In this document: positions 1 through 64,000 of the stretch, piece after piece
How the letters are laid out: each line of letters opens with the position of its first letter
Numbering within the stretch: the stretch's first letter is position 1
Source: an uncultured Acidimicrobiales bacterium
Lineage (GTDB): Bacteria > Actinomycetota > Acidimicrobiia > Acidimicrobiales > Hopanoidiivorantaceae
Length of the DNA: 64,000 bases
Assembly (NCBI GenBank): GCA_958295755.1
Contig: OY282367.1
Location: forward strand, 204,294 to 268,293
Direction of reading: 5' to 3'
Notes under the pieces: model-generated
Seen by the model: only the letters and a program-made list of their open reading frames with translations
Told to the model about the DNA's origin: nothing
The model's database searches: none
Made by a program: the position numbers and the translations under genes

Positions 1-3000
1 ATCACGCTACTGAGGCGAATCCGTCTAGCTACGCGATTTCTTGTGGTGATGCTACTGGGGTGGATAGCACCAGACTAACTGGGGTTACTCATACGGGTTC
101 TAGTTGTACTTTCACGGTTGATCCGATTGATACTTTGGCTGTTGGTTTGCAGGGTGCTACTTCTTTCACTGTGCCGGTTAGCTCTCCTGGCGGCCATACC
201 CTAAATGCCGCCTTTACTGTCAATATTGGCCCGGATTCAAGCATTACGGTTAGTCCGCCTTCTGCTATTGCTGTGGCTGCTAGCCGTTCCCGCACGGTTG
301 ATTTCTCAAGCTATGCTACTGATGCTGGCGGCTACACGATTTCTTGTGCCACTCCCACAACTTCGTCGTCTTTGATTACTATTGGTGCTCCTAGTGGTTG
401 TAGTGTTGCGATTACTTCTGGTTCTAGCATGGGCACAGCTACTGTTTCTGTGGTGTTTACTTCTACTGGTGGTGCTACAGCTACGGGTTCGTTTAGCTTT
501 GATGTGGGTGCTGCTTCTAGTATTTCCTTCACTGCGCCTACTGGTCTGAAGGTTGCTACTAACCGCACGAGAGTTATCAATGTCTTAGATCATGCCACAG
601 ATGGCGGTTATACCGTTACTTGTAGTGATGCGACTGCTGTAGATACCACAGAGCTGCAGTCAGTTACGCGTATCACTTCTGGCGATGGCTGTTCATTTAC
701 TGTCACGCCGAAGGCTGTTCAAGGTGCTGCTAGCTTTACTGTGCCACTTACCTCAGATGGTGGCGATACTGAAAATGCTGTGTTTGATATTGAGGTTGGC
801 CCGGCTTCAACTCTCAACTATTCTCCGCCGTCTGGGTTGAGTGTCGCTCGTAATCGCACTCTAAGTATTGATGCTTTGGCTCAGATTACTGAAGATGCTG
901 CCTATACGGTTACTTGTAGTGATGCAACAGGAGTAGATACTTCTAAGTTCACAGCTGCCAGAACTACTACTGGTGATGGTTGTACTTTCACGGTGGATCC
1001 TGTAGATACTCTCACTCCAAGTAATCAGGGTAATGTGACTTTCACAGTTACCTTTACTTCTAGTGCGGGCAACGATACAGCTTCTAGCACTGTCGGTACC
1101 TTTACTGTAAATATCGGCCCTGATTCAACTATTACTTATACCCCATCTACGCTGAAGGTCGGGCGTAACCGCACTTTGGTGATTGATGCCATAGATCATG
1201 TAACTGAGAGCAGTGCCTATACGGTTTCGTGTGGTGATGCTACTGGAGTGGATAACACCAAGCTGACTGGTGTTACTCGTTCTAGTTGTACTTTCACAGT
1301 TGATCCGATTGATACTCTCGCGTCTGGCTCTCAGGGTGATACTACCTTTACTGTGCCGCTTACTTCTACTGGTGGTCACACCCTAAATGCCACCTTCACC
1401 GTAAACATCGGCCCTGATTCAACTATTAGCTATACCGCACCGACTGGGCTGTTAGTGGGCCGTAATCGTAATTTGGTGATTGATGCTTCTACCTATGTGT
1501 CTGAGACTGCTGGTAGCGGCTATGTGATCTCATGTTCAGATGCAGCGAGTTTGCATTCCAGGCTTACCACGGTTGCTAGAACTGCTAATAGCTGTACTTA
1601 TACCATCACGCCTTATGTTTTTGCTTCAGCAGGTGATGCTACCTTCGCTATTACTTTCACTTCCGATGGTGGCCATACCCGAAGTGAGACGATAACTGTT
1701 GGGATCGGCCCTGATTCAACTATTGGCTATAGCGCACCGTCTGGGCTGATGGTTGGGCGTAATCGCACTTTGGTGATTGATGTGCTGTCTTATGTAACTG
1801 AGAACAGTGTCTACACGGTGTCTTGTGGTGATGCTACTGGTGTGGATAACACCAAGTTGACTTCGGTTTCTCATAGTGGTTCTAGCTGTACTTTCACTGT
1901 GGATCCGATAGATGCTCTAGCTAGCGGCTCGCAGGGTGATACTAGCTTTATTGTGCCTCTTAGCTCTACTGGCGGTGATACAGCTAGTGCTGACTTTACT
2001 GTAAATGTCGGCCCGGATAGCACTATTTCATATACCGCACCGACTGGGCTAAAGGTCGGACGTAATCGCACTTTGGTAATTAATGTGCTAGATCACATAG
2101 CTGAAAATACTGCCTACACAATGTCTTGTGGTGATGCTACTGGTGTGGATAGCACTAGGTTGGTTTCGGTTTCTCATAGCGGTTCTAGCTGTACCTTCAC
2201 CGTAGACCCGATAAATACTCTGGCTAGTAGCTTGCAGGGTGATGCTGCTTTCACTGTGCCGGTTTCATCTACTGGTGGCCATAGCATAGATGCTGGTTTT
2301 ATGGTTGATGTTGGTGCGGATTCTGTGATTGTGGTTTCTGCTCCTTCAGCTATTGGTATTCCTGCTAGTAGTTCCCGCACGGTTGAGTTCTCAGATTATG
2401 TTTCTGATGGCAGCTACACGATTTCTTGTGGCACTCCCACAGCTTCTTCGTCTTTGGTTTCTGTTGGCACCCCAACTGGTTGTAGTGTTGAGATTACTTC
2501 TGGAACTAATATGGGCATAGTAGTTGTTTCAGTGCCCTTTACCTCAGATGGTGGTGCTAGCACTACGAGTTCATTTACCTTTGATATAGGTGCTGCTTCT
2601 AATATTGTCTTCACCGCGCCGTCTGGGTTGAAGGTTGGTACTAACCGCACGAGAGTTATCGATGTGTTAGATTACGCCTCTGATGGTAACTACACCATTA
2701 CTTGTTCAGATGCGACTGCTGTAGATACCACTGAGCTGCAGTCAGTTACGCGTGATAGCTCTGGTAATGGCTGTTCATTTACTATCACACCTAAAGCTGT
2801 TCAGGGTGATGCTAGCTTTACTGTGCCACTTACCTCAGATGGTGGCGATACCCTTGATGCGGTATTTTCTATAACTGTTGGTCCCGCTTCTACTATTTCA
2901 TACACCGCGCCCACCGGTTTGTTCACTGCTCGTAATCGCTTGTTGGTGATTGATGCTTCAAGCTATGTGTCAGAGACTGCTGGTAGTGGCTATGTGATTG

Positions 3001-4808
3001 CGTGTGCTGATGCTACCTCTGTTCATTCCAGGCTTACTTCAGTTACCCGTGATGGCTGTTCTTACACTGTTACCCCAAGTATCTCTGCCACAGCAGGCAA
3101 TGCCACATTCGGTGTTGTTTTCACTTCTGATGGTGGCCATTCCCGCAGCGAGACGATAACTGTTGAGATCGGCCCCAACTCAACTCTTAGCTACAACCCA
3201 CCAGTGGGGTTGAGAGTGGGCCGTAACTACACGCTAGTAATCGACGCACTTGACTATGTAACGGAGAACCCTGCTTACACAGTTACCTGTGGTGATGCTA
3301 CCGGTGTGGAAGCAGCCAAACTCACCGCAACACGCACCACATCAGGAAATGGTTGCTCATTTACCATAGACCCGGTAAATAATTTGGCTGTTGGTTTGCA
3401 GGGCAATACTTCTTTTGTTGTGCCTCTTAGCTCAACAGGCAACAACAACCTCTCTGCTACCTTCAACATATACATCGGCCCCGACAGCAATATTGTCTTC
3501 ACCGCACCGGACGCAATAACTGTCGGCCGTAACCGCACTATAGCCATCAACGCGCTAGAACACATAGCTGAAAATGCTGCCTTTGCGGTTACTTGTGGTG
3601 ATGCTACCGGTGTTGATAACACGAAGCTCACCTCTGTTACACGCACAGGCTGTGTGTTTATAGTAGATCCGATAAACACACTAACTAGTGCCGACCAGGG
3701 CGATACTACTTTCACTGTGGCTTTCACTTCCAACGGTGGAGACACAGCTACAGGCACATTTACTGTAAATGTTGGCCCGGATTCTAATATTGTCTTTACC
3801 CCACCACAGCCGAACTTCTCAATGCTAGCTAGAACCTCAGCTATCTTCGATCTCGGTGCTTTAGTAACAGACGGGGACTACAGCATTGCTTGCGGCCAGA
3901 TAGGTGCTATAGATACCGCGAGGCTGTTTTCTGTAACCCGCACCACAGGCTGTAGCTACCAGATAAGAGCCGCCTCAACTCAAGGGCTTGCTACTTTCAA
4001 TATCACCTACACCTCAACTGGCGGTCACAGCTACACATCCCAAATCGGTATAACCATCCAACCTAACTTCATAGCACCACCAACCAGACCATCCCCATCC
4101 CCAACCACCACCACAACAACGACTACTATTCCTGGGCAATCAACCACCACAACTGACCCCACCGCTACTACCACAACGCTAGAACCCGACACACCTGGCC
4201 CTAGATGGAACACACTAACTGTTGGTAGTGGCGGTATCACAGCTAGGGAAATCAGAAACACACTAGGTATTACTTCTAACTACGCCATCTATGCCTGGAA
4301 TGCCCGCACACAAACCTGGACAAGAGTTACCCTGTTCTCAGCAAGACTAACTGAGGGCACAATAGTCTCGTTCCGCACCGACACAGCCCCCAACCCAGAC
4401 CAACTAGACGACTTGAACCTAGGCAGCGGCTCTGACACCGCACGCCTAGACCGGGGCTGGAACCTCATCAACATACCCAGAGCAATCACCCGCGAAGAAT
4501 CTGACACATTCTTCTTCGGTGACACCCTCATAGACTGCGAAAACCTCCAAGGCATAACAGCTGTAGCCAACTACAACCCACGCAGCCGAAGATGGTCACT
4601 CTGGCTACCATGTCACCCACGAGCTCAAACCCGCCTCACCACAGGTGAAAACCCACCATACCAACCACTCACCCACATCATCCCAGGCGACACCACCTAC
4701 ATCTACACCATTACCAGACAACCCATAAACATCGAATGGAACCCCCGAACCCAAACCTACCAACCCGCCACCACAACCCTAAACCCACCCATAATAACCC
4801 TCAACTAA
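1..4808 (+). CDS. Giant repetitive surface protein, paralog 1 (5'-truncated by window edge): ~14 two-Cys beta-sandwich-like repeats, Pro/Thr linker, conserved C-terminal domain
   Basis: The frame is open from the window start (HATEANPSSYAISCGDATGVDS...), so the GTG at 60 is not the true start. Colinear and closely similar to 20802-25612 of the next gene. Stop TAA at 4806-4808. Confidence 0.9.
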   Translation, partial: HATEANPSSYAISCGDATGVDSTRLTGVTHTGSSCTFTVDPIDTLAVGLQGATSFTVPVSSPGGHTLNAAFTVNIGPDSSITVSPPSAIAVAASRSRTVDFSSYATDAGGYTISCATPTTSSSLITIGAPSGCSVAITSGSSMGTATVSVVFTSTGGATATGSFSFDVGAASSISFTAPTGLKVATNRTRVINVLDHATDGGYTVTCSDATAVDTTELQSVTRITSGDGCSFTVTPKAVQGAASFTVPLTSDGGDTENAVFDIEVGPASTLNYSPPSGLSVARNRTLSIDALAQITEDAAYTVTCSDATGVDTSKFTAARTTTGDGCTFTVDPVDTLTPSNQGNVTFTVTFTSSAGNDTASSTVGTFTVNIGPDSTITYTPSTLKVGRNRTLVIDAIDHVTESSAYTVSCGDATGVDNTKLTGVTRSSCTFTVDPIDTLASGSQGDTTFTVPLTSTGGHTLNATFTVNIGPDSTISYTAPTGLLVGRNRNLVIDASTYVSETAGSGYVISCSDAASLHSRLTTVARTANSCTYTITPYVFASAGDATFAITFTSDGGHTRSETITVGIGPDSTIGYSAPSGLMVGRNRTLVIDVLSYVTENSVYTVSCGDATGVDNTKLTSVSHSGSSCTFTVDPIDALASGSQGDTSFIVPLSSTGGDTASADFTVNVGPDSTISYTAPTGLKVGRNRTLVINVLDHIAENTAYTMSCGDATGVDSTRLVSVSHSGSSCTFTVDPINTLASSLQGDAAFTVPVSSTGGHSIDAGFMVDVGADSVIVVSAPSAIGIPASSSRTVEFSDYVSDGSYTISCGTPTASSSLVSVGTPTGCSVEITSGTNMGIVVVSVPFTSDGGASTTSSFTFDIGAASNIVFTAPSGLKVGTNRTRVIDVLDYASDGNYTITCSDATAVDTTELQSVTRDSSGNGCSFTITPKAVQGDASFTVPLTSDGGDTLDAVFSITVGPASTISYTAPTGLFTARNRLLVIDASSYVSETAGSGYVIACADATSVHSRLTSVTRDGCSYTVTPSISATAGNATFGVVFTSDGGHSRSETITVEIGPNSTLSYNPPVGLRVGRNYTLVIDALDYVTENPAYTVTCGDATGVEAAKLTATRTTSGNGCSFTIDPVNNLAVGLQGNTSFVVPLSSTGNNNLSATFNIYIGPDSNIVFTAPDAITVGRNRTIAINALEHIAENAAFAVTCGDATGVDNTKLTSVTRTGCVFIVDPINTLTSADQGDTTFTVAFTSNGGDTATGTFTVNVGPDSNIVFTPPQPNFSMLARTSAIFDLGALVTDGDYSIACGQIGAIDTARLFSVTRTTGCSYQIRAASTQGLATFNITYTSTGGHSYTSQIGITIQPNFIAPPTRPSPSPTTTTTTTTIPGQSTTTTDPTATTTTLEPDTPGPRWNTLTVGSGGITAREIRNTLGITSNYAIYAWNARTQTWTRVTLFSARLTEGTIVSFRTDTAPNPDQLDDLNLGSGSDTARLDRGWNLINIPRAITREESDTFFFGDTLIDCENLQGITAVANYNPRSRRWSLWLPCHPRAQTRLTTGENPPYQPLTHIIPGDTTYIYTITRQPINIEWNPRTQTYQPATTTLNPPIITLN

Positions 4809-4816
4809 AACCCCTG

Positions 4817-4868
4817 CGCCGCAATATTCCCCAGCGACATTCCGCCGCAATACTTCCCAGTAACATTC
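4817..4868. repeat. Imperfect 26-bp tandem duplication just after the paralog 1 stop
   Basis: cgccgcaatattccccagcgacattc / cgccgcaatacttcccagtaacattc. Confidence 0.75.
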
Positions 4869-4929
4869 TGCTATGATTTAATTGGATACACAATGAGACC
4901 ACGATACCTCTACCGATTTGTTGCGCCTA

Positions 4930-4976
4930 CTGATGCGACTTAAGACTTCCCCTACTATATGTTGCGGGGGGGGGGG
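4930..4976 (+). promoter_or_regulatory. Putative promoter of the 6865-aa gene, with a G11 tract at the predicted transcript start
   Basis: TACTAT (-10-like) at 4953-4958, CTGATG 17 bp upstream, G11 at 4966-4976. Confidence 0.45.
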
Positions 4977-5029
4977 CGGATGGTTTCTGACACTGAAAAT
5001 ACTGACCGCACCAAGTGAAGGGAGCTTGT

Positions 5030-8000
5030 ATGAATTCAAAGAGTTTACAGACGGGGGGGGGTTATCGAAAAATGGTTAGGGACGCAGAAGATGAGCGAGA
5101 TACAATCGCGCGGAATTCTAGAATACTGGGAATAGGACAGGGGCGGCAGAGCAGTAGTGTTCGCAGGTGGTTTATCGCTTTCATAGCTACTTCACTGTTT
5201 GCTACTGTGTTGTTTGCCGCTTCGGTATTTGCACATCCGGTTGCCGCGCAAAATGGTGGGGAGGATCAGGTGCAGGATGGACAGACTCAGGAGGGGGATA
5301 GTCAGAGTGGGGACGGTCAGGAGGGTGGTGAGTCTCCGGCGACTACGACTACCACGGTGGCACCAACTACTACCACTACTTCGACCACAGTGCCGGCGTC
5401 TACCACCACCACTTCGACTACGGTGGCACCGTCTACCACTACCACGGTGCCTGTTTTGGATCCCGAGGTTGTTGAGCCTGTTGAGCCTGAGGTTGAGCAG
5501 CAGCAAGCCCAGAACCGTGAGATTACTTTTAATGCTCCGTCTGGTTTGTCGGTAGGTGCTGGGGGGAGTTTAGTGATTGATGCTTCTAGTTATGCTAGCG
5601 ATCCGGGTTTTGTGATTTCTTGCGCTGATGCTACTGGTGTGGATGGTACTAAAGTCACCGTTTCTCGTGATGGTTGTTCTTTCACGGTTAGGTCGTCTGT
5701 GTCGGCTGTTGCGGGCGATACCACTTTTTCAACAGTGTTGAGTTCTTCTAGGACTGGCAGCACTCCCGTTACCGCGACTTTTACTGTTGCTATTACTGCT
5801 TTGTCAGTTGTTGCGGGGCGGAATTTGGTGTTCATGGCTGCGGGTTATCCTTCTGAGGGTACTCCCACAGCTTGCACTCAAGCTTCAGGTGTAGACACCT
5901 CTAAGATCAGTGTTAATCGCAATCCTTTTAATCATCCTCGAGGTGGTTGTACCTTTAGAGTTGCTGCGTATTCATCATCAATAGGGGCGACTACTTTTAC
6001 TTCGGTGCTGACTTTTTCTGGCGGTGGCAACCGCACTGTAACATTTCCTATCAACATTACCCCGACTTCAAGTATTACCTTTGTGGCACCTTTAGGCGGG
6101 TTGAGTGTTCCTGTGGGACAGTCCAAGAATTTCTCTGTTTCTAGCTATGCCAGAGACGGCACATACACAATTTCCTGTCGTTTTGCTGATTCCAGCCGCC
6201 ATGCTTTGATCGCCTCAGTTGCCAATACCGGCTGTGATTTCACTGTGCGAGCTGGCAATGTTGCTGGTTCGGCGACGCTGTCTGTTATCTATAACTCATC
6301 AGGCGGCCATGAGGTAACTGGTGTGATCCCAATAACGGTGGCATCTACTTCTAGTTTGACTTTCACCGCGCCTAGTGCTTTGAATGTGCGCATAGGTCAG
6401 ACAATAGGCATCAACGCCCGGCTATATGCTTCTGATGGTGCTAACGCGGTTGCTTGTGATGTAGCAACTGGGGTAGTCGGTGGGATTACTGTTGAGTCTC
6501 CGGTGGGTTGTTCTTATCGGGTAACAGCAGGCAACACTAGGGGGACAGCTTCCTTCGTTGTGCCTTACGCCTCAGCTAGCGGTAGCACACTTAATGGTCG
6601 CATTGACATAAACATTTTGGGTGCTCTTTCTGATATTGATTTCACCGCACCAATAGGTTTGACAGTAGCTTCAAGGGGTGTTATCACGATAGATGCCTCA
6701 GCTTATGCTTCTAGTGCGTACAGTGTTTCTTGTGGCACTATCACACAATCTCGTGGGCATTCTGTAGGCATTGTTCAAGATGGTTGTTCTTTTGAGGTAA
6801 CCGCTGGAACTCCAATGCCCCTTGGTAGTGAGGGGTTCGCTTTTATCACGGTGCCTTATACCAACTCTGAGGGCGGTTCTCAAAGCGGTGAAATCTCACT
6901 AGTAATAGGGGCAGTTCCCACACTGTCAGCTGCGGGTTGTACTGATGGTACTTTTGTAGATCTAACTGCTAACCCCAGAGTTACTGGTGCTAACAACGAT
7001 CTGGTTGAAGATTGCCAAGCATTGGTAGCAGCCCAGAATCTGTGGGCTGGGGTTGCTGCTAATGGTGATTTGCGTTCTCCCTATTTCATTAGAAGCTGGG
7101 GCACAGGCACACCCGAACAGCAAAAGATTGCTAGTTGGGAAGGCGTAACAGTCACATCCGGGCGTGTAACAGAGCTAGAAATAGATAACACGGGCGAAGA
7201 AGACGGCATCTCAGGCACCATCCCCACACAGATCGGCAACCTCTCCGCACTTACTATCCTTGATATCTCTTATAACCAGCTCTCAGGTGCTATCCCGACC
7301 CAGATCGGCACCCTAACAGCACTTACTTCTTTGGATCTTTCCGGCAATAGCCTCACGGGTGCTATCCCGACTCAAATCGGCTCCCTCACTGCGCTTACTT
7401 CTTTGGATCTTTCTGCTAATCAGCTCTCAGGTGCTATCCCGACCCAGATCGGTTCTCTCACTTCTCTAACACAGCTCTCATTGGGTAGTAACCAGCTCAC
7501 CGGGGCTATCCCCACCCAGATCGGTTCGCTTAGTTCTCTCGTTCAGCTTTATCTAGGCGGCAACATGCTTACTGGCTCTGTGCCCACCCAGATAGGTGCT
7601 ATAACTACTCTCACTACCCTTAGCATCTGCTTCAACCAGCTCACCGAAGCCCTCCCGGTAGCCCTGCGAACAGGCGTCACCCTACTTGGCTACCCCAGAG
7701 CTGACGGCTTTGACCCTATAGGCTGTCAGTCCAATATAGTTTTCACAGCCCCTACCAACCTCCGGGTTGCTCGCAACTCCACGCTAGAGATTAATGCTTT
7801 GAGTCACATTACTGCGAGCAGTATTTTCACCGTTTCTTGTGGCGATGCTACGGGGGTGGATGCTACCAAATTCACAGCTACCCGAACTACTACTGGTAAT
7901 GGTTGTACCTTCACTGTAGATCCAGTCGATACTCTCAGTAGTGGCGATCTGGGCGATGTGACTTTTACTGTGCCGTTTACTTCTACCGGTGGTACTACAG

Positions 8001-11000
8001 CTAGTGGCACATTCACTGTGAATATTGGCCCTGATTCTGATATCGTTTTTGCCGTTCCTGAAAGGGTGCTTGTGGAGTCTTGGGATCCGGCGAGGGTAGA
8101 TTTGTCGCGGTATGCTTCTGACGGCCCTCATGATATTTCTTGTTCTGGGATTACTAGGGGTCATCAGGTAAGTTCTGCTAGCGGGAGGTTTTCAGTTTCT
8201 GGTTGTGTAGTGTCTTTTTACCCCATTCCCGACCTCACCCACAACCACAACCGACGAACTAGTGTTTGGGTTACTTATACCTCATCTGGTGGTGATACAC
8301 ATAGAGCAGAAGTTAATTTCTATTCGAAGTCTTTACATCTTACTAGTATCATTTTCACTGCTCCCAGTCCTGCTCCGGCTGTTACTGCTGGCCAAAGTGT
8401 TGTTGTGGATGCCTCAGCTTGGGTAGAAGATTTTTTTGGTTACTCTGTGTTTTGTGAAAATGCTACCAATATAGACAGCAACAAGCTTACTTCTGTCACT
8501 CGCACACGAGATTGCCTCTATGAGATCACAGCCGATAGTCTTGCCTCGGGAACAGCTACTTTTACCGTGCCTTACTATTCTACTGGCCTACATAACAGGA
8601 ACACACCAGAGACTCGCAATGCGGTGATTTCTGTTACTGTCAATGCTGGTTCTAACTTTGTATATACCGCTCCTTCAGATTTGGTAGTACCAGTGAGCAC
8701 GAACACACAGAGCCAGAGCATCACAGTTGATGCTTCTGAGTGGGCACAAGATGGCAGTTACGACATAACCTGCGCGAACGCTAACACTATCTCATCTAAC
8801 CTAGCTTCAGTTGTTCGCAATGGTGATACTTGCTCATTTACCATCACTTCTGGGACCACAGAAGGTGCTGCGTCTTTTACTGTGCCATACAGCTCTAGCG
8901 GTAGCACTGGTAGCACTAACGGGGTTGTCTCACTCACCGTCGGCCCTGCTTCTGCTATTGTCTTCACAGCTCCTACTGGCCTTCAGGTTAACACAGGTGA
9001 TATCCGCTTCATTGATGTCTCTGTTTATGCCACCGACGGCCCTTACAAAATCACCTGCGCTGACCAATCCAGCTCCAGCTTTCAAAATATTTTATTGCGC
9101 CATAATAACTGTTCATTCGCAGTCCGACCTCCGGGAGCAGGTAACCACTGGTTTGAAGTGCCTTATACCTCTTCTGGCGGAGATACACACACGGGCCGAA
9201 TAACTTTCACAGCAGGGGGCGCAACCAGTGTTTCTGCTACCATCCCATCGGGTCTTACCGTCGCAAGAGGTAGTTCTGTAACCCTAGATGCTTCCAGTTT
9301 TTCTTCCAACGGCACCTGTGCAGGAGCTGCCTATATCTCCCCGCTACTTACTTCTGTTACCCGCCCAGACATAGCCAATAATCCTTGCACATACACAGTT
9401 ACAGCAGGCAACACACTAGGCACAGCCACCTTTAGCATCGTCTATAGATCAACCGGCCAAAGTCTTCATACATCCAGAGTCAGCTACTCCGTCACTACCC
9501 CCTCTACTATCGTCTACAACGCGCCTTCTGGTTTGTCGGTGGATGCTGGGGGCAGTTTGGTGGTTGATATGTCTGATTATGCTAGCGACGGGAGCAACAC
9601 GATTTCTTGCGCTGATGCTACTGGTGTGGATAATCAAAAGGTCACCGTTACTCGTGATGGGTGTGATTTCGCGGTTAGGGCGTCTGTTTCGGCTGCTACT
9701 GGTGTAACAACATTTTCTACTGTTTTGTCTTCTTCTGGTGGCGGTGCTGGGCTTCCTGTGACTGTTAGTGTTGCAATTACTGCTTTGTCGGTTGCTGCTG
9801 GGCGGAGTTTGGGGTTCGTGGCTGCGGGTTATCCTTCTGAGGGTGCGGCGACAGCTTGTGGGGCTGCTGCAGGTGTGGATGCCTCTAAGATCACAGTTGT
9901 ACAAAGTACTCCTGAGCACGAAACTAATCGTCCTGCTGCTACTACTGGCACGGATTGTTTCTTTACTGTTACTGCTCTTAGTTCAGCAGCTAGTGGGGTG
10001 ACTACTTTTACTTCGGAGTTGACTTTTTCTGGTGGTAGCCGAACTGTGACATTCAGTGTTGATATTGGCGCGGCTTCAAGTATTACATTTACGGCCCCTC
10101 CGGGCGGGTTGAGTATCCCTGCGGGTCAGTTAAGGAATTTCAGTGTTGCTAGTTACGCCACTGATGAGGATTACACAATTTCTTGTGGTTTTGCCGACTC
10201 TTCTCGCCATAGCTTGATTGCTTCGGTGGCTAATACTAGCTGTGATTTCACAGTGCGCGCGGGTAGTTCTGCTGGTGCGGCGACGCTGTCTGTTATTTAT
10301 TACTCTTCTGGTGGCGATGAGGTTACTGGTGTGATCCCTATCACGGTGACATCTACTTCTAGTTTGACTTTCACCGCACCTAGTGCTTTGAATGTGCGCA
10401 TAGGCCAGACAATAGGCATCAACGCTCGGCTATACGCCTCAGATGGTGCTAACGCGGTTGCTTGTGATGTAGCAACTGGGGTAACGGGTGGGATTACTGT
10501 TCAATCTCCGGTGGGTTGTTCATATCGGGTAACAGCAGGCAACACGGTTGGTACAGCTAGTTTTGTTGTGCCTTACACCTCAAGTAGTGGCCGCACACTT
10601 AATGGTCGCATTGATATCAATATTGTGGATACCAGCTCAAATATTGACTTCACCGCACCAACAGGTTTGACAGTTGCTGCTAGTGGTGTTATCAACATAG
10701 ATGCAGGTGAGTATGTGTCTGACGGGCCTTTTAGTATTTCTTGTGGCACTCCGTTGAGCGTGTCTGCGCTTATTTCTAGTATCAATGAAGATGGCGGCTG
10801 TTCTTATGAGGTAACCGTTGGAGCTACAGCAGGCACGGCTACCTTTACAGTGCCATATACCTCTTCGGGGGGCGATACCCACAATGGTGTGATCTCACTA
10901 GTCATTGGTGCTGTCCCAACATTGGCTGCTGCGGGTTGTACTGATGGTACTTTTGTGGATCTCACAGATAACCCCAGAGTTACTGGTGCTAACAACGATC

Positions 11001-14000
11001 TAGTAGAAGATTGCCAGGCATTGGTTGCAGCCCAGAATCTGTGGGCTGGGGTTGCTGCTAATGGTGATTTGCGTTCTCCGTATTTCATTCGTAGCTGGGG
11101 CACAGGCACACCCGAACAGCAAAAAGTTGCCAACTGGGAAGGCGTAACAGTCACCTCCGGGCGTGTAACAGAGCTAGCAATAGACAATATCGGTGAAGAA
11201 GACGGCATCTCAGGTGCTATCCCCACCGAGATCGGCAACCTTACCGCTCTTACTAGCCTTGATATCTCTTATAACCAGCTAAGCGGTTCTATCCCGACCC
11301 AGATCGGTTCTCTAACAGCGCTTACTTCTTTGGATCTTTCCGGCAATAGCCTCACCGGTGCTATCCCGACTCAGATCGGTTCCCTTACGGCTCTTACTTC
11401 TCTAGATCTTTCTGGTAACCAACTCTCAGGTGCTATCCCGACTCAGATCGGTTCGCTTACTTCTCTAACCCAGCTCTCCTTAGGCAGCAACCAGCTCACC
11501 GGGGCTATCCCGACACAGCTAGGTTCGCTTAGTTCTCTCGTTCAGCTTTATCTAGGCGGTAACCGCCTCACTGGTTCTGTGCCCAACCAGATAGGTGCTA
11601 TAACTACTCTCACTACCCTCAGCATCTGCCTCAACCAGCTCACCGGGGATCTTCCTTCAGCTTTGCGAACAGGTGTTACTTTGCTCGGCTATCCAACTGC
11701 TGATGGTTATACCCCTGTTGCTTGTCAGACTGCGGTCTCCAACATCCTCTATACCGCACCTACTGGTCTGAAGGTCGCCACTAACCGCACGATAGTTATC
11801 AATGCCCTAGATCATGCCACAGACGGCAGTTATACCGTTACTTGCGCGGACGCGACCAACATAGACACCACAGAGCTGCAGTCAGTTACGCGTGATAGTT
11901 CTGGCGATGGCTGCTCGTTTACTATCACACCCAAAGCCGTTCAGGGTACTGCTACCTTTACTGTGCCACTTACCTCCTCTGGTGGCGATACCGAAAATGC
12001 GGTGTTTACTATAGAAGTTGGCCCGGCTTCTACTGTTACCTATAGTGCGCCGTCTGGGTTGTTCGTGGCCCGTAATCGCACCTTAGACATTGATGCTTCT
12101 GGTTATGCGTCTGATTCTGGTAGCGGCTATGTGGTCTCTTGTTCAGATGCTACGAGTTTGCATTCCAGGCTTACCTCGGTTACCCGTGCTGCTAATAGCT
12201 GTTCTTATACTGTCACACCTTCAGCTACTGCCACTTCGGGTAATGCTACATTTACGGTTACTTTCACCTCAGATGGCGGCCATTCTGTAGATGGGGTGAT
12301 AACTGTTGAGATCGGCACAGATTCAACTATTACCTATAACGCACCAGATGACCTCTCGGTTGCTGCTGGTAGGAGTTTGGTGTTTGATGCTTCGGGCTAT
12401 GTTTCTGACGGAAGCCATACCATCACTTGTGCTGACGCTACCGGGACGCTACCCTCTGGTGTTTCTGTAGCTCGCAATGGTTGTACCTTTACTGTTACAG
12501 CAACTAGCTCAGCTGCTACAGGTCCGGCTGCTTTTGTTGTGCCGTTTTCATCTACAGGCGGCCATAGCTTAGATGCGACTTTCAGTGTTGATGTTGGAGC
12601 GGTTTCAGATATTACCTTTACGGCCCCTGTAGGTGGGGTGAGTATTCCTGTGGGGAATTTCAGGAATTTCAGTGTTGCTAGCTACGCCACTGACGGCGAT
12701 TACACAATTTCTTGTCGCTTCGCTGACGCTTCTCGCCATGCTTTGATTGCCTCAGTTGCCAATACTGGCTGTGATTTCACTGTGCGAGCTGGCAATGTCG
12801 CTGGCGCGGCGACGCTGTCTGTTATCTATAACTCATCAGGCGGCACTGAAGTAACTGGTGTAATCCCTATCACGGTGGCGTCTACTTCTAGTTTGACTTT
12901 CACCGCACCCAGTGCTTTGAATGTGCGCATAGGCCAGACGATAGGCATCAACGCTCGGCTTTATGCTTCAGATGGTGCTAACGCGGTTGCTTGTGATGTA
13001 GCTACTGGGGTGACTGGTGGGATTACTGTTGAGTCTCCGGTGGGTTGTTCTTATCGGGTAACAGCAGGCAACACGGTTGGTGCGGCTAGCTTTGTTGTGC
13101 CATATACCTCTGCTAGTGGCAGAACGCTAAGTGGCCGTATTGATATAAACATTTTGGGTGCTCTTTCTGATATTGACTTCACCGCACCAATAGGACTAAA
13201 TGTAGCCCCAAGGGGTGTTATCACGATAGATGCCTCAGCTTATGCTTCTAGTGCATATAGTGTTTCTTGTGGCACTCCGTTGAGCGTGGATGAGCGTCTT
13301 ATTTCTAGCATCAGTGAAGATGGCGATTGTTCTTATGAGGTAACCGTAGGCAATGTTGAGCAAAGGGCTAGCTTCACAGTGCCTTATACCAACTCTGAGG
13401 GCGGCTCTCAAAGCGGTGTGATCACAATAGCTATTGGTGTGGTCACACTAGGTGGTGCTTCTATCCCAGCCCTGCCAGCTACAGGATGTACCGATGGCAC
13501 TTTTGTAGATCTAACTGCTAACCCCAGAGTTACTGGTGCTAACAACGATCTAGTTGAAGATTGCCAAGCATTGGTAGCAGCCCAGAATCTGTGGGCTGGG
13601 GTTGCTGCTAATGGTGATTTGCGTTCTACGTATTTCATTAGAAGCTGGGGCACAGGCACCCCCGATCAGCGAAAGATTGATAACTGGGAAGGTGTAACAG
13701 TTACCTCCGGGCGTGTAACAGAGCTAGAAATAGACAACACGGGCGAAGAAGACGGCATCTCAGGTTCTATCCCCACACAGATCGGCAACCTCACCGCTCT
13801 CACCATCCTTGATATCTCCTACAACCAGCTCTCAGGTGCTATCCCCACACAAATCGGCACCCTAACAGCACTCACAGATCTGGATCTTTCCGGCAATAGC
13901 CTCACGGGTGCTATCCCGACTCAGATTGGCTCTCTCACCGCGCTCACCACCCTAGACCTTTCTGGTAACCAGCTCTCAGGTGCTATCCCCACCCAGATCG

Positions 14001-17000
14001 GTTCGCTTACTTCTCTGACACAGCTCTACTTGGGTAGTAACCTGCTCACCGGTGCTATTCCCAGCCAGCTTGGCTCGCTTACTTCTCTAACTGATCTTTA
14101 CCTAGGCGGTAACCGCTTCACTGGTTCTGTGCCCACCCAGATAGGTGCTATCACCACCCTTACTACCCTCAGCATCTGCCTCAACCAGCTCACCGGGGAT
14201 CTTCCCTCAGCTTTGCGAACAGGTGTTACGCTCTTAGGCTACCCAACTGCTGACGGCTATACCCCGATTGCTTGTCAGACCTCCGCCATTGTGTTTGATC
14301 CTGCTGATGATTTGTTTGTGACTTCTGGTGTGGCTAAGGTTTTCAGTGTTGGGGCTTATGTCTCTGACGATAGCAATACCATTACTTGTGGCGATGCTAC
14401 TAGTATTTCAAGTAATCTTGCTTCTGTCACTCGTGCTTCTGGGACTTGTGATTTCACTGTTACTTCTAATGCCTCGATCCAAGGCGATGCTAGCTTTGAT
14501 GTGCCCTTCACTTCTTCTGGTGGAAGTACTTTAAGTGGCACGGTTTCGTTCAAGATTTTTAGACTCTTAGTAACAAGTGGATGTACTGATGGTAGTTTTG
14601 TAGATCTCACAGCTAATCCCAGAGTTGCTGGTGCTGATAACGATTTGGTGGAAGATTGCCAGGCTTTGGTAGCCGCTCAGAGATCGTGGGCTAGCGAGGC
14701 GGATAATTTTGCTATTTCTGCGAGCCATCCGATCCGCACTTGGGGCTATGACTCAGGGGGCACAGCCACGAAAATAAGCACTTGGAATGGCGTGAATGTC
14801 TCAGGTGGCCGTGTTACTGGTCTCAGCGTAGTTGATATTTCAGGTTTGGACATGGCTGGTAGTATCCCTGCTGAGCTGGGCAATCTTTCCGCGCTTGTTA
14901 CTTTGGATCTTTCTGGTAATGTTCTTTCTGGTAGTATCCCTGCTGATCTGGGCGATCTTTCTAACCTTGAGAGGCTAGACCTCTCTGAGAATGTTCTTTC
15001 TGGTAGTATTCCTGCTGGGCTGGCTAGCTTGGCTCCTTCCACAGGGAGTTTGACCTATCTCGGCCTCTGCTACAACTATCTCACAGGTAATGTGCCAACA
15101 GCTCTGCGCCCGATGTTTGCCGCTGCCGTTCCTGTATCGCCCGTATATCAGCCTGTGGGTTGCCAAAACAGCCGCACACCAAGCAATACCGCTATTGCTT
15201 TGCTCTCTGCTACTGGTTGCACTGATGGCACTTTCGTAAACACCACTACTAACCCCCGGGTGAGCGGCCCTAATAACGATTTGGTAGAAGACTGCCAAGC
15301 TTTAGTAGCAATTCAAAACCACTGGGCACAAATAACCGCCAATGACAACCTCCCAACCACGTTTAGTCCTCATGGTCTACGAACCTGGGGCACAGGCGCA
15401 ACACCGGCTGAAAAGCTGATTGGTTCTTGGTTGGGCGTAACTGTTAGTCGTAGCGGGCGGGTTACGGAGTTGGGCTTTGGGACTTCTTCGCGCTCTAGAA
15501 TTTATGGTTCTATTCCTGCTGAGATCGGCAACCTCACCGCACTCACCGAACTACGGCTCAGTAACAACCGGCTTTCTGGTGCTATTCCTTCGGAGATCGG
15601 CAACCTCACCAGACTCATCTTCCTACGGCTCAGTAACAACCGGCTTTCTGGTGCTATTCCTTCGGAGATCGGCAACCTCACCAGACTCACCCAACTATGG
15701 CTCGATCGCAACAGGCTTTCTGGTACTATTCCCACTGAGATCGGCAACCTCACCTCACTCACCCGCCTAGGCCTCGGTGGCAACAGTCTTTCTGGTGCTA
15801 TTCCCACTGAGATCGGCAACCTCACCAGACTCACAGTCCTAGGCCTCTGGGGCAACAGTCTTTCTGGTGCTATTCCCACTGAGATCGGCAACCTCACCTC
15901 ACTCACCAGCCTATCGCTCAATGGCAACAGTCTTTCTGGTGCTATTCCTGTTCAGATCCGCAATCTGAGATCGCTCGACTTCCTATATCTCGATCTTAAC
16001 CGGCTTTCTGGTGCTATTCCTGCTCAGATCGGCAACCTCACCAGCCTCACCGACCTACGGCTCAATGGCAACAGGCTTTCTGGTACTATTCCTGCTGAGA
16101 TCGGCAACCTCACCTCACTCCGCACCCTACGGCTCGAAAACAACCTCCTCACTGGTTCTGTGCCCACCGCGATAGGTACTATCAGAAATCTTCGTCAGCT
16201 CGGTATCTGCAACAACCAGCTCACCGGTGACCTGCCCGTAGCACTGAGAACAGGCGTCACCCTCACCGACTATCCCACAGAGGATGGTTATACCCCGATT
16301 GCTTGTCAGAACGCAGTTTCTAATATTGTTGTTAGTCCGCCTTCTGCTATTGCTGTGGCTGCTAGCCGTTCTGTTACGGTTGATTTCGCTAGTTATGCTT
16401 CTGATGGGGATTACACCGTTTCTTGTGCCACTCCCACAACTTCTTCGTCTCTGATTAGTATTGGTGCTCCTAGTGGTTGTAGTGTTGCTATCACTGCTGG
16501 TGCTAGCACAGGTACAGCTACTGTTTCTGTGGTGTTTACTTCTACCGGTGGTGCTACCGCTACGGGCTCGTTTACCTTTGATGTGGGGGCTGCTTCTAAC
16601 ATCGTGTTTACCGCGCCGTCTGGTTTGAAGGTTGCTACTAACCGCACGAGAGTAATCAATGCGCTAGATCACGCCACAGACGGCGGCTACACGATTACTT
16701 GTGGCACTGCGACTGCTATAGACACCACAGAGCTAAACACGGTTGTGCGTGATAGCTCTGGCGATGGCTGCTCCTTTACTATCACACCAAAGGCTGTTCA
16801 AGGCACTGCTAGCTTTACTGTGCCTTTGACTTCTGATGGTGGCGATACCGAAAATGCGGTATTTTCTATAGAAGTCGGCCCCGCATCAACCTTTGCCTAC
16901 AGTCCGCCGACTGGTTTGAGTGTCGCTCGTAACCGCACTTTGGTTATTGATGCGCTGGATCAGATTACTGAAGATGTTGCCTATACGGTGTCTTGTAGTG

Positions 17001-20000
17001 ATGCTTCAGGTGTGGATGCTTCTAAGTTCACAGCTGCCAGAACTACTTCTGGTGATGGTTGTACCTTCACTGTGGATCCTGTAGATACTCTCACTCCAAG
17101 TAATCAAGGTGATGTGACTTTCACGGTTACCTTCACTTCTAGTGGGGGCACTGATACTGCTTCTAGCATTGAAGGCACCTTTACTGTAAATATCGGCCCC
17201 GACAGCACTATTTCTTATAGCGCACCTACTGGGTTGAAGTTGGGGCGTAACTTGACTTTGGTGATTAATGTGTTGGATTACGCTAGTGAAGTTAGCTCGT
17301 CTAGTTATAGCATTTCTTGTGGGGATGCTACTGGTGTGGATAACACCAAGTTGACTTCGGTTTCCCATAGCGGTTCTAGTTGTACCTTCACTGTAGACCC
17401 GGTAGATACTCTGGCTAGTGGCTCACAAGGTGATACTACTTTTGCTGTGCCTCTCGCTTCTACTGGTGGTGCTACAGCTAGTGCCACATTTACTGTAAAT
17501 GTTGGCCCTGATTCAGCTATTACGGTTAGTCCGCCTTCTGCTATTGCTGTGGCTGCTAGCCGTTCCCGCACGATTGATTTTTCAGATTACGCCACAGATG
17601 GCGACTACACCGTTTCTTGTAGTACTCCTACTACCGCGTCGTCTTTGATTTCTATTGGTACTCCTACTGGCTGTAGTGTTTTGATTACTTCTGGTGCTAG
17701 CACTGGCCAAGCTACTGTTTCTGTGGCGTTTACTTCTGATGGTGGTGCTACCGCTACGGGTTCGTTTACCTTTGATGTGGGTGCTGCTTCTGAAATTGTG
17801 TTTGTTGCGCCGTCTGGTTTGAAGGTTGGTACTAACCGCACGAGAGTGATCAATGTCTTAGATTATGCTTCTGATGGTGGCTATACGATTACTTGTGGTG
17901 CTGCGACTGCTATAGATACCACAGAGCTAAACACGGTTGTGCGTGATAGCTCTGGCAATGGCTGTTCGTTTACTATCACACCGAAGGCTGTTCAGGGTCC
18001 TGCTAGCTTTACTGTGCCACTTACCTCAGATGGTGGCGATACCGAAAATGCGGTGTTTTCTATTGAGGTTGGCCCTGTTTCAACTGTTACCTATAGTGCA
18101 CCGTCTGGGTTGTCGGTGGGGCGTAATCGTAACTTAAGCATTGATGCTTCTGGTTATGCGTCTGATTCTGGTAGCGGCTATGTGATTTCATGTTCTGATG
18201 CTGCCTCTGTTCATTCCAGGCTTACCTCAGTTACCCGCAGCGGCTGTTCTTATACCATCACACCAGATACCGCTGCCACAGCAGGTAGTGCTACATTTAC
18301 AGTTACCTTCACCTCCGATGGTGGCCATTCTGTGGATGGGACGATAGCTGTTGACATCGGCCCTGACAGCACTATTACATATATGGCACCGTCTGGGTTG
18401 GTGATAGGGCGTAACCTGACCCTTGAGATTGATGTGACAGAGCATGCTACTGAGGCGAATCCGTCTAGCTATGACATTTCTTGTGGTGATGCTTCTGGTG
18501 TGGATAGCACCAGACTAACTGGGGTAACTCACACGGGTTCTAGTTGTACTTTCACTGTTGATCCGATAAATACTCTTGCTAGCAGTTTGCAGGGCCCCAC
18601 TACTTTCACTGTGCCGGTTTCATCTACTGGTGGCCATAGTATTTCTGCTTCTTTCACAGTTGATGTTGGCCCGGATTCAAGCATTACGGTTAGTCCGCCT
18701 TCTGCTATTGCTTTGGCTGCTAGCCGTTCCCGCATGATTGATTTCTCAAGTTATGCTACTGATGCTGGCGGCTATGGAATTTCTTGTGGCACTCCTACTA
18801 CTTCTTCATCTCTGATTACTATTGGCACTCCTACTGGTTGTAGTGTTGCGATTACTGCTGGTGCTACTCAGGGGACAGCTACTGTTTCTGTGGTGTTTAC
18901 TTCTGCTGGTGGTGCTACCGCTACGGATTCATTTAGCTTTGATGTGGGTGCTGCTTCTAGCATTGCCTTCACTGCCCCGTCTGGTCTGAAAGTTGCTACT
19001 AATCGCACGAGGGTTATCAATGTCTTAGATCATGCTTCAGATGGTGGCTATACCATTACTTGTAGCACTGCGACTGCTATAGATACCACAGAGCTGCAGT
19101 CGGTGGTGCGTGATAGTTCTGGTGATGGTTGTTCGTTTACTATTACACCTAAGGCTGTCACGGGTGCTGCTAGCTTTACTGTGCCACTTACTTCTGATGG
19201 TGGCGATACTGAAAGTGCGGTGTTTGAGATTGAGGTTGGTCCGGCTTCTACTTTTGGCTACACTGCGCCGTCTGGTTTGAGTGTTGCTCGTAATCGCACT
19301 TTGGTTATTGATGCGCTGGATCAGATTACTGAAGATGCTGCTTATACGGTTACTTGTAGTGATGCTTCAGGTGTGGATGCTTCTAAGTTCACAGCTGTGC
19401 GGACTACTTCTGGTGATGGTTGTACCTTTACTGTGGATCCTGTAGATACTCTGTCAGTTGGCGATCAGGGTGCTGTGACTTTCAGGGTTACCTTTACTTC
19501 TAGTGCGGGCACTGATACCGGTTCTAGCATTGTCGGTACTTTTGCTGTAAATATCGGTCCTGACAGCACTATTTCTTATAGCGCACCTACTGGGTTGAAG
19601 TTGGGGCGTAACTTGACTTTGGTGATTAATGTGTTGGATTATGCTAGTGAGGTTAGCTCGTCTGGTTATAGCATTTCTTGTGGTGATGCTACTGGGGTGG
19701 ATAACACCAAACTCACAGGTGTAACCCACACGGGTTCTAGTTGTGTTTTCACGGTTGATCCGATTGATACTTTGGCTAGTGGCTCACAAGGTGATACTAC
19801 CTTTGCGGTGCCGCTTACTTCTACTGGTGGTGCTACAGCTAGTGCTTCTTTCACTGTAAATGTTGGCCCTGATTCTGCTATTGTTGTTGATTCGTCTAGT
19901 TCTATTGCTTTAGCTGCTAGCCGTTCCCGCACGGTTGATTTCTCAGATTACGCCACTGATGGCGACTATACCGTTTCTTGTAGTACTCCTACTACCGCGT

Positions 20001-23000
20001 CGTCTTTGATTACTATTGGCAGCCCAACTGGTTGTAGTGTTTTGATTACTTCTGGTGCTGGCACTGGTCAAGCTACTGTTTCTGTGGCGTTTACTTCTGA
20101 TGGTGGTGCTACGGCTGCGGGTTCGTTTACTTTTGATGTGGGTGCTGCTTCTAATATCGTGTTCAGTGCGCCATCTGGTTTGAAGGTTGGTACTAACCGC
20201 ACGAGAGTGATCAATGTGTTGGATTATGCTTCTGATGGCGGCTACACGATTACCTGTGGCGCTGCGACTGCTATAGACACCACAGAGCTAATGTCGGTTA
20301 CGCGTGATAGCTCTGGCGATGGCTGTTCGTTTACTATCACACCGAAGGCTGTTACGGGTCCTGCTGGCTTTACTGTGCCACTTACTTCTGATGGTGGCGA
20401 TACCGAAAATGCGGTATTTTCTATTGAGGTTGGCCCGGCTTCTACTGTTACTTATACCGCACCTACTGGGTTGTCGGTGGGGCGTAATCGTCCCTTAAGC
20501 ATTGATGCTTCTGGTTATGTATCTGAAGCTGGTAGCGGCTATGTGATTTCATGTTCTGATGCTGCTTCTGTTCATTCCAGGCTTACCTCAGTTACCCGCA
20601 GTGGCTGTTCTTATACCATCACACCAGATACAGCTGCCACAGCAGGTAGTGCTACATTTACTGTTACCTTCACCTCCGATGGTGGCCATTCTGTAGATGG
20701 GACGATAGCTGTTACCATCGGCCCTGACAGCACTATTACATATCTGGCACCGTCTGGGTTGGTGATAGGGCGTAACCTGACCCTTGAGATTGATGTGACA
20801 GATTATGCTACTGAGGCGAATCCGTCTAGCCACGACATTTCTTGTGGTGATGCTTCTGGTGTGGATAACACCAGACTAGTTGGGGTTACCCACACTGGTT
20901 CTAGTTGTACCTTCACTGTTGATCCGATTGATACTTTGGCTAGTGGTTTGCAGGGTGCCACTACTTTCACTGTGCCGGTTTCATCTACTGGCGGTCATAG
21001 TATTTCTGCTTCTTTCACGGTAAATATTGGCCCGGATTCAAGCATTACGGTTAGTCCGCCTTCTTCTATTGCTGTGGCTGCTAGCCGTTCCCGCACGGTT
21101 GATTTCTCAAGTTATGCTACTGATGCTGGCGGCTACACGATTTCTTGTGCTACTCCTACTACTTCGTCGTCTTTGATTACTATTGGTGCTCCTAGTGGTT
21201 GTAGTGTTGCGATTACTTCTGGTGCTAGTATGGGCACAGCTACTGTTTCTGTGGTGTTTACTTCTTCTGGTGGTGCTACTGCTACGGGTTCGTTTAGCTT
21301 TGATGTGGGTGCTGCTTCTAGTATTTCCTTCACTGCGCCTACTGGTCTGAAGGTTGCTACTAACCGCATGAGGGTTATCAATGTCTTAGATTATGCTTCT
21401 GATGGTGGCTACACGATTACTTGTGGTGCTGCGACTGCTGTAGATACCACAGAGCTAAACACGGTTACGCGTATCACTTCTGGCGATGGTTGTTCGTTTA
21501 CTGTCAGGCCGAAGGCTGTTCAGGGTGCTGCTAGCTTTACTGTGCCTTTGACTTCTGATGGTGGCGATACTGAAAATGCTGTGTTTGCTATTGAGGTTGG
21601 CCCGGCTTCAACTCTCAGATATTCTCCGCTGTCTGGTTTGAGTGTCGCTCGTAACCGCACCCTCAGCATTGATGCTATGGCTCAGATTACTGAAGATGCT
21701 GCCTATACGGTTACTTGTGCTGATGCTTCAGGTGTAGATACTTCTAAGTTCACAGCTACCAGAACTACTTCTGGTGATGGTTGTACTTTCACGGTGGATC
21801 CTGTAGATACTCTCACTCCAAGTAATCAGGGTGCTGTGACTTTCACGGTTACCTTTACTTCTAGTGCGGGCACAGGCACTGGTTCTAGCATTGTTGGTAC
21901 TTTTAGTGTAAATATCGGCCCTGATTCAACTATCACCTACACCGCACCGACTGGGTTGAAGGTCGGGCGTAATCGCACTTTGGTGATAGACGCTTTAGAT
22001 CACATAACTGAGAGCAGTGCCTACACAGTGTCGTGTGGTGATGCTACTGGTGTGGATAACACCAAGCTAACTAGTGTTACTCGTTCTAGTTGTACCTTCA
22101 CGGTTGATCCGATTGATAATCTGGCTAGTGGCTCACAGGGTGATACTACCTTTACTGTGCCTCTCACATCAACTGGTGGTCACACCCTAGATGCGACCTT
22201 TACTGTAAATGTTGGCCCTGATTCAACTATTAGCTATACCGCACCCACTGGGCTGTTAGTGGGGCGTAATCGCACACTAGTGATTGCTGCTTCTGCCTAT
22301 GTGTCTGAGACTGCTGGTAGTGGCTATGTGATTTCTTGTTCAGATGCGGCGAGTTTGCATTCCAGGCTTACCACTGTTGTTAGAGCTGCTAATAGCTGTA
22401 CCTATACCATCACGCCTTATGTTTTTGCTTCAGCAGGTGATGCTACATTCGCTATTACTTTCACTTCCGATGGTGGCCATACCCGAAGTGAGACGATAAC
22501 TGTTGGGATCGGCCCTGATAGCACTATTGGCTATAGCGCACCCACGCTGGGGGTTGGGCGTAATCGTACTTTGGTGATTGATGTGTTAGAGCACATAACT
22601 GAAAATGCTGCCTACACGGTGTCTTGTGGGGATGCTACAGGAGTAGATAACACCAAGTTGACTTCGGTTTCTCATACGGGTTCTAGTTGTACCTTCACTG
22701 TTGATCCGATTGATGCTCTCGCTAGCGGCTCGCAGGGTGATACTAGCTTTACTGTGCCTCTCACCTCAACTGGCGGTCACACCCGAGATGCGACCTTTAC
22801 TGTAAATGTTGGCCCTGATTCAACTCTTACCTATAGCGCGCCGACGTTGAAGGTGGGGCGGAATCGTACTTTTGTGATTAATGTGCTAGATCACATCACC
22901 GAAGATAGTGCCTATGTGGTCTCGTGTGGTGATGCTACGAGTGTGGATACTACTAGGTTGGTTTCGGTTTCTCATACGGGTTCTAGTTGTACTTTCACTG

Positions 23001-25612
23001 TTGATCCGATAAATACTTTGGCTAGTAGCTTGTTGGGTGATGCTAGTTTCACTGTGCCGGTTAGATCTACTGGCGGCCATAGCATAGATGCTGTTTTTAT
23101 GGTTGATGTTGGCGCGGATTCTGTGATTGTGGTGGATTCGTCTAGTGTTATTGGTATTCCTGCTAGTAGTGCTCGCACGGTTGATTTCTCTGATTATGCC
23201 TCTGATGGCAGCTACACGATCTTTTGTGGTATTCCCACTACCTCGTCGTCTCTGATTACTATTGGTAGCCCAACTGGTTGTAGTGTTGAGATTACAGCTG
23301 GTGCTTCTGTGGGTATTGCTGTTGTTACACTGGCGTTTTCTTCTGATGGTGGTGCTAGCGCTGTGGGTTCATTTACCTTCGATATAGGTGCTGCTTCTAA
23401 TATTGTCTTCACCGCGCCCACGTTGAAGGTTGGTACTAACCGCACGAGAGTTATCGATGTGTTAGATTACGCCTCTGATGGTAACTACACCATTACTTGT
23501 TCAGATGCGACTGCTATAGATACCACTGAGCTAAGCACGGTTGTGCGTGATAGTTCTGGTAATGGCTGTTCTTTTACTATCACACCTAAAGCTGTTACAG
23601 GTGCTGCTAGCTTTACTGTGCCACTTACCTCAGATGGTGGCGATACCTTAGATGCGGTATTTTCTATAACTGTTGGTCCCGCTTCTACTATTTCATACAC
23701 CGCGCCCACCGGTCTGTCTACTGCGCGTAACCGCTTGTTGGTGATTGATGCTTCAAGCTATGTGTCAGAGACTGCTGGTAGCGGCTATGTGATCTCGTGT
23801 GCTGATGCTACCAGCGTTCATTCCAGACTTACCTCAGTTACCCGCGATGGCTGTTCTTACACTGTTACGCCTTCAACTTCTGCCACAGCGGGCAATGCTA
23901 CCTTTGGTGTTACTTTCACTTCTGATGGTGGCCATTCCCGCTCTGAGACGATCACTGTTGAGATCGGCCCTGATTCAACTCTTAGCTACAACGCACCAGT
24001 GGGCTTGAGGATAGGCCGTAACTACACGCTGGTGATTGATGCTTTGGACTATGTAACGGAGAACTCTGCTTACACAGTTACCTGTGGTGATGCTACCGGT
24101 GTGGAAGCAGCCAAACTCACCGCAACACGCACCACATCAGGAAACGGTTGCTCATTTACCATAGACCCCACAGATACTTTGGCTACTGGTTTGCAAGGAA
24201 ATACTTCTTTTGTTGTGCCCCTTAGCTCAACAGGCAACAACAACCTTTCAGCTACCTTCAATATATTTATCGGCCCCGACTCAGATATCACCTTCACCGC
24301 GCCAGAGGCAATAACTGTGGGCCGTAACCGCACTAGAGCTATCAACGCGCTAGAGCACATAGCTGAAGATGCTGCCTTTGCGGTTACTTGTGGTGATGCT
24401 AGCGGTGTTGACAACACCAAGCTCACCTCTGTTACACGCACAGGCTGTGTGTTTGTAGTAGATCCCATCAACACACTAACTAGTGCTGATCAGGGCGATA
24501 CTACTTTCACTGTGGCTTTCACTTCCAATGGTGGAGACACAGCTACAGGCACATTTACTGTAAATATCGGCCCGGATTCTAATATTGTCTTTACCCCGCC
24601 ACAGCCGAACTTCTCGCTACTAGCTAGAACTTCAGCTGTCTTCGATCTTGGTGCTCTAGCAACAGACGGGGACTACACCATAGCTTGCGGCCAGATAAAT
24701 GCCCTAGACACCGCGAGGCTGTTTTCTGTAACCCCCACCACAGGCTGTAGCTACCAAATAAGAGCCACCTCAACGCAGGGGCTAGCTACTTTCAATATCA
24801 CCTACACCTCCACGGGCGGTCACAGCTACACAGCCCAAATCGGTATAACCATCCAACCTAACTTCATAGCACCACCAACCAGACCATCCCCAACCCCAAC
24901 CACCACCACAACAACCACGACTACGACTATTATTCCTGGGGAATCAACCACCACAACTGATCCCACCGCTACTACCACCACGCTAGAACCCGACATACCT
25001 GGCCCTAGATGGAACACACTAACTGTAGCTAGAGGTGGTATCACAGCTAGGGAAATCAGAAACACACTAGGTATTACTTCTAACTACGCCATCTATGCCT
25101 GGAATACACGCACACAAACCTGGACAAGAGTTACCCTGTTCTCCCCAAGACTAACTGAGGGCACAATAGTGTCCTTCCGCACCGACACAGCCCCCAACCC
25201 AGACCAACTAGACGACCTCAACCTAGCCAGCGGCTCCGACACCGCACGCCTAGACCGGGGCTGGAACCTCATCAACATACCCAGAGCAATCACCCGCGAA
25301 GAATCTGACACATTCTTCTTCGATGACACCCTCATAGACTGCGAAAACCTCCAAGGCATAACAGCTGTAGCCAACTACAACCCACGCAGCCGAAGATGGT
25401 CACTCTGGCTACCATGTCACCCACGAACCCAAACCCGCCTCACCACAGGTGAAAACCCACCATACCAACCACTCACCCACATCACCCCAGGCGACACCAC
25501 CTACATCTACACCAGCACCAGACAAACCATAAACATCGAATGGAACCCCCGAACCCAAACCTACCAACCCGAAACCACAACCCTAACCCCACCCATAATA
25601 ACCCTCAACTAG
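5030..25612 (+). CDS. Giant (~6860 aa) secreted Ig-like/LRR surface protein, paralog 2
   Basis: Uninterrupted 20.6-kb ORF. RBS AAGGGAG 5 nt before ATG 5030 (alternative starts GTG 5015, ATG 5072). Signal peptide ...VRRWFIAFIATSLFATVLFAASVFAHPVAA|Q, Thr-rich linker, roughly 50 two-Cys ~97-aa repeats, five LRR cassettes, Pro/Thr linker, C-terminal PRWN...GWNLINIP...WSLWLPC domain. Confidence 0.9.
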   Translation: MNSKSLQTGGGYRKMVRDAEDERDTIARNSRILGIGQGRQSSSVRRWFIAFIATSLFATVLFAASVFAHPVAAQNGGEDQVQDGQTQEGDSQSGDGQEGGESPATTTTTVAPTTTTTSTTVPASTTTTSTTVAPSTTTTVPVLDPEVVEPVEPEVEQQQAQNREITFNAPSGLSVGAGGSLVIDASSYASDPGFVISCADATGVDGTKVTVSRDGCSFTVRSSVSAVAGDTTFSTVLSSSRTGSTPVTATFTVAITALSVVAGRNLVFMAAGYPSEGTPTACTQASGVDTSKISVNRNPFNHPRGGCTFRVAAYSSSIGATTFTSVLTFSGGGNRTVTFPINITPTSSITFVAPLGGLSVPVGQSKNFSVSSYARDGTYTISCRFADSSRHALIASVANTGCDFTVRAGNVAGSATLSVIYNSSGGHEVTGVIPITVASTSSLTFTAPSALNVRIGQTIGINARLYASDGANAVACDVATGVVGGITVESPVGCSYRVTAGNTRGTASFVVPYASASGSTLNGRIDINILGALSDIDFTAPIGLTVASRGVITIDASAYASSAYSVSCGTITQSRGHSVGIVQDGCSFEVTAGTPMPLGSEGFAFITVPYTNSEGGSQSGEISLVIGAVPTLSAAGCTDGTFVDLTANPRVTGANNDLVEDCQALVAAQNLWAGVAANGDLRSPYFIRSWGTGTPEQQKIASWEGVTVTSGRVTELEIDNTGEEDGISGTIPTQIGNLSALTILDISYNQLSGAIPTQIGTLTALTSLDLSGNSLTGAIPTQIGSLTALTSLDLSANQLSGAIPTQIGSLTSLTQLSLGSNQLTGAIPTQIGSLSSLVQLYLGGNMLTGSVPTQIGAITTLTTLSICFNQLTEALPVALRTGVTLLGYPRADGFDPIGCQSNIVFTAPTNLRVARNSTLEINALSHITASSIFTVSCGDATGVDATKFTATRTTTGNGCTFTVDPVDTLSSGDLGDVTFTVPFTSTGGTTASGTFTVNIGPDSDIVFAVPERVLVESWDPARVDLSRYASDGPHDISCSGITRGHQVSSASGRFSVSGCVVSFYPIPDLTHNHNRRTSVWVTYTSSGGDTHRAEVNFYSKSLHLTSIIFTAPSPAPAVTAGQSVVVDASAWVEDFFGYSVFCENATNIDSNKLTSVTRTRDCLYEITADSLASGTATFTVPYYSTGLHNRNTPETRNAVISVTVNAGSNFVYTAPSDLVVPVSTNTQSQSITVDASEWAQDGSYDITCANANTISSNLASVVRNGDTCSFTITSGTTEGAASFTVPYSSSGSTGSTNGVVSLTVGPASAIVFTAPTGLQVNTGDIRFIDVSVYATDGPYKITCADQSSSSFQNILLRHNNCSFAVRPPGAGNHWFEVPYTSSGGDTHTGRITFTAGGATSVSATIPSGLTVARGSSVTLDASSFSSNGTCAGAAYISPLLTSVTRPDIANNPCTYTVTAGNTLGTATFSIVYRSTGQSLHTSRVSYSVTTPSTIVYNAPSGLSVDAGGSLVVDMSDYASDGSNTISCADATGVDNQKVTVTRDGCDFAVRASVSAATGVTTFSTVLSSSGGGAGLPVTVSVAITALSVAAGRSLGFVAAGYPSEGAATACGAAAGVDASKITVVQSTPEHETNRPAATTGTDCFFTVTALSSAASGVTTFTSELTFSGGSRTVTFSVDIGAASSITFTAPPGGLSIPAGQLRNFSVASYATDEDYTISCGFADSSRHSLIASVANTSCDFTVRAGSSAGAATLSVIYYSSGGDEVTGVIPITVTSTSSLTFTAPSALNVRIGQTIGINARLYASDGANAVACDVATGVTGGITVQSPVGCSYRVTAGNTVGTASFVVPYTSSSGRTLNGRIDINIVDTSSNIDFTAPTGLTVAASGVINIDAGEYVSDGPFSISCGTPLSVSALISSINEDGGCSYEVTVGATAGTATFTVPYTSSGGDTHNGVISLVIGAVPTLAAAGCTDGTFVDLTDNPRVTGANNDLVEDCQALVAAQNLWAGVAANGDLRSPYFIRSWGTGTPEQQKVANWEGVTVTSGRVTELAIDNIGEEDGISGAIPTEIGNLTALTSLDISYNQLSGSIPTQIGSLTALTSLDLSGNSLTGAIPTQIGSLTALTSLDLSGNQLSGAIPTQIGSLTSLTQLSLGSNQLTGAIPTQLGSLSSLVQLYLGGNRLTGSVPNQIGAITTLTTLSICLNQLTGDLPSALRTGVTLLGYPTADGYTPVACQTAVSNILYTAPTGLKVATNRTIVINALDHATDGSYTVTCADATNIDTTELQSVTRDSSGDGCSFTITPKAVQGTATFTVPLTSSGGDTENAVFTIEVGPASTVTYSAPSGLFVARNRTLDIDASGYASDSGSGYVVSCSDATSLHSRLTSVTRAANSCSYTVTPSATATSGNATFTVTFTSDGGHSVDGVITVEIGTDSTITYNAPDDLSVAAGRSLVFDASGYVSDGSHTITCADATGTLPSGVSVARNGCTFTVTATSSAATGPAAFVVPFSSTGGHSLDATFSVDVGAVSDITFTAPVGGVSIPVGNFRNFSVASYATDGDYTISCRFADASRHALIASVANTGCDFTVRAGNVAGAATLSVIYNSSGGTEVTGVIPITVASTSSLTFTAPSALNVRIGQTIGINARLYASDGANAVACDVATGVTGGITVESPVGCSYRVTAGNTVGAASFVVPYTSASGRTLSGRIDINILGALSDIDFTAPIGLNVAPRGVITIDASAYASSAYSVSCGTPLSVDERLISSISEDGDCSYEVTVGNVEQRASFTVPYTNSEGGSQSGVITIAIGVVTLGGASIPALPATGCTDGTFVDLTANPRVTGANNDLVEDCQALVAAQNLWAGVAANGDLRSTYFIRSWGTGTPDQRKIDNWEGVTVTSGRVTELEIDNTGEEDGISGSIPTQIGNLTALTILDISYNQLSGAIPTQIGTLTALTDLDLSGNSLTGAIPTQIGSLTALTTLDLSGNQLSGAIPTQIGSLTSLTQLYLGSNLLTGAIPSQLGSLTSLTDLYLGGNRFTGSVPTQIGAITTLTTLSICLNQLTGDLPSALRTGVTLLGYPTADGYTPIACQTSAIVFDPADDLFVTSGVAKVFSVGAYVSDDSNTITCGDATSISSNLASVTRASGTCDFTVTSNASIQGDASFDVPFTSSGGSTLSGTVSFKIFRLLVTSGCTDGSFVDLTANPRVAGADNDLVEDCQALVAAQRSWASEADNFAISASHPIRTWGYDSGGTATKISTWNGVNVSGGRVTGLSVVDISGLDMAGSIPAELGNLSALVTLDLSGNVLSGSIPADLGDLSNLERLDLSENVLSGSIPAGLASLAPSTGSLTYLGLCYNYLTGNVPTALRPMFAAAVPVSPVYQPVGCQNSRTPSNTAIALLSATGCTDGTFVNTTTNPRVSGPNNDLVEDCQALVAIQNHWAQITANDNLPTTFSPHGLRTWGTGATPAEKLIGSWLGVTVSRSGRVTELGFGTSSRSRIYGSIPAEIGNLTALTELRLSNNRLSGAIPSEIGNLTRLIFLRLSNNRLSGAIPSEIGNLTRLTQLWLDRNRLSGTIPTEIGNLTSLTRLGLGGNSLSGAIPTEIGNLTRLTVLGLWGNSLSGAIPTEIGNLTSLTSLSLNGNSLSGAIPVQIRNLRSLDFLYLDLNRLSGAIPAQIGNLTSLTDLRLNGNRLSGTIPAEIGNLTSLRTLRLENNLLTGSVPTAIGTIRNLRQLGICNNQLTGDLPVALRTGVTLTDYPTEDGYTPIACQNAVSNIVVSPPSAIAVAASRSVTVDFASYASDGDYTVSCATPTTSSSLISIGAPSGCSVAITAGASTGTATVSVVFTSTGGATATGSFTFDVGAASNIVFTAPSGLKVATNRTRVINALDHATDGGYTITCGTATAIDTTELNTVVRDSSGDGCSFTITPKAVQGTASFTVPLTSDGGDTENAVFSIEVGPASTFAYSPPTGLSVARNRTLVIDALDQITEDVAYTVSCSDASGVDASKFTAARTTSGDGCTFTVDPVDTLTPSNQGDVTFTVTFTSSGGTDTASSIEGTFTVNIGPDSTISYSAPTGLKLGRNLTLVINVLDYASEVSSSSYSISCGDATGVDNTKLTSVSHSGSSCTFTVDPVDTLASGSQGDTTFAVPLASTGGATASATFTVNVGPDSAITVSPPSAIAVAASRSRTIDFSDYATDGDYTVSCSTPTTASSLISIGTPTGCSVLITSGASTGQATVSVAFTSDGGATATGSFTFDVGAASEIVFVAPSGLKVGTNRTRVINVLDYASDGGYTITCGAATAIDTTELNTVVRDSSGNGCSFTITPKAVQGPASFTVPLTSDGGDTENAVFSIEVGPVSTVTYSAPSGLSVGRNRNLSIDASGYASDSGSGYVISCSDAASVHSRLTSVTRSGCSYTITPDTAATAGSATFTVTFTSDGGHSVDGTIAVDIGPDSTITYMAPSGLVIGRNLTLEIDVTEHATEANPSSYDISCGDASGVDSTRLTGVTHTGSSCTFTVDPINTLASSLQGPTTFTVPVSSTGGHSISASFTVDVGPDSSITVSPPSAIALAASRSRMIDFSSYATDAGGYGISCGTPTTSSSLITIGTPTGCSVAITAGATQGTATVSVVFTSAGGATATDSFSFDVGAASSIAFTAPSGLKVATNRTRVINVLDHASDGGYTITCSTATAIDTTELQSVVRDSSGDGCSFTITPKAVTGAASFTVPLTSDGGDTESAVFEIEVGPASTFGYTAPSGLSVARNRTLVIDALDQITEDAAYTVTCSDASGVDASKFTAVRTTSGDGCTFTVDPVDTLSVGDQGAVTFRVTFTSSAGTDTGSSIVGTFAVNIGPDSTISYSAPTGLKLGRNLTLVINVLDYASEVSSSGYSISCGDATGVDNTKLTGVTHTGSSCVFTVDPIDTLASGSQGDTTFAVPLTSTGGATASASFTVNVGPDSAIVVDSSSSIALAASRSRTVDFSDYATDGDYTVSCSTPTTASSLITIGSPTGCSVLITSGAGTGQATVSVAFTSDGGATAAGSFTFDVGAASNIVFSAPSGLKVGTNRTRVINVLDYASDGGYTITCGAATAIDTTELMSVTRDSSGDGCSFTITPKAVTGPAGFTVPLTSDGGDTENAVFSIEVGPASTVTYTAPTGLSVGRNRPLSIDASGYVSEAGSGYVISCSDAASVHSRLTSVTRSGCSYTITPDTAATAGSATFTVTFTSDGGHSVDGTIAVTIGPDSTITYLAPSGLVIGRNLTLEIDVTDYATEANPSSHDISCGDASGVDNTRLVGVTHTGSSCTFTVDPIDTLASGLQGATTFTVPVSSTGGHSISASFTVNIGPDSSITVSPPSSIAVAASRSRTVDFSSYATDAGGYTISCATPTTSSSLITIGAPSGCSVAITSGASMGTATVSVVFTSSGGATATGSFSFDVGAASSISFTAPTGLKVATNRMRVINVLDYASDGGYTITCGAATAVDTTELNTVTRITSGDGCSFTVRPKAVQGAASFTVPLTSDGGDTENAVFAIEVGPASTLRYSPLSGLSVARNRTLSIDAMAQITEDAAYTVTCADASGVDTSKFTATRTTSGDGCTFTVDPVDTLTPSNQGAVTFTVTFTSSAGTGTGSSIVGTFSVNIGPDSTITYTAPTGLKVGRNRTLVIDALDHITESSAYTVSCGDATGVDNTKLTSVTRSSCTFTVDPIDNLASGSQGDTTFTVPLTSTGGHTLDATFTVNVGPDSTISYTAPTGLLVGRNRTLVIAASAYVSETAGSGYVISCSDAASLHSRLTTVVRAANSCTYTITPYVFASAGDATFAITFTSDGGHTRSETITVGIGPDSTIGYSAPTLGVGRNRTLVIDVLEHITENAAYTVSCGDATGVDNTKLTSVSHTGSSCTFTVDPIDALASGSQGDTSFTVPLTSTGGHTRDATFTVNVGPDSTLTYSAPTLKVGRNRTFVINVLDHITEDSAYVVSCGDATSVDTTRLVSVSHTGSSCTFTVDPINTLASSLLGDASFTVPVRSTGGHSIDAVFMVDVGADSVIVVDSSSVIGIPASSARTVDFSDYASDGSYTIFCGIPTTSSSLITIGSPTGCSVEITAGASVGIAVVTLAFSSDGGASAVGSFTFDIGAASNIVFTAPTLKVGTNRTRVIDVLDYASDGNYTITCSDATAIDTTELSTVVRDSSGNGCSFTITPKAVTGAASFTVPLTSDGGDTLDAVFSITVGPASTISYTAPTGLSTARNRLLVIDASSYVSETAGSGYVISCADATSVHSRLTSVTRDGCSYTVTPSTSATAGNATFGVTFTSDGGHSRSETITVEIGPDSTLSYNAPVGLRIGRNYTLVIDALDYVTENSAYTVTCGDATGVEAAKLTATRTTSGNGCSFTIDPTDTLATGLQGNTSFVVPLSSTGNNNLSATFNIFIGPDSDITFTAPEAITVGRNRTRAINALEHIAEDAAFAVTCGDASGVDNTKLTSVTRTGCVFVVDPINTLTSADQGDTTFTVAFTSNGGDTATGTFTVNIGPDSNIVFTPPQPNFSLLARTSAVFDLGALATDGDYTIACGQINALDTARLFSVTPTTGCSYQIRATSTQGLATFNITYTSTGGHSYTAQIGITIQPNFIAPPTRPSPTPTTTTTTTTTTIIPGESTTTTDPTATTTTLEPDIPGPRWNTLTVARGGITAREIRNTLGITSNYAIYAWNTRTQTWTRVTLFSPRLTEGTIVSFRTDTAPNPDQLDDLNLASGSDTARLDRGWNLINIPRAITREESDTFFFDDTLIDCENLQGITAVANYNPRSRRWSLWLPCHPRTQTRLTTGENPPYQPLTHITPGDTTYIYTSTRQTINIEWNPRTQTYQPETTTLTPPIITLN
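5053..5061 (+). repeat. G9 homopolymer tract at the 5' end of paralog 2
   Basis: cagac-GGGGGGGGG-ttatcgaaaaatg; same position in paralogs 3 and 4. Confidence 0.9.
6931..7729 (+). repeat. LRR cassette 1 of paralog 2 (N-cap + 6 x 24-aa plant-type LRR + C-cap)
   Basis: GCTDGTFVD...DCQALV...WEGVTVTSGRVTELEI cap; LxxLxxLDLSxNxLSGAIPTQIG units with 72-bp periodicity. Confidence 0.9.
10931..11727 (+). repeat. LRR cassette 2 of paralog 2 (6 LRRs)
   Basis: Near-copy of cassette 1. Confidence 0.9.
13481..14277 (+). repeat. LRR cassette 3 of paralog 2 (6 LRRs)
   Basis: Near-copy of cassettes 1 and 2. Confidence 0.9.
14578..15165 (+). repeat. LRR cassette 4 of paralog 2 (3 LRRs, divergent)
   Basis: GCTDGSFVD cap; TLDLSGN, RLDLSEN, YLGLCYN. 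Confidence 0.85.
15211..16308 (+). repeat. LRR cassette 5 of paralog 2 (10 LRRs with hypervariable beta-strand residues)
   Basis: ELRLSNN, FLRLSNN, QLWLDRN, RLGLGGN, VLGLWGN, SLSLNGN, FLYLDLN, DLRLNGN, TLRLENN, QLGICNN on a near-constant LSGAIPxEIGNLT framework. Confidence 0.9.
16320..21950 (+). repeat. Higher-order tandem repeat in paralog 2, period ~2361 bp (~8 domains), ~2.4 copies
   Basis: The anchor ...gctgctagccgttc... recurs near 16350, 17545, 18710, 19905 and 21070. Antisense shadow ORFs recur at +2361 (17305/19666, 18227/20588). Confidence 0.85.
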
Positions 25613-25629
25613 AATCCTAGATCGCATAG

Positions 25630-25710
25630 CGATTATATAAACAGAATATATATAATGTATTTTATATAATGTCATGTATGATAGTGGTTGTGCTAGCATA
25701 TAAAAGTAGT
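25630..25710 (+). promoter_or_regulatory. AT-rich promoter region upstream of paralog 3 with duplicated TATATAATGT
   Basis: atatataatgtattttatataatgtcat contains two TATAAT hexamers; strongly AT-rich relative to its flanks. Confidence 0.5.
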
Positions 25711-25771
25711 CTGGTAACTGCCTTGTTTAGTATTAGCCACATCCGTACCCTAGAAGGAAAGACATATCAAA

Positions 25772-28700
25772 ATGACACACAGATTCGAACGCTCAAGCTC
25801 AAAGAGCTTGCATGATGTCAAAGAGTTTACAGGCGGGGGGGGGTCATCGAAAATGGTTAGGGACGCAGAAGGTGAGCGAGATACAGTCGCGCGGGATTCT
25901 AGAATGCCGGGAATAGGACAGGGGCGGCAGAGTAGTAGTGTTCGCAGGGGGTTGGTCGCTTTCATAGCTACTGCGCTGTTTGCTACGGCTTTGTTTGCTG
26001 CTCTAGCGCAACCGGTTGCTGCGCAGCGTGAGATTACTTTTAATGCGCCTTCTGGTTTGACGGTGGTTGCTGGGCAGAGTATAGTGATTGATGCTTCTGA
26101 TTATGCTAGTGATCCGGGTTTTGTGATTTCTTGTGCTAATCCTACAGGTGTGGATAGTAGTAAGGTGTGGGTTACTCGTGCTTCTGGGACTTGTGATTTC
26201 ACGGTTAGAGCGTCTGTGTCAGCTGTTGCGGGAAATACTACTTTTTCAACTGTGTTGAGTTCTTCTAGGACTGGTAGCACTACTCTTACCGCGACTTTTA
26301 CTGTTACTATTACTCCTATGTCGGTTCCTGCGGGGGGGCAGTTAACGTTCTTGATGCAGGGTCAACCTGCTTGGGGTGCTGTGGGGTTCGGTTGTAGTAC
26401 TGCTCCTACAGGTGTAGATGCTTCTAGGTATTCTGTCACAAGGCCATCTGGTTGTTTCCGCAGAATTACAGTTGAGAGTTCGGCTACTACGGGGCCTGCT
26501 TCGTTTACTGTGCGGCTCAGCTATGCAAACTCTGGTGGTCAGAGTTGGGCAACGACTTTCAATTTCGTTATTACCCCGGCTTCTAACATTATATTTACGG
26601 CACCTCCAGGCGGGTTGACTATCCCCGTAGGCCAGTTCAGGAATTTTGATGTTTCTAGCTACGCTACTGACGGCGACTACACAATTTCTTGTCGTTTTTC
26701 TGCCGCTTCTCGCCATAGCCTGATTGCTTCTGTTGCTAATACTGGCTGTGATTTCACGGTGCGTGCTGGTAGGACTGCCGGTGCGGCAACGCTTAGTGTT
26801 ATCTACAACTCTGATAATGGCGGTTTTTGGCCTGTCGGTGAGCTTACTGCTGAGATCCCTATAACGGTGGCAGATCCTTCTAGTTTGACTTTCACCGCTC
26901 CTAGTGCTTTGAATGTGCGTGTAGGTCAGACAATAGGCATCAACGCGCGGCTTTATGCTTCTGATGGTGCTAACGCGGTTGCTTGTGATGTAGCAACTGG
27001 GATAGTCGGCGGGATCACTGTTAAATCTCCCGGGGACACTTTTGGACATCCCGTGGACAGTGGTAAAACTCTGACTCTGGGGGGTTGTTCTTATCGGGTA
27101 ACAGCAGGAAACACTGTAGGGACAGCTTCCTTTGTTGTGCCCTATGTCTCATCTAGTGGCCGCACGCTAAATGGTCGTATAAACATCAATATTTTGTCTG
27201 CTGCTCCTACTATTTTCTTCACCGCACCAACAGGTCTGTCGGTTGCTGCTGGCGGTGTTATTACTATAGATGCTTCAGGTTATGCTCCAAGTGCATATAG
27301 TGTTTCTTGTGGCACTATTACGCAGTCTCACGCGCTTATTGCTAGCATTTTTGAAGAAGGTTGTTCTATTGAGCTAACCGTAGGCAACACAGCGGGAACG
27401 GCTACCTTCACGGTGCCCTACACCAACGCTGAGGGCGGTGCCCTTGATGGTGTGATTTCTCTGGTTATAGGATCTGTGCCCGCCTTGGCGGTTGCTGGGT
27501 GTACTGATGGTACTTTTGTAGATACCACTGCTAACCCCAGAGTCGCAGGTGCTAATAACGATCTCGTAGAAGATTGCCAAGCATTGGTAGCAGCCCAGAA
27601 CCTATGGGCCGGAGTTGCTGCTAATGGTGAGCTGCGTTCTCCTTATTTCATTAGAAGCTGGGGCACAGGAACACCCGAACAACAAAAGATAGATAGCTGG
27701 GAAGGTGTCACAGTTACCTCCGGGCGTGTAACAGCGTTAGAAATAGACAATACGGGTGAAGAAGACGGCATCTCAGGTACTATTCCTACCGAGCTGGGTG
27801 ACCTCACGGCTTTGACTACTTTGGATCTTTCTTCTCACCAGATCTCAGGTACTATCCCCACTCAGCTAGGTTCTCTTACGGCTCTTACTGCGCTAGATCT
27901 TTCTGGTAACCAGCTCACCGGTGCTATTCCTTCACAGATCGGTTCTCTTGCGGGTCTTACTTTTTTGGATCTTTCTGGTAACCAGCTCAGCGGTGCTATT
28001 CCTTCACAGATCGGTTCTCTTACGGCTCTCACTTCTTTGTATCTTTCTTCTAATGAGCTCACCGGGGCTATCCCGATACAGATCGGTTCTCTTGCGGGTC
28101 TTACTGCTTTGAGTCTTTCCGGTAATCAGCTCAGCGGTGCTATTCCTTCACAGATCGGTTCTCTTGCGGCTCTTACTTTTTTGGATCTTTCCGGTAATCA
28201 GCTCAGCGGTGCTATTCTTTCACAGATCGTTTCTCTTACGGATCTCACTTCTTTGAATCTTTCTTCTAACGAGCTCACCGGTGCTATTCCGACACAGATC
28301 GGTTCTCTTACGGATCTCACTTCTTTGGATCTTTCCGGTAACGAGCTCACCGGTGCTATTCCTTCACAGATCGGTTCTCTTACGGATCTCACTTCTTTGG
28401 ATCTTTCCGGTAACGAGCTCAGCGGTGCTATTCCTTCACAGATAGGTTCTCTTACGGCTCTTACTATTTTGGATCTTTCTTCTAACGAGCTCAGCGGTGC
28501 TATTCCTTCACAGATAGGTTCTCTTACGGCTCTCACTTCTTTGGATCTTTCTTCTAACGAGCTCACCTGGGCTATCCCCTTCCAGCTTGGTTCTCTTACG
28601 GCTCTCACTTCTTTGGATCTTTCTTCTAACGATCTCATCGGTACTATTCCTTCACAGCTAGGTTCTCTGAACTCTCTTGTTGCTCTTGATCTTAGTAGCA

Positions 28701-29587
28701 ACAGATTGATTGGGTCTGTTCCCGCAGCAATAGGTTTCATCACCACCCTTAGCACCTTCAGTATCTGCGATAACCAGCTTACTGGGGCACTTCCCACAAG
28801 TCTGCGTACAGGTGTTACCTTGCTTGGTTATCCCACCGCCGACGGCTATACCCCCATTGCCTGTCAGAACCCGGTAGAACCACAGCCGGAAATCCCACAG
28901 CCGGAAACTCCACAGCCGACATCTCCACAGCCGACATCTCCACAGCCATTCACCCCAACCCCCACGCCTGCGCCTTCTGGTGGAGAGGATGCTACTGGTG
29001 ATGTAGCCGTTCCTAGGTGGAATACTTTGACCGTTTCTGGTGACGGTATCACTGCTAGTGAGATCAGATCTACACTTGGAATTCCTGCCAACTATGGCAT
29101 CTACACTTGGAATGAACGCACACAAACATGGACTAGAGTAACCTCCTCCTCACAGAGTCTGTCCGCAGGTACGCTTGTCTCCTTCCGCACAGTCGCTGCT
29201 CCTGACCCAGACCTGCTAGATGGCTTGAATCTAGGTAGCGGTTCAGAAACCGTTAGTCTAAATCGAGGCTGGAATCTCATTAACGTTCCCAGTGTTGTCA
29301 CCCTTACGGAAGACAGCACTTTCCTCATTGATGACTCCCTCATAGACTGCGATAACCTCCAAGGCATCGTAGCTGTAGCTAGCTATAGTGCCAGTAATCG
29401 AAGATGGTCACTCTGGTTACCATGTAACCCACGAACTCAAGCCCGTCTCACCACAGGGCGAAACGCTCCATACCTAGTATTCACCAGAATTGCCCCAGGC
29501 GACACCACCTATTTCTACAACAATGCCAGACAACCTATAGACATTATCTGGGACACTGAAACCCAAACCTACCAAGTTGCTAACTAA
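25772..29587 (+). CDS. Secreted Ig-like/LRR surface protein, paralog 3 (5 two-Cys repeats, 14 LRRs, PQP linker, conserved C-terminal domain)
   Basis: AGAAGGA upstream of ATG 25772 (alternative ATG 25853); G9 at 25835-25843; signal peptide VRRGLVAFIATALFATALFAALAQPVAA|Q. Confidence 0.9.
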   Translation: MTHRFERSSSKSLHDVKEFTGGGGSSKMVRDAEGERDTVARDSRMPGIGQGRQSSSVRRGLVAFIATALFATALFAALAQPVAAQREITFNAPSGLTVVAGQSIVIDASDYASDPGFVISCANPTGVDSSKVWVTRASGTCDFTVRASVSAVAGNTTFSTVLSSSRTGSTTLTATFTVTITPMSVPAGGQLTFLMQGQPAWGAVGFGCSTAPTGVDASRYSVTRPSGCFRRITVESSATTGPASFTVRLSYANSGGQSWATTFNFVITPASNIIFTAPPGGLTIPVGQFRNFDVSSYATDGDYTISCRFSAASRHSLIASVANTGCDFTVRAGRTAGAATLSVIYNSDNGGFWPVGELTAEIPITVADPSSLTFTAPSALNVRVGQTIGINARLYASDGANAVACDVATGIVGGITVKSPGDTFGHPVDSGKTLTLGGCSYRVTAGNTVGTASFVVPYVSSSGRTLNGRININILSAAPTIFFTAPTGLSVAAGGVITIDASGYAPSAYSVSCGTITQSHALIASIFEEGCSIELTVGNTAGTATFTVPYTNAEGGALDGVISLVIGSVPALAVAGCTDGTFVDTTANPRVAGANNDLVEDCQALVAAQNLWAGVAANGELRSPYFIRSWGTGTPEQQKIDSWEGVTVTSGRVTALEIDNTGEEDGISGTIPTELGDLTALTTLDLSSHQISGTIPTQLGSLTALTALDLSGNQLTGAIPSQIGSLAGLTFLDLSGNQLSGAIPSQIGSLTALTSLYLSSNELTGAIPIQIGSLAGLTALSLSGNQLSGAIPSQIGSLAALTFLDLSGNQLSGAILSQIVSLTDLTSLNLSSNELTGAIPTQIGSLTDLTSLDLSGNELTGAIPSQIGSLTDLTSLDLSGNELSGAIPSQIGSLTALTILDLSSNELSGAIPSQIGSLTALTSLDLSSNELTWAIPFQLGSLTALTSLDLSSNDLIGTIPSQLGSLNSLVALDLSSNRLIGSVPAAIGFITTLSTFSICDNQLTGALPTSLRTGVTLLGYPTADGYTPIACQNPVEPQPEIPQPETPQPTSPQPTSPQPFTPTPTPAPSGGEDATGDVAVPRWNTLTVSGDGITASEIRSTLGIPANYGIYTWNERTQTWTRVTSSSQSLSAGTLVSFRTVAAPDPDLLDGLNLGSGSETVSLNRGWNLINVPSVVTLTEDSTFLIDDSLIDCDNLQGIVAVASYSASNRRWSLWLPCNPRTQARLTTGRNAPYLVFTRIAPGDTTYFYNNARQPIDIIWDTETQTYQVAN

Positions 29588-29682
29588 AGCTCTTGGTAAG
29601 CTAATAACATATAAAAATGGTTTGGTAACTGCCTTGTTTAGTATCAGCCACATCCGTACCCCAGAAGGAAAGACATATCAAA

Positions 29683-32600
29683 ATGACACACAGATTCGAA
29701 AGCTCAAGCTCAAAGAGCTTGCATGAACTCAAAGAATTGACAGACGGGGGGGGGTTATCGAAAATGGTTAGGGACGCAGAAGGTGAGCGAGATACAGTCG
29801 CGCGGAATTCTAGAATGCCGGTGAGGGGAATAGGACAGGGGCGACAGGGAAGTAGTGTTCGCAGTAGTGTTCGCAGGGGGTTTGTTGCTTTCATAGCTAC
29901 TGCGTTGCTTGCTACGGCTTTGTTTGCTACTTCGGCGTCGAATCCAGCTGTCGCACAGACTCCTGTGATTACTTTTAATGCGCCTTCTGGTTTGACGGTG
30001 GTTGCTGGGCAGAGTATAGTGATTGATGCTTCTGCTCATGCTAGTGATGTAGGTTTTGTGATTTCTTGTGCTGATCCTACAGGTGTGGATGGTCAAAAGG
30101 TGTGGGTTACTCGTGAGGGTTGTTCCTTCACGGTTAGGGCGTCAGTATCAGCTGTTGCGGGTGATACTACTTTTTCTACAGTGTTGAGTTCTTCTAGGAG
30201 TGGTAGCACTACTCTTACCGCGACTTTTACTGTTGCTATTAGTCCTTTTTCGGTTGTTGTGGGGACACATTTTCCGTTCGTGCTTGCGGGTTATCCTTCT
30301 GAGGGTGCTGTGACGGCTTGTAGTCAACCTCCTCAAGGTGTAGATAGTGGTAGGTATGCTGTTCGCAATATCCCCGGTACCCCGTGTACCTACAGAATTG
30401 AAGTTCAGAGTTCGGCTACTACGGGTTTGACTTCGTTTTCTTCGTCACTCACTTTTTCTGGTGGTACCCGTACTGTGACTTTCACTTTCAATATTGTTGC
30501 GCGTGGGATTACTTTTAATGCGCCTTCTGGTTTGACGGTGGTTGCTGGGCAGAGTATAGTGATTGATGCTTCTGATTATGCTAGTGATCCGGGTTCTGTG
30601 ATTTCTTGTGCTGATCCTACAGGTGTGGATGATCAAAAGGTGTGGGTTACTCGTGCTTCTGGGACTTGTGATTTCACGGTTAGAGCGTCTGTGTCAGCTG
30701 CTGCGGGAGATACTACTTTTTCGACTGTGTTGAGTTCTCCTAGGTTTACTCTTACCGCGACTTTTACTGTTGCTATTACTCCTATGTCGGTTGCTGCGGG
30801 GCGGCATTTAGTATTTGTGGTTGGGGGTTATCCTTCTGAGGGTACTCCCACAGCTTGTGCTGCTGCTTCAGGTGTAGATACTAATAAGATCACAGTTGCT
30901 CGCAATGGTTGTATTTTTACTGTTACTGCTTCTAGTTCAGCAGCAAGTGGGGTGACTACTTTTACTTCGGCGGTGACTTTTTCTGGCGGCAACCGCACTG
31001 TAACATTTCCTATCAACATTACCCCGGCTTCAGCTATTACATTTTCGGCACCTGCGGGCGGGTTGAGTATTCCTGTAGGGAATTTCAGGAATTTTGATGT
31101 TTCTAGCTACGCTACTGACGGCGACCACACAATTTCTTGTCGTTTTGCCGCCTCCTCTCGCCATAGCTTGATTGCTTCTGTTGCTAATACTGGCTGTGAT
31201 TTCACAGTGCGAGCTGGCAGGACTGCCGGTGCGGCAACGCTGAGTGTTATCTATAACTCATCAGGTGGCACTGAGGTAACTGGTGTGATTCCTATCACGG
31301 TGGCAGCTACTTCTAGTTTGACATTCACTGCTCCTAGTGCTTTTAATGTGCGTGTAGGTCAGACAATAGGCATCAACGCGCGGCTTTACGCTTCTGATGG
31401 TGCTAACGCGGTTGCTTGTGATGTAGCAACTGGGGTAACAGGCGGGATCACTGTTGAATCTCCGGTGGGTTGTTCTTATAAGGTAACAGCAGGAAACACT
31501 GTAGGGACAGCTAGTTTTGTTGTGCCCTATGCCTCAAGTAGCGGCCGCACGCTAAATGGTCGTATAAACATCAATATTTTGCCTCCTAGTCCTACTATTT
31601 TCTTCACCGCACCAACAGGTCTGTCGGTTGCTCCTGGCGGTGTTATTACTATAGATGCTTCAGCCTATGCTCAAAGTGCATATAGTGTTTCTTGTGGCAC
31701 TATTACGCAGTCTCACGCGCTTATTGCTACTATTTTTGAAGAAGGTTGTTCTATTCAGCTAACCGTAGGCAACACAGGTGGCACAGCTACCTTTGAGGTG
31801 CCCTACACCAACGCTGAGGGCGGTGCCCTTGATGGTGTGATTTCTCTAAGAATAGGCTCAATCCCAGCCTTGTCGATTGCTGGGTGTACTAATGGTACTT
31901 TTGTAGATGTCACTGCTAACCCCAGAGTCGCAGGTGCTAATAACGATCTCGTAGAAGATTGTTATGCATTGGTTGCGACCCGGAACCTATGGGCCTCCCA
32001 AGCCGCTAATCACAATCTGCGTTCTTCTTATTTCATTCGAACTTGGGGTACAGGCACTCCCTCTCAGCAAAAGATCGATAGGTGGGAAGGTGTAACAGTT
32101 ACCGCAGGGCGCGTAACAGGGTTGGAAATAGACAATACGGGTGAAGAAGACGGCATCTCAGGTTTTATTCCTACTCAGCTTGGTAATCTCAGGGCTTTGA
32201 CTACTTTGGATCTTTCTTCTCACCAGCTCTCAGGTGCTATTCCTACTCAGCTTGGTAATCTCAGGGCTTTGACTACTTTGGATCTTTCTGGTAACGAGCT
32301 CACCTGGGCTATCCCTTCACAGCTAGGTTCTCTTACTGGTCTAACTTCTTTGGATCTTTCTTCTAATGATCTCATCGGTGTTATTCCTTCACAGCTTGGT
32401 TCTCTTAGCTCTCTTACTGATCTTTATCTTGGCGGTAACAGATTGATTGGGTTTGTTCCCACAGCAATAGGTACCATCACCACCCTTAGCACCTTCAGTA
32501 TCTGCGATAACCAGCTCACTGGGGCACTTCCCACAAGTCTGCGTACAGGTGTTACCTTGCTTGGTTATCCCACCGCCGACGGCTATACCCCCATTGCCTG

Positions 32601-33324
32601 TCAGAACCCGGTAGAACCACAGCCGACAACTCCACGGCCTGGAACTCCACAGCCTGGAACTCCACAACCGACATCTCCACAGCCATTCGTCCCAACCCCC
32701 GCGCCTGCGCCTTCTGGTGGAGATGATGCTACTGGTGATGTAGCCGTTCCTAGGTGGAATACTTTGACCGTTTCGGGTGGCGGTATCACTGTTAGTGAGA
32801 TCAGATCTACACTTGGAATTCCTGCTAGCTATGGCATCTACGCTTGGAATGAACGTACACAGACGTGGACTAGAGTAACCTCCTCTTCACCGAGATTGTC
32901 CGCAGGTACGCTTGTCTCCTTCCGCACCACCGCTGCTCCTGACCCAGATCTGCTAGAGGACTTGAATCTAGGTAGCGGTTCAGAAACCGTTAGTCTGAAT
33001 CGAGGCTGGAGTCTCATTAACGTTCCCAGTGTTATCACCCGCACGGAAGACAGCACTTTCCTCCTTGATGACTCCCTCATAGACTGCGATAACCTCCGAG
33101 GCATCGTAGTTGTCGCTAGCTATAGTGCCAGTAATCGAAGATGGTCACTCTGGTTACCATGTCACCCACGAACTCAAGCCCGCCTCACCACAGGGCGAAA
33201 CGCTCCATACCTAGAATTCACCAGAATTGCCCCAGGCGACACCACCTATTTCTACAACAATGCCAGACAACCTATAGACATTATCTGGGACACCGAAACC
33301 CAAACCTACCAAGTTGCTAACTAA
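29683..33324 (+). CDS. Secreted Ig-like/LRR surface protein, paralog 4 (7 two-Cys repeats, 5 LRRs, PQP linker, conserved C-terminal domain)
   Basis: Tandem duplicate of paralog 3 including ~75 bp of upstream sequence (offset 3911). G9 at 29746-29754; alternative ATG 29764. Internal duplication ~29968-30240 / ~30508-30780. Confidence 0.9.
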   Translation: MTHRFESSSSKSLHELKELTDGGGLSKMVRDAEGERDTVARNSRMPVRGIGQGRQGSSVRSSVRRGFVAFIATALLATALFATSASNPAVAQTPVITFNAPSGLTVVAGQSIVIDASAHASDVGFVISCADPTGVDGQKVWVTREGCSFTVRASVSAVAGDTTFSTVLSSSRSGSTTLTATFTVAISPFSVVVGTHFPFVLAGYPSEGAVTACSQPPQGVDSGRYAVRNIPGTPCTYRIEVQSSATTGLTSFSSSLTFSGGTRTVTFTFNIVARGITFNAPSGLTVVAGQSIVIDASDYASDPGSVISCADPTGVDDQKVWVTRASGTCDFTVRASVSAAAGDTTFSTVLSSPRFTLTATFTVAITPMSVAAGRHLVFVVGGYPSEGTPTACAAASGVDTNKITVARNGCIFTVTASSSAASGVTTFTSAVTFSGGNRTVTFPINITPASAITFSAPAGGLSIPVGNFRNFDVSSYATDGDHTISCRFAASSRHSLIASVANTGCDFTVRAGRTAGAATLSVIYNSSGGTEVTGVIPITVAATSSLTFTAPSAFNVRVGQTIGINARLYASDGANAVACDVATGVTGGITVESPVGCSYKVTAGNTVGTASFVVPYASSSGRTLNGRININILPPSPTIFFTAPTGLSVAPGGVITIDASAYAQSAYSVSCGTITQSHALIATIFEEGCSIQLTVGNTGGTATFEVPYTNAEGGALDGVISLRIGSIPALSIAGCTNGTFVDVTANPRVAGANNDLVEDCYALVATRNLWASQAANHNLRSSYFIRTWGTGTPSQQKIDRWEGVTVTAGRVTGLEIDNTGEEDGISGFIPTQLGNLRALTTLDLSSHQLSGAIPTQLGNLRALTTLDLSGNELTWAIPSQLGSLTGLTSLDLSSNDLIGVIPSQLGSLSSLTDLYLGGNRLIGFVPTAIGTITTLSTFSICDNQLTGALPTSLRTGVTLLGYPTADGYTPIACQNPVEPQPTTPRPGTPQPGTPQPTSPQPFVPTPAPAPSGGDDATGDVAVPRWNTLTVSGGGITVSEIRSTLGIPASYGIYAWNERTQTWTRVTSSSPRLSAGTLVSFRTTAAPDPDLLEDLNLGSGSETVSLNRGWSLINVPSVITRTEDSTFLLDDSLIDCDNLRGIVVVASYSASNRRWSLWLPCHPRTQARLTTGRNAPYLEFTRIAPGDTTYFYNNARQPIDIIWDTETQTYQVAN

Positions 33325-33336
33325 CGCTCCTGGTGA

Positions 33337-33377
33337 GCGACAAAGCTAGTGCGACGAAGCTAGTGCGACAAAGCTAG
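33337..33377. repeat. 14-bp x3 tandem repeat after paralog 4
   Basis: gcgacaaagctagt gcgacgaagctagt gcgacaaagctag. Confidence 0.85.
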
Positions 33378-33585
33378 CGGGCAATCACGAAAAGCTGCAG
33401 AACCGAAGCAAGCAATATCGCCACCAAGAGTGCGACTATAACAATGGTTGTGCCAAAACGCATAGTGGTTCCTTTCGTATCTGCTTCTCAAGTGCTCTTG
33501 CTACTCTCTAGCCTAACTGCTAATAGAAAGGGCCTGATTGGAAGAAGGGTCTGATTCTAAGAGGGCTGAAAACTAAGCTAGAAGC

Positions 33586-35124
33586 GTGACTGTTTATCTG
33601 CTCGGAGCCGGGCCGGGGGATCCGGGCTTGCTCACACTGCGAGGTGCGGAGGTGTTGGCGGATGCTGAGGTAGTGGTTTACGACAGACTTTCGGTAGGAG
33701 CAGTGCTTGATATGGCACCCGCGACAGCCGAGCGCATCAATGTCGGCAAACTGCCAGGCCAGCCGAGAATGTCGCAAGAAGAGATCAACCAGCTGCTAGT
33801 AGCGTATGGGCGAGCTGGCAACAAAGTGGTGCGACTTAAAGGAGGCGACCCTCTGGTATTCGCAAGAGGCGGCGAAGAAGCCAAAGCACTAGCTGTTGCA
33901 GGAGTGGATTTTGAGATAATCCCAGGCATCACATCAGCATTTGCCGCTCCTGCCTATGCAGGTATCCCTGTTACCCTGCGCCATTCCTCTACTTCAGTAA
34001 CCGTAATAACCGGCCACGAAGCTCCTCTCGCCCCCTTCTCTAAAAGCCCCTCTTCTAATAACACAGTCAACTGGGAAGCAGCAGCACAACTAGGCGGCAC
34101 GCTAGTGATTTTAATGGGCGTTGCCCGCTGGGAAGCTATTGCCGAGCGTCTGTTGGTAGCTGGTATGTCGCCACACACACCTGCTGCCGCCGTCTGCTGG
34201 GGCACCCGTCCAACGCAGCACACAACCCGCGCCACTCTAGCCACCCTGAGTGAACATCACATGGAAGCCCCTGCAGTCATAGTGGTTGGCGAGGTCGCAG
34301 CGCAAGAGTTGGAATGGTTCGCGACCCGGCCGCTTTTTGGCAAGCGAGTAGTAGTAACCCGCCCTGTAGCTCAAAGTGCTCAACTCTGCGACATGCTCAC
34401 AAAAGCAGGAGCTGAGGCAGTTCGAGTGCCCTTGATTGAGATAGCAGAAGCATCAGATGGCGGAGCATCCCTAAAAGCCGCAGCTAAACATCTAGACAAC
34501 TACGACTGGATAATTCTGACATCGGCCAACGGTGCCCGTGCCCTCCTAGCTACCACTCATGACGCTCGAGACTTTGGTAAAGCCAAAGTAGCAGCTATAG
34601 GCCCTGCTACAGCCGAAGTGCTGAAAGTAGCCAACATCCGCCCCGATTTAGTGCCCAAAGAATATGTAGCCGAAGCTTTACTAGAAGCATTGCTAACTGG
34701 AGCAGTTTCTGAGAGTACTAGTGAAAGCGAAAGTGCTAGTGAAAGCGAATCCCAAAATACAAAAGCACTAATAGCGCGCGCAGCAATAGCTAGAGATGTG
34801 CTCCCCGAGGGACTTAGAACCGCAGGCTGGGAAGTGGATGTGGTAGAAGCATACCGCATCAAAGGTGTGGAAGTTTCAGACGCGGCCCGCGCCGAAGTAG
34901 CTAACAGCGATGTCATAACTTTCGCCTCTCCGTCTGCTGTGGAGCAGTTTGTAAAAGCTGGTTTGGTTGCCTTGATAGGAGATGCTGTGGGAGTGGCATG
35001 CATCGGCCCTATCACAGCCGCAGCTGCTCGCGAACACGGACTAAATGTAGCAATAGAAGCCCCCGAACACACCGCCAAAGGACTACTAGAAGCTCTGGAA
35101 GATTACTTCAGCAGTTCCAGTTAA
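33586..35124 (+). CDS. cobA: Fused uroporphyrinogen-III C-methyltransferase / uroporphyrinogen-III synthase (CobA-HemD)
   Basis: VYLLGAGPGDPGLLT, RLKGGDP, IPGITSA in the N-terminal half; VVVTRP, LTSANG, AAIGPATA, FASPSAV, ACIGPIT in the HemD half. TAAGCT 6 nt before GTG suggests a leaderless transcript. Confidence 0.93.
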   Translation: MTVYLLGAGPGDPGLLTLRGAEVLADAEVVVYDRLSVGAVLDMAPATAERINVGKLPGQPRMSQEEINQLLVAYGRAGNKVVRLKGGDPLVFARGGEEAKALAVAGVDFEIIPGITSAFAAPAYAGIPVTLRHSSTSVTVITGHEAPLAPFSKSPSSNNTVNWEAAAQLGGTLVILMGVARWEAIAERLLVAGMSPHTPAAAVCWGTRPTQHTTRATLATLSEHHMEAPAVIVVGEVAAQELEWFATRPLFGKRVVVTRPVAQSAQLCDMLTKAGAEAVRVPLIEIAEASDGGASLKAAAKHLDNYDWIILTSANGARALLATTHDARDFGKAKVAAIGPATAEVLKVANIRPDLVPKEYVAEALLEALLTGAVSESTSESESASESESQNTKALIARAAIARDVLPEGLRTAGWEVDVVEAYRIKGVEVSDAARAEVANSDVITFASPSAVEQFVKAGLVALIGDAVGVACIGPITAAAAREHGLNVAIEAPEHTAKGLLEALEDYFSSSS

Positions 35125-35219
35125 ACCTGTTGTCTTGTAGATCTACCCCTTTGGAACTTTCCTTTGCGCTTGAAACCAAGTTGGAATCAGGTTGAGATAT
35201 GCGAAGTTAGAATTCGTAT

Positions 35220-36197
35220 GTGAGCTTTCCTGCCCGAAGAATGCGCCGTCTGCGCCGCACTGCCGCTCTTCGCCAACTTGTGGCAGAAACTGCGCTCACG
35301 CCCAACGACCTTATCGCTCCGCTCTTCGTGCGCGAAGGCATAGACGCCCCCGAACCTATCGCATCCCTGCCCGGCGTGGTTCAACATACGCTCGCTTCAT
35401 TGTGCTCAGAAGTTGCCGAGCTGCAAGCTCGTAGCATCGGAGCAGTCATCCTTTTCGGTGTGCCAGAAGTCAAAGACCCCATCGGCTCAGGGGCTTTCAA
35501 CCCAGATGGTATCGTGCAAGTCGCCCTAGCCAAGCTACGAGATGAGTTCGGCGACAGCATCGTGCTCATAGCGGATCTCTGCATAGACGAATACACCGAC
35601 CATGGCCACTGTGGAGTGCTAACTCCTGAAGGTGCAGTAGATAACGACACCACCTTGGAAATATACGCCCGTGCTGCCTGCGCTCAAGCGGTCGCAGGTG
35701 CCGATATTGTGGCACCGAGCGGCATGATGGATGGCCAAGTTGCTGCTATCCGCTCAGCATTGGACACCGAAAGTCACCCTGAGACAGCCATCCTCGCCTA
35801 CGCCGCCAAATACGCATCTAGTCTCTACGGGCCGTTCCGTGATGCTGTGAATGTGGAACTCCCACACGGCCAAGATCGTCGCGCCTACCAGCAAGATTGG
35901 CGCAATGCCAGAGAAGCTCTGGAAGAGGTGCGCTTAGACATTGAAGAGGGTGCCGACATGGTAATGGTCAAGCCTGCGGTGACCTATCTGGATGTGATAC
36001 ATCTAGTGCGCCAAGAAGTGCAGGTGCCGCTAGGTGCATATCATGTCTCTGGCGAATACGCCATGATCAAAGCGGCAGGCGTAGCAGGCTGGCTAGACGC
36101 CGAGGCTGTAGCTATAGAGCAACTAACAGCAGTAAAGAGAGCAGGCGCAGACTTTACCCTCACCTATTTCGCCAAAGAAGTAGCGGAGCAGTTGTAG
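35220..36197 (+). CDS. hemB: Porphobilinogen synthase (ALA dehydratase)
   Basis: RMRRLR, DLCIDEYTDHGHCG, APSGMMDG, YGPFRDA, MVKPA, YHVSGEYAMIKAA; TAGAAT 6 nt before GTG. Confidence 0.97.
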   Translation: MSFPARRMRRLRRTAALRQLVAETALTPNDLIAPLFVREGIDAPEPIASLPGVVQHTLASLCSEVAELQARSIGAVILFGVPEVKDPIGSGAFNPDGIVQVALAKLRDEFGDSIVLIADLCIDEYTDHGHCGVLTPEGAVDNDTTLEIYARAACAQAVAGADIVAPSGMMDGQVAAIRSALDTESHPETAILAYAAKYASSLYGPFRDAVNVELPHGQDRRAYQQDWRNAREALEEVRLDIEEGADMVMVKPAVTYLDVIHLVRQEVQVPLGAYHVSGEYAMIKAAGVAGWLDAEAVAIEQLTAVKRAGADFTLTYFAKEVAEQL

Positions 36198-36200
36198 CAG

Positions 36201-37481
36201 GTGACATCCAAGACATCCAGTCAGCCTCTCTTCTTACGAGCTCAGGGCGTCATCCCAGGCGGAGTGAATTCGCCCGTGCGGGCTTTTGGGTCGGTCGGTG
36301 GCACGCCGTATTTTGTGTCGCATGCCAAAGGGTCGCACATCTGGGACACCGAAGGCAATCGCTACATCGACTATGTAATGAGCTACGGCCCGCTCATCTT
36401 AGGACACGCCCATCCAGCTGTGGTTGATGCCGTAACAGAAGCAGCTCAAGGCGGCACGAGCTACGGCGCGCCTACTGAGCGGGAAGTGCTTCTAGCCGAA
36501 GAACTCTGTGAGGCAATACCGGGCATGGAGATGGTGCGGCTAGTCTCTAGCGGCACCGAAGCTACGATGACGGCCGTGCGACTGGCAAGGGGCGCAACAG
36601 GGCGCGACATAGTGGTGAAGTTCGCAGGCTGCTACCACGGACACGCCGACTTTCTCTTAGCAGCTGGCGGTAGCGGAGTGGCAAATCAAGGTCTCTCAGG
36701 TTGCGACGGGGTGCCCATAAACGCAGTTGCCGACACCATCGTGGCACCCTATAACGAAGTGCCTGAGCTAGACGAGCGGGTGGCTGCCGTGATAATAGAA
36801 CCCGTAGCAGCCAACATGGGCCTCGTTGCCCCCGAACCAGATTTTCTGTCGCAGTTGCGAGCTGCTTGCGACAAGGCAGGCGCATTGTTGATATTTGACG
36901 AAGTGATTACAGGCTTTCGTCTGTGTAGAGGCGGAGCAGCTGAGTGGTTCGGTGTGCAGCCCGACCTTTGGTGCTTCGGTAAAGTCATAGGTGGCGGTCT
37001 CCCTGTAGGGGCGTTCGGCGGTAAGCGAGCGATCATGGAATACCTAGCCCCTCTAGGTGGCGTATACCAAGCAGGCACTCTCTCGGGCAACCCTCTGGCA
37101 ACCGCCGCAGGTTTAGCTACTTTAGGCGAACTAGACGCGAAAGCCTACGAAACCCTAACCGACATCACTACTCAACTAGCCCAAACCATAACACAAACCT
37201 TTACCGAAGAAGGTATAGCAGCAGTGTTGCCTCAAGTCAGCTCGCTTCTAGGGCTGTTTTTCTGCGACACTCAGCCCAAGTCGTTCGCTGAGGCTGATGG
37301 AGCTGCCCAAAACGGCCTGTATCCGCCGTTCTTTCACGCCATGCTCGAAGAAGGCATAGCCCTAGCCCCCGGCCCTTACGAAATCTTGTTTCCTAGCCTT
37401 GCCCACACCCAAGAAGATATAGCCCAAACCGCAGATGCTGCCCGCCAAGCTGCTCGATCTATCAAAGCTACAACCTCCTAG
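36201..37481 (+). CDS. hemL: Glutamate-1-semialdehyde 2,1-aminomutase
   Basis: IPGGVNSPVRAF, SSGTEATM, GCYHGH, FDEVITGFR, FGKVIGGGLPVGA, QAGTLSGNP. Confidence 0.97.
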   Translation: MTSKTSSQPLFLRAQGVIPGGVNSPVRAFGSVGGTPYFVSHAKGSHIWDTEGNRYIDYVMSYGPLILGHAHPAVVDAVTEAAQGGTSYGAPTEREVLLAEELCEAIPGMEMVRLVSSGTEATMTAVRLARGATGRDIVVKFAGCYHGHADFLLAAGGSGVANQGLSGCDGVPINAVADTIVAPYNEVPELDERVAAVIIEPVAANMGLVAPEPDFLSQLRAACDKAGALLIFDEVITGFRLCRGGAAEWFGVQPDLWCFGKVIGGGLPVGAFGGKRAIMEYLAPLGGVYQAGTLSGNPLATAAGLATLGELDAKAYETLTDITTQLAQTITQTFTEEGIAAVLPQVSSLLGLFFCDTQPKSFAEADGAAQNGLYPPFFHAMLEEGIALAPGPYEILFPSLAHTQEDIAQTADAARQAARSIKATTS

Positions 37482-37508
37482 CTATAACTCCTAGCTTGAA
37501 TCTCCTAG

Positions 37509-38771
37509 CTACCTTGTCTTAGCCAAGCCTTTCATTGCTGCGTAGGCGAGTTCGGCAGGTTTTAGTTCGCCGGGGCGGAGAAGATTGGCCATTATTCGCA
37601 GTGCCCATTCCATGAAGGTGCGCGACTGCATCCCAGAATTGGTGAGGCGGCGAATGAGATCAGGGTTGCCGATGGCTTTAGCAAAGAGGTGGCCGACCCG
37701 AAAATACAAGCCGTAGGTGGTTTCCAACCAGCGGGAGTATTCGCTAAGAATGCTAAGGTCGCTGTGGGCAACCGCCGAGGCGATGATGTTGGCGGCGGCA
37801 CGGCCAGTTTCGTAGGCGTAGTCTATGCCTTCGCCGTTAAAGGGATTGACGGTGCCCGCCGCGTCACCCACGATGAGCCAGTTGGGGCCAGCTTTAGGCT
37901 GCACCGAACCACCCATTGGCAATCTGCCACCTACAGGGGTAATCTCAGGGCGAGTAGGATCCACCCCCCAGAAATCGGGCAAAGCGTGCGCCCATTCTTC
38001 CATCAGCCAACTCGTATTTACGCTCTTATAATCACGGAAAGTAGACAGCAAGCCAATGCCCACATTCACCTTGCCGTCGCCGAGTGGAAACACCCAGCCA
38101 TAGCCGGGAAGAGTGTTGCCTTGGCGGTCGGTGATGTCAAGCGCGCTTTCAATCCACGGGTCGTCATGGACAGGGCTGGCGTAGTAAGTGCGAATAGCCA
38201 TGCCCTGCGCCAAACTGCGATCTCGCTTAGTGCCTAGCGCACGTCCGAACCTGGAATTGGCACCGTCTGCCACAATCACAAAGCGGGCTTTGACTTGCTC
38301 GGTTTCGCCTGTAGCTTTGTTTCGCAACACCGCCCCTGTCAGCTCGCCCGACTTGCTGGCATCATCCCATAGCGGCGTCACAGCCTCAACCCCGTGTCGG
38401 ATAACCGCTCCTGCCGACAGAGCGCGCTCGGCCACTAGTTTGTCTAGATCTCGCCTACGCACGACGAAGCCGTAATCGGGATAGGTAGGGTGCGAAGGCC
38501 AAGGTAGCTCCAGCACCGTTCCGTGTGCGCGCACTCGCAAACCCTGATGGCGATGCCAGCTGGTAAATTCCCCCTCTAGCCCCATATCGCTGAGCTCTTT
38601 GACTGCCCTTGGGGTGAGGCCATCGCCACAGGTTTTATCGCGGGGGAAATGCTGCTTGTCTACCGCCAGCACTTCCAAACCTCGCTTCGCCGCCCAATAT
38701 GCTGCCGCCGCCCCTGCTGGCCCCGCCCCGACGATCAAAAGGTCATAGCTTTTTTCCGCATCACTTGCCAT
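37509..38771 (-). CDS. Geranylgeranyl reductase family FAD-dependent oxidoreductase (MenJ-like menaquinone reductase)
   Basis: IVGAGPAG, FPRDKTCGDGLTPRAV, ADGANSR, GYGWVFP, GDAAGTVNPFNGEGIDYAYETG. Confidence 0.88.
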   Translation of the reverse strand: MASDAEKSYDLLIVGAGPAGAAAAYWAAKRGLEVLAVDKQHFPRDKTCGDGLTPRAVKELSDMGLEGEFTSWHRHQGLRVRAHGTVLELPWPSHPTYPDYGFVVRRRDLDKLVAERALSAGAVIRHGVEAVTPLWDDASKSGELTGAVLRNKATGETEQVKARFVIVADGANSRFGRALGTKRDRSLAQGMAIRTYYASPVHDDPWIESALDITDRQGNTLPGYGWVFPLGDGKVNVGIGLLSTFRDYKSVNTSWLMEEWAHALPDFWGVDPTRPEITPVGGRLPMGGSVQPKAGPNWLIVGDAAGTVNPFNGEGIDYAYETGRAAANIIASAVAHSDLSILSEYSRWLETTYGLYFRVGHLFAKAIGNPDLIRRLTNSGMQSRTFMEWALRIMANLLRPGELKPAELAYAAMKGLAKTR

Positions 38772-38862
38772 CGGTCGGCCCAGCTACTTCAACCATTCCT
38801 AGACAATCAAAGCTCAGCCAATCAAAGCTCAGCCAATCAAAGTACTTAGCCATTCAAAGTAC

Positions 38863-39729
38863 TTAGCTTTCTGCGCTTTCTGTCTCCATCGCAGCGGCTC
38901 CGAAAATAGGAGCGAGCAGAGCTTGAATCTCCTCGGCGGTGATATCGGCGGGGAACGACTCGGGTAGTACGATATCACCCGAAGCTGTCATCTCATCCAC
39001 GAGGGCGGCGACAGTGCGGGCGGTGTCGCTGTCGTTATGGACAGCACGCTCGTAAAGCGACACTGAGATGACCTCACGGGCGGTGAGATCACCACTGAAG
39101 CCGGGCATCTCGCCGAACCAGCCAGCCACACGCCCCTCTCCCGCATCGCCCCGACTGGTAGCACCATAAGGGCGACCCACGCCAGTGTCGTTGGTGCCTT
39201 TCACTATCCATTCAATCTGCTGCGCCAAGCCGAGGCCGTCGGGGGTTTCGGGAAAGGTGAGCAACATCTCGCCACCGCTTAGTTGCGGGCCAGAGTTGGT
39301 GCCTGCCCCGTCTGAGGCGTGGCAGCTAGAGCAAGCTGCTGTGGCGGTATAGACCTCTTCGCCGTTGCCGATGAGGCCTGTCTCGCCACGAGTGGGAGAT
39401 TCCAGCGTGCCGACATAGAGGAAAGCCCAAATCGGCAGAAACAAAAGCACGGGCATTGCCCAATAAGGAATACGCTTGCGACCTAAAGCAGCAAGCACAG
39501 ACGGAGGAGTTGGTGGTGGCACCTCGGGAATTGGTGCTGGAACAGGTTGGGGAGCGAGAACTGCTGGGGCAGTCGCAGGGGCAGTAGCGGCGGCAGTAGC
39601 AGCAGCAGGGGTGGCGGCTACTCCGGCGGCATCGCCAGCACCACCGCCGGCATCGCCAGAAGTGTCGCCAGTCAGTAGCTGACGGCGTTCGCGGGAACGT
39701 TCTATCAGATAATCAGGTATGTCAGCCAT
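38863..39729 (-). CDS. Membrane-anchored monoheme cytochrome c
   Basis: One TM segment (WAMPVLLFLPIWAFLYVG), CSSCH, distal MPGF. Confidence 0.85.
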   Translation of the reverse strand: MADIPDYLIERSRERRQLLTGDTSGDAGGGAGDAAGVAATPAAATAAATAPATAPAVLAPQPVPAPIPEVPPPTPPSVLAALGRKRIPYWAMPVLLFLPIWAFLYVGTLESPTRGETGLIGNGEEVYTATAACSSCHASDGAGTNSGPQLSGGEMLLTFPETPDGLGLAQQIEWIVKGTNDTGVGRPYGATSRGDAGEGRVAGWFGEMPGFSGDLTAREVISVSLYERAVHNDSDTARTVAALVDEMTASGDIVLPESFPADITAEEIQALLAPIFGAAAMETESAES

Positions 39730-39911
39730 TGTCAGTGTCAGTGTCTTTTGTCGAGTGCCTTAGAGTTCGCCTTCAAATTCTAAGTGTATTAAAGCCTTGT
39801 TCTATAATATCCAAAAAGAATGTTTTGGCAAGACTAAGAAAATGGTAAGATAGCGCACCTGCTTATAAACTTATCTTGACTGCTAGACCAGCGGAGGAAT
39901 AGAAATCTCAA

Positions 39912-40505
39912 ATGAGCGGCCTACGACAAATTGACATAAGTGTCATAAAGTTCTATCGGGCACTCGGTGGCACTTCGGTTCTCGTCTTCGGTTTTATGGC
40001 GGTGTGGCTGGCCATCACCGGGGAGGTGGATGCGCCCTACTTCAATGTGGCATTCACGGCTTCATGGATTATCGCCTGCCTCGGTATCGTAGCCGTGCTG
40101 GAATACGGCCGTCGCCGCCCCGCCGAAGCCGAGATGACTTGGGGCGAAGCGATGATCGGCGCAGCCTTTTCGTTTTTCTTGTTGTTTTGGATTTACGGAG
40201 TGGTGCCGCACCTCTTCTTGACATTTGCCGACAGCGAGCTGAGCTGGCGTCCCGACCGCCCGCTACAAGGTCCTACCTTGCCTACATGGTTGGCAGAAGG
40301 TCAAGGCTTGCTCGACTGGGCACTGCCCTTCGACCTCAACTATCGCGTGCTCCGCGACCTTCTTGCCACTGGCATCTACGGCGCAGCTCTAGCCGCCAAC
40401 ATCGCGGTGTTCTCTATCTGGCAACGCCGTAACGACCCCGTCTCTGCTCCTCCGGGCGATCAATCCAAGTTCGGTCGTCCTTTAGTGCGTAGAGAGACAG
40501 TGTAA
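39912..40505 (+). CDS. Hypothetical multi-pass membrane protein heading the Rieske/cytochrome b cluster
   Basis: Four hydrophobic segments, TWGEAM and YGVVPH motifs, C-terminal SKFGRPL; GGAGGA upstream. Confidence 0.7.
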   Translation: MSGLRQIDISVIKFYRALGGTSVLVFGFMAVWLAITGEVDAPYFNVAFTASWIIACLGIVAVLEYGRRRPAEAEMTWGEAMIGAAFSFFLLFWIYGVVPHLFLTFADSELSWRPDRPLQGPTLPTWLAEGQGLLDWALPFDLNYRVLRDLLATGIYGAALAANIAVFSIWQRRNDPVSAPPGDQSKFGRPLVRRETV

Positions 40506-40585
40506 TAGAGAGACAGCGTAAAAGATTGCCGAGATATTAGAGTTTGCTTTACTAGAAATTGCCTAACAGAGATTGTGAGATACCC

Positions 40586-41002
40586 ATGCCATCCATAGAC
40601 GCCAACCCTCCGCTTCCCGAATTCAGGGAAGACTATGTGCTCCAAGAAGTGGGCACCGAATGGCTGTCGCAAGCCGTCAAGCCCAAGCAGTTCATCCACA
40701 TAGACCAGTCGGAATGCATAATGTGTGAAGGCTGTGTAGACATCTGTCCGTGGAAGTGCATCCACATGGTCTCGCCCGAGGCAATAGACGAAGCCATCGG
40801 CACAGAACAGCCAGGTGCCGACCCTAGCGACCATGTGATTTTCACGATTGACGATGATGTCTGCACCCGTTGCGCCCTTTGCGTAGACCGTTGCCCCACA
40901 GGTGTGATCATCTTGGGCAAACTAGGCGAAGCCCCGACCGACGGCGACTCTCACCAGCGAGTAGCCTCATACGGTTATGGCTACGGAATGCGACTGAGCT
41001 AA
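40586..41002 (+). CDS. 2x[4Fe-4S] dicluster ferredoxin
   Basis: CIMCEGCVDICP and CTRCALCVDRCP; ATG 40586 preferred over TTG 40559. Confidence 0.92.
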   Translation: MPSIDANPPLPEFREDYVLQEVGTEWLSQAVKPKQFIHIDQSECIMCEGCVDICPWKCIHMVSPEAIDEAIGTEQPGADPSDHVIFTIDDDVCTRCALCVDRCPTGVIILGKLGEAPTDGDSHQRVASYGYGYGMRLS

Positions 41003-41047
41003 AAGATTGAATCAAAGACGAGACGGCGAACAACTAGAGGTAAAACA

Positions 41048-41827
41048 GTGTCAAATCTTCCAACTAGATCGACAAAGGCCAAAAAAGCAGCCGGCGACTT
41101 TACCGACAAGGTAACTGGCTCACAAGCCTGGAACTCCATCTTCCGCCCCGGCTCCATCTTCCGCCGAGGCTATACCGACAGCCCCCGCAACCGCTCTTAT
41201 GTGATCATGAACAGCGTTTTATATCACCTCCACCCAGTGAAGGTAAAACGCCACGCAGTGCGAGTTAGCTACACTCTTTGCCTAGGCGGGCTCAGCTTCT
41301 TCCTCTTCATCTTGCTCACCGTTACCGGTATCTTCTTGATGTTCTTCTATCGCCCTGATGCTATTTCCGCCTGGGATGACATCGCCACCCTAGAAAGCTC
41401 AGTAACCTTCGGCCTGCTAGTGCGCAACATGCACCGCTGGGCGGCCCATCTGATGGTGCTGACCGTCTTCCTCCATATGGCAAGAGTGTTCTACCACGGT
41501 GCCTATAAACCACCCAGAGAGTTCAACTGGGTGATAGGTGTGGTGCTTCTCACTCTTACCTTGCTGCTTTCATTTACTGGCTACCTCCTTCCTTGGGATC
41601 AGCTAGCACTCTGGGCGGTAACAGTCGGCACAAACATGATGGGCTACACACCTGTCTTCGGCGACCAAGTCCGCTTTGTCCTCCTAGGGGGCGTAGAAAT
41701 CGGGCGAGAAACTCTGATTCGCTGGTATGTCTTACATGTGTTGTTACTGCCGTTTGTAATTGTTATATTTATGGCGATTCACTTTTGGCGAGTCCGCAAA
41801 GACGGCGGCATCTCCGGCCCGATGTAG
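41048..41827 (+). CDS. Cytochrome b6-like N-terminal subunit of a split cytochrome b
   Basis: YTLCLGGLSF (Cys at the heme ci position), RNMHRWAAH, HMARVF, TGYLLPWDQ, LHV...IHF, GGISGPM end. Confidence 0.92.
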   Translation: MSNLPTRSTKAKKAAGDFTDKVTGSQAWNSIFRPGSIFRRGYTDSPRNRSYVIMNSVLYHLHPVKVKRHAVRVSYTLCLGGLSFFLFILLTVTGIFLMFFYRPDAISAWDDIATLESSVTFGLLVRNMHRWAAHLMVLTVFLHMARVFYHGAYKPPREFNWVIGVVLLTLTLLLSFTGYLLPWDQLALWAVTVGTNMMGYTPVFGDQVRFVLLGGVEIGRETLIRWYVLHVLLLPFVIVIFMAIHFWRVRKDGGISGPM

Positions 41828-41839
41828 AGAGGGGCGGCA

Positions 41840-42643
41840 ATGGCTGACATACCAGAACATCTTCTGAAACGTGCTCAACAGGCCCGCGCGCGACTGACTG
41901 GTGACGAAGCGACGGGAGGTGGCGACAGCGTTGCTGGGGCTGATGCTGGCAGGGAATCTGAACTAGTCGGTGCTGGGGCTCCCGTGGGCGGATCCTCTAC
42001 AGGTAGTTCTACAGCCGGTGCAGCAGCCAGTGCAGCAGCCGGCGACAAAATCCCCGCCCATCTGCTAGATCGCACAACCCCCGTAGCTGACCGCCCCCAA
42101 ACAGAAGTAGCAGTTCCTACAGCCACAGCACCTCCCGCAGGTTCTGCCGGTAACACCCAGCGACTTCTGACAGTAGTCAAGTCAGGCTCTATCCAAGATG
42201 TCAAAACTCTGCCGTCCGACAAGGTGCATGTCTGGCCGCACTTGCTCATAGTGGAGTTCGTAGCGGCACTTGCCGTTACCGGATTTCTGCTTATTTTCTC
42301 AATCTTCGTCAACGCCCCGCTACTGGAATTGGCCAACTTCAACGAAACCACCAACCCGTCTAAAGCCCCGTGGTATTTCCTCGGGCTTCAAGAGCTACTC
42401 ACGATGTTTCATCCGATGGTGGCAGGTGTCACGATCCCCGGTATGGGTATCTTCCTTTTGATCCTCGCTCCTTATGTTGACCGCAACCCCCACACTGCTC
42501 CCGACAAACGCAAGTTTGCCATCGCTCTGATGACGATCCACCTGCTCTTCTGGGCAACCTTGGTGATGATCGGTTCATTCTTCCGAGGCCCCGGGTTCAA
42601 CTTCGTCTTCCCTTGGGAAGCCGGTCTCTTCTTTGATTTCTAA
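41840..42643 (+). CDS. Cytochrome b C-terminal subunit (subunit IV-like) with long disordered N-terminus
   Basis: VWPHLL, NPSKAPWYFLGLQELL (PEWY-equivalent), PYVDRN, FFRGPG. Confidence 0.88.
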   Translation: MADIPEHLLKRAQQARARLTGDEATGGGDSVAGADAGRESELVGAGAPVGGSSTGSSTAGAAASAAAGDKIPAHLLDRTTPVADRPQTEVAVPTATAPPAGSAGNTQRLLTVVKSGSIQDVKTLPSDKVHVWPHLLIVEFVAALAVTGFLLIFSIFVNAPLLELANFNETTNPSKAPWYFLGLQELLTMFHPMVAGVTIPGMGIFLLILAPYVDRNPHTAPDKRKFAIALMTIHLLFWATLVMIGSFFRGPGFNFVFPWEAGLFFDF

Positions 42644-43512
42644 TGATCCTGGTCATAGTCATTCCCGTGCTAGTACTGCTAGCTTTGGCGATGCTGTTCG
42701 CAGCGTTGCGCCGCCGCGACTCCCGTCTAGCCATCGGCAAGCTCTCTCGTGAAACTCGCCAACGCGATCGCACTACTGCTGCTTCTGCTTCTGATGCTGC
42801 TGCTGATGCTTTGGCCCCCACCGCAGCGAGTGCGGAACAAAAAGCTGTTAGTACCTGGCGAGGCGATGACGGTCAGGCAGAAGTAGTAGAAGCCGAAGTT
42901 GTATCCGATTGGACTCCGCCCGACCCTGAAGCCGTTGGCGTAAGCCGCCGTCAATTTCTCAACCGTTCCATCATTGGCTTCATGGGGTTGAGCGTCTCAG
43001 GCTTCGGCGCAGCCATGATCGCACAGCTCTGGCCGGCGTTTGTCACAGGTTTCGGCGCAGTCATTAACGCCGGCACAGTAGACGACATTAAAGACCAAAT
43101 CCGCGAGAACAACGGCTTTCTCAAGCTCTCGAACGGGCGTATGTGGATCACGGAATACCCTGAATCAGCTATAGAAAAAGCCCGCGAAGTCTATTCCCCC
43201 GGCGAACTCGCAGGTATGGAGCAAGGTCTCATCGCTCTCTACTGGAAATGCCCACATCTGGGTTGCACGGTGCCGGAATGCGTCTCGTCGCAATGGTTTG
43301 AGTGCCCGTGTCATGGCTCGCAATACAACAGAGTGGGGGAGAAGCGAGGTGGCCCAGCCCCCAGAGGTATGGACCGCTTCAGGATGTCGATAAACGACAA
43401 AGGCGAACTGCTGGTAGATACAGGTGGCATCATTCAAGGCCCACCCATCGGCACTAACACAACTGGTCAAGAAGCCGAAGGCCCCAACTGCATAGGCCAA
43501 GCGTCAGAGTAA
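42643..43512 (+). CDS. Rieske 2Fe-2S subunit
   Basis: Tat motif SRRQFL; CPHLGC and CPCHGSQY; GPAPRGM. Confidence 0.95.
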   Translation: MILVIVIPVLVLLALAMLFAALRRRDSRLAIGKLSRETRQRDRTTAASASDAAADALAPTAASAEQKAVSTWRGDDGQAEVVEAEVVSDWTPPDPEAVGVSRRQFLNRSIIGFMGLSVSGFGAAMIAQLWPAFVTGFGAVINAGTVDDIKDQIRENNGFLKLSNGRMWITEYPESAIEKAREVYSPGELAGMEQGLIALYWKCPHLGCTVPECVSSQWFECPCHGSQYNRVGEKRGGPAPRGMDRFRMSINDKGELLVDTGGIIQGPPIGTNTTGQEAEGPNCIGQASE

Positions 43513-44720
43513 TGCTCATACTCGCCGCCTCCACACAGCGCACCATCGGCCTGGTGCTAGCTGCCATCGCCATCTCAGGTTTCATCCTCTACTGGGTTTT
43601 CAACTGGTTTCAGGGACGTGCCGAGACAGGTTCGGAAGTAGAGCTAGCTGTCAATCGCAAACCCTACCATTCAGACGAAGTTCTAGAAACTAAGAAGCTA
43701 GATTCCAGCCTCTTTGCTGGCCTTTTCTGCCTAGTTGTTATCGGCATAGCCTTGCCGCTTTATTGGATGGGCGAACCGGGTCGCCACGAAGGTCTGGTGG
43801 AAGAAAATGATGAAGTCGCCGTCCATCGGGGCGAAGAGCTTTACGAAGAGCGATGCGCTAGCTGTCATGGCACCGTCTCAGGGCCGGGCGGTAGCGTGCC
43901 CTACACTCTCACTGACGACAACGGACTATTTCTGGGCAATCTCAACTGGAAAGCTCCGTCTCTAGCCACGGTGCTCTACCGCTATTCGACAGATGAGGTG
44001 GAATATGTTCTGAACTACGGCCGCCCCAACACGCCGATGCCCGCTTGGGGTGCTCCAGGCGGCGGCCCCTTTACGACCCAAGAGATAGATGAAGTGATTG
44101 CCTATCTAGCTCACGAGCAAGTCGCAGATATAGACGAGGTGCGCCAACGGGTAGATGACGGGCTGGTTGCCACCGTCCGCCAACGTCTCACCGCTGCCGA
44201 CCCTAGCCTTGATCCAGATGCCTTGGAGGTAGCAGTGGCATCACGCTTGGAGAGTATCAAAGCTGACCCGACGGAATACGGCGAGCTGTTATTCAATAAC
44301 GAAGGCGACAACGGGGTGTATGGTTGCGCTCGTTGCCACACTCCTGGTTGGTCATATGATGCCGATGATGTGCGCTCCCGTGAGGGCAATATGTTGATCT
44401 CGCCCGAAGAGCCGGGCGGGGGTGGTTTCGGCCCCAACCTAAGCGAAACCATACGGCAGTTTGACACGGCCCAAGATCATGAGACTTTTGTGAACTTAGG
44501 TAGTCAGAACGGCGTGGCATATGGCAACTTCGGGCAAGGTGACGGTGGCGGGCAGATGCCAGCTTTCGGACTGTGCGTAGCCGACCGAGATGCCGGCGAG
44601 CGCGACTTCATCACTCGTGATGCCTTCTGTGATAACCGAGGCGGAGAGGGAGTGCTGACAAATGAGCAAGTAGCTGCGATAGTGGCTTACGAGCGCGAAG
44701 TTTTGGCAGGAGAGAACTAA
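43512..44720 (+). CDS. Membrane-anchored diheme cytochrome c
   Basis: Two TM segments, CASCH and CARCH, MPAWG and MPAFG. Confidence 0.9.
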   Translation: MLILAASTQRTIGLVLAAIAISGFILYWVFNWFQGRAETGSEVELAVNRKPYHSDEVLETKKLDSSLFAGLFCLVVIGIALPLYWMGEPGRHEGLVEENDEVAVHRGEELYEERCASCHGTVSGPGGSVPYTLTDDNGLFLGNLNWKAPSLATVLYRYSTDEVEYVLNYGRPNTPMPAWGAPGGGPFTTQEIDEVIAYLAHEQVADIDEVRQRVDDGLVATVRQRLTAADPSLDPDALEVAVASRLESIKADPTEYGELLFNNEGDNGVYGCARCHTPGWSYDADDVRSREGNMLISPEEPGGGGFGPNLSETIRQFDTAQDHETFVNLGSQNGVAYGNFGQGDGGGQMPAFGLCVADRDAGERDFITRDAFCDNRGGEGVLTNEQVAAIVAYEREVLAGEN

Positions 44721-45904
44721 TGCTTTCAATAGTTCTAGCAGGAATCGGCTGGGAGCCTGAAATCCGAGGTGTCTTGACGGTCGCTTTGGCAACAGCTGCC
44801 TTGGTGGGCACCGTCTGGCTACTGCTGGTGACCAACACAGGCGTGCGACTGGGTTCGCTGGTGACTTTGGCAGGTTTCTTCGGCTGGTTTACTATCATGG
44901 CAGGCACATGGTGGATTTTCGGCATCGGTTACAGCGGCGAAGCCCCGAGCTGGCGTTTCATAGACAGCTACTCCGATGCGGCTGGGGCTGAGTCATCTGG
45001 TATAGAAGACGCCTACCTAGCAGATGTAGATCAGCTTCCCGACCCTAACTGCTCTACTCAGCGCATTTTCCCTCCCTCCAAGACTGGCTGGCAGTTCTCT
45101 GCTGCTCCCACAAATTGTGCCCCCAGAGCTATAGCCCTAGTGCTCGGCTACCCCGGGAGCAACAGACAAGCTGTGATAGATGAGCTTGCTACTGTTGATG
45201 AAGCAGGCATCCGAGAAACTGCAGAAACCCGCAACGCTCTCCGCCAGACAGGCGACCCTCGGAAGTTAAGTGCAAGCGAGCTGGATCGTTCAATTCAAAG
45301 GCAAATCGCCCGCCAAGAAGTAGTTATAGATCAGCTCTCGCTTTCCACTCTGGCAGGTAGTGCCCCGTCTGTGATTGACTGGGCTAAAGACGCAGGCTAT
45401 ATCTCGCTAAAAGGCGGCTGGGATTTGCTACCTAGCACCGAGGCAGGCGAAGCCACCGCCGCAGCCGAAGCAATAGTAGTAGAAGCCGGCGTTTTCACCA
45501 TTGACCCAGACGTCGCCACCCCCGCCTACGCCTTAGTAGACACCTACCATCGGGGCGGCAAACCCGACCGCAAAAGCGACAGCACCTGGGACAGAGTGTC
45601 CAACAAAATCACCAACACCTTGCGGCTGACGCACCCTCCCAACTATGCCGTAGTCCAAATGCGCCCGGTAGTGCCACGTCCGCAAATTCCAGGTGAACCG
45701 CCCCCCCTAGCCGAGATAGATTTGGGCGGCGATACTCTGTCTGTGGTGCTTGAACGAGACATAGGTGACCGCCGGCTGGTTCCGGGTCTGCTAACCATAG
45801 GCTCAGCTCTGATATTTCTGTCGCTATGCATGAACCTGCACATGCGAGATTTGCGTATCAGACGGCGAGACGAGTTAGACATTCTTGCTGAAGCAGAAGC
45901 TTGA
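44720..45904 (+). CDS. Hypothetical membrane protein at the end of the cytochrome cluster
   Basis: Two N-terminal TMs (LLVTNTGVRLG), extracellular region, C-terminal TM; stop/start overlap with upstream gene. Confidence 0.75.
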   Translation: MLSIVLAGIGWEPEIRGVLTVALATAALVGTVWLLLVTNTGVRLGSLVTLAGFFGWFTIMAGTWWIFGIGYSGEAPSWRFIDSYSDAAGAESSGIEDAYLADVDQLPDPNCSTQRIFPPSKTGWQFSAAPTNCAPRAIALVLGYPGSNRQAVIDELATVDEAGIRETAETRNALRQTGDPRKLSASELDRSIQRQIARQEVVIDQLSLSTLAGSAPSVIDWAKDAGYISLKGGWDLLPSTEAGEATAAAEAIVVEAGVFTIDPDVATPAYALVDTYHRGGKPDRKSDSTWDRVSNKITNTLRLTHPPNYAVVQMRPVVPRPQIPGEPPPLAEIDLGGDTLSVVLERDIGDRRLVPGLLTIGSALIFLSLCMNLHMRDLRIRRRDELDILAEAEA

Positions 45905-45919
45905 TTGGCGGTTTATGGC

Positions 45920-46002
45920 TCGTCTTGGCTGTTTGTCTTGCCGCTGTTTTGCCCCCTCGTCTTGCCACTGTTTTGCCCCTTGTCTTGCCCCCTCGTCTTG
46001 CC
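45920..46002. repeat. Degenerate short tandem repeats (gtcttgcc / ctgttttgcccc)
   Basis: Several units of (c/t)gtcttgcc interleaved with ctgttttgcccc. Confidence 0.7.
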
Positions 46003-46045
46003 TATAGACATTACCAGCGGTTAGAAGTGGAGTAAATTAAACACA

Positions 46046-46573
46046 ATGCTCGGTCAATATCTTCCCATTATCGCTCTGGCTGTGTTGGCTGTTGTTTTTG
46101 CCGCGTTGAGTATTTTGGCGTCTCGCATGTTGGCCCCCCGGCGTCGCACGATCGTGAAAGAAGCCCCTTACGAGTGCGGTGTAGAACCTGTAGATACCAG
46201 CTCGCAGCGTCACACCGTGAAGTTTTTCTTGGTAGCGATGCTCTTTATAGTCTTTGATGTGGAGATAATCTTCTTGTATCCGTGGGCAGTTTCGAACGGA
46301 GAGCTTGGGTTGTTTGGCTTCGTGGCTGTGTTGATATTTTCCTTCGCTGTGTTTGAGTCGTTCCTGTATCTAATCAGCAACGGAGCCCTCAACTGGGGCC
46401 CCTCGCGCAAGATGGCTGGAAGCCAGGAGATGGGAGGTATTACTGGCGGAGGTACTATTGGCGGAGGTATCAGCCAACCCAGCGCAGTAAGCCAGAAACG
46501 CACCGCAGCTACCACCATTCGCAGGGTCGGTGCTGGATTGCCGGAGAATTTTCTGGGTAGCAGGCAAGAGTAA
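46046..46573 (+). CDS. nuoA: NADH-quinone oxidoreductase subunit A, with Gly-rich C-terminal extension
   Basis: [28 protein letters not shown]. Confidence 0.95.
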
Positions 46574-47211
46574 TGACAGATACCAATGCAGGGCAGGAGT
46601 ACACGGCTGTTCCCGAGCTGCTACCACCCTTAGCCGACGATCGCCTGCTCTCTGAAGGTCTGGAAGGTCTGCAGCACAACTTCATTACAGGCCGCATAGA
46701 GGATATGGTCAAATGGTCGCGTGCTCGTAGCTGTTGGCCTGCCACATTCGGATTGGCTTGCTGCGCCCTAGAAATGATGGCCACGGGCGGTGCCCATTTT
46801 GACTTGGCTCGCTATGGAATGGAAGTCTTCAGGGCGTCGCCCCGTCAAGCCGACCTGATGATAGTGGCAGGTCGCCTGTCTCAAAAAATGGCCCCCGTTT
46901 TACGCCGAATTTACGACCAGATGATGGAGCCTAAATGGGTAATTTCTATGGGTGTATGTGCCTCCAGTGGCGGCATGTTCAATAACTATGCCCTAGTGCA
47001 AGGTGTAGACCAAGTAGTGCCTGTAGATGTTTATGCTCCGGGCTGCCCACCTGGGCCTGAAACTCTGATGCATGCCATCTTGACCCTTCACGACCAAATC
47101 CAAAGTGGCGAACTGCTTCGTCGGCGCAAAGTTGGGGGAGGCGGTGCAGGCGTAATAGTAGAACAGCGAGATGGCCAAACTGCCACCAAGATGGTGAGAG
47201 CAAGCGAGTAA
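46573..47211 (+). CDS. nuoB: NADH-quinone oxidoreductase subunit B
   Basis: [34 protein letters not shown]. Confidence 0.97.
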
Positions 47212-47216
47212 CTGAG

Positions 47217-47768
47217 GTGCGCTCTCAACTGGTGCTGCATCCAGCCAAAGATGAACTAGCAGAGTTAGCTGCCAAGCTGGAAGCCGATGGCTACTGCCAG
47301 TGTGTAGACCTTTGTGCAGTGGATTATCTGACTTCCCCCGACCGCCTAGATCTACCCGATGGCATCGCCCCCCAACGTTTTGAAGTGGTGGCAGTATTTA
47401 TTACTCATGGTATTAACCGCCACAGCATTGCTAGTAGCGGAGTAACTAGCGAAGTAGCCAGTGAAACAACCAGTCAAGGCAATCCCAGTGACGCAGCTAC
47501 TAACGAAAACTCAGCTACTAACACCCCTCACCGAATCCGTGTCCGTGTGCAAGTGCCCGAAGACGACCCCAATCTCCCGTCCCTCACCCACATCTACCCC
47601 GGCACCGAAAATATGGAGAGAGAGATATACGACATGTTCGGCATTTCTTTCCTAGGCAACCCCGACCTGACACGCATCTTGATGCCAGACGAGTGGCAAG
47701 GCCATCCTCTCCGCCGAGATTATGCCGTAGGTCAAGTTCCTGTTCAGTTCAAAGGTGCCCCGTCGTAA
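47217..47768 (+). CDS. nuoC: NADH-quinone oxidoreductase subunit C
   Basis: DLCAVDY, EREIYDMFGI, RILMPDEWQGHPLRRDY. Confidence 0.93.
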   Translation: MRSQLVLHPAKDELAELAAKLEADGYCQCVDLCAVDYLTSPDRLDLPDGIAPQRFEVVAVFITHGINRHSIASSGVTSEVASETTSQGNPSDAATNENSATNTPHRIRVRVQVPEDDPNLPSLTHIYPGTENMEREIYDMFGISFLGNPDLTRILMPDEWQGHPLRRDYAVGQVPVQFKGAPS

Positions 47769-49024
47769 TGTCTGTTCTGCGAACTTCGGGAGCGGAGCGG
47801 ATCTTCCGCCGAGACGCCGCAAGCCCTGTGCTGCGCGACCTTGAAGCAGGCCCGTCTCGTGAAGGCACGATGATCGTCAACATGGGGCCGCAGCACCCTA
47901 GCACTCACGGCGTGCTGCGACTACTGCTAGAGCTAGACGGCGAGGTTGTGGTGCGCTCTAAACCCATCATCGGCTATCTCCACACAGGTATGGAAAAGAC
48001 AGGCGAGACTCTAACCTACTTGCAAGGTCCTACCAATGTAACCCGCATGGATTACGCCGCGCCGCTGTTTAACGAGCTGGTGTTTTCACTAGCTACCGAA
48101 GAGTTGCTGGGGATGGAAATCCCTCCTCGAGCTACCTGGATCAGAATGCTTCTCTGTGAGCTGAATCGTATGAGCTCACATCTGCTCTTTCAAGCCACCA
48201 ACGGGATGGATATCGGAGCGGTCTCAATGATGTTATACGGCTGGCGTGAGCGTGAAGAAGTGCTGCGACTGTTGGAAGAAATCACCGGATTGCGTATGAA
48301 TCACAACTACATTCGCCCCGGCGGAGTAGCGGCCGACTTGCCCGACGGTTGGGAAGAAGCCGTGCTGCGGGTGTGCGATACGGTGGAGCCTCGCCTAGAG
48401 GAATACGATGTGCTATTGACCAGCCAACCTATCTGGAGGGAGCGGCTGCAAGGTGTGGGGGTGATTTCTACTGAGGAGTGCCTAGCTCTAGGCGTAACTG
48501 GCCCCATCTTGCGCTCCACAGGGTATGCCTGGGATCTTCGCAGCAACATGGCGTATCTTGCCTATGAGGATGTGGATTTTGATGTGCTGGTAGGTAGTTA
48601 CGGGGATTGTTTCGACCGTTATGCCATCCGTCTGAATGAAATCCGAGAGTCCATACGGATGGTGCGCCAGATAGTTGAGAAGATGCCCAAGGGCGACTAC
48701 CGCACGCAAGACAAAAAGGTAACCCCGCCGCCGAGGGCGAGGATAGACGAATCTATGGAAGCTTTGATTCATCATTTCAAAATCTTTACTGAAGGTTTCA
48801 AGGTGCCCGAAGGTGAGGTGTATGTTGCGGTGGAGTCGCCGAGGGGCGAGTTGGGTTGTTATCTGGTGAGCGACGGCTCTTCCAAACCTATGCGCATTCA
48901 CATTCGTGCCCCCAGTTTTGTTAATTTGCAGGCTTTGCCTTACATGATGGAAGGAGCTTTGGTGGCTGATGCTGTAGCTATAATCTCCTCAGTAGATCCA
49001 ATAATGGGTGAGGTTGACAGATGA
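47768..49024 (+). CDS. nuoD: NADH-quinone oxidoreductase subunit D
   Basis: NMGPQHPSTHGVLRL, GYLHTGMEK, ESPRGELG, DPIMGEVDR; TAATG overlap places the start at 47768. Confidence 0.97.
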   Translation: MSVLRTSGAERIFRRDAASPVLRDLEAGPSREGTMIVNMGPQHPSTHGVLRLLLELDGEVVVRSKPIIGYLHTGMEKTGETLTYLQGPTNVTRMDYAAPLFNELVFSLATEELLGMEIPPRATWIRMLLCELNRMSSHLLFQATNGMDIGAVSMMLYGWREREEVLRLLEEITGLRMNHNYIRPGGVAADLPDGWEEAVLRVCDTVEPRLEEYDVLLTSQPIWRERLQGVGVISTEECLALGVTGPILRSTGYAWDLRSNMAYLAYEDVDFDVLVGSYGDCFDRYAIRLNEIRESIRMVRQIVEKMPKGDYRTQDKKVTPPPRARIDESMEALIHHFKIFTEGFKVPEGEVYVAVESPRGELGCYLVSDGSSKPMRIHIRAPSFVNLQALPYMMEGALVADAVAIISSVDPIMGEVDR

Positions 49025-49145
49025 TGGCTTTTCGCTTGCAGTGCTTTTCTCATTCGCAAGACTTTCTGTCTCGCTTTCTGCAGTGCTCTCTGCCTCGCTC
49101 TTCCCGTCTGGCTGTCTTCCATTTTCAATCCTTCCAAGAATCAAT

Positions 49146-49745
49146 ATGAGCCGTTTTATTGACGAAAATTTGCGGCTTGCTCGCGAGATCATCGCCCGCT
49201 ATCCCAAGCCCCGTTCGGCGATGATACCTCTGTTGCATTTGGCTCAAGAGCAAAACGGGTATGTTCCTCAAGATGCGATGGAAGAAGTGGCTGAACTAGT
49301 TGGAGTTTCCTCTGCCGAGGTGCTTGGCACTTTGTCGTTCTATGAGATGTTCAAGCAAATTCAGCCGGGACGCTATCAAGTCAATATCTGTCACGGCATC
49401 TCGTGTTTCTTGTGCGGGGCGGGGGAGCTGCTATCTCACGCCGAAGAAAAACTAGGTATCAAATCAGGTGGCACCACTCCCGATGGTATGTTTTCGTTAG
49501 AAGCTGTGGAATGCATCGCGGCTTGCACCGAAGCTCCCGCGCTGCAAGTCAACTACCGCTATTCGCATCGCAGCACTTCTGAGGGGTTTGATGAATTAGT
49601 AGACGCTCTAGCTGCCGGTGACCGCACTGACATTCCTGAACACGGCATATTGGCAACCGTCCGCCAGCGCATCCCGTCTGAACGAGCAGCCGGAGCATCG
49701 TCTCCTGATGTTTCGGAAGTTCCCGTCTGGTTAGGGGAGGGGTGA
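49146..49745 (+). CDS. nuoE: NADH-quinone oxidoreductase subunit E
   Basis: YPKPRSAMIPLLHLAQ, CHGISC, ECIAACTEAP; start moved to ATG 49146. Confidence 0.95.
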   Translation: MSRFIDENLRLAREIIARYPKPRSAMIPLLHLAQEQNGYVPQDAMEEVAELVGVSSAEVLGTLSFYEMFKQIQPGRYQVNICHGISCFLCGAGELLSHAEEKLGIKSGGTTPDGMFSLEAVECIAACTEAPALQVNYRYSHRSTSEGFDELVDALAAGDRTDIPEHGILATVRQRIPSERAAGASSPDVSEVPVWLGEG

Positions 49746-49746
49746 T

Positions 49747-51063
49747 ATGGCAGTTGACCACATCATCACTAAGCGTTTCAACATTGTTGACGCTCACACC
49801 CTGGACGGCTATCTCGCATCGGGTGGTTACAGAGGTCTCCGCCGGGCTTTGGAGATGGTGCCTTCCGATGTCCACGAAGAAGTAAAGACTGCCAGCCTTT
49901 TAGGGCGAGGTGGTGCAGGCTTTCCAGCCGGTGTGAAATGGGGTTTTTGTCCGCCCGGTGTGTGGCCTCGCTACCTCGTGGTGAATGGCGATGAAAGCGA
50001 ACCCGGCACCTACAAAGACCGCCTCTTGATGGAGCGCGACCCTCATCAGCTAATAGAGGGTTGTTTGATTGCGAGTTACGCCTTGGGTCTGTCGCAGTGT
50101 TTTCTGTATGTTCGAGGCGAGATGGCGGAGGCTCAAGAACGAGTGGCTGCCGCTTTGAACGAAGCCTACGAAGCGGGCTATATTGGCAAGAATATTTGTG
50201 GCACCGACTTCTCGGTAGATATCGTTCTTCATTGGGGTGCCGGCGCATATATAGTCGGCGAAGAAACAGCCCTGCTGGAGAGTTTGGAAGGGCGTCGCGG
50301 TATGCCTCGTCTGAAGCCGCCAGCTTTTCCAGCGTCATTTGGTCTCTATGGCAAACCGACCATCGTCAACAATGTGGAAACCCTGTCTAATCTCCCTTGG
50401 ATTATTGAGCACGGTGGCGCAGCTTTCGCCGAGTTGGGCGGCGAGCAGTCCACAGGTACGAGAATGTTTGCCGTGTCGGGGCATGTAAAGCGGCCGGGGG
50501 TATATGAGGTGGAGTTTGGTGTTACAACTTTTAGAGAAATCATCTATGCCGATGAATACGCTGGCGGTATTGCTGGTGGGCGGGAGTTGAAGTGCTTCAT
50601 TCCGGGCGGAGCTTCAGCCCCATGGTTTTACGAAGAGCACCTAGATTTGCCGCTAGATAAAGCCACCGTAGATCAAGCAGGCTCGATGCTTGGTTCGGGC
50701 GCAATAGTGGTGATGGATGAGACGACTGATGCTGTGGCTGCTTGCCACAATCTAGTGCGCTTCTTTGCCCGTGAGTCGTGTGGCAAGTGCACTCCCTGTC
50801 GTGAAGGCACAGCTTGGATGGAGCAAATCCTGTCGCGTGTCCTTCACCGCCAAGCTCGTCCTGACGATTTAGATTTGCTGCTGGATATCTGCGACAATAT
50901 CAGCCCCGGTTTCGCCTGGCCCCCCAAGATGACTACTATTTGCCCTCTAGGCCCTTCCGCTGTCTCCCCCGTAATCTCCGCCTTGGGCCGTTTCAAGGAC
51001 GAATTCGAAACCTACATAGCCCAATCCCAAGCCCGCCCCCGCATCCCCGTAGCCTCGGGATAG
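49747..51063 (+). CDS. nuoF: NADH-quinone oxidoreductase subunit F
   Basis: GRGGAGFP, NGDESEPGTYKDR, GAGAYIVGEETALLESLEG, ESCGKCTPCREG, ICPLG. Confidence 0.97.
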   Translation: MAVDHIITKRFNIVDAHTLDGYLASGGYRGLRRALEMVPSDVHEEVKTASLLGRGGAGFPAGVKWGFCPPGVWPRYLVVNGDESEPGTYKDRLLMERDPHQLIEGCLIASYALGLSQCFLYVRGEMAEAQERVAAALNEAYEAGYIGKNICGTDFSVDIVLHWGAGAYIVGEETALLESLEGRRGMPRLKPPAFPASFGLYGKPTIVNNVETLSNLPWIIEHGGAAFAELGGEQSTGTRMFAVSGHVKRPGVYEVEFGVTTFREIIYADEYAGGIAGGRELKCFIPGGASAPWFYEEHLDLPLDKATVDQAGSMLGSGAIVVMDETTDAVAACHNLVRFFARESCGKCTPCREGTAWMEQILSRVLHRQARPDDLDLLLDICDNISPGFAWPPKMTTICPLGPSAVSPVISALGRFKDEFETYIAQSQARPRIPVASG

Positions 51064-51132
51064 TTAGATCTCCAGTAGCTCCATATCTAGCCAGTAGCTC
51101 CGCTTTCCCCTCCGTTCGTGATTCAGGGTGTG

Positions 51133-51285
51133 TCAAGCCCCGAAGATGTGATAGTGATCTGGGGCATCCCATAGGAATTCAGGGATTGGGATACCATCAA
51201 TTGTTGGAGGCTCCCTGTCTTGTTCGTTATCTTGCTTGTTCCCCTTGTGCTCAGATGACTGGGGTTCTTCTGGTGCTTTGGTCAT
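51133..51285 (-). CDS. 50-aa peptide, copy 1 (MTKAPEEPQSSEHKGNKQDNEQDREPPTIDGIPIPEFLWDAPDHYHIFGA)
   Basis: AGGAGG 6 nt upstream of the ATG, overlapping the TGA of the upstream 3-TM gene; reading frame conserved in four copies. Confidence 0.8.
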   Translation of the reverse strand: MTKAPEEPQSSEHKGNKQDNEQDREPPTIDGIPIPEFLWDAPDHYHIFGA

Positions 51286-51296
51286 GGCACGCCTCC

Positions 51297-51755
51297 TCAT
51301 GAATGAATTATAGTTGCAGCTACTAGGAAGAGCAAGGCAAGCACCCAAAGGTTTACCCACCATAGATATTGTCGCCGTTTTCTGAGAAAAGAGTTTGCGG
51401 CTAGTTTTCTGTCAAGCTGCACCACCTTTCGCTTTTGAACAGCTATCTCTAGTTTTTCGGTGCCAATTTTTCCCTGTGAGAAAAGTCTGGTTTTGTAAGA
51501 TCGAGGGTAGAACACGAAAGCAAACCCTGGGACGACAGCGACAGCTCCGAAGATAGCAAAGGTGGTAAGCAGTAACACAGAATTCGTGTTCCACGCTCGG
51601 CTAAACAGGGGCGGGTATGCCAGCAGAGCAGGAACCGAGAACCCCAGTAACCACTGACATCGGTTAGTTAGAAATCGAGCATCAGTTTGAACCTGCCCAA
51701 GTTGCCTACGCTCTTCGTCGTATTTTGCCTCTTCGACATAAATTTTCGCATCCAC
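51297..51755 (-). CDS. Three-TM membrane protein, allele 1 (PycTM/DUF5706-like topology)
   Basis: 152 aa from the GTG shared with allele 2; TM1 WLLGFSVPALLAY, TM2 ending FYPR, basic helix NSFLRKRRQYL, then TM3. Confidence 0.75.
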   Translation of the reverse strand: MDAKIYVEEAKYDEERRQLGQVQTDARFLTNRCQWLLGFSVPALLAYPPLFSRAWNTNSVLLLTTFAIFGAVAVVPGFAFVFYPRSYKTRLFSQGKIGTEKLEIAVQKRKVVQLDRKLAANSFLRKRRQYLWWVNLWVLALLFLVAATIIHS

Positions 51756-51882
51756 ACGAAGAACCTTAGAGCAGGATGACTGCAGAACCCGCTCTGGTTT
51801 TTCGAGGCGGAAAGACATGGCTGGGAGATGGTTCGTGAATTCTGGAGTCCAGCCGCTAATAGCGAATCGAGTGGGTCTCTAC

Positions 51883-51920
51883 CCCAAGCCCGCCCCCGCA
51901 TCCCCGTAGCCTCGGGGTAG
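51883..51920 (+). pseudogene. nuoF 3'-end copy (38 bp), start of a ~340-bp duplication of 51026-51345
   Basis: cccaagcccgcccccgcatccccgtagcctcggggtag followed by the same trailer ttagatctccagtagctcc. Confidence 0.9.
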
Positions 51921-52007
51921 TTAGATCTCCAGTAGCTCCATATCTAGCTAGTAGCTCCGCTTTTCCCCGTAGATCCGCTTTCCCCTCCGTTCGTGATTCA
52001 GGGTGCG

Positions 52008-52160
52008 TCAAGCCCCGAAGATGTGATAGTGATCGGGGGCATCCCACAGGAATTCAGGGATTGGAATACCATCAATTGTTGGGGGTTCCCTGTCTTGTTC
52101 GTTATCTTGCTTGCTCCCCTTGTGCTCAGATGACTGGGCTTCTTCTGATGCTTTGGTCAT
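52008..52160 (-). CDS. 50-aa peptide, copy 2 (…WDAPDHYHIFGA); only the last ~16 codons of its 3-TM partner remain
   Basis: Intact ORF with AGGAGG; synonymous change CCA>CCC; absent from the ORF track because of its length. Confidence 0.7.
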   Translation of the reverse strand: MTKASEEAQSSEHKGSKQDNEQDREPPTIDGIPIPEFLWDAPDHYHIFGA

Positions 52161-52225
52161 GGCACGCCTCCTCATGAATGAATTATAGTTGCAGCTGCTA
52201 GGAAGAGCAAGGCAAGCACCTGATT

Positions 52226-52320
52226 TCAGCAGTCCAAACGAAGTAAATCGGTGGGGGTTTCTCGGCGGATTACTTGGCGAGGTGTGCCGTTGGAGGTGAA
52301 GATTACGGGTGGGGGCGGGG
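52226..52320 (-). pseudogene. lysA 3'-end copy (95 bp) ending ...LLRLDC*
   Basis: Matches 57697-57790 with a different terminal codon. Confidence 0.88.
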
Positions 52321-52436
52321 CTGGCTCATCGCAGGTGGGTCTAGTAGATAACTGGCGAGAGGAAAGGATGAGGGGGTAATGATGATTTAGGGCTGGGAAG
52401 CGTAATGCTTATCACACCCCTGACTACTATGGAATT

Positions 52437-53807
52437 ATGACACAGACAGCAAACCCAATTAGTACAGCCTCTAGGGGATCTGAACAGATATCTCAGGCTT
52501 TTCATCCCCCTCGTAAAGGTGACTTTGTAGGCAGTACTATGAAGAGCAGGAACGTAAACGCTATACGCGATGAGGACACTGCGGTGCATAGATGGTATCG
52601 TTTTGTGCTTTCATTTCCACCACATCTTGTTAGGCATTACTTGGAAGATTTTTGTGTCGACACAGGAGAGTTGGTATTTGATCCATTTTGTGGCACTGGG
52701 ACCACTCTTGTTGAATGTCAGAAACTTGGAATTCCGAGTTTTGGGTTAGAAGCCATGCCTATGTCACACTTTGCCAGCAAAGTAAAAACCAACTGGGCGT
52801 TTGAGCCACTGGGAATGAAGAAGTTCTCAGGCAAGGTGAGTGCAGAGGCAGAACACTTGCTGAAGAATCTGCCTGACCCATCTGAATACAAGAAGCTCTC
52901 TTCAGAGAAAGAAAAGCTCTTGATTAGTGGGTCCATCAGCTCTCTTCCGCTTCATCGTTTATTGACGCTTTTTGAGATTCTTAGTGACGCGCGGCGGAAT
53001 GGAGGTGGTAAGTTTTGTGATCATGCTCAGCTTGCTTTGGCTAAAGTAGCAGTGGCAGATGCTAGCAATCTACGATTTGGACCAGAAGTTGGTGTTGGTG
53101 TTAAGAAATCAGATGCTGAAGTAGTGACTGCTTGGCAAAAAAGAATGGAAGAAATAGCAGACGACATTAGTGAGATTGGGGAGTACGATGGCGGTAAAGC
53201 TACTGTATTTCGAGGGGACGCTCGTCAGATACCTTGCGTGCTGGAAAGTGAATCGGTTAATGCAGTCATTACTTCGCCACCTTATCCCAATGAGAAGGAT
53301 TACTCTCGAACAACACGTTTGGAGTCGGTGCTTTTAGGGTTTGCATCTGATAATGAAGATTTGCGAAAGGTAAAGAAAAGTCTGGTGCGATCTAATACGA
53401 GAAGTATCTATAAGGATGACGAAGATGAATTTTGGGTTTCTAGGAATTTGGAAGTCTGTCGAATATCTGAAGAGATAGAGGCAAGACGTATAGCTCTTGG
53501 CAAGACATCAGGATTTGAACGCAACTATGCTAGAGTGGCCAGAAATTACTTTGGAGGAATGGCAAGGCATCTGGAAAGTCTAAAACAAGTATTGAGGCCA
53601 GGAGCTAAGTTGGCATATGTGGTGGGCGATCAAGCGTCATATATGCAGGTGATGATTCGCACTGGGAACATTCTGGCTGGCATAGCTGAAACACTCGGAT
53701 ATGAGGTGGACCGACTTGATTTATTTCGAGTCCGTAGAGCAACAGCCACAGGTGAGAATCTGAGAGAAGAAGTGCTAGTTCTCAAATGGCCCGGTAGGAG
53801 GTTATGA
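52437..53807 (+). CDS. Type II DNA methyltransferase, probably N4-cytosine
   Basis: Motif I DPFCGTGTT N-terminal to motif IV TSPPY; HRWYRF N-terminal motif; lower GC than flanks; TACTAT 6 nt before ATG. Confidence 0.9.
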   Translation: MTQTANPISTASRGSEQISQAFHPPRKGDFVGSTMKSRNVNAIRDEDTAVHRWYRFVLSFPPHLVRHYLEDFCVDTGELVFDPFCGTGTTLVECQKLGIPSFGLEAMPMSHFASKVKTNWAFEPLGMKKFSGKVSAEAEHLLKNLPDPSEYKKLSSEKEKLLISGSISSLPLHRLLTLFEILSDARRNGGGKFCDHAQLALAKVAVADASNLRFGPEVGVGVKKSDAEVVTAWQKRMEEIADDISEIGEYDGGKATVFRGDARQIPCVLESESVNAVITSPPYPNEKDYSRTTRLESVLLGFASDNEDLRKVKKSLVRSNTRSIYKDDEDEFWVSRNLEVCRISEEIEARRIALGKTSGFERNYARVARNYFGGMARHLESLKQVLRPGAKLAYVVGDQASYMQVMIRTGNILAGIAETLGYEVDRLDLFRVRRATATGENLREEVLVLKWPGRRL

Positions 53808-53810
53808 ACC

Positions 53811-54563
53811 ATGGCTGGTCTCACAAACTATGACAAAATCATTACTTGGATTTTCAAAACCAAGTTCAAAGCAGGTGATGTAGAGGTTTCCTTTCAGAGA
53901 GAAGATATTGCAGTGGCAGCGAAAACTTTGCGCTTGAAGATTCCGAAGAACCTTGGGGATGTACCATATACATTTAGATATCGTAGATCGTTGCCCGAAG
54001 AGATCGCTAGCAAAGCCCCTAAAGGTAGGGTTTGGCATATTATTGGCACTGGTACAGCTCAGTATTCATTCATTGCGAGAGTGCCACTAAATTTGGAACC
54101 AAAAGAAGATATGGTAGCTACAAAGATTCCAGATGCTACACCTGATCTAATCAAACAATACGCTTTAAATGATGAACAAGCACTCTTAGCAAGACTGAGA
54201 TATGCAAGATTGATTGATCTATTTTTAGGTTTGGTTTGCTATCCACTCCAAAGCCATCTCCGCACTACGGTCAGCGGAATAGGACAAATTGAAACTGACG
54301 ATCTATATATTGGCATAGATCATAAAGGTGTACACTATGTTATCCCTGTGCAGGCAAAGGGAGCTAAAGATTATTTGAGTGAAATTCAGATTGAGCAAGA
54401 TATTGCCATGTGCCAAGACAAGTTTCCCAACCTCGCCTGCATTCCAGTGGCTACCAAATTTTGTGAGAAAGAAGTCATAGTGCTGTTTTCATTTAGTTTA
54501 GATTGTGACGGACTTTCAGTCCTTTCTGAAAAACACTACAGATTGACTCCGTTGAAGAAATAA
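53811..54563 (+). CDS. Putative type II restriction endonuclease (PD-(D/E)xK-like)
   Basis: Starts 3 nt after the MTase stop; IETDDLYIG...PVQAK catalytic-like spacing; AT-rich. Confidence 0.75.
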   Translation: MAGLTNYDKIITWIFKTKFKAGDVEVSFQREDIAVAAKTLRLKIPKNLGDVPYTFRYRRSLPEEIASKAPKGRVWHIIGTGTAQYSFIARVPLNLEPKEDMVATKIPDATPDLIKQYALNDEQALLARLRYARLIDLFLGLVCYPLQSHLRTTVSGIGQIETDDLYIGIDHKGVHYVIPVQAKGAKDYLSEIQIEQDIAMCQDKFPNLACIPVATKFCEKEVIVLFSFSLDCDGLSVLSEKHYRLTPLKK

Positions 54564-54653
54564 ACCAAATTTGAATTGGAGCTATAAATTTATAAACTAT
54601 GGTTTTTGAGGAATAGCACCAAATTTGATTAAGAGCAAGGCAAGCACCTGATT

Positions 54654-54948
54654 TCAGCAGTCTAGGCGGAGGAGGTCGGTGGGGGTTTCTCGGCGGATTA
54701 CTTGGCGGGGGGTGCCGTTGGAGGTGAAGATTACGGGCGGGGGCGGGGGATTTTGTTGTAGTTGGATCCCGGAGTAGCCGTAGGCACCGGTTACGGGGGT
54801 GGCTATGATGTCGCCTATTTGGAGGTCGGCGGGGAGGTGGGCTTTGTCTACTAGCACATCGCCTGATTCGCAGTGTTTGCCTACTATGCGCGCTTGGAGG
54901 GGGCGGTCGGCGTTTGTAGCTCGGGGGAGGAAAGCTTCGTAGCCGCTA
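54654..54948 (-). pseudogene. lysA 3'-end copy (295 bp) with compensating -2/+2 frameshifts, ending ...LLRLDC*
   Basis: Matches 57697-57991 (GYEAFLPR...VTGAYGYS...RRETPTDLLRLD). Confidence 0.92.
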
Positions 54949-54952
54949 TTGT

Positions 54953-55055
54953 TGTCTCCCCCGTAATCTCCGCCTTGGGCCGTTTCAAGGACGAATTCGA
55001 AACCTACATAGCCCAATCCCAAGCCCGCCCCCGCATCCCCGTAGCCTCAGGATAA
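54953..55055 (+). pseudogene. nuoF 3'-end copy (103 bp)
   Basis: Matches 50961-51063 (VSPVISALGRFKDEFETYIAQSQARPRIPVASG*); joined back-to-back with the lysA fragment through ttgt. Confidence 0.92.
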
Positions 55056-55078
55056 CAGCCACACTGGTCTGGGATGTG

Positions 55079-55252
55079 TCAAGCCCCGAAGATGTGATAG
55101 TGATCTGGGGCATCCCACAGGAATTCAGGGATTGGAATACCATCAATTGTTGGAGGTTCCCTGTCTTGTTCGTTATCTTGCTTGCTCCCCTTGTGCTCAG
55201 ACTTGCTCCCTTTGTGCTCAGATGATTGGGCTTCTTCTGGTGCTTTGGTCAT
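55079..55252 (-). CDS. 57-aa peptide, copy 3 (SEHKGSK duplicated; …WDAPDHYHIFGA)
   Basis: AGGAGG RBS; in-frame 21-bp duplication. Confidence 0.75.
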   Translation of the reverse strand: MTKAPEEAQSSEHKGSKSEHKGSKQDNEQDREPPTIDGIPIPEFLWDAPDHYHIFGA

Positions 55253-55263
55253 GGCACGCCTCC

Positions 55264-55520
55264 TCATGAATGAATTATAGTTGCAGCTACTAGGAAGAGC
55301 AAGGCAAGCACCCAAAGGTTTACCCACCATTCGTACCGCTATTGCGCTTTGTGCAGCGATGCCGAGGCTATTTTTCTGTCAAGCTGCACCACCTTTCGCT
55401 TTTGAACAGCTATCTCTAGTTTTTCGGGGCCAATTTTTCCCTGTGAGAAAAGTCTGGTTTTGTAAGATCGAGGGTAGAACACGAAAGCAAACCCTGGGAC
55501 GACAGCGACAGCTCCGATGC
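55264..55520 (-). pseudogene. Mosaic/disrupted copy of the 3-TM gene
   Basis: Allele-1-like GAVAVVPGFAFVFYPRSYKTRLFSQGKIG...DRK, then unrelated IASASLHKAQ*RYE with an in-frame TAG, then the normal TM3; N-terminus replaced. Confidence 0.8.
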
Positions 55521-55585
55521 CAGAAATGGCACTAGCCTAGGTAATCCCATAGCCAACCCGAAACCCACCCCTGAAAGAAGAAGCA

Positions 55586-56110
55586 ATGCCAGATAGAAGC
55601 CAAGAAGCAAACTCTGAGAAGCCCCCAAGCAACCTATCGCGATTTTTCTGGAGGCACTTTGGAGGCGTACTTCAGCCCTCCTCCAAGTCAGCAGAAGAGA
55701 AGAGGGAAGGCAACCTGCTAGATGTCTGCTACTGGCTTTCTTGCTTCAATGTTTGGCTAGGGGCTATTGGGTTTGGGATAGGGTTGGGAGGTTGGCTGCT
55801 TTCTACTTGGCTGGCAGAAGAAGAGTGGAGTGTGGGTGGTCCACTAGCAGCATTATCTCTCTTCTGGGGAGTTTGGAGTTTGCTTTGGGCTATTCTTTGG
55901 AAGTCAGCAGTCAATTCTTCTGAGGCCAAGTATCAACACCGTAAGAAGCTAGAAACCCAGCAAGAGCAGAGGCAGAGCTTAGAGGCTCAGCAGGCTTCTC
56001 TGTTAGCCCAGCAGCAAGCCTTCCTAGCTCAACAGCAAGAATGGCTAGCAAAGCAGCAAGAAGTCTCCCAGCCGAGCCAGCCTCCTAGTTCTGGGGCTGA
56101 GAGCAAGTAA
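55586..56110 (+). CDS. Orphan two-TM protein with Gln-rich coiled-coil tail (start uncertain)
   Basis: Two hydrophobic Trp/Gly-rich segments; heptads LEAQQAS LLAQQQA FLAQQQE WLAKQQE. Confidence 0.6.
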   Translation: MPDRSQEANSEKPPSNLSRFFWRHFGGVLQPSSKSAEEKREGNLLDVCYWLSCFNVWLGAIGFGIGLGGWLLSTWLAEEEWSVGGPLAALSLFWGVWSLLWAILWKSAVNSSEAKYQHRKKLETQQEQRQSLEAQQASLLAQQQAFLAQQQEWLAKQQEVSQPSQPPSSGAESK

Positions 56111-56268
56111 GAGATGACTGCTGAGCTAGCGGCTGGTTGGGAGAGGGAGTAGCTGAACATTCTGCCAGAAATGTGCCCAGAAGCTAAAAGAGCGATAACC
56201 ACTGACAGCTAGGGGTTGCACTGTCATATTGAGTTAGCGGAAGGTTGTTCTGAGCAGTTAGCAGACTT

Positions 56269-56442
56269 TGCGACAATATCAGCCCCGGTTTAGCCTGGCC
56301 CCCCAAGATGACTACTATTTGCCCTCTAGGCCCTTCCGCTGTCTCCCCCGTAATCTCCGCCTTGAGCCGTTTCAAGGACGAATTCGAAACCTACATAGCC
56401 CAATCCCCAGCCCGCCCCCGCATCCCCGTAGCCTCGGGATAA
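56269..56442 (+). pseudogene. nuoF 3'-end copy (174 bp)
   Basis: Matches 50890-51063 with a few substitutions; stop TAA. Confidence 0.92.
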
Positions 56443-56465
56443 CCGCCACACTGGTCTGGGATGTG

Positions 56466-56639
56466 TCAAGCCCCGAAGATGTGATAGCGTGGAGGGGCAT
56501 CCCACAGGAATTCAGGGATTGGAATACCATCAATTGTTGGAGGTTCCCTGTCTTGTTCGTTATCTTGCTTGCTCCCCTTGTGCTCAGACTTGCTCCCCTT
56601 GTGCTCAGATGACTGGGCTTCTTCTGATGCTTTGGTCAT
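56466..56639 (-). CDS. 57-aa peptide, copy 4, variant …WDAPPRYHIFGA
   Basis: AGGAGG RBS; changes clustered in the DH>PR codons. Confidence 0.78.
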   Translation of the reverse strand: MTKASEEAQSSEHKGSKSEHKGSKQDNEQDREPPTIDGIPIPEFLWDAPPRYHIFGA

Positions 56640-56650
56640 GGCACGCCTCC

Positions 56651-57109
56651 TCATGAATGAATTATAGTTGCAGCTGCTAGGAAGAGCAAGGCAAGCACCC
56701 AAAGACTAACCCACCATAGATATTGTCGCCGTTTTCTGAGTAAAGAGTTTACGGCTAGTTTTCTGTCAAACTGCACCGCCATTCTTTTTTGAGTGGCTAT
56801 TGCTAGTTGCTGGATGCCGATTATGCCTTCAGCGAAAAATCTAGTCTCATGGGTAGTCGGATAAAACGCAAAAATAAATCCTGGAATTACAGCCACGGCA
56901 CCGAAAAGAGCGAAAGCAGTAAAAAGTAACACAGACGATGTGTTCCACGCTCGGCTAAACAGGGACGGGTATGCCAGCAGAGCAGGAACCGAGAACCCCA
57001 GTAACCACTGGCATCGGTTGATAAGGAAACGAGCATCCGTTTGGATCTGCTCGAGCTGCCTGTGTTCCTCGTCGTATTTTGCCTCTTCGACATAAATTTT
57101 CGCATCCAC
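56651..57109 (-). CDS. Three-TM membrane protein, allele 2
   Basis: 152 aa, colinear with allele 1; divergence concentrated around TM2 and the following loop. Confidence 0.78.
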   Translation of the reverse strand: MDAKIYVEEAKYDEEHRQLEQIQTDARFLINRCQWLLGFSVPALLAYPSLFSRAWNTSSVLLFTAFALFGAVAVIPGFIFAFYPTTHETRFFAEGIIGIQQLAIATQKRMAVQFDRKLAVNSLLRKRRQYLWWVSLWVLALLFLAAATIIHS

Positions 57110-57236
57110 AAGAAGAACCTTAGAGCAGGATGACTGCAGAACCCGCTCTGGTTTTTCGAGGCGGAAAGACAGGGCTGGGAGACGGTTCGTGAATTCTGGA
57201 GTCCAGCCGCTAATAGCGAATCGAGTGGGTCTCTAC

Positions 57237-57274
57237 CCCAAGCCCGCCCCCGCATCCCCGTCGCTACGGTGTGA
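57237..57274 (+). pseudogene. nuoF 3'-end copy (25-bp core, alternative ending QARPRIPVATV*)
   Basis: cccaagcccgcccccgcatccccgt followed by cgctacggtgtga. Confidence 0.8.
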
Positions 57275-57313
57275 GCAAGCCGCGGAGTCCCCACTTTATG
57301 AGATAGTTTTTTG

Positions 57314-57637
57314 CTAGCTGTAGACGGAGTGTATCTCACCTAGATTTATTAGGCCCCTTTTTTTGGCCAAAACTCCTACTTCAAAGCCAGCGTCTTCACT
57401 GGCATCATAATCTGAGTCATAGGGGCCCTTGTAGTCAACCACCCCTTCATTTGGAAAAATGATTCCCACAATTTTTCCATCAGTGAAGTCTCTTGCCAGA
57501 AGCGATTGATCGTCAATTTCAGACGACAACCCACCTTCGGGTATGGCATAGACTTCCCAGATGTTCCCGCAGGAGCCATCGGCATAGTGGTCAACAGAAT
57601 ACGCCAGACAGATAATTTCGAGTTCAGAAATGTTCAT
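57314..57637 (-). CDS. Acidic orphan protein (~107 aa)
   Basis: AT-rich ORF; TATAAT 8 nt upstream of ATG 57637 (ORF track uses TTG 57646); Asp/Glu-rich. Confidence 0.65.
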   Translation of the reverse strand: MNISELEIICLAYSVDHYADGSCGNIWEVYAIPEGGLSSEIDDQSLLARDFTDGKIVGIIFPNEGVVDYKGPYDSDYDASEDAGFEVGVLAKKRGLINLGEIHSVYS

Positions 57638-57696
57638 ATTAAACAATTATAAGTAGAATCTGATGTAAGTGCTTGGGGCGATTCGAATGTCTCGAA

Positions 57697-58980
57697 TTAT
57701 AGATCTAAACGAAGTAAATCGGTGGGGGTTTCTCGGCGGATTATTTGGCGGGGGGTGCCGTTGGAGGTGAAGATTACGGGGGGGCGGGGGATTTTGTTGT
57801 AGTTGGATCCCATGGAGTAGCCGTAGGCACCGGTTACGGGGGTGGCTATGATGTCGCCTATTTGGAGGTCGGCGGGGAGGTGGGCTTTGTCTACTAGCAC
57901 ATCGCCTGATTCGCAGTGTTTGCCTACTATGCGCGCTTGGAGGGGGCGGTCGGCGTTTGTAGATCGGGGGAGGAAAGCTTCGTAGCCGCTACCGTAGAGG
58001 ACAGGGCGAGGATTATCGCTCATGCCACCGTCTACTGCCACATAGGTACGAATACCGGGAAGCTCTTTGATGTCGCCGACACGATATAAAGTGATGGCTG
58101 CACTTGCTACGATAGCTCGGCCTGGTTCTGCCCAAACCTTCACGCCTAAGTCTTGAGTAACTTCACGCACTGCTTCGCCCCACTCGGTGATGCTAGGTGC
58201 CTCTTCGCCTGTAAGGTAGGCGACGCCTAATCCGCCACCGACCGACAGTTCTGCAAGACCTAACGGCCGAACAAACTCTGCCAAGGTTTCGGCTGAGCGA
58301 GCTAGCGAGTCCAAACGGAAAACTTGACTACCGATGTGAGCGTGGACACCTAAAAGATGCAGGGCATCTGAAGAAGCGGCTCGTTTCATAGCCTCTTCAG
58401 CTAGCCCGAGCGAGACGGTGAAACCGAATTTGGAGTCGTCTTGACCTGTAGAGATATATTCGTGAGTGTGAGCTTCAATGCCTGGCGTGATGCGGATTAG
58501 CACGGGAATCGGCTCGGTCAATCCCATCTCGGCATGCAGGGCTTCAAGGTTGTCTAACTCAGTGAAGTTATCTACGACAATCCTGCCAACTTCGGCTTCC
58601 AAAGCTTGGCGAAGCTCATCGGGAGACTTGTTGTTGCCGTGAAAGAAAATGCGACTAGTTGGAAAGCCTGCTGCGATTGCCACATGCAGTTCACCGCCGG
58701 TGGCGACATCCAGATACATCTGCTCGCTATCCACAAGCTCTGCCATTGCTTTACACAAGAATGCCTTCGCTGCATAAACTGCCCTGCCGTCAAAAGCTGC
58801 CATCGCCTCGCGGCAACGAGAACGCAAATGTTCTTCGTCGTAGACAAACAGCGGCGTGCCGAATTCCTCGGCCAACTCCAAGACATCGCAGCCACCGATG
58901 CTGAGTCTGCCGTCTTTACCGACCTGAGCCGTATCGGGCAAGAGGTAGCCGGGGATGGGGGAGGAGGCGATATGAGACAT
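57697..58980 (-). CDS. lysA: Diaminopimelate decarboxylase
   Basis: FGTPLFVYDE, YAAKAF, HGNNKS, DSKFG, HAHIGSQ, EPGRAI, DGGMSDNPRP, GKHCESGD. Confidence 0.97.
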   Translation of the reverse strand: MSHIASSPIPGYLLPDTAQVGKDGRLSIGGCDVLELAEEFGTPLFVYDEEHLRSRCREAMAAFDGRAVYAAKAFLCKAMAELVDSEQMYLDVATGGELHVAIAAGFPTSRIFFHGNNKSPDELRQALEAEVGRIVVDNFTELDNLEALHAEMGLTEPIPVLIRITPGIEAHTHEYISTGQDDSKFGFTVSLGLAEEAMKRAASSDALHLLGVHAHIGSQVFRLDSLARSAETLAEFVRPLGLAELSVGGGLGVAYLTGEEAPSITEWGEAVREVTQDLGVKVWAEPGRAIVASAAITLYRVGDIKELPGIRTYVAVDGGMSDNPRPVLYGSGYEAFLPRSTNADRPLQARIVGKHCESGDVLVDKAHLPADLQIGDIIATPVTGAYGYSMGSNYNKIPRPPVIFTSNGTPRQIIRRETPTDLLRLDL

Positions 58981-59013
58981 AAGACTTCTACTATTACGGC
59001 TTTTCGATAAGCA

Positions 59014-60780
59014 TCACATCTGTTCAGGTTTGCTCACGCCCACTAAATCCAAGCCTATGGCAAGACCGATACGCACAGCATCTACCAGTGCCAAGCGAGC
59101 TTGAGTTAGATCATCTGCTACATCGTCTCCGGTGACTCTACAATCGTGATAGAAGCTATGGAAGGCACTAGATAACTCTCGCAACCAGCTGACTATGCGA
59201 TGCGGGGCACGAGCATGGCACGCCGTTTTCAGCTCTGCTGGGAGATCCCCCAAGTAGCGCAACACATCGCGCTCCCGATCATGTGACAAAAGCGTGAGGT
59301 CACACTCAGTTTGCATCTCAACCCCAAGTTCTCTGGCCTGTCGCAAAATGGCACATGCCCGCACATGTGCATACTGCACATAAAACACGGGATTTTCCAT
59401 AGATTTCTCGGACAGCACATTCAAATCCACCGTCTGTTGCGAATCAGGCGACTGCAAAAGATAAGCAAAACGAGCAGCGTCAGGGCCAATCTCATTGATA
59501 ATCTCATCCAAGGTTATGAGGTCGCCCTCACGTTTGGAGATCTTGACTTCTTCACTGTCACGCAGCAACTTCACAATCTGGCACAGGATCACCTCTAAAC
59601 GCTCAGGGGCTTCACCAAGGGCAGCTATAGCGGCTTTCATACGAGCGATGTAGCCGTGATGGTCGGCACCCCAGATGTCAATCAGTGTGTCGGCTCGGCC
59701 GAGTTTGTCTTGGTGGTAGGCGATGTCGGGCAACAGGTAGGTTAGCTCGCCATCGGACTTCACAAGCACACGGTCTTGGTCGTCACCGAAATCTGAGACT
59801 CGCAACCAGGTTGCGCCATCTTGCTGATAGACCGTGCCGTCAGCCTGAAGCCCTATGAGCAAATCGTCCACCTTCTTGGCATCCAAGAGCGATGTCTCGC
59901 TGAACCATCTTTCAAATGAGATGTTGAGGCGGCCGAGTGTGGCTTGCTGGTTGGCTATGGCATAGTTGCGACACCAAGTGCGAAGGTCGCTGAAGTTGGA
60001 GTGGCTAGCGACTTGGGAATACCAGCTACTAAGTTCGTCAGGGTTGGTTACGCTTGTGCTGAGATTGCTCGGTTCGGGGTCTGTTGAGGCAGTATCTGAG
60101 GCAGAATTTAAGAGCGCGGGAGGGGCAGGTCTAGGTTCGATGTCTTCAATCATTGCAGCCAGCTCACTGGGTAACTCCTGTGCCCACTCATCCACATAAT
60201 CCCCGTGGTAGCCATCGGGTGGCGGCGGTAATCCAACCAGACGAGCCGCCAGAGACACGGCAAAATTGTCAAGCTGGGCACCTCTGTCGTTCACATAAAA
60301 TTCTCGCTCCACCTCATAGCCGCACCGCTCCAAGATGCTCCCCAACGCATCGCCATATGCAGCCCCACGAGCGTGCCCAGCATGTAGCGGACCCGTTGGG
60401 TTGGCACTGACGAATTCCAAATTCACTCGATGTCCCTCTCCAAAACTCAAACAGCCATAGTCCGCTCCCTCTGCCATAATCTGCTCCAGCACAGCGTGCC
60501 ACCAAGAGTCGGCTAGATAGAAATTCACAAACCCCGGCCCAGCCACCTCAACCCTGCTTACATGCATGGGCATATCTCTCGATAGCACTTCACAAACTTC
60601 CCCTGCCAAATCCCGGGGCGGCTTCCCCGCCGACTTAGCCAAAGCCATAGCCGCGTTAGAAGACCAGTCCCCGTGCTCTCGACGAGACGGCTGTTCTAGC
60701 GCAATCTCGCCAGCTTCCAACCCCAACCCAGCAAAAACCTCTCGCAGAGCTTCACGCAAAATATCTTGGATAGCAGTCAT
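59014..60780 (-). CDS. argS: Arginine--tRNA ligase
   Basis: HGDWSSN, VAGPGFVNF, EFVSANPTGPLHAGH, WGADHHGY, KISKR, NPVFYVQYAH; start 60780 or 60792 rather than 60963. Confidence 0.96.
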   Translation of the reverse strand: MTAIQDILREALREVFAGLGLEAGEIALEQPSRREHGDWSSNAAMALAKSAGKPPRDLAGEVCEVLSRDMPMHVSRVEVAGPGFVNFYLADSWWHAVLEQIMAEGADYGCLSFGEGHRVNLEFVSANPTGPLHAGHARGAAYGDALGSILERCGYEVEREFYVNDRGAQLDNFAVSLAARLVGLPPPPDGYHGDYVDEWAQELPSELAAMIEDIEPRPAPPALLNSASDTASTDPEPSNLSTSVTNPDELSSWYSQVASHSNFSDLRTWCRNYAIANQQATLGRLNISFERWFSETSLLDAKKVDDLLIGLQADGTVYQQDGATWLRVSDFGDDQDRVLVKSDGELTYLLPDIAYHQDKLGRADTLIDIWGADHHGYIARMKAAIAALGEAPERLEVILCQIVKLLRDSEEVKISKREGDLITLDEIINEIGPDAARFAYLLQSPDSQQTVDLNVLSEKSMENPVFYVQYAHVRACAILRQARELGVEMQTECDLTLLSHDRERDVLRYLGDLPAELKTACHARAPHRIVSWLRELSSAFHSFYHDCRVTGDDVADDLTQARLALVDAVRIGLAIGLDLVGVSKPEQM

Positions 60781-60943
60781 AGTGTGTGGCATGAAAAAAA
60801 TGGGGCTTTCTTCAGCGTAGCCCTGCTGACTACCTGTCTCTTGGTATGGCTTCCCTTTACTACCCCCAGCAAGGCTAGAATTCGCAAAGCGGCAAACCTC
60901 GGGGGCAGATCCCCATCCCCAGCCCAAACCAGAAAGGTCAGAT

Positions 60944-61999
60944 ATGAGCACTATTCCCGACACGATGCAGGCGTTCCGCTTGGTCGCACCGCATGAGACC
61001 AGTATTGAGGAGGTGCCTGTGCCTCAACCCGGGCCAGGCCAGGTGCTTGTCAAGATCGCAGGCGCGGGGCTTTGCCATTCCGACTTGCACATCATGCACT
61101 TTGATGCGGTGATGGCGTGCCCGATGACTTTCGGCCACGAGAACGCAGGCTGGGTGGCGGCTCTCGGCGACGGCGTCGACAACGTGAAGGTCGGCGAGCC
61201 GGTGGTGGTGCACGGAGCATGGGGATGCGGACATTGCCGCCGTTGCCGCATAGACAACGAGCACCTTTGCGAAATAGCCCCTAGCGGATCGCGCAGCGGC
61301 GGGCTTGCCGTAGACGGTGGCATGGCCGAATACCTACTAGTGCCCGCAGCTCGCAACCTCGTACCGCTCGGCGACCTAGACCCGCATCTTTCAGGCCCGC
61401 TGGACGATGCTGTGCTCACCCCGTATCATGTGATCCGCCGCTGGCGACACCTGCTGTTGCCCGATAGCACTGCCATCGTCATCGGTATCGGCGGTCTCGG
61501 TCATATGGCAGTTCAGCTGTTGAAAGTTATGTCGTCGGCTCGCGTGATTGCCATAGACATAGCCAACGAGAAGCTAGATCTCGCCAAACGCTTCGGCGCA
61601 GACGACATCGTGCTAAGTAGCCCCGACAATATTGAAGAAACTGCAGCTGAAGTTCAAGAGCTAGTCGGCGGACGAGGCGGCGAACTTGTATTAGATGTCG
61701 TAGGCACCGAAAAAACGCTGGCACTCGCCGCCAAGCTGGTGGCACCCCAAGGGCATCTCTGCTGTGTGGGCGTGGCGATGGGTGCTCTGACTTGGAGCTT
61801 CATGTCGGTAGCTTACGAAAGCACCCTCTCTAGCACTTTCTGGGGCACCTGCAACGAGCTGCGCGAAGTGGTCGCCTTGGCACAAGCTGGAAAAATCACT
61901 GTTGAGACGCAGACCTTCCCGCTAGAAAAGGCCGCCGAGGCATACAGCCTGTTAGAGGCGGGACAGATATCAGGTCGAGCTATTGCGTTGCCAGGTTGA
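60944..61999 (+). CDS. Zn-dependent NAD(P) alcohol dehydrogenase (MDR family)
   Basis: GLCHSDLH, GHENAG, CGHCRRC...C, GIGGLG; AGAAAGG RBS. Confidence 0.93.
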   Translation: MSTIPDTMQAFRLVAPHETSIEEVPVPQPGPGQVLVKIAGAGLCHSDLHIMHFDAVMACPMTFGHENAGWVAALGDGVDNVKVGEPVVVHGAWGCGHCRRCRIDNEHLCEIAPSGSRSGGLAVDGGMAEYLLVPAARNLVPLGDLDPHLSGPLDDAVLTPYHVIRRWRHLLLPDSTAIVIGIGGLGHMAVQLLKVMSSARVIAIDIANEKLDLAKRFGADDIVLSSPDNIEETAAEVQELVGGRGGELVLDVVGTEKTLALAAKLVAPQGHLCCVGVAMGALTWSFMSVAYESTLSSTFWGTCNELREVVALAQAGKITVETQTFPLEKAAEAYSLLEAGQISGRAIALPG

Positions 62000-62052
62000 A
62001 GCTGTTACCAGGTTGAAGCTGCAGTAAAAAACTGCTTTGAAATACGGCTGAA

Positions 62053-63513
62053 ATGACCTTCAACGATTTTACCGACTTCAAGGTTGCCGACCTTGCCCTA
62101 GCAGACTTCGGTCGCAAAGAAATCCGTCTAGCCGAAAACGAAATGCCAGGTCTCATGACTCTGCGCGCCCGCCACACAGACAGCCAACCGCTAGCAGGTG
62201 CCCGCATCTCAGGTTCGCTTCATATGACAGTCCAAACCGCTGTGCTTATTGAAACTTTGGTGGCACTCGGTGCCGAAGTCCGTTGGGCATCCTGCAACAT
62301 CTTCTCCACTCAAGACCACGCCGCCGCAGCTGTCGCAGTCGGCCCCAACGGAACTCCAGACAATCCCAGCGGCATCCCGATCTTTGCATGGAAAGCCGAA
62401 ACCCTAGAGGAATATTGGTGGTGCACCGAGCAAATGCTACGCTGGCCAGCTGCAGGAGGCGAAGGAACAGACATCGGGCCTACTCTCATCGTGGACGACG
62501 GCGGCGACGCCACCCTGTTACTGCACAAAGGCGTGGAATATGAACAAGCCGGCGCAGTCCCCGACCCGACCGAAGACGACAGCCACGAATGGGGAGTTGT
62601 CCTCAACTTGCTCCGCTCCCGCCAAGTCGAAGAGCCGCAACTTTGGACAAAGCTTGCCGAAAGCGTGCGAGGTGTGTCGGAAGAAACCACCACAGGTGTG
62701 AACCGCCTCTATCAGATGCGAAAAGCAAACCAGCTGCTCTTCCCAGCTGTGAATGTGAACGACTCAGTTACCAAATCGAAATTCGACAACCTCTATGGTT
62801 GCCGTCACTCTCTCATAGATGGCATAAATCGAGCTACCGACATGATGATCGGCGGAAAAATCGCTGTGGTTTGCGGTTACGGCGATGTAGGGAAAGGTTG
62901 TGCTCAAGCCCTGCGAGGCCAAGGTGCCCGTGTGGTCATCATCGAGATAGACCCGATATGTGCGCTCCAAGCGGCCATGGAAGGCTTTGCTGTCAAGCGC
63001 ATTGAAGAAGTGCTGGGAGAAGCTGATATTTTCATAACAGCTACAGGCGGCAAAAGCGCAATCGGTGCCGAGCATCTAGGACGCATGAAGCACCAAGCCA
63101 TAGTCGGCAACATTGGCCACTTCGACAACGAGATAGACCTAGCCGGCCTCTCATCAGATGTCCAAAAACTCAATATCAAGCCCCAAGTAGATGAATATGT
63201 CTTCCCCGATGGCCACTCCATCATCGTGCTGTCCGAAGGCCGACTTCTGAACCTAGGCAACGCCACTGGACATCCCAGTTTCGTGATGTCGTGCAGCTTC
63301 ACCAATCAGGTGCTAGCCCAGATGGAACTCCATGCCCACGCCGAAGACTACGGCAAAGAAGTCATTACCCTTCCCAAAGAGTTAGACGAAGAGGTAGCCC
63401 GTCTCCACCTAGATGCCCTAGGCGCAAAGCTAACTACACTAACCCAAGCTCAAGCTGATTATCTGAACATCCCCATCAACGGCCCTTACAAATCCGATCA
63501 CTACAGGTATTGA
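62053..63513 (+). CDS. ahcY: Adenosylhomocysteinase
   Basis: [78 protein letters not shown]. Confidence 0.98.
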
Positions 63514-63520
63514 CGGGCCT

Positions 63521-63856
63521 CTAATCGTTTCCGTGGCGGCGGCGGACTCGGCCTCGCTGCCAGCGGTTGAGTTTTTTGGTCTTTTGTTTGCGGAGCTGTT
63601 TTTCTAGCTTGTCTATTGCTAGGTCAATGGCGGCACGTTTATCTGGGGCGGTTACATGGCAACGGATGTGATTGCCGTGGCCTTCAAGGGAGATTTCGCA
63701 TTTTTCGCTGTTGGCTATGCGAGGATTGCGTTCTTCTGAAAGGTGCACCTTAGCGTGGTCTAGCTCGTGGAGGAAACGATCTAGCTTGCTGATCTTGGTT
63801 CGGATGTAGCTGTCTAGTGCCTCGTCTATATTTTGACCGCTGATGGAAATTTCCAT
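63521..63856 (-). CDS. hpf: Ribosome hibernation factor (HPF/RaiA, short form)
   Basis: MEISISGQN...KISKLDRF...ERNPRI...AAIDLAIDKLEKQLRKQK; TAAAAT 7 nt upstream of ATG. Confidence 0.88.
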   Translation of the reverse strand: MEISISGQNIDEALDSYIRTKISKLDRFLHELDHAKVHLSEERNPRIANSEKCEISLEGHGNHIRCHVTAPDKRAAIDLAIDKLEKQLRKQKTKKLNRWQRGRVRRRHGND

Positions 63857-63929
63857 TGAACCGATTTTAGCTTGTTTTCGCAACTACATGCAACACTGTT
63901 ACATGCAGCACTACTGCCAGCAATAGGGC

Positions 63930-64000
63930 CTAGTTCGAAACTTTGGCGCGGCTAGCGACTGCGATTGCGCCGATACGGCAGACGCCAGCTTCTCGAAGAG
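63930..64000 (-). CDS. C-terminal end of a probable ComF-family phosphoribosyltransferase (truncated by window edge)
   Basis: ...LREAGVCRIGAIAVASRAKVSN*; comF-hpf adjacency is common. Only ~22 codons are visible. Confidence 0.5.
   Translation of the reverse strand, partial: LREAGVCRIGAIAVASRAKVSN

Follow-up and report, generated by a model that had tools for sequence, protein, structure and literature searches.

What kind of protein is encoded by a tandem array of giant, repeat-rich genes in an uncultured Acidimicrobiales bacterium, how would its products be held at the cell, and how does the repertoire vary? The window (the whole stretch of DNA analysed, 64 kb) contains four long ORFs, at 3-4808, 5015/5030-25612, 25772-29587 and 29683-33324, all on the + strand, as are all window features described below; Rfam gave 0 matches within its 64 kb. 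A sequence-only reading had recognised here a 33-kb tandem array of modular Ig-like and LRR proteins including a giant of ~6860 aa, which our analysis confirms, the array being in fact larger. The ORF at 3..4808 (gene A) represents only the C-terminal 1,601 aa of an ORF of 14,266 aa (G000 166301-209101), which contains 18 LRR cassettes and 93 Ig repeats, and a fifth paralog of 554 aa lies upstream of the four window genes; as both belong to the array, it consists of five genes and extends over 73 kb. Genome-wide, the family comprises 26 genes and takes up 11% of a 2.3-Mb genome, its largest member having ~20,000 aa. Giant genes as such are already known in Actinobacteriota, according to the accessible part of bioRxiv 10.1101/2023.11.21.568195. 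A literature search outside most subscription journals found no paper on this 26-gene family. Three things are absent from the sequence-only reading: the genome-wide scale, the homopolymer runs at gene starts, and the shared C-terminal domain (CTD) as a likely anchor.

We consider it probable that the 26 genes encode proteins that are exported, held on the cell surface by the CTD, and switched or tuned by slippage at G/C runs close to their start sites. Judged by their sequences, the proteins are likely surface binding proteins.

Gene B (5030..25612) encodes 6,860 aa from an ATG preceded by a Shine-Dalgarno (SD) sequence at 5030, or 6,865 aa from 5015. A long n-region and predicted signal peptide (5030..5248, ending PVAA/Q, assigned by inspection) are followed by five Ig repeats, cassette B1 (6935..7729; six LRRs, capped, plant-type), 11 Ig repeats, B2 (10934..11728; six LRRs), six Ig repeats, B3 (13484..14278; six LRRs), a single Ig repeat, the adjacent cassettes B4 (14579..15166; three LRRs) and B5 (15215..16309; ten LRRs, with a highly varied concave face rich in Arg and Trp), a stalk of 29 two-Cys Ig-like repeats arranged in higher-order blocks (16319..24862), and the CTD (25004..25576). 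Gene C (25772..29587; 1,271 aa) has a signal peptide, five Ig repeats, a 14-LRR cassette (27497..28867), a Pro/Thr linker and a CTD (29012..29584, the copy used for folding and searches). Gene E (29683..33324; 1,213 aa) is built likewise, with seven Ig repeats, a cassette of five LRRs (31882..32604) and a CTD at 32749..33321. The proposal that four paralogs reuse a common set of parts thus stands as far as the parts are concerned, which are real and vary in number (6, 6, 6, 3 and 10 LRRs in the cassettes of gene B, 14 in C, 5 in E), but the ORF at 3-4808, open at its 5' end, shows neither signal peptide nor LRR in the window, where it consists of an Ig-repeat stalk, a Pro/Thr linker and a CTD (4200..4772).

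The assignment of the cassettes to the plant receptor-kinase type of LRR has been borne out. Of 99 close LRR pairs in the array genes, 95 are spaced by 24 aa. The PS-LRR class is defined, in the part of PMC4030839 available to us, by a repeat of 23-25 aa with LxxLxLxxNxL followed by SGxIPxxLxxLxx, and the cassettes agree with this in spacing, in their position table and in their PDB matches. The top PDB sequence matches, including those of cassette B2, are the plant LRR receptor kinases FLS2, GSO1 and ERL1, and the W-GV---RV part of the N-terminal cap aligns to FLS2, as expected from the likeness proposed for the cap. With the ectodomains of these receptors the cassettes have the 24-aa LxxLxLxxNxLSGxIPxxLxxL repeat in common; they differ in being bacterial and in their arrangement, since a single chain can hold as many as 18 of these short units, interleaved with Ig repeats and individually closed off by caps that contain Cys. 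Two further traits of the plant receptors are missing: Pfam detected no kinase in the family proteins, and inspection revealed no C-terminal hydrophobic or transmembrane segment.

Listeria internalins and Tannerella BspA-type proteins form paralog families with a signal peptide, capped LRRs, Ig-like repeats and a C-terminal anchor. The overall layout is alike, but our proteins have another LRR class, no LPXTG and many cassettes per chain, are 10-20 times longer, and carry putative homopolymer switches. With 17-22 bits, the internalin InlK model stayed far below its cut-off (1,100), and LRR_5 (BspA-type TpLRR) had no Pfam match. Matches to NCBIfam Xop-effector models were rejected as generic LRR scores far under the cut-off. 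Nor do relatives possess a characterised family of invariant architecture, as no NCBIfam model comes near its cut-off and the CTD is present in 0 of the 396 other genomes of the order that were searched.

Within the family there are 66 capped cassettes, and 99 distinct concave motifs were found among 132 array repeats. Concave positions vary about twice as much as convex ones (pN 0.35 vs 0.18), and pN/pS is 0.13 for the LRR framework, though the pairs were chosen on those sites. Positive selection on the concave face did not emerge from the data (pN/pS = 0.79, not >1). The cassettes may bind host or environmental ligands via this variable face. Alternatively, the proteins would not be ligand-specific adhesins: they could serve as changeable decoys, or shield the cell physically from phage, predators or the phagocytes of a host, with switching as a way to evade recognition. 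The concave pN/pS below 1 speaks for this reading, as do the members entirely without LRR, the very long homogeneous stalks (in two genes an AB repeat occurs ~50 times), and the occurrence of runs on restriction-modification genes too, which suggests phage pressure. So many cassettes and concave motifs, however, exceed what a shield needs, and we regard it as unlikely that shielding is the explanation; the two functions are not mutually exclusive.

Over evolutionary time, modules would be reshuffled by recombination among the many blocks of ~90% identity. Combinatorial reuse of module blocks, as anticipated, is supported within loci, between loci and between strains. The nearest neighbour of an Ig repeat lies in another gene in 325 of 576 cases, and within the same genome in 955 of 1,068. 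Gene B shares a match of 6,965 bp (89%) with a gene 1.4 Mb away, with exact tracts of 338 and 242 bp. LRR number differs among strain alleles, gene C having 14 and C-like alleles in other assemblies 11. Contigs of one sample that mapped on genes C and E represent a strain of ~5% divergence plus cross-mapping of paralogs, and contained no informative run variant at these genes. No dedicated recombinase system was seen in the array flanks, which hold hem genes and one membrane protein.

The Ig-like fold suggested for the ~97-aa beta repeat is supported by modelling and structure searches. Across the 26 genes there are 576 such repeats, with a median of 97 aa and exactly two Cys in 574. The AF2 model has a pLDDT of 97, Foldseek gave E ~1e-6, and structural matches (VIA) reached Z 8.7-9.7, among them SraP (Z 8.8, rmsd 2.4, 85 residues); the repeats are accordingly predicted to be Ig/cadherin-like beads. 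At the sequence level, CelD_N and RbmA-like FnIII of Pfam score only as whole-protein sums, with no single stretch passing, and an Ig profile searched against PDB sequences found nothing under E 0.03. The display of LRRs on a long stalk applies to the two giants only, in which the last cassette and the CTD are set apart by 32 and 29 Ig repeats, and not to genes C and E, where just a short Pro/Thr-rich linker intervenes. The beads, locked by disulfides, would act as a spacer, 29-32 of them spanning ~0.1 micrometre at a bead length of ~4 nm.

Giant repeat adhesins with Ig/cadherin-like extenders include LapA and SiiE. To such adhesins (SraP, intimin, LigA, FrhA) our proteins are similar in bead fold and in the tandem Ig-like extender. 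They differ in that the beads carry an invariant Cys pair and reach none of the curated Pfam models for Big or cadherin domains, and in that the binding modules are PS-LRR cassettes strung along the polypeptide. The family proteins showed neither RTX nor a type I secretion signal. Export would rely on the N-terminal signal peptide, probably via Sec. Tat export, considered for the RRxF-like n-regions, was set aside on protein size, since these cannot mean Tat with a chain of 14,000 aa.

All four window genes end in the same CTD of ~190 aa. Among 101 homologs of at least 300 aa, 98 carry it no more than 30 aa from the C-terminus, attached to LRRs, the two-Cys Ig repeats of this family, Big_12, Big_9, TSP3 or unassigned sequence. 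Since it is terminal and has unrelated passengers, it is likely an anchor: on this sequence evidence, the CTD likely holds the proteins on the cell surface and is a candidate envelope anchor. CTD homologs form 287 clusters at 50% identity and have no Pfam model; Pfam searches of 47 CTDs gave nothing meaningful, a CTD profile found nothing under E 0.03 in PDB sequences, and Foldseek found no match at E <= 0.001. A resemblance of the first half of the CTD to RCK_C (VIA Z 6.1, rmsd 2.5, 66 residues) was discarded, being below the noise level stated for the tool. The CTD represents a derived version of a twin 'L..GWN' repeat that has no name and is found in weakly matching proteins as well. Peptide-pattern scans for the CTD in GTDB contigs and JGI metagenomes gave no confirmed relative; Atlas matches fell in archaea-rich clusters with a recognition score below threshold and serve as a lead only.

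Might the proteins be secreted and released, the CTD being a module for secretion, folding or self-assembly (e.g. of an S-layer-like lattice) and no wall anchor? C-termini end in the CTD, and no LPXTG with transmembrane segment and charged tail is visible there; each genome has one sortase. The CTD fold offers no clue to function, and an ancestral-type CTD ends a conserved secreted protein of ~760 aa, a core protein that could form a lattice and for which the Atlas held no usable match. However, SLH (PF00395) and CW_binding_2 (PF04122) were each found in 0 of the 5 family genomes (76-90% complete; controls matched), and the CTD has the traits typical of envelope-binding modules, i.e. a terminal position, Pro/Thr linkers in front, unrelated passengers and a twin-repeat build. 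Families such as the Clostridioides difficile Cwp proteins (CWB2) and those with SLH likewise combine dozens of unrelated passengers, including a conserved core protein, with one terminal module, the difference being that the CTD is neither CWB2 nor SLH. Release is hence quite unlikely in our judgement, and we favour an anchor: the terminal CTD would bind the envelope non-covalently, replacing the SLH and CWB2 modules missing from the family.

A further observation concerns the gene starts. G/C runs of at least 9 bases occur at 17 of the 26 family gene starts, including those of all four window genes, as against 22 of 997 other ORFs (p = 3.6e-20, which is overstated because paralogs are not independent); nine family genes have no run. 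The remaining runs are found in many cases on methylase, restriction and pilin-like genes. The length spectrum is bimodal (G8 = 1, G9 = 17, G10 = 10; C8 = 6, C9 = 15). There is thus an excess of long runs at the starts of surface and restriction-modification genes, where run length sets the frame. Read from SD-preceded starts, the frame is intact in 6 genes and lost in 5, and the gene of ~20,000 aa is cut off from its own signal peptide at a G10. Runs at gene starts combined with mixed frame states indicate phase variation by slippage, and the runs likely switch family genes on and off or tune their expression. In G001, 13 of 18 family starts carry runs, and contigs of a related strain have one extra G at two runs; the contigs of one sample gave no sign that run length varies within a clone.

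In the window, a G11 run (4966..4976) precedes the ATG of gene B by 53 nt, in the promoter or 5' UTR, with a homologous G10 run upstream of gene A, and is a candidate expression tuner. G9 runs are in frame in gene B (5053..5061, codons 8-11), gene C (25835..25843, about codon 22) and gene E (29746..29754, about codon 22), where gain or loss of one base would leave 16 or 34 aa (from ATG 5030), 29 or 47 aa, and 29 or 46 aa, respectively. In all three, an in-frame ATG follows the run after 9-10 nt (9 nt in gene C), ahead of the signal peptide, so that slippage may tune rather than silence these genes, or the run may be a ribosome site. The same escape exists in genes 398333 and 402996, and rescue ATGs in at least five genes weaken the frame-switch reading.

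If the runs were neutral, or structural in the sense of ribosome sites, sinks for mutation or long-read errors, the out-of-frame genes would be decaying pseudogenes of a repeat family that weak selection allows to expand in a reduced genome. Several runs do sit 5-10 nt before an ATG, in the manner of an SD; G is on the leading strand in 59 of 62 runs, which indicates a mutational process, and the 14,300-aa ortholog in G001 is frameshifted outside any run. Neutrality is nevertheless very unlikely, as length 8 is almost absent while lengths 9-11 are common and clustered at surface and restriction-modification genes, and as frames of 5,700-20,000 codons remain open behind out-of-frame runs. In genes 415934, 530813, 2202548 and 2208256 the run is past the signal-peptide h-region or has no rescue start, the same runs recur in the fragmented genome G003, and the LRR framework is constrained (the pN/pS of 0.13, on selected pairs).

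Slippage switching is familiar from Campylobacter jejuni and Neisseria, whose contingency loci contain poly-G/C tracts. There, too, the length spectrum is bimodal, tracts of 9-11 bases occur in the promoters or 5' coding regions of surface and restriction-modification genes, and frames are mixed; here, the targets are LRR/Ig giants of uncultured Acidimicrobiales, some runs fall between SD and start codon, and switching is predicted from the sequence. One-base slips would alter which members each cell displays and, we propose, stay unrepaired because the genome has NucS and no MutS was found in it. The NucS of M. smegmatis leaves indels of 1-2 nt unrepaired, and homopolymer phase variation in mycobacteria is cited as well, both in the accessible portion of PMC11551767. 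No paper on phase variation in sponge symbionts was found in literature outside most subscription journals. The relatives of its hemB place the genome in the order Acidimicrobiales. In the sponge-symbiont context, enrichment of eukaryote-like proteins is reported for other Acidimicrobiia clades in the available part of PMC11706023; the GPP34 symbiont marker was found in 0 of the 5 family genomes, in a search that had no positive-control match.

More tentatively, and with less confidence than we place in export, anchoring and slippage as such, a family of host-associated Acidimicrobiales may have swapped SLH and LPXTG for a novel envelope-binding CTD that displays a receptor-like set of plant-type LRR cassettes, numbering dozens and varying in their concave face. 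Recombination would reshuffle these on Ig fibres as long as 20,000 residues, and slippage would switch each gene stochastically. If true, the family would parallel, in a bacterium, the variable repertoires of LRR receptors and would function in host recognition. Symbiont LRR proteins of eukaryote-like type have mostly been tallied as domains from fragmented assemblies; complete chromosomes reveal their construction, their diversification and, probably, their regulation. The 190-aa CTD is a candidate both for a new envelope anchor and for a marker of surface proteins, and the lengths of the runs, taken from ordinary metagenome reads, would tell which surface proteins are displayed by each population in each host.

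The array of modular proteins is real, although its extent differs from that first described. The sequence-only reading had placed four tandem paralogs in 33 kb, and four long plus-strand ORFs are indeed present in the window; the first of these is only the end part of gene A (14,266 aa), and the actual array consists of five genes over 73 kb, counting a 554-aa paralog upstream. The genome (G000) is a single contig of 2.29 Mb, of which the window takes up positions 204294–268293, and its hemB has its nearest named relatives in Acidimicrobiales. The array location is the break point of the hem operon: hemA lies about 1–1.5 kb or less from cobA-hemD in three other genomes of the family (G002, G003 and G004), and far apart from it in G000 and in the fourth relative, G001. 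At the matching site G001 has a gene of ~14,300 aa, with a module order partly common to G000 and partly different. A frameshift outside any homopolymer (locus L011, G001 1380100–1381700) interrupts this ortholog of gene A, and is either an assembly error or a real lesion. T occupies 45–47% of third codon positions in the array genes (window 1–33324) vs ~20% in housekeeping genes. Elsewhere in the window (46046–57600), the series of NADH dehydrogenase genes runs only as far as nuoF (51063), and the low-GC stretch beyond it carries an N6/N4 DNA methylase together with unassigned ORFs.

A profile search with four modules identified 26 family ORFs in G000, which together occupy 252,804 bases (11.0%) of the genome; among them, measured stop to stop, are ORFs with 20,112, 8,809, 6,001 and 5,763 codons. 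The ~20,000-codon gene (G000 782004–842505) holds 184 Ig repeats, and its 5' end carries two G10 runs. Altogether the family has 66 LRR cassettes and 576 beta repeats (median 97 aa), all but two of the latter (574/576) with exactly two Cys. Nineteen ORFs end in a ~190-aa C-terminal domain (CTD), one has neither end domain, and in six (G000 1609780–1630935 and 2202548–2216832) the CTD is replaced by CTD-B, a different domain of ~75 aa with four Cys that also ends two of the G001 genes examined. A cluster of lipoprotein-like genes with plant-type LRRs, devoid of CTD and of runs, was seen at L030 (G001 1–19000), adjoined by a 288-aa protein made up of signal peptide, linker and CTD only.

The label “Ig-like” holds because of structure matches: a two-repeat model (123 sequences) is predicted to form two beta-sandwiches (pLDDT 97) resembling cadherins, titin, SraP, intimin, LigA and FrhA (Foldseek E ~1e-6; VIA Z 8.7–9.7). 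In sequence comparison no curated family claims the repeat, which among 301 genomes was found in G000 and G001 only. The plant-type consensus ascribed to the LRRs was likewise borne out, as the best PDB sequence matches of the cassette are plant receptor kinases and the 24-aa repeat conforms to the plant-specific LRR class (PS-LRR) as defined in PMC4030839. Concave positions are the most variable (2.6–3.2 bits), with 99 distinct concave motifs among 132 array repeats and a pN of 0.35 vs 0.18 at convex positions. With a concave pN/pS of 0.79, taken over 179 non-independent pairs, positive selection is not demonstrated.

That parts are reused in different numbers, as had been proposed, is evident between genes and between strains. 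Ig subtypes are reusable blocks, common to genes at 0.2, 0.8 and 1.63 Mb. Among 1,068 repeats (all of G000 and those of the G001 ORFs examined), the nearest neighbour lies in the same genome for 955, and for 325 of the 576 G000 repeats it lies in another gene. A segment of 6,965 bp (89%) is common to gene B and the gene of 8,809 codons, and stretches of 338 bp and 242 bp within it are exact matches. C-like alleles in other assemblies have 11 LRRs vs 14 in C (counted by eye), and one allele there combines an N-terminus resembling that of C with a cassette resembling that of E. In another cluster (L045:10700–15600), related-strain contigs lack ~4.8 kb, corresponding to two paralog units. Block sharing and allele differences support a mixing of modules by recombination over evolutionary time, rather than by a programmed system. 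The two paralogs at L045:10700–15600 (G000 408700–413208) are identical over 2,081 bases and represent a very recent duplication.

The CTD has a confidently predicted fold (pLDDT 90), zero Pfam matches and no clear match in structure searches. It was found in 4/4 other GTDB genomes of the family, in 0/396 other genomes of the order (GTDB; top 8 candidates per genome scored) and in 0/300 genomes from the phylum, and 287 CTD proteins were found among 1.84 billion representatives. Its position was counted in 101 homologs that have 300 aa or more and match nearly in full, out of 143 newly listed in the best 150 of the 287; in 98 of them it lies within 30 residues of the protein end. Their passengers include at least two PS-LRRs in 27, the Ig repeat in 21 (with 7 proteins counted in both groups), and 60 have neither by strict criteria. 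A Pfam scan covered 39 further proteins, five of them weak matches and the others mostly from those lacking both modules; it found Big_12 (6), Big_9, TSP3 (2), RCC1, CAP, fn3 and PD40, and nothing on 26. An ancestral-type copy with two internal repeats terminates a conserved secreted protein of ~760 aa (L181:903–3197, G000 1907402–1909714; 16 homologs of 754–867 aa), which has no NCBIfam or Atlas match and is a candidate core surface or S-layer protein. SLH and CWB2 were not found in the five family genomes searched, each of which has one sortase, and no LPXTG tail is visible on the family proteins. We infer that the CTD would be an envelope anchor.

Homopolymeric runs of G or C (at least 9 nt) lie near the frame start (–300 to +400 nt) in 17 of 26 family genes vs 22 of 997 other ORFs. 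The window has only four, two at the start of B and one each at C and E; the start of gene A also carries one. Run lengths are bimodal (G7 18, G8 1, G9 17, G10 10, G11 6; C8 6, C9 15, C10 8). Runs of exactly nine number 32 in both G000 and G001; 119 further genomes from the order have at most 17, mostly 0–5. In G001, 13 of 18 gene starts examined have runs, a count that leaves out locus L011, which is mid-gene, and cluster L030, which has no runs. From starts preceded by a Shine-Dalgarno site, six genes (B, C, E and three others) are in frame and five out of frame; the signal peptide of the ~20,000-codon gene is in a different frame from the body, at G10, and in two genes a C10 separates the Shine-Dalgarno site from GTG. 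In G003 two signal peptides are thrown out of frame by G9 and two are in frame with G10; of the latter two, one belongs to a gene that is split farther along and the other to a gene remnant. Among the indels listed, two runs are longer by one G in a related strain (contigs, one sample). NucS is present in 4/5 genomes and MutS was found in 0/3 searched; according to PMC11551767, M. smegmatis NucS leaves 1–2-nt indels unrepaired.

The runs are probably slippage switches of the family genes, but some observations count against this reading. In B, C and E an in-frame ATG lies 9–10 nt past the run, ahead of the signal peptide, so that the effect of the run in these genes may be one of tuning. Nine family genes have no run, and no within-clone length variation was observed in contigs of one sample.

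Many other runs in G000 lie on genes that, judged from sequence, encode methylases, restriction enzymes and pilin-like proteins. Runs of 9–14 on helicase/methylase and restriction-modification-like genes (G000 280898, 461719, 1094489, 1132959, 1139403, 1720379 and 1973238) point to a possible phase-variable methylome, and each member of a pilin-like paralog family (G000 927000–960000 and 1406977) has a G/C run near its start. Genome-wide, with the leading strand set from an origin placed at a dnaA-like ORF, G is on the leading strand in 59 of 62 G/C runs of at least nine, whatever the gene strand; runs of 7 are biased the opposite way (13/77).

In their working mode the family proteins may be likened to internalin/BspA-type LRR surface proteins and to giant Ig adhesins, and the putative control by runs to Campylobacter-type contingency control. 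Membership tests placed the proteins outside the internalins, the receptor kinases and the SLH/CWB2 families. LRR enrichment in sponge Acidimicrobiia is already published (PMC11706023) and giant genes are known in actinobacteria (10.1101/2023.11.21.568195); literature searches found no description of the 26-gene family, nor of phase variation in sponge symbionts. We regard the modular family as a variant of kinds already known; what makes it notable is the scale, the putative switches and the unnamed terminal domain.

Follow-up and report, generated by a model that had tools for sequence, protein, structure and literature searches.

Poly-G runs at the 5' ends of large surface-protein genes in an uncultured Acidimicrobiales bacterium: likely frameshift switches within a genus-wide set of contingency loci

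The window analysed here, a 64,000-nt stretch of contig OY282367.1 (assembly GCA_958295755.1) from an uncultured Acidimicrobiales bacterium, carries related surface-protein genes on the plus strand, which is also the strand of every other feature of the window located below. These are the 3' part of paralog 1 (1–4808, belonging to a 14,266-aa ORF that starts at genome position 166301), paralog 2 (5030–25612, 6860 aa, with a signal-peptide-like N terminus, Ig-like repeats, LRR blocks and a shared C-terminal domain), paralog 3 (25772–29587, a surface protein of 1271 aa with LRR and Ig-like repeats) and paralog 4 (29683–33324, 1213 aa). LRR domains score above the Pfam cut-offs in proteins of the family, and one repeat unit is modelled as a beta-sandwich (pLDDT 92), for which Foldseek ranked Rib, PKD and SraP domains highest, with TM values of about 0.55–0.63 and none at E <= 0.001. 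The 189-aa C-terminal domain common to the family (29018–29584 in the paralog 3 copy) had no match in Pfam and NCBIfam searches, its model (pLDDT 69, pTM 0.43) had no Foldseek match in the PDB at E <= 0.001, and among 31 genomes it occurs in the organism's own genus only. LRR domains found with Pfam, a predicted Ig-like stalk and a signal peptide read from the sequence together give the architecture of an Ig-repeat/LRR adhesin. The predicted beta-sandwich repeat unit is likewise the feature shared with stalked bacterial adhesins (Rib-long, SraP) built from Rib, PKD or cadherin-like Ig repeats, whereas the C-terminal domain here matches none of the tested databases and binding is proposed by analogy. 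The "adhesin" label of the first-pass annotation thus keeps its domain basis, with the assignment itself made by analogy, and we refer to the surface proteins of the window as putative adhesins.

The only G/C runs of at least 8 nt in the window are three G9 runs and one G11 run. The G9 runs lie at 5053–5061 (codons 8–11 of paralog 2), 25835–25843 (paralog 3) and 29746–29754 (paralog 4), in the sequence contexts first described for them. Paralog 2 is open from ATG 5030 through its G9 run, which is followed by an A5 run; before the A-run, which is A4 in both, paralogs 3 and 4 use a different frame, and all three genes are currently in frame, as had been claimed. The consequences of a one-base change can be computed directly: with G8 or G10, translation would yield 34 or 16 aa from ATG 5030 of paralog 2, 47 or 29 aa from ATG 25772 of paralog 3, and 46 or 29 aa from ATG 29683 of paralog 4. 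The leaders of the three genes are 82–90% identical and are recent duplicates, so the three runs do not count as independent cases. By inspection the A4/A5 run has no slippery heptamer, and ribosomal frameshifting there was dropped as an explanation. An Rfam scan of the window gave 0 matches, and folding of the three leaders gave z-scores of −1.18, 0.42 and 1.18, with no conserved structure found.

The G11 run (4966–4976) is non-coding for paralog 2 and homologous to a G10 run that stands three bases 5' of the ATG of paralog 1. It is followed by a 12-codon upstream ORF (4980–5018), a remnant of a paralog-1-type start, whose stop codon extends into the Shine-Dalgarno-like motif preceding ATG 5030. 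A start at ATG 4933 with translation through G11 was dropped as an explanation, as the matching ATG of paralog 1 is directly followed by a stop. The G11 run had been placed just after a −10 box; the run is there, and the −10-like hexamer TACTAT at 4953–4958 is a candidate from sequence that is absent from the homologous leader of paralog 1 and unlisted by the promoter scan.

To place these runs, we turn to the genome-wide count of tracts of at least 9 nt that the first-pass annotation had proposed. It gave 62 G/C runs against about 18 expected from base composition, an over-representation relative to the genome background, with enrichment at the 5' ends of the surface-protein family. Runs of exactly 8 are depleted (7 observed, about 52 expected), and masking of the CRISPR array leaves 400, 33, 7, 32, 17 and 8 runs of lengths 6 to 11, respectively. 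A run lies near the ORF start in 14 of 19 surface-protein family genes and in 26 of 1534 other ORFs. Sorted by hand, 44 of the 62 runs fall within or ahead of genes for surface proteins (21), pilin-like proteins (9) or restriction-modification (14). These counts bear out a location in the 5' coding or regulatory regions of surface or restriction-modification genes. The other 18 fall outside the obvious contingency classes; some of them are flanked by convergent genes or sit inside a CRISPR spacer.

The same pattern extends to the genus. Exact G9 runs outnumber exact G8 runs in the genome under study (G000, 32 vs. 7) and in the same-genus genomes G001 (32 vs. 11) and G003 (39 vs. 8), so that the inversion holds in 3 of 4 genus genomes; in 27 genomes outside the genus G9 counts range from 0 to 9, and G9 exceeds G8 in 3 of 27, on counts of at most 3. 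Both in-frame and out-of-frame alleles exist among paralogs and relatives: the family genes at genome positions 782522, 417872, 548083 and 603864 are out of frame at a run, and none of the four has a start ahead of the mature part that would rescue it; similar cases occur in G001 and G003. Leader runs recur at non-homologous positions in G000, G001 and G003, including tandem ATG-plus-run units, and the run of one small LRR gene, G on the sense strand in G000, is C in the G001 relative, which is 53% identical. A murL-like gene has a G12–13 run in G000 and G001; its ortholog in G002 is open and has no such run. A leader-peptide search of G001–G004 returned weak matches only. All four runs of the window, the G9 runs and G11, are part of a contingency-locus system that spans the genus, and at the level of the class the earlier proposal that surface-protein genes carry slipped-strand contingency loci has strong backing from genome, genus and read evidence.

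The runs also show a strong strand polarity: 59 of 62 G000 runs, irrespective of gene direction, and 54 of 55 listed G001 runs have their G on the leading strand. Because two estimates of the terminus, third-position skew and gene orientation, conflicted (1.16 and 0.73 Mb), the antipode of dnaA was taken as the terminus. Near-total polarity points to a mutational component, which raises the alternative that the runs are by-products of strand-biased mutation that flexible leaders tolerate, in a lineage that lacks indel repair, with the frameshifts representing decay or assembly errors and not selected switches. The 18 runs in no obvious contingency class fit this explanation, and both single-contig genomes could contain homopolymer errors. 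On the other hand, runs are strongly concentrated in one family, at the 5' ends of its genes (14 of 19, compared with 26 of 1534 other ORFs), they recur at non-homologous leader positions in three genomes, the murL-like gene gained its run in G000 and G001 and not in G002, and 62 runs at such places are beyond what assembly error can create. We therefore regard this explanation as improbable.

Evidence on length variation in the population comes from contigs of four sequencing runs of one sample from one study. The contig covering the paralog 2 leader measures 490, 491, 491 and 492 nt in the four, with zero substitutions, at a depth of 5–13x at which the length differences could be homopolymer sequencing error. 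The single-base loss in sequencing run X4 falls in the bin 4956–4969, which holds the first bases of G11, and the additional base in sequencing run X1 could not be assigned to a position. A deletion in the G9 run of paralog 2 was seen in 0 of 4 sequencing runs, in contigs that drop rare variants, and the contigs over 25400–30300 are mostly paralog mosaics from which the runs of paralogs 3 and 4 cannot be read. A more abundant population is represented by a contig of 268 nt in 4 of 4 sequencing runs; judged from loose ends, its leader would be 9 nt shorter before the run, with the upstream frame kept. A clean, independent ON/OFF switch at each G9, as originally suggested, is likely; the sole variant that can be placed is at G11 and none is at G9.

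How the G9 runs act depends on where translation starts. In the reading that we consider probable, translation begins at the upstream ATG and continues through G9, so that each run is a reversible frameshift switch in which a one-base replication slip would cut a surface protein of 1,200–6,900 aa to a peptide of about 15–48 aa. For paralog 2 the motif AAGGGAG (5018–5024, −7.9 kcal/mol), previously proposed as the ribosome-binding site of ATG 5030, is present at a register spacing of 4–5 nt, within the 4–7 nt peak of Shine-Dalgarno spacing in this genome. Paralog 3 has the Shine-Dalgarno-like AGAAGGA and the upstream start ATG 25772 (MTH) at 25752–25774, in a context common to paralog 4 and paralog 0. 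Of the 4 genomic copies of this MTH start context, 3 coincide with the starts of paralogs 0, 3 and 4. Paralog 0 is without the MVRD segment and reads in the same frame through an interrupted G5-T-G3 run, and together with the frame-keeping length variants it favours a start upstream of the run. Many runs in the genome are C on the sense strand and therefore cannot be Shine-Dalgarno sites. Against the upstream start, the motif of the MTH start is weaker (−6.2 kcal/mol) and 11 nt away, beyond the 4–7 nt peak, MAFFT alignment left the paralog 0 and MTH starts unmatched, and the upstream starts imply signal peptides of 73–91 aa. Pairwise scores between paralog 0 and the MTH starts beat 2000 of 2000 random segments, for paralog 3 by just 0.1 and with a differing register. 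In paralogs 3 and 4 another ATG follows in frame, 60 nt past the run.

The main competing interpretation, raised in the first-pass annotation, is that G9 is the ribosome-binding site for an MVRD start 9–10 nt downstream, at ATG 5072 in paralog 2 (within 5068–5074 together with the A5 run, 10 nt after G9), ATG 25853 in paralog 3 and ATG 29764 in paralog 4. The runs would then slip with output barely or partly changed, and the loci would be leaky or defused switches. Quantitatively this interpretation is strong: G9 with the next bases has a pairing energy of −14.6 to −15.3 kcal/mol with the full 16S tail, tighter than at any other start tested and than at essentially all 500 reference starts, the pairing with the anti-Shine-Dalgarno core is −10.9 kcal/mol, and run length leaves it almost unaffected. 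Sense-G runs at other 5' ends often have an in-frame ATG 3–10 nt after them (paralog 1, the 398404 family, locus L022 of G001). Before the A-run, paralog 2 uses another frame than paralogs 3 and 4, which leaves that segment without a conserved protein sequence. The spacing is less accommodating: register spacings of 9 and 10 nt occur in 12 and 5 of the 500 starts (background about 2–6) and lie outside the 4–7 nt peak, and GGGGG is found in the Shine-Dalgarno zone of only 2 of 500 reference starts compared with 87 for AGGA. Moreover, the base of the run tracks the replichore and not the transcript, the sense-G runs of G003 lie within the signal peptide without an ATG after them, and the paralog at 782044 has RRDA after its G10 instead of VRDA and no in-frame ATG there, with the caveat of an in-frame GTG 16 nt after the run. 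We judge this interpretation unlikely, if still a serious contender, and some leak from the MVRD start may accompany the frameshift switch.

A further alternative places G9 in the spacer of a sigma-70-type promoter, where slippage would alter the −35/−10 spacing and with it transcription, and translation would start at a site further downstream. Each of paralogs 2, 3 and 4 has one promoter-like match across G9: TTGACA-17-GAAAAT in paralog 4 (29737–29765) and the weaker TTTACA-18-AAAAAT (5044–5073) and TTTACA-17-GAAAAT (25826–25854), and a perfect TTGACA-17-TATAAT precedes another family gene in the genome. However, one match per region is the chance level (shuffle means 0.4, 1.1 and 0.3), the three matches are duplicates of each other, and their −10 elements are without the first T. 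Run-by-strand tests across the genome found a match in only 4 of 124, 3 of them the G9 runs of the window, and a run between conserved −35 and −10 elements was not found above chance. The −35 hexamer is missing from the leader of the more abundant population, and in paralog 2 in-frame ATG, GTG and TTG are absent between such a transcript start and the hydrophobic region. Taken together, this makes a promoter-spacer role very improbable.

Returning to the frameshift reading, slippage in G9 would be left uncorrected, to judge from mycobacterial data on NucS, which leaves indels unrepaired in M. smegmatis according to the accessible parts of PMC11551767 and PMC7015689; in a search of this genome NucS was found and MutS_V was not. 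For paralog 2, G11 would likely act as a second, non-coding tuning site. Since G is almost always on the leading strand, gene orientation would decide which of the two, a G run or a C run, appears in the mRNA, and a replication-strand rule for the genus can be put forward as a rather doubtful proposal: sense-C runs would be hard frameshift switches, and sense-G runs would double as Shine-Dalgarno sites for a nearby start and be leaky or graded. If this rule is true, gene inversion would change the type of switch, on LRR/Ig-repeat proteins of up to about 20,000 aa. A literature search for a leading-strand rule of such runs, made mainly among open-access papers, returned nothing on point, and the accessible parts of PMC5135748 and PMC4085013 do not mention strand bias of tracts.

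The mechanism is known and is common among bacteria adapted to hosts; the lineage, which has received little study, and the protein family are new. Neisseria pilC has a poly-G tract in its signal-peptide region and Campylobacter jejuni has G9–G11 contingency loci. The present system resembles both in its G/C runs of 9–11 near the 5' end of surface genes, in its mixture of in-frame and out-of-frame copies and in its methyltransferase and hsdS targets, and differs in belonging to another phylum, an uncultured organism and an unrelated protein family. The Helicobacter pylori tlpB 5'-UTR contains a G-repeat read by the small RNA RepG, and Neisseria opc and porA have promoter-spacer runs; there, as may be the case here, the length of a non-coding G run tunes expression, which makes them candidate parallels to G11 and to the promoter alternative. 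Among actinobacteria, the accessible text of PMC9187656 describes sortase pili of Bifidobacterium breve UCC2003 (bbr_0113, bbr_1889) in which G-tract slippage joins or separates frames, with one very heterogeneous G11 tract (60% G12, 37% G11). That system is alike in its intragenic G10–G11 early in a surface-structure gene. It differs, as far as that text goes, in comprising two measured pilus loci, whereas here 62 runs on giant LRR/Ig-repeat, pilin-like and restriction-modification genes are read from sequence and the window genes have an in-frame start right after the run. Homopolymer phase variation in Mycobacterium tuberculosis, seen in the accessible part of PMC11898584 as a glpK frameshift and a G7 in the espR 5'-UTR, shares NucS-type repair and the pairing of coding frameshift runs with a non-coding G run at a transcript start that alters translation; the espR G7 may by analogy be a precedent for G11. 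The runs described there are of 7 nt in metabolic and regulatory genes, compared with 9–14 nt here, with a dip at 8, in surface and restriction-modification genes.

The large repertoire of phase variation familiar from pathogens (surface proteins, pilin-like genes, methyltransferases and hsdS) is thereby extended to an uncultured Acidimicrobiales genus. A role in host recognition has been proposed for LRR proteins of sponge-associated Acidimicrobiia (PMC11706023), in a paper whose accessible text is without the word "phase", and a search of the mainly open-access literature on phase variation in sponge symbionts and Acidimicrobiia found nothing on point. The switches described here may likewise serve in host or phage contact. 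A leading-strand rule would offer a testable handle on how unequal slippage on the two strands shapes contingency loci in bacteria with NucS in place of MutS. If the genes do flip, gene counts from assembled genomes overstate the surface display of a single cell, and "broken" giant genes would be OFF states and not pseudogenes; the OFF state of a 20–60 kb gene would also spare the cell much translation.

The three G9 tracts that the first-pass annotation described before the signal peptides of the complete giant LRR/Ig-repeat surface-protein genes (paralogs 2–4) are real and lie in the context it gave, at 5053–5061, 25835–25843 and 29746–29754, as does the G11 of the paralog 2 leader (4966–4976), and these four are the only G/C tracts of at least 8 in the window. 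Paralog 2 is open through G9 from ATG 5030 for 6860 aa and paralogs 3 and 4 from ATG 25772 and ATG 29683 for 1271 and 1213 aa, with the frame 5' of the A5/A4 tract differing between paralogs 3/4 and paralog 2, as had also been stated. Computed changes of tract length leave only short peptides with G8 and G10 (34 and 16 aa from ATG 5030, 47 and 29 aa from ATG 25772, 46 and 29 aa from ATG 29683), while G12 opens all three genes once more. Since the leaders of paralogs 2, 3 and 4 are 82–90% identical to one another, the three tracts amount to about one observation.

The encoded proteins contain LRR blocks and a ~95-aa repeat unit with a predicted beta-sandwich fold (pLDDT 92), for which the best Foldseek rows were Rib, PKD and SraP domains, none at E ≤ 0.001. 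Nineteen genes encoding 550–20,000 aa share a C-terminal domain of 189 aa (window 29018–29584 and homologs), in which two cysteines are conserved. Pfam, NCBIfam and Foldseek-PDB yielded no match for it, and of the 31 genomes searched it turned up in 3, all of its own genus; it is a putative uncharacterised anchor or sorting domain. “Adhesin” is therefore a label by analogy. Paralog 1 encodes 14,266 aa, and directly 5' of it lies paralog 0 (G000:C1:164468, L007), possibly a locked-ON copy, with an interrupted G5-T-G3 in its leader. The remainder of the window (33586–63883) holds ordinary housekeeping genes: heme synthesis and the cytochrome bc complex, the first six NADH dehydrogenase subunits, ORFs without assignment preceded by a DNA methylase (52437–53807), and finally a diaminopimelate-decarboxylase-family gene, ArgRS, a zinc dehydrogenase and AhcY.

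The genome-wide count that the first-pass annotation had called for gives 62 G/C tracts of at least 9 in the source genome (G000; a single contig of 2.29 Mb, 52% G+C, 89.5% complete, whose HemB has its nearest relatives in Acidimicrobiales genomes, best 73%), compared to ~18 predicted from composition, whereas tracts of length 8 number 7 against ~52 predicted. With the CRISPR array masked, lengths 6 to 11 occur 400, 33, 7, 32, 17 and 8 times; that CRISPR-like array (50400–53600; ~72-nt period, C7 in 44 copies of the repeat) itself carries a G10 at 52107 within one spacer. The ratio of exact G9 to exact G8 is 32/7 in G000 and 32/11, 39/8 and 5/7 in its genus relatives G001, G003 and G002, while 27 other genomes hold 0–9 G9 tracts, with G9 exceeding G8 in three, all with counts of 3 or fewer. 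Only 4 A/T tracts reach 9 in G000; poly(A)/poly(T) tracts are enriched at 5' ends generally in prokaryotes (PMC2831843).

A tract lies near the start (within −150/+250 nt of the open-frame start) in 14 of the 19 genes with the C-terminal domain vs. 26 of 1534 other ORFs. By hand sorting, 21 of the 62 tracts are inside or precede LRR or RCC1 surface genes, 9 belong to genes without a Pfam match that we take to be pilin-like from their prepilin motif, 14 to restriction-modification genes, among them those for two type ISP enzymes, HsdS, HsdM, an N6/N4 and a C5 methyltransferase, a DUF1156 protein and an N6 methyltransferase, and 18 fall outside these classes. Methylation is a candidate for phase variation as well, given a C14 early in an N6/N4 methyltransferase (1720563; presumably type III Mod-like from its layout), a C14 in a C5 methyltransferase (1973659), a G9 mid-HsdS after the first specificity domain (1133738) and a G10 in HsdM (1139818) (loci L124, L126, L117). 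Type ISP genes (282251–285903, 1094620–1095048; L025 of G001) have 3–4 consecutive G9–G13 tracts in their tail, which alter the C-terminal frame and vary in length among copies and genomes.

Members of the family are also found out of frame. Clear cases in G000 include 782522, 417872, 548083 and 603864. The first is a forward-strand gene (782044–842505) with an open frame of ~20,100 codons, in which the G10 at 782522 severs 19,990 codons from the signal peptide; a second G10 lies at 782044. G001 and G003 likewise mix in-frame and out-of-frame members, tandem ATG-plus-tract units and tracts within the signal peptide; 3 of 20 G001 regions examined have no tract of at least 8. In three G001 loci (L013, L009, L016), ~62–65-nt units, each an ATG with C9–C12, are stacked before one signal peptide. 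A murL-like epimerase gene (NF041275, score below cut-off) is split at G13 in G000 (1995805, L127) and at G12 in G001 (L142), while that of G002 (L143) is open and tract-free. Tract over-representation, location and mixed frames (at family level) are therefore all as in contingency loci. Elsewhere, a C10 sits exactly between the strong Shine-Dalgarno motif AAGGAGGA and a GTG start (410779 and 413176, L133), where its length would set their spacing.

In all but 3 of the 62 tracts (59) the leading strand is the one with G, taking dnaA at 2.035 Mb as origin and its antipode as terminus (57 or 60 under other terminus choices), vs. only 61–65% of short G5–G6 tracts. In G001 polarity switches between 943,914 and 1,003,566, with dnaA at 964,653; 54 of 55 tracts among the matches listed conform (hand count), and 15 further 9-mer matches are all reverse-strand, though paralogs inflate the counts of both genomes. 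The sense-strand base accordingly tracks gene orientation, as in a small LRR gene with sense G9 in G000 vs. C9/C10 in its G001 relative, and therefore ribosome binding cannot be the tracts' shared purpose.

At these three genes, G9 may serve as the ribosome-binding site for the MVRD start just after it (5072, 25853, 29764). Together with the next bases, G9 has a pairing energy to the 16S tail of −14.6 to −15.3 kcal/mol (core −10.9), stronger than at essentially all 500 reference starts and almost unaffected by tract length, and an in-frame ATG often trails other sense-G tracts too; yet such sites are rare in G000 (2/500), and the 9–10 nt spacing is outside the 4–7 nt peak, as is the 11 nt of the upstream MTH motif of paralogs 3/4. 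Of the 4 genomic occurrences of the start context AAAATGACNCAC, 3 coincide with where paralogs 3, 4 and 0 begin, and paralog 0 lacks the MVRD segment and reads the same frame through G5-T-G3, which would favour the upstream start, modestly since MAFFT placed paralog 0 otherwise. The extra A of paralog 2 brings ATG 5030, with its well-spaced Shine-Dalgarno-like motif (−7.9 kcal/mol), in frame, and in the leader of a second, high-depth population the stretch from the conserved CATG to the tract is 9 nt shorter, which would preserve the MTH frame, judged from loose ends and assuming no further upstream indel; each would arise by accident one time in three. A promoter scan offers a third option, a −35/−10-like pair enclosing G9 in all three paralogs, but such matches are no more frequent than expected by chance, their −10 is poor, and the high-depth population lacks the −35. 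The upstream ATG is the more likely start.

The contigs examined (one sample, four sequencing runs X1–X4; window 4830–5230 and 25400–30300) come from two populations. The low-depth one (5–13x) matches the window's paralog 2 leader exactly, with zero substitutions over 4830–5213, and its contig measures 492, 491, 491 and 490 nt in X1–X4; the X4 loss falls in depth-table bin 4956–4969, which contains the first part of G11, and the X1 gain has no position assignable from that table. No loss at G9 appears in these contigs, which drop rare variants, while the contig with the paralog 1 leader measures 742 nt in all 3 runs listing it and that with the paralog-3/4-type leader of the high-depth population 268 nt in 4/4. 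At majority level, then, length seems to vary at G11 and to hold at G9, homopolymer error being possible; likewise in B. breve, G11 was far more heterogeneous than G10 (PMC9187656). The high-depth population has mosaic paralogs with many joints between repeat units, which suggests recombination within the gene array. The paralog 2 leader of the window is itself chimeric, of paralog-1 type with G11 to ~5015 and of paralog-3/4 type with G9 thereafter, and the former paralog-1-type start at 4980 now reaches a stop after 12 codons, where the Shine-Dalgarno-like motif for ATG 5030 lies. G11 cannot shift the paralog 2 frame; it is likely to tune transcription start or leader translation, by analogy with the G7 tract of M. 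tuberculosis espR (PMC11898584).

The G9 system would work like classical simple-sequence-repeat phase variation, as in Neisseria pilC and Campylobacter tracts. The closest precedent found is the B. breve pilus G-tract (PMC9187656). Our literature search, which reached few subscription journals, turned up neither work on phase variation in Acidimicrobiia nor any on a leading-strand rule for such tracts. The window contributes a family of giant LRR/Ig proteins, a scale of 62 loci and the restriction to one genus, as well as the leading-strand rule and the ambiguity of sense-G tracts as possible Shine-Dalgarno sites. G000 has NucS, and a search for MutS_V in it found none; in M. smegmatis, NucS does not repair small indels (PMC11551767, PMC7015689). 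Most likely, the replicative polymerase slips within G9, the indel would be left unrepaired, and the frame from the upstream ATG would be lost ahead of the signal peptide's hydrophobic region. Until the tract slipped back, descendants of such a cell would lack the surface protein concerned, and every gene would switch independently.
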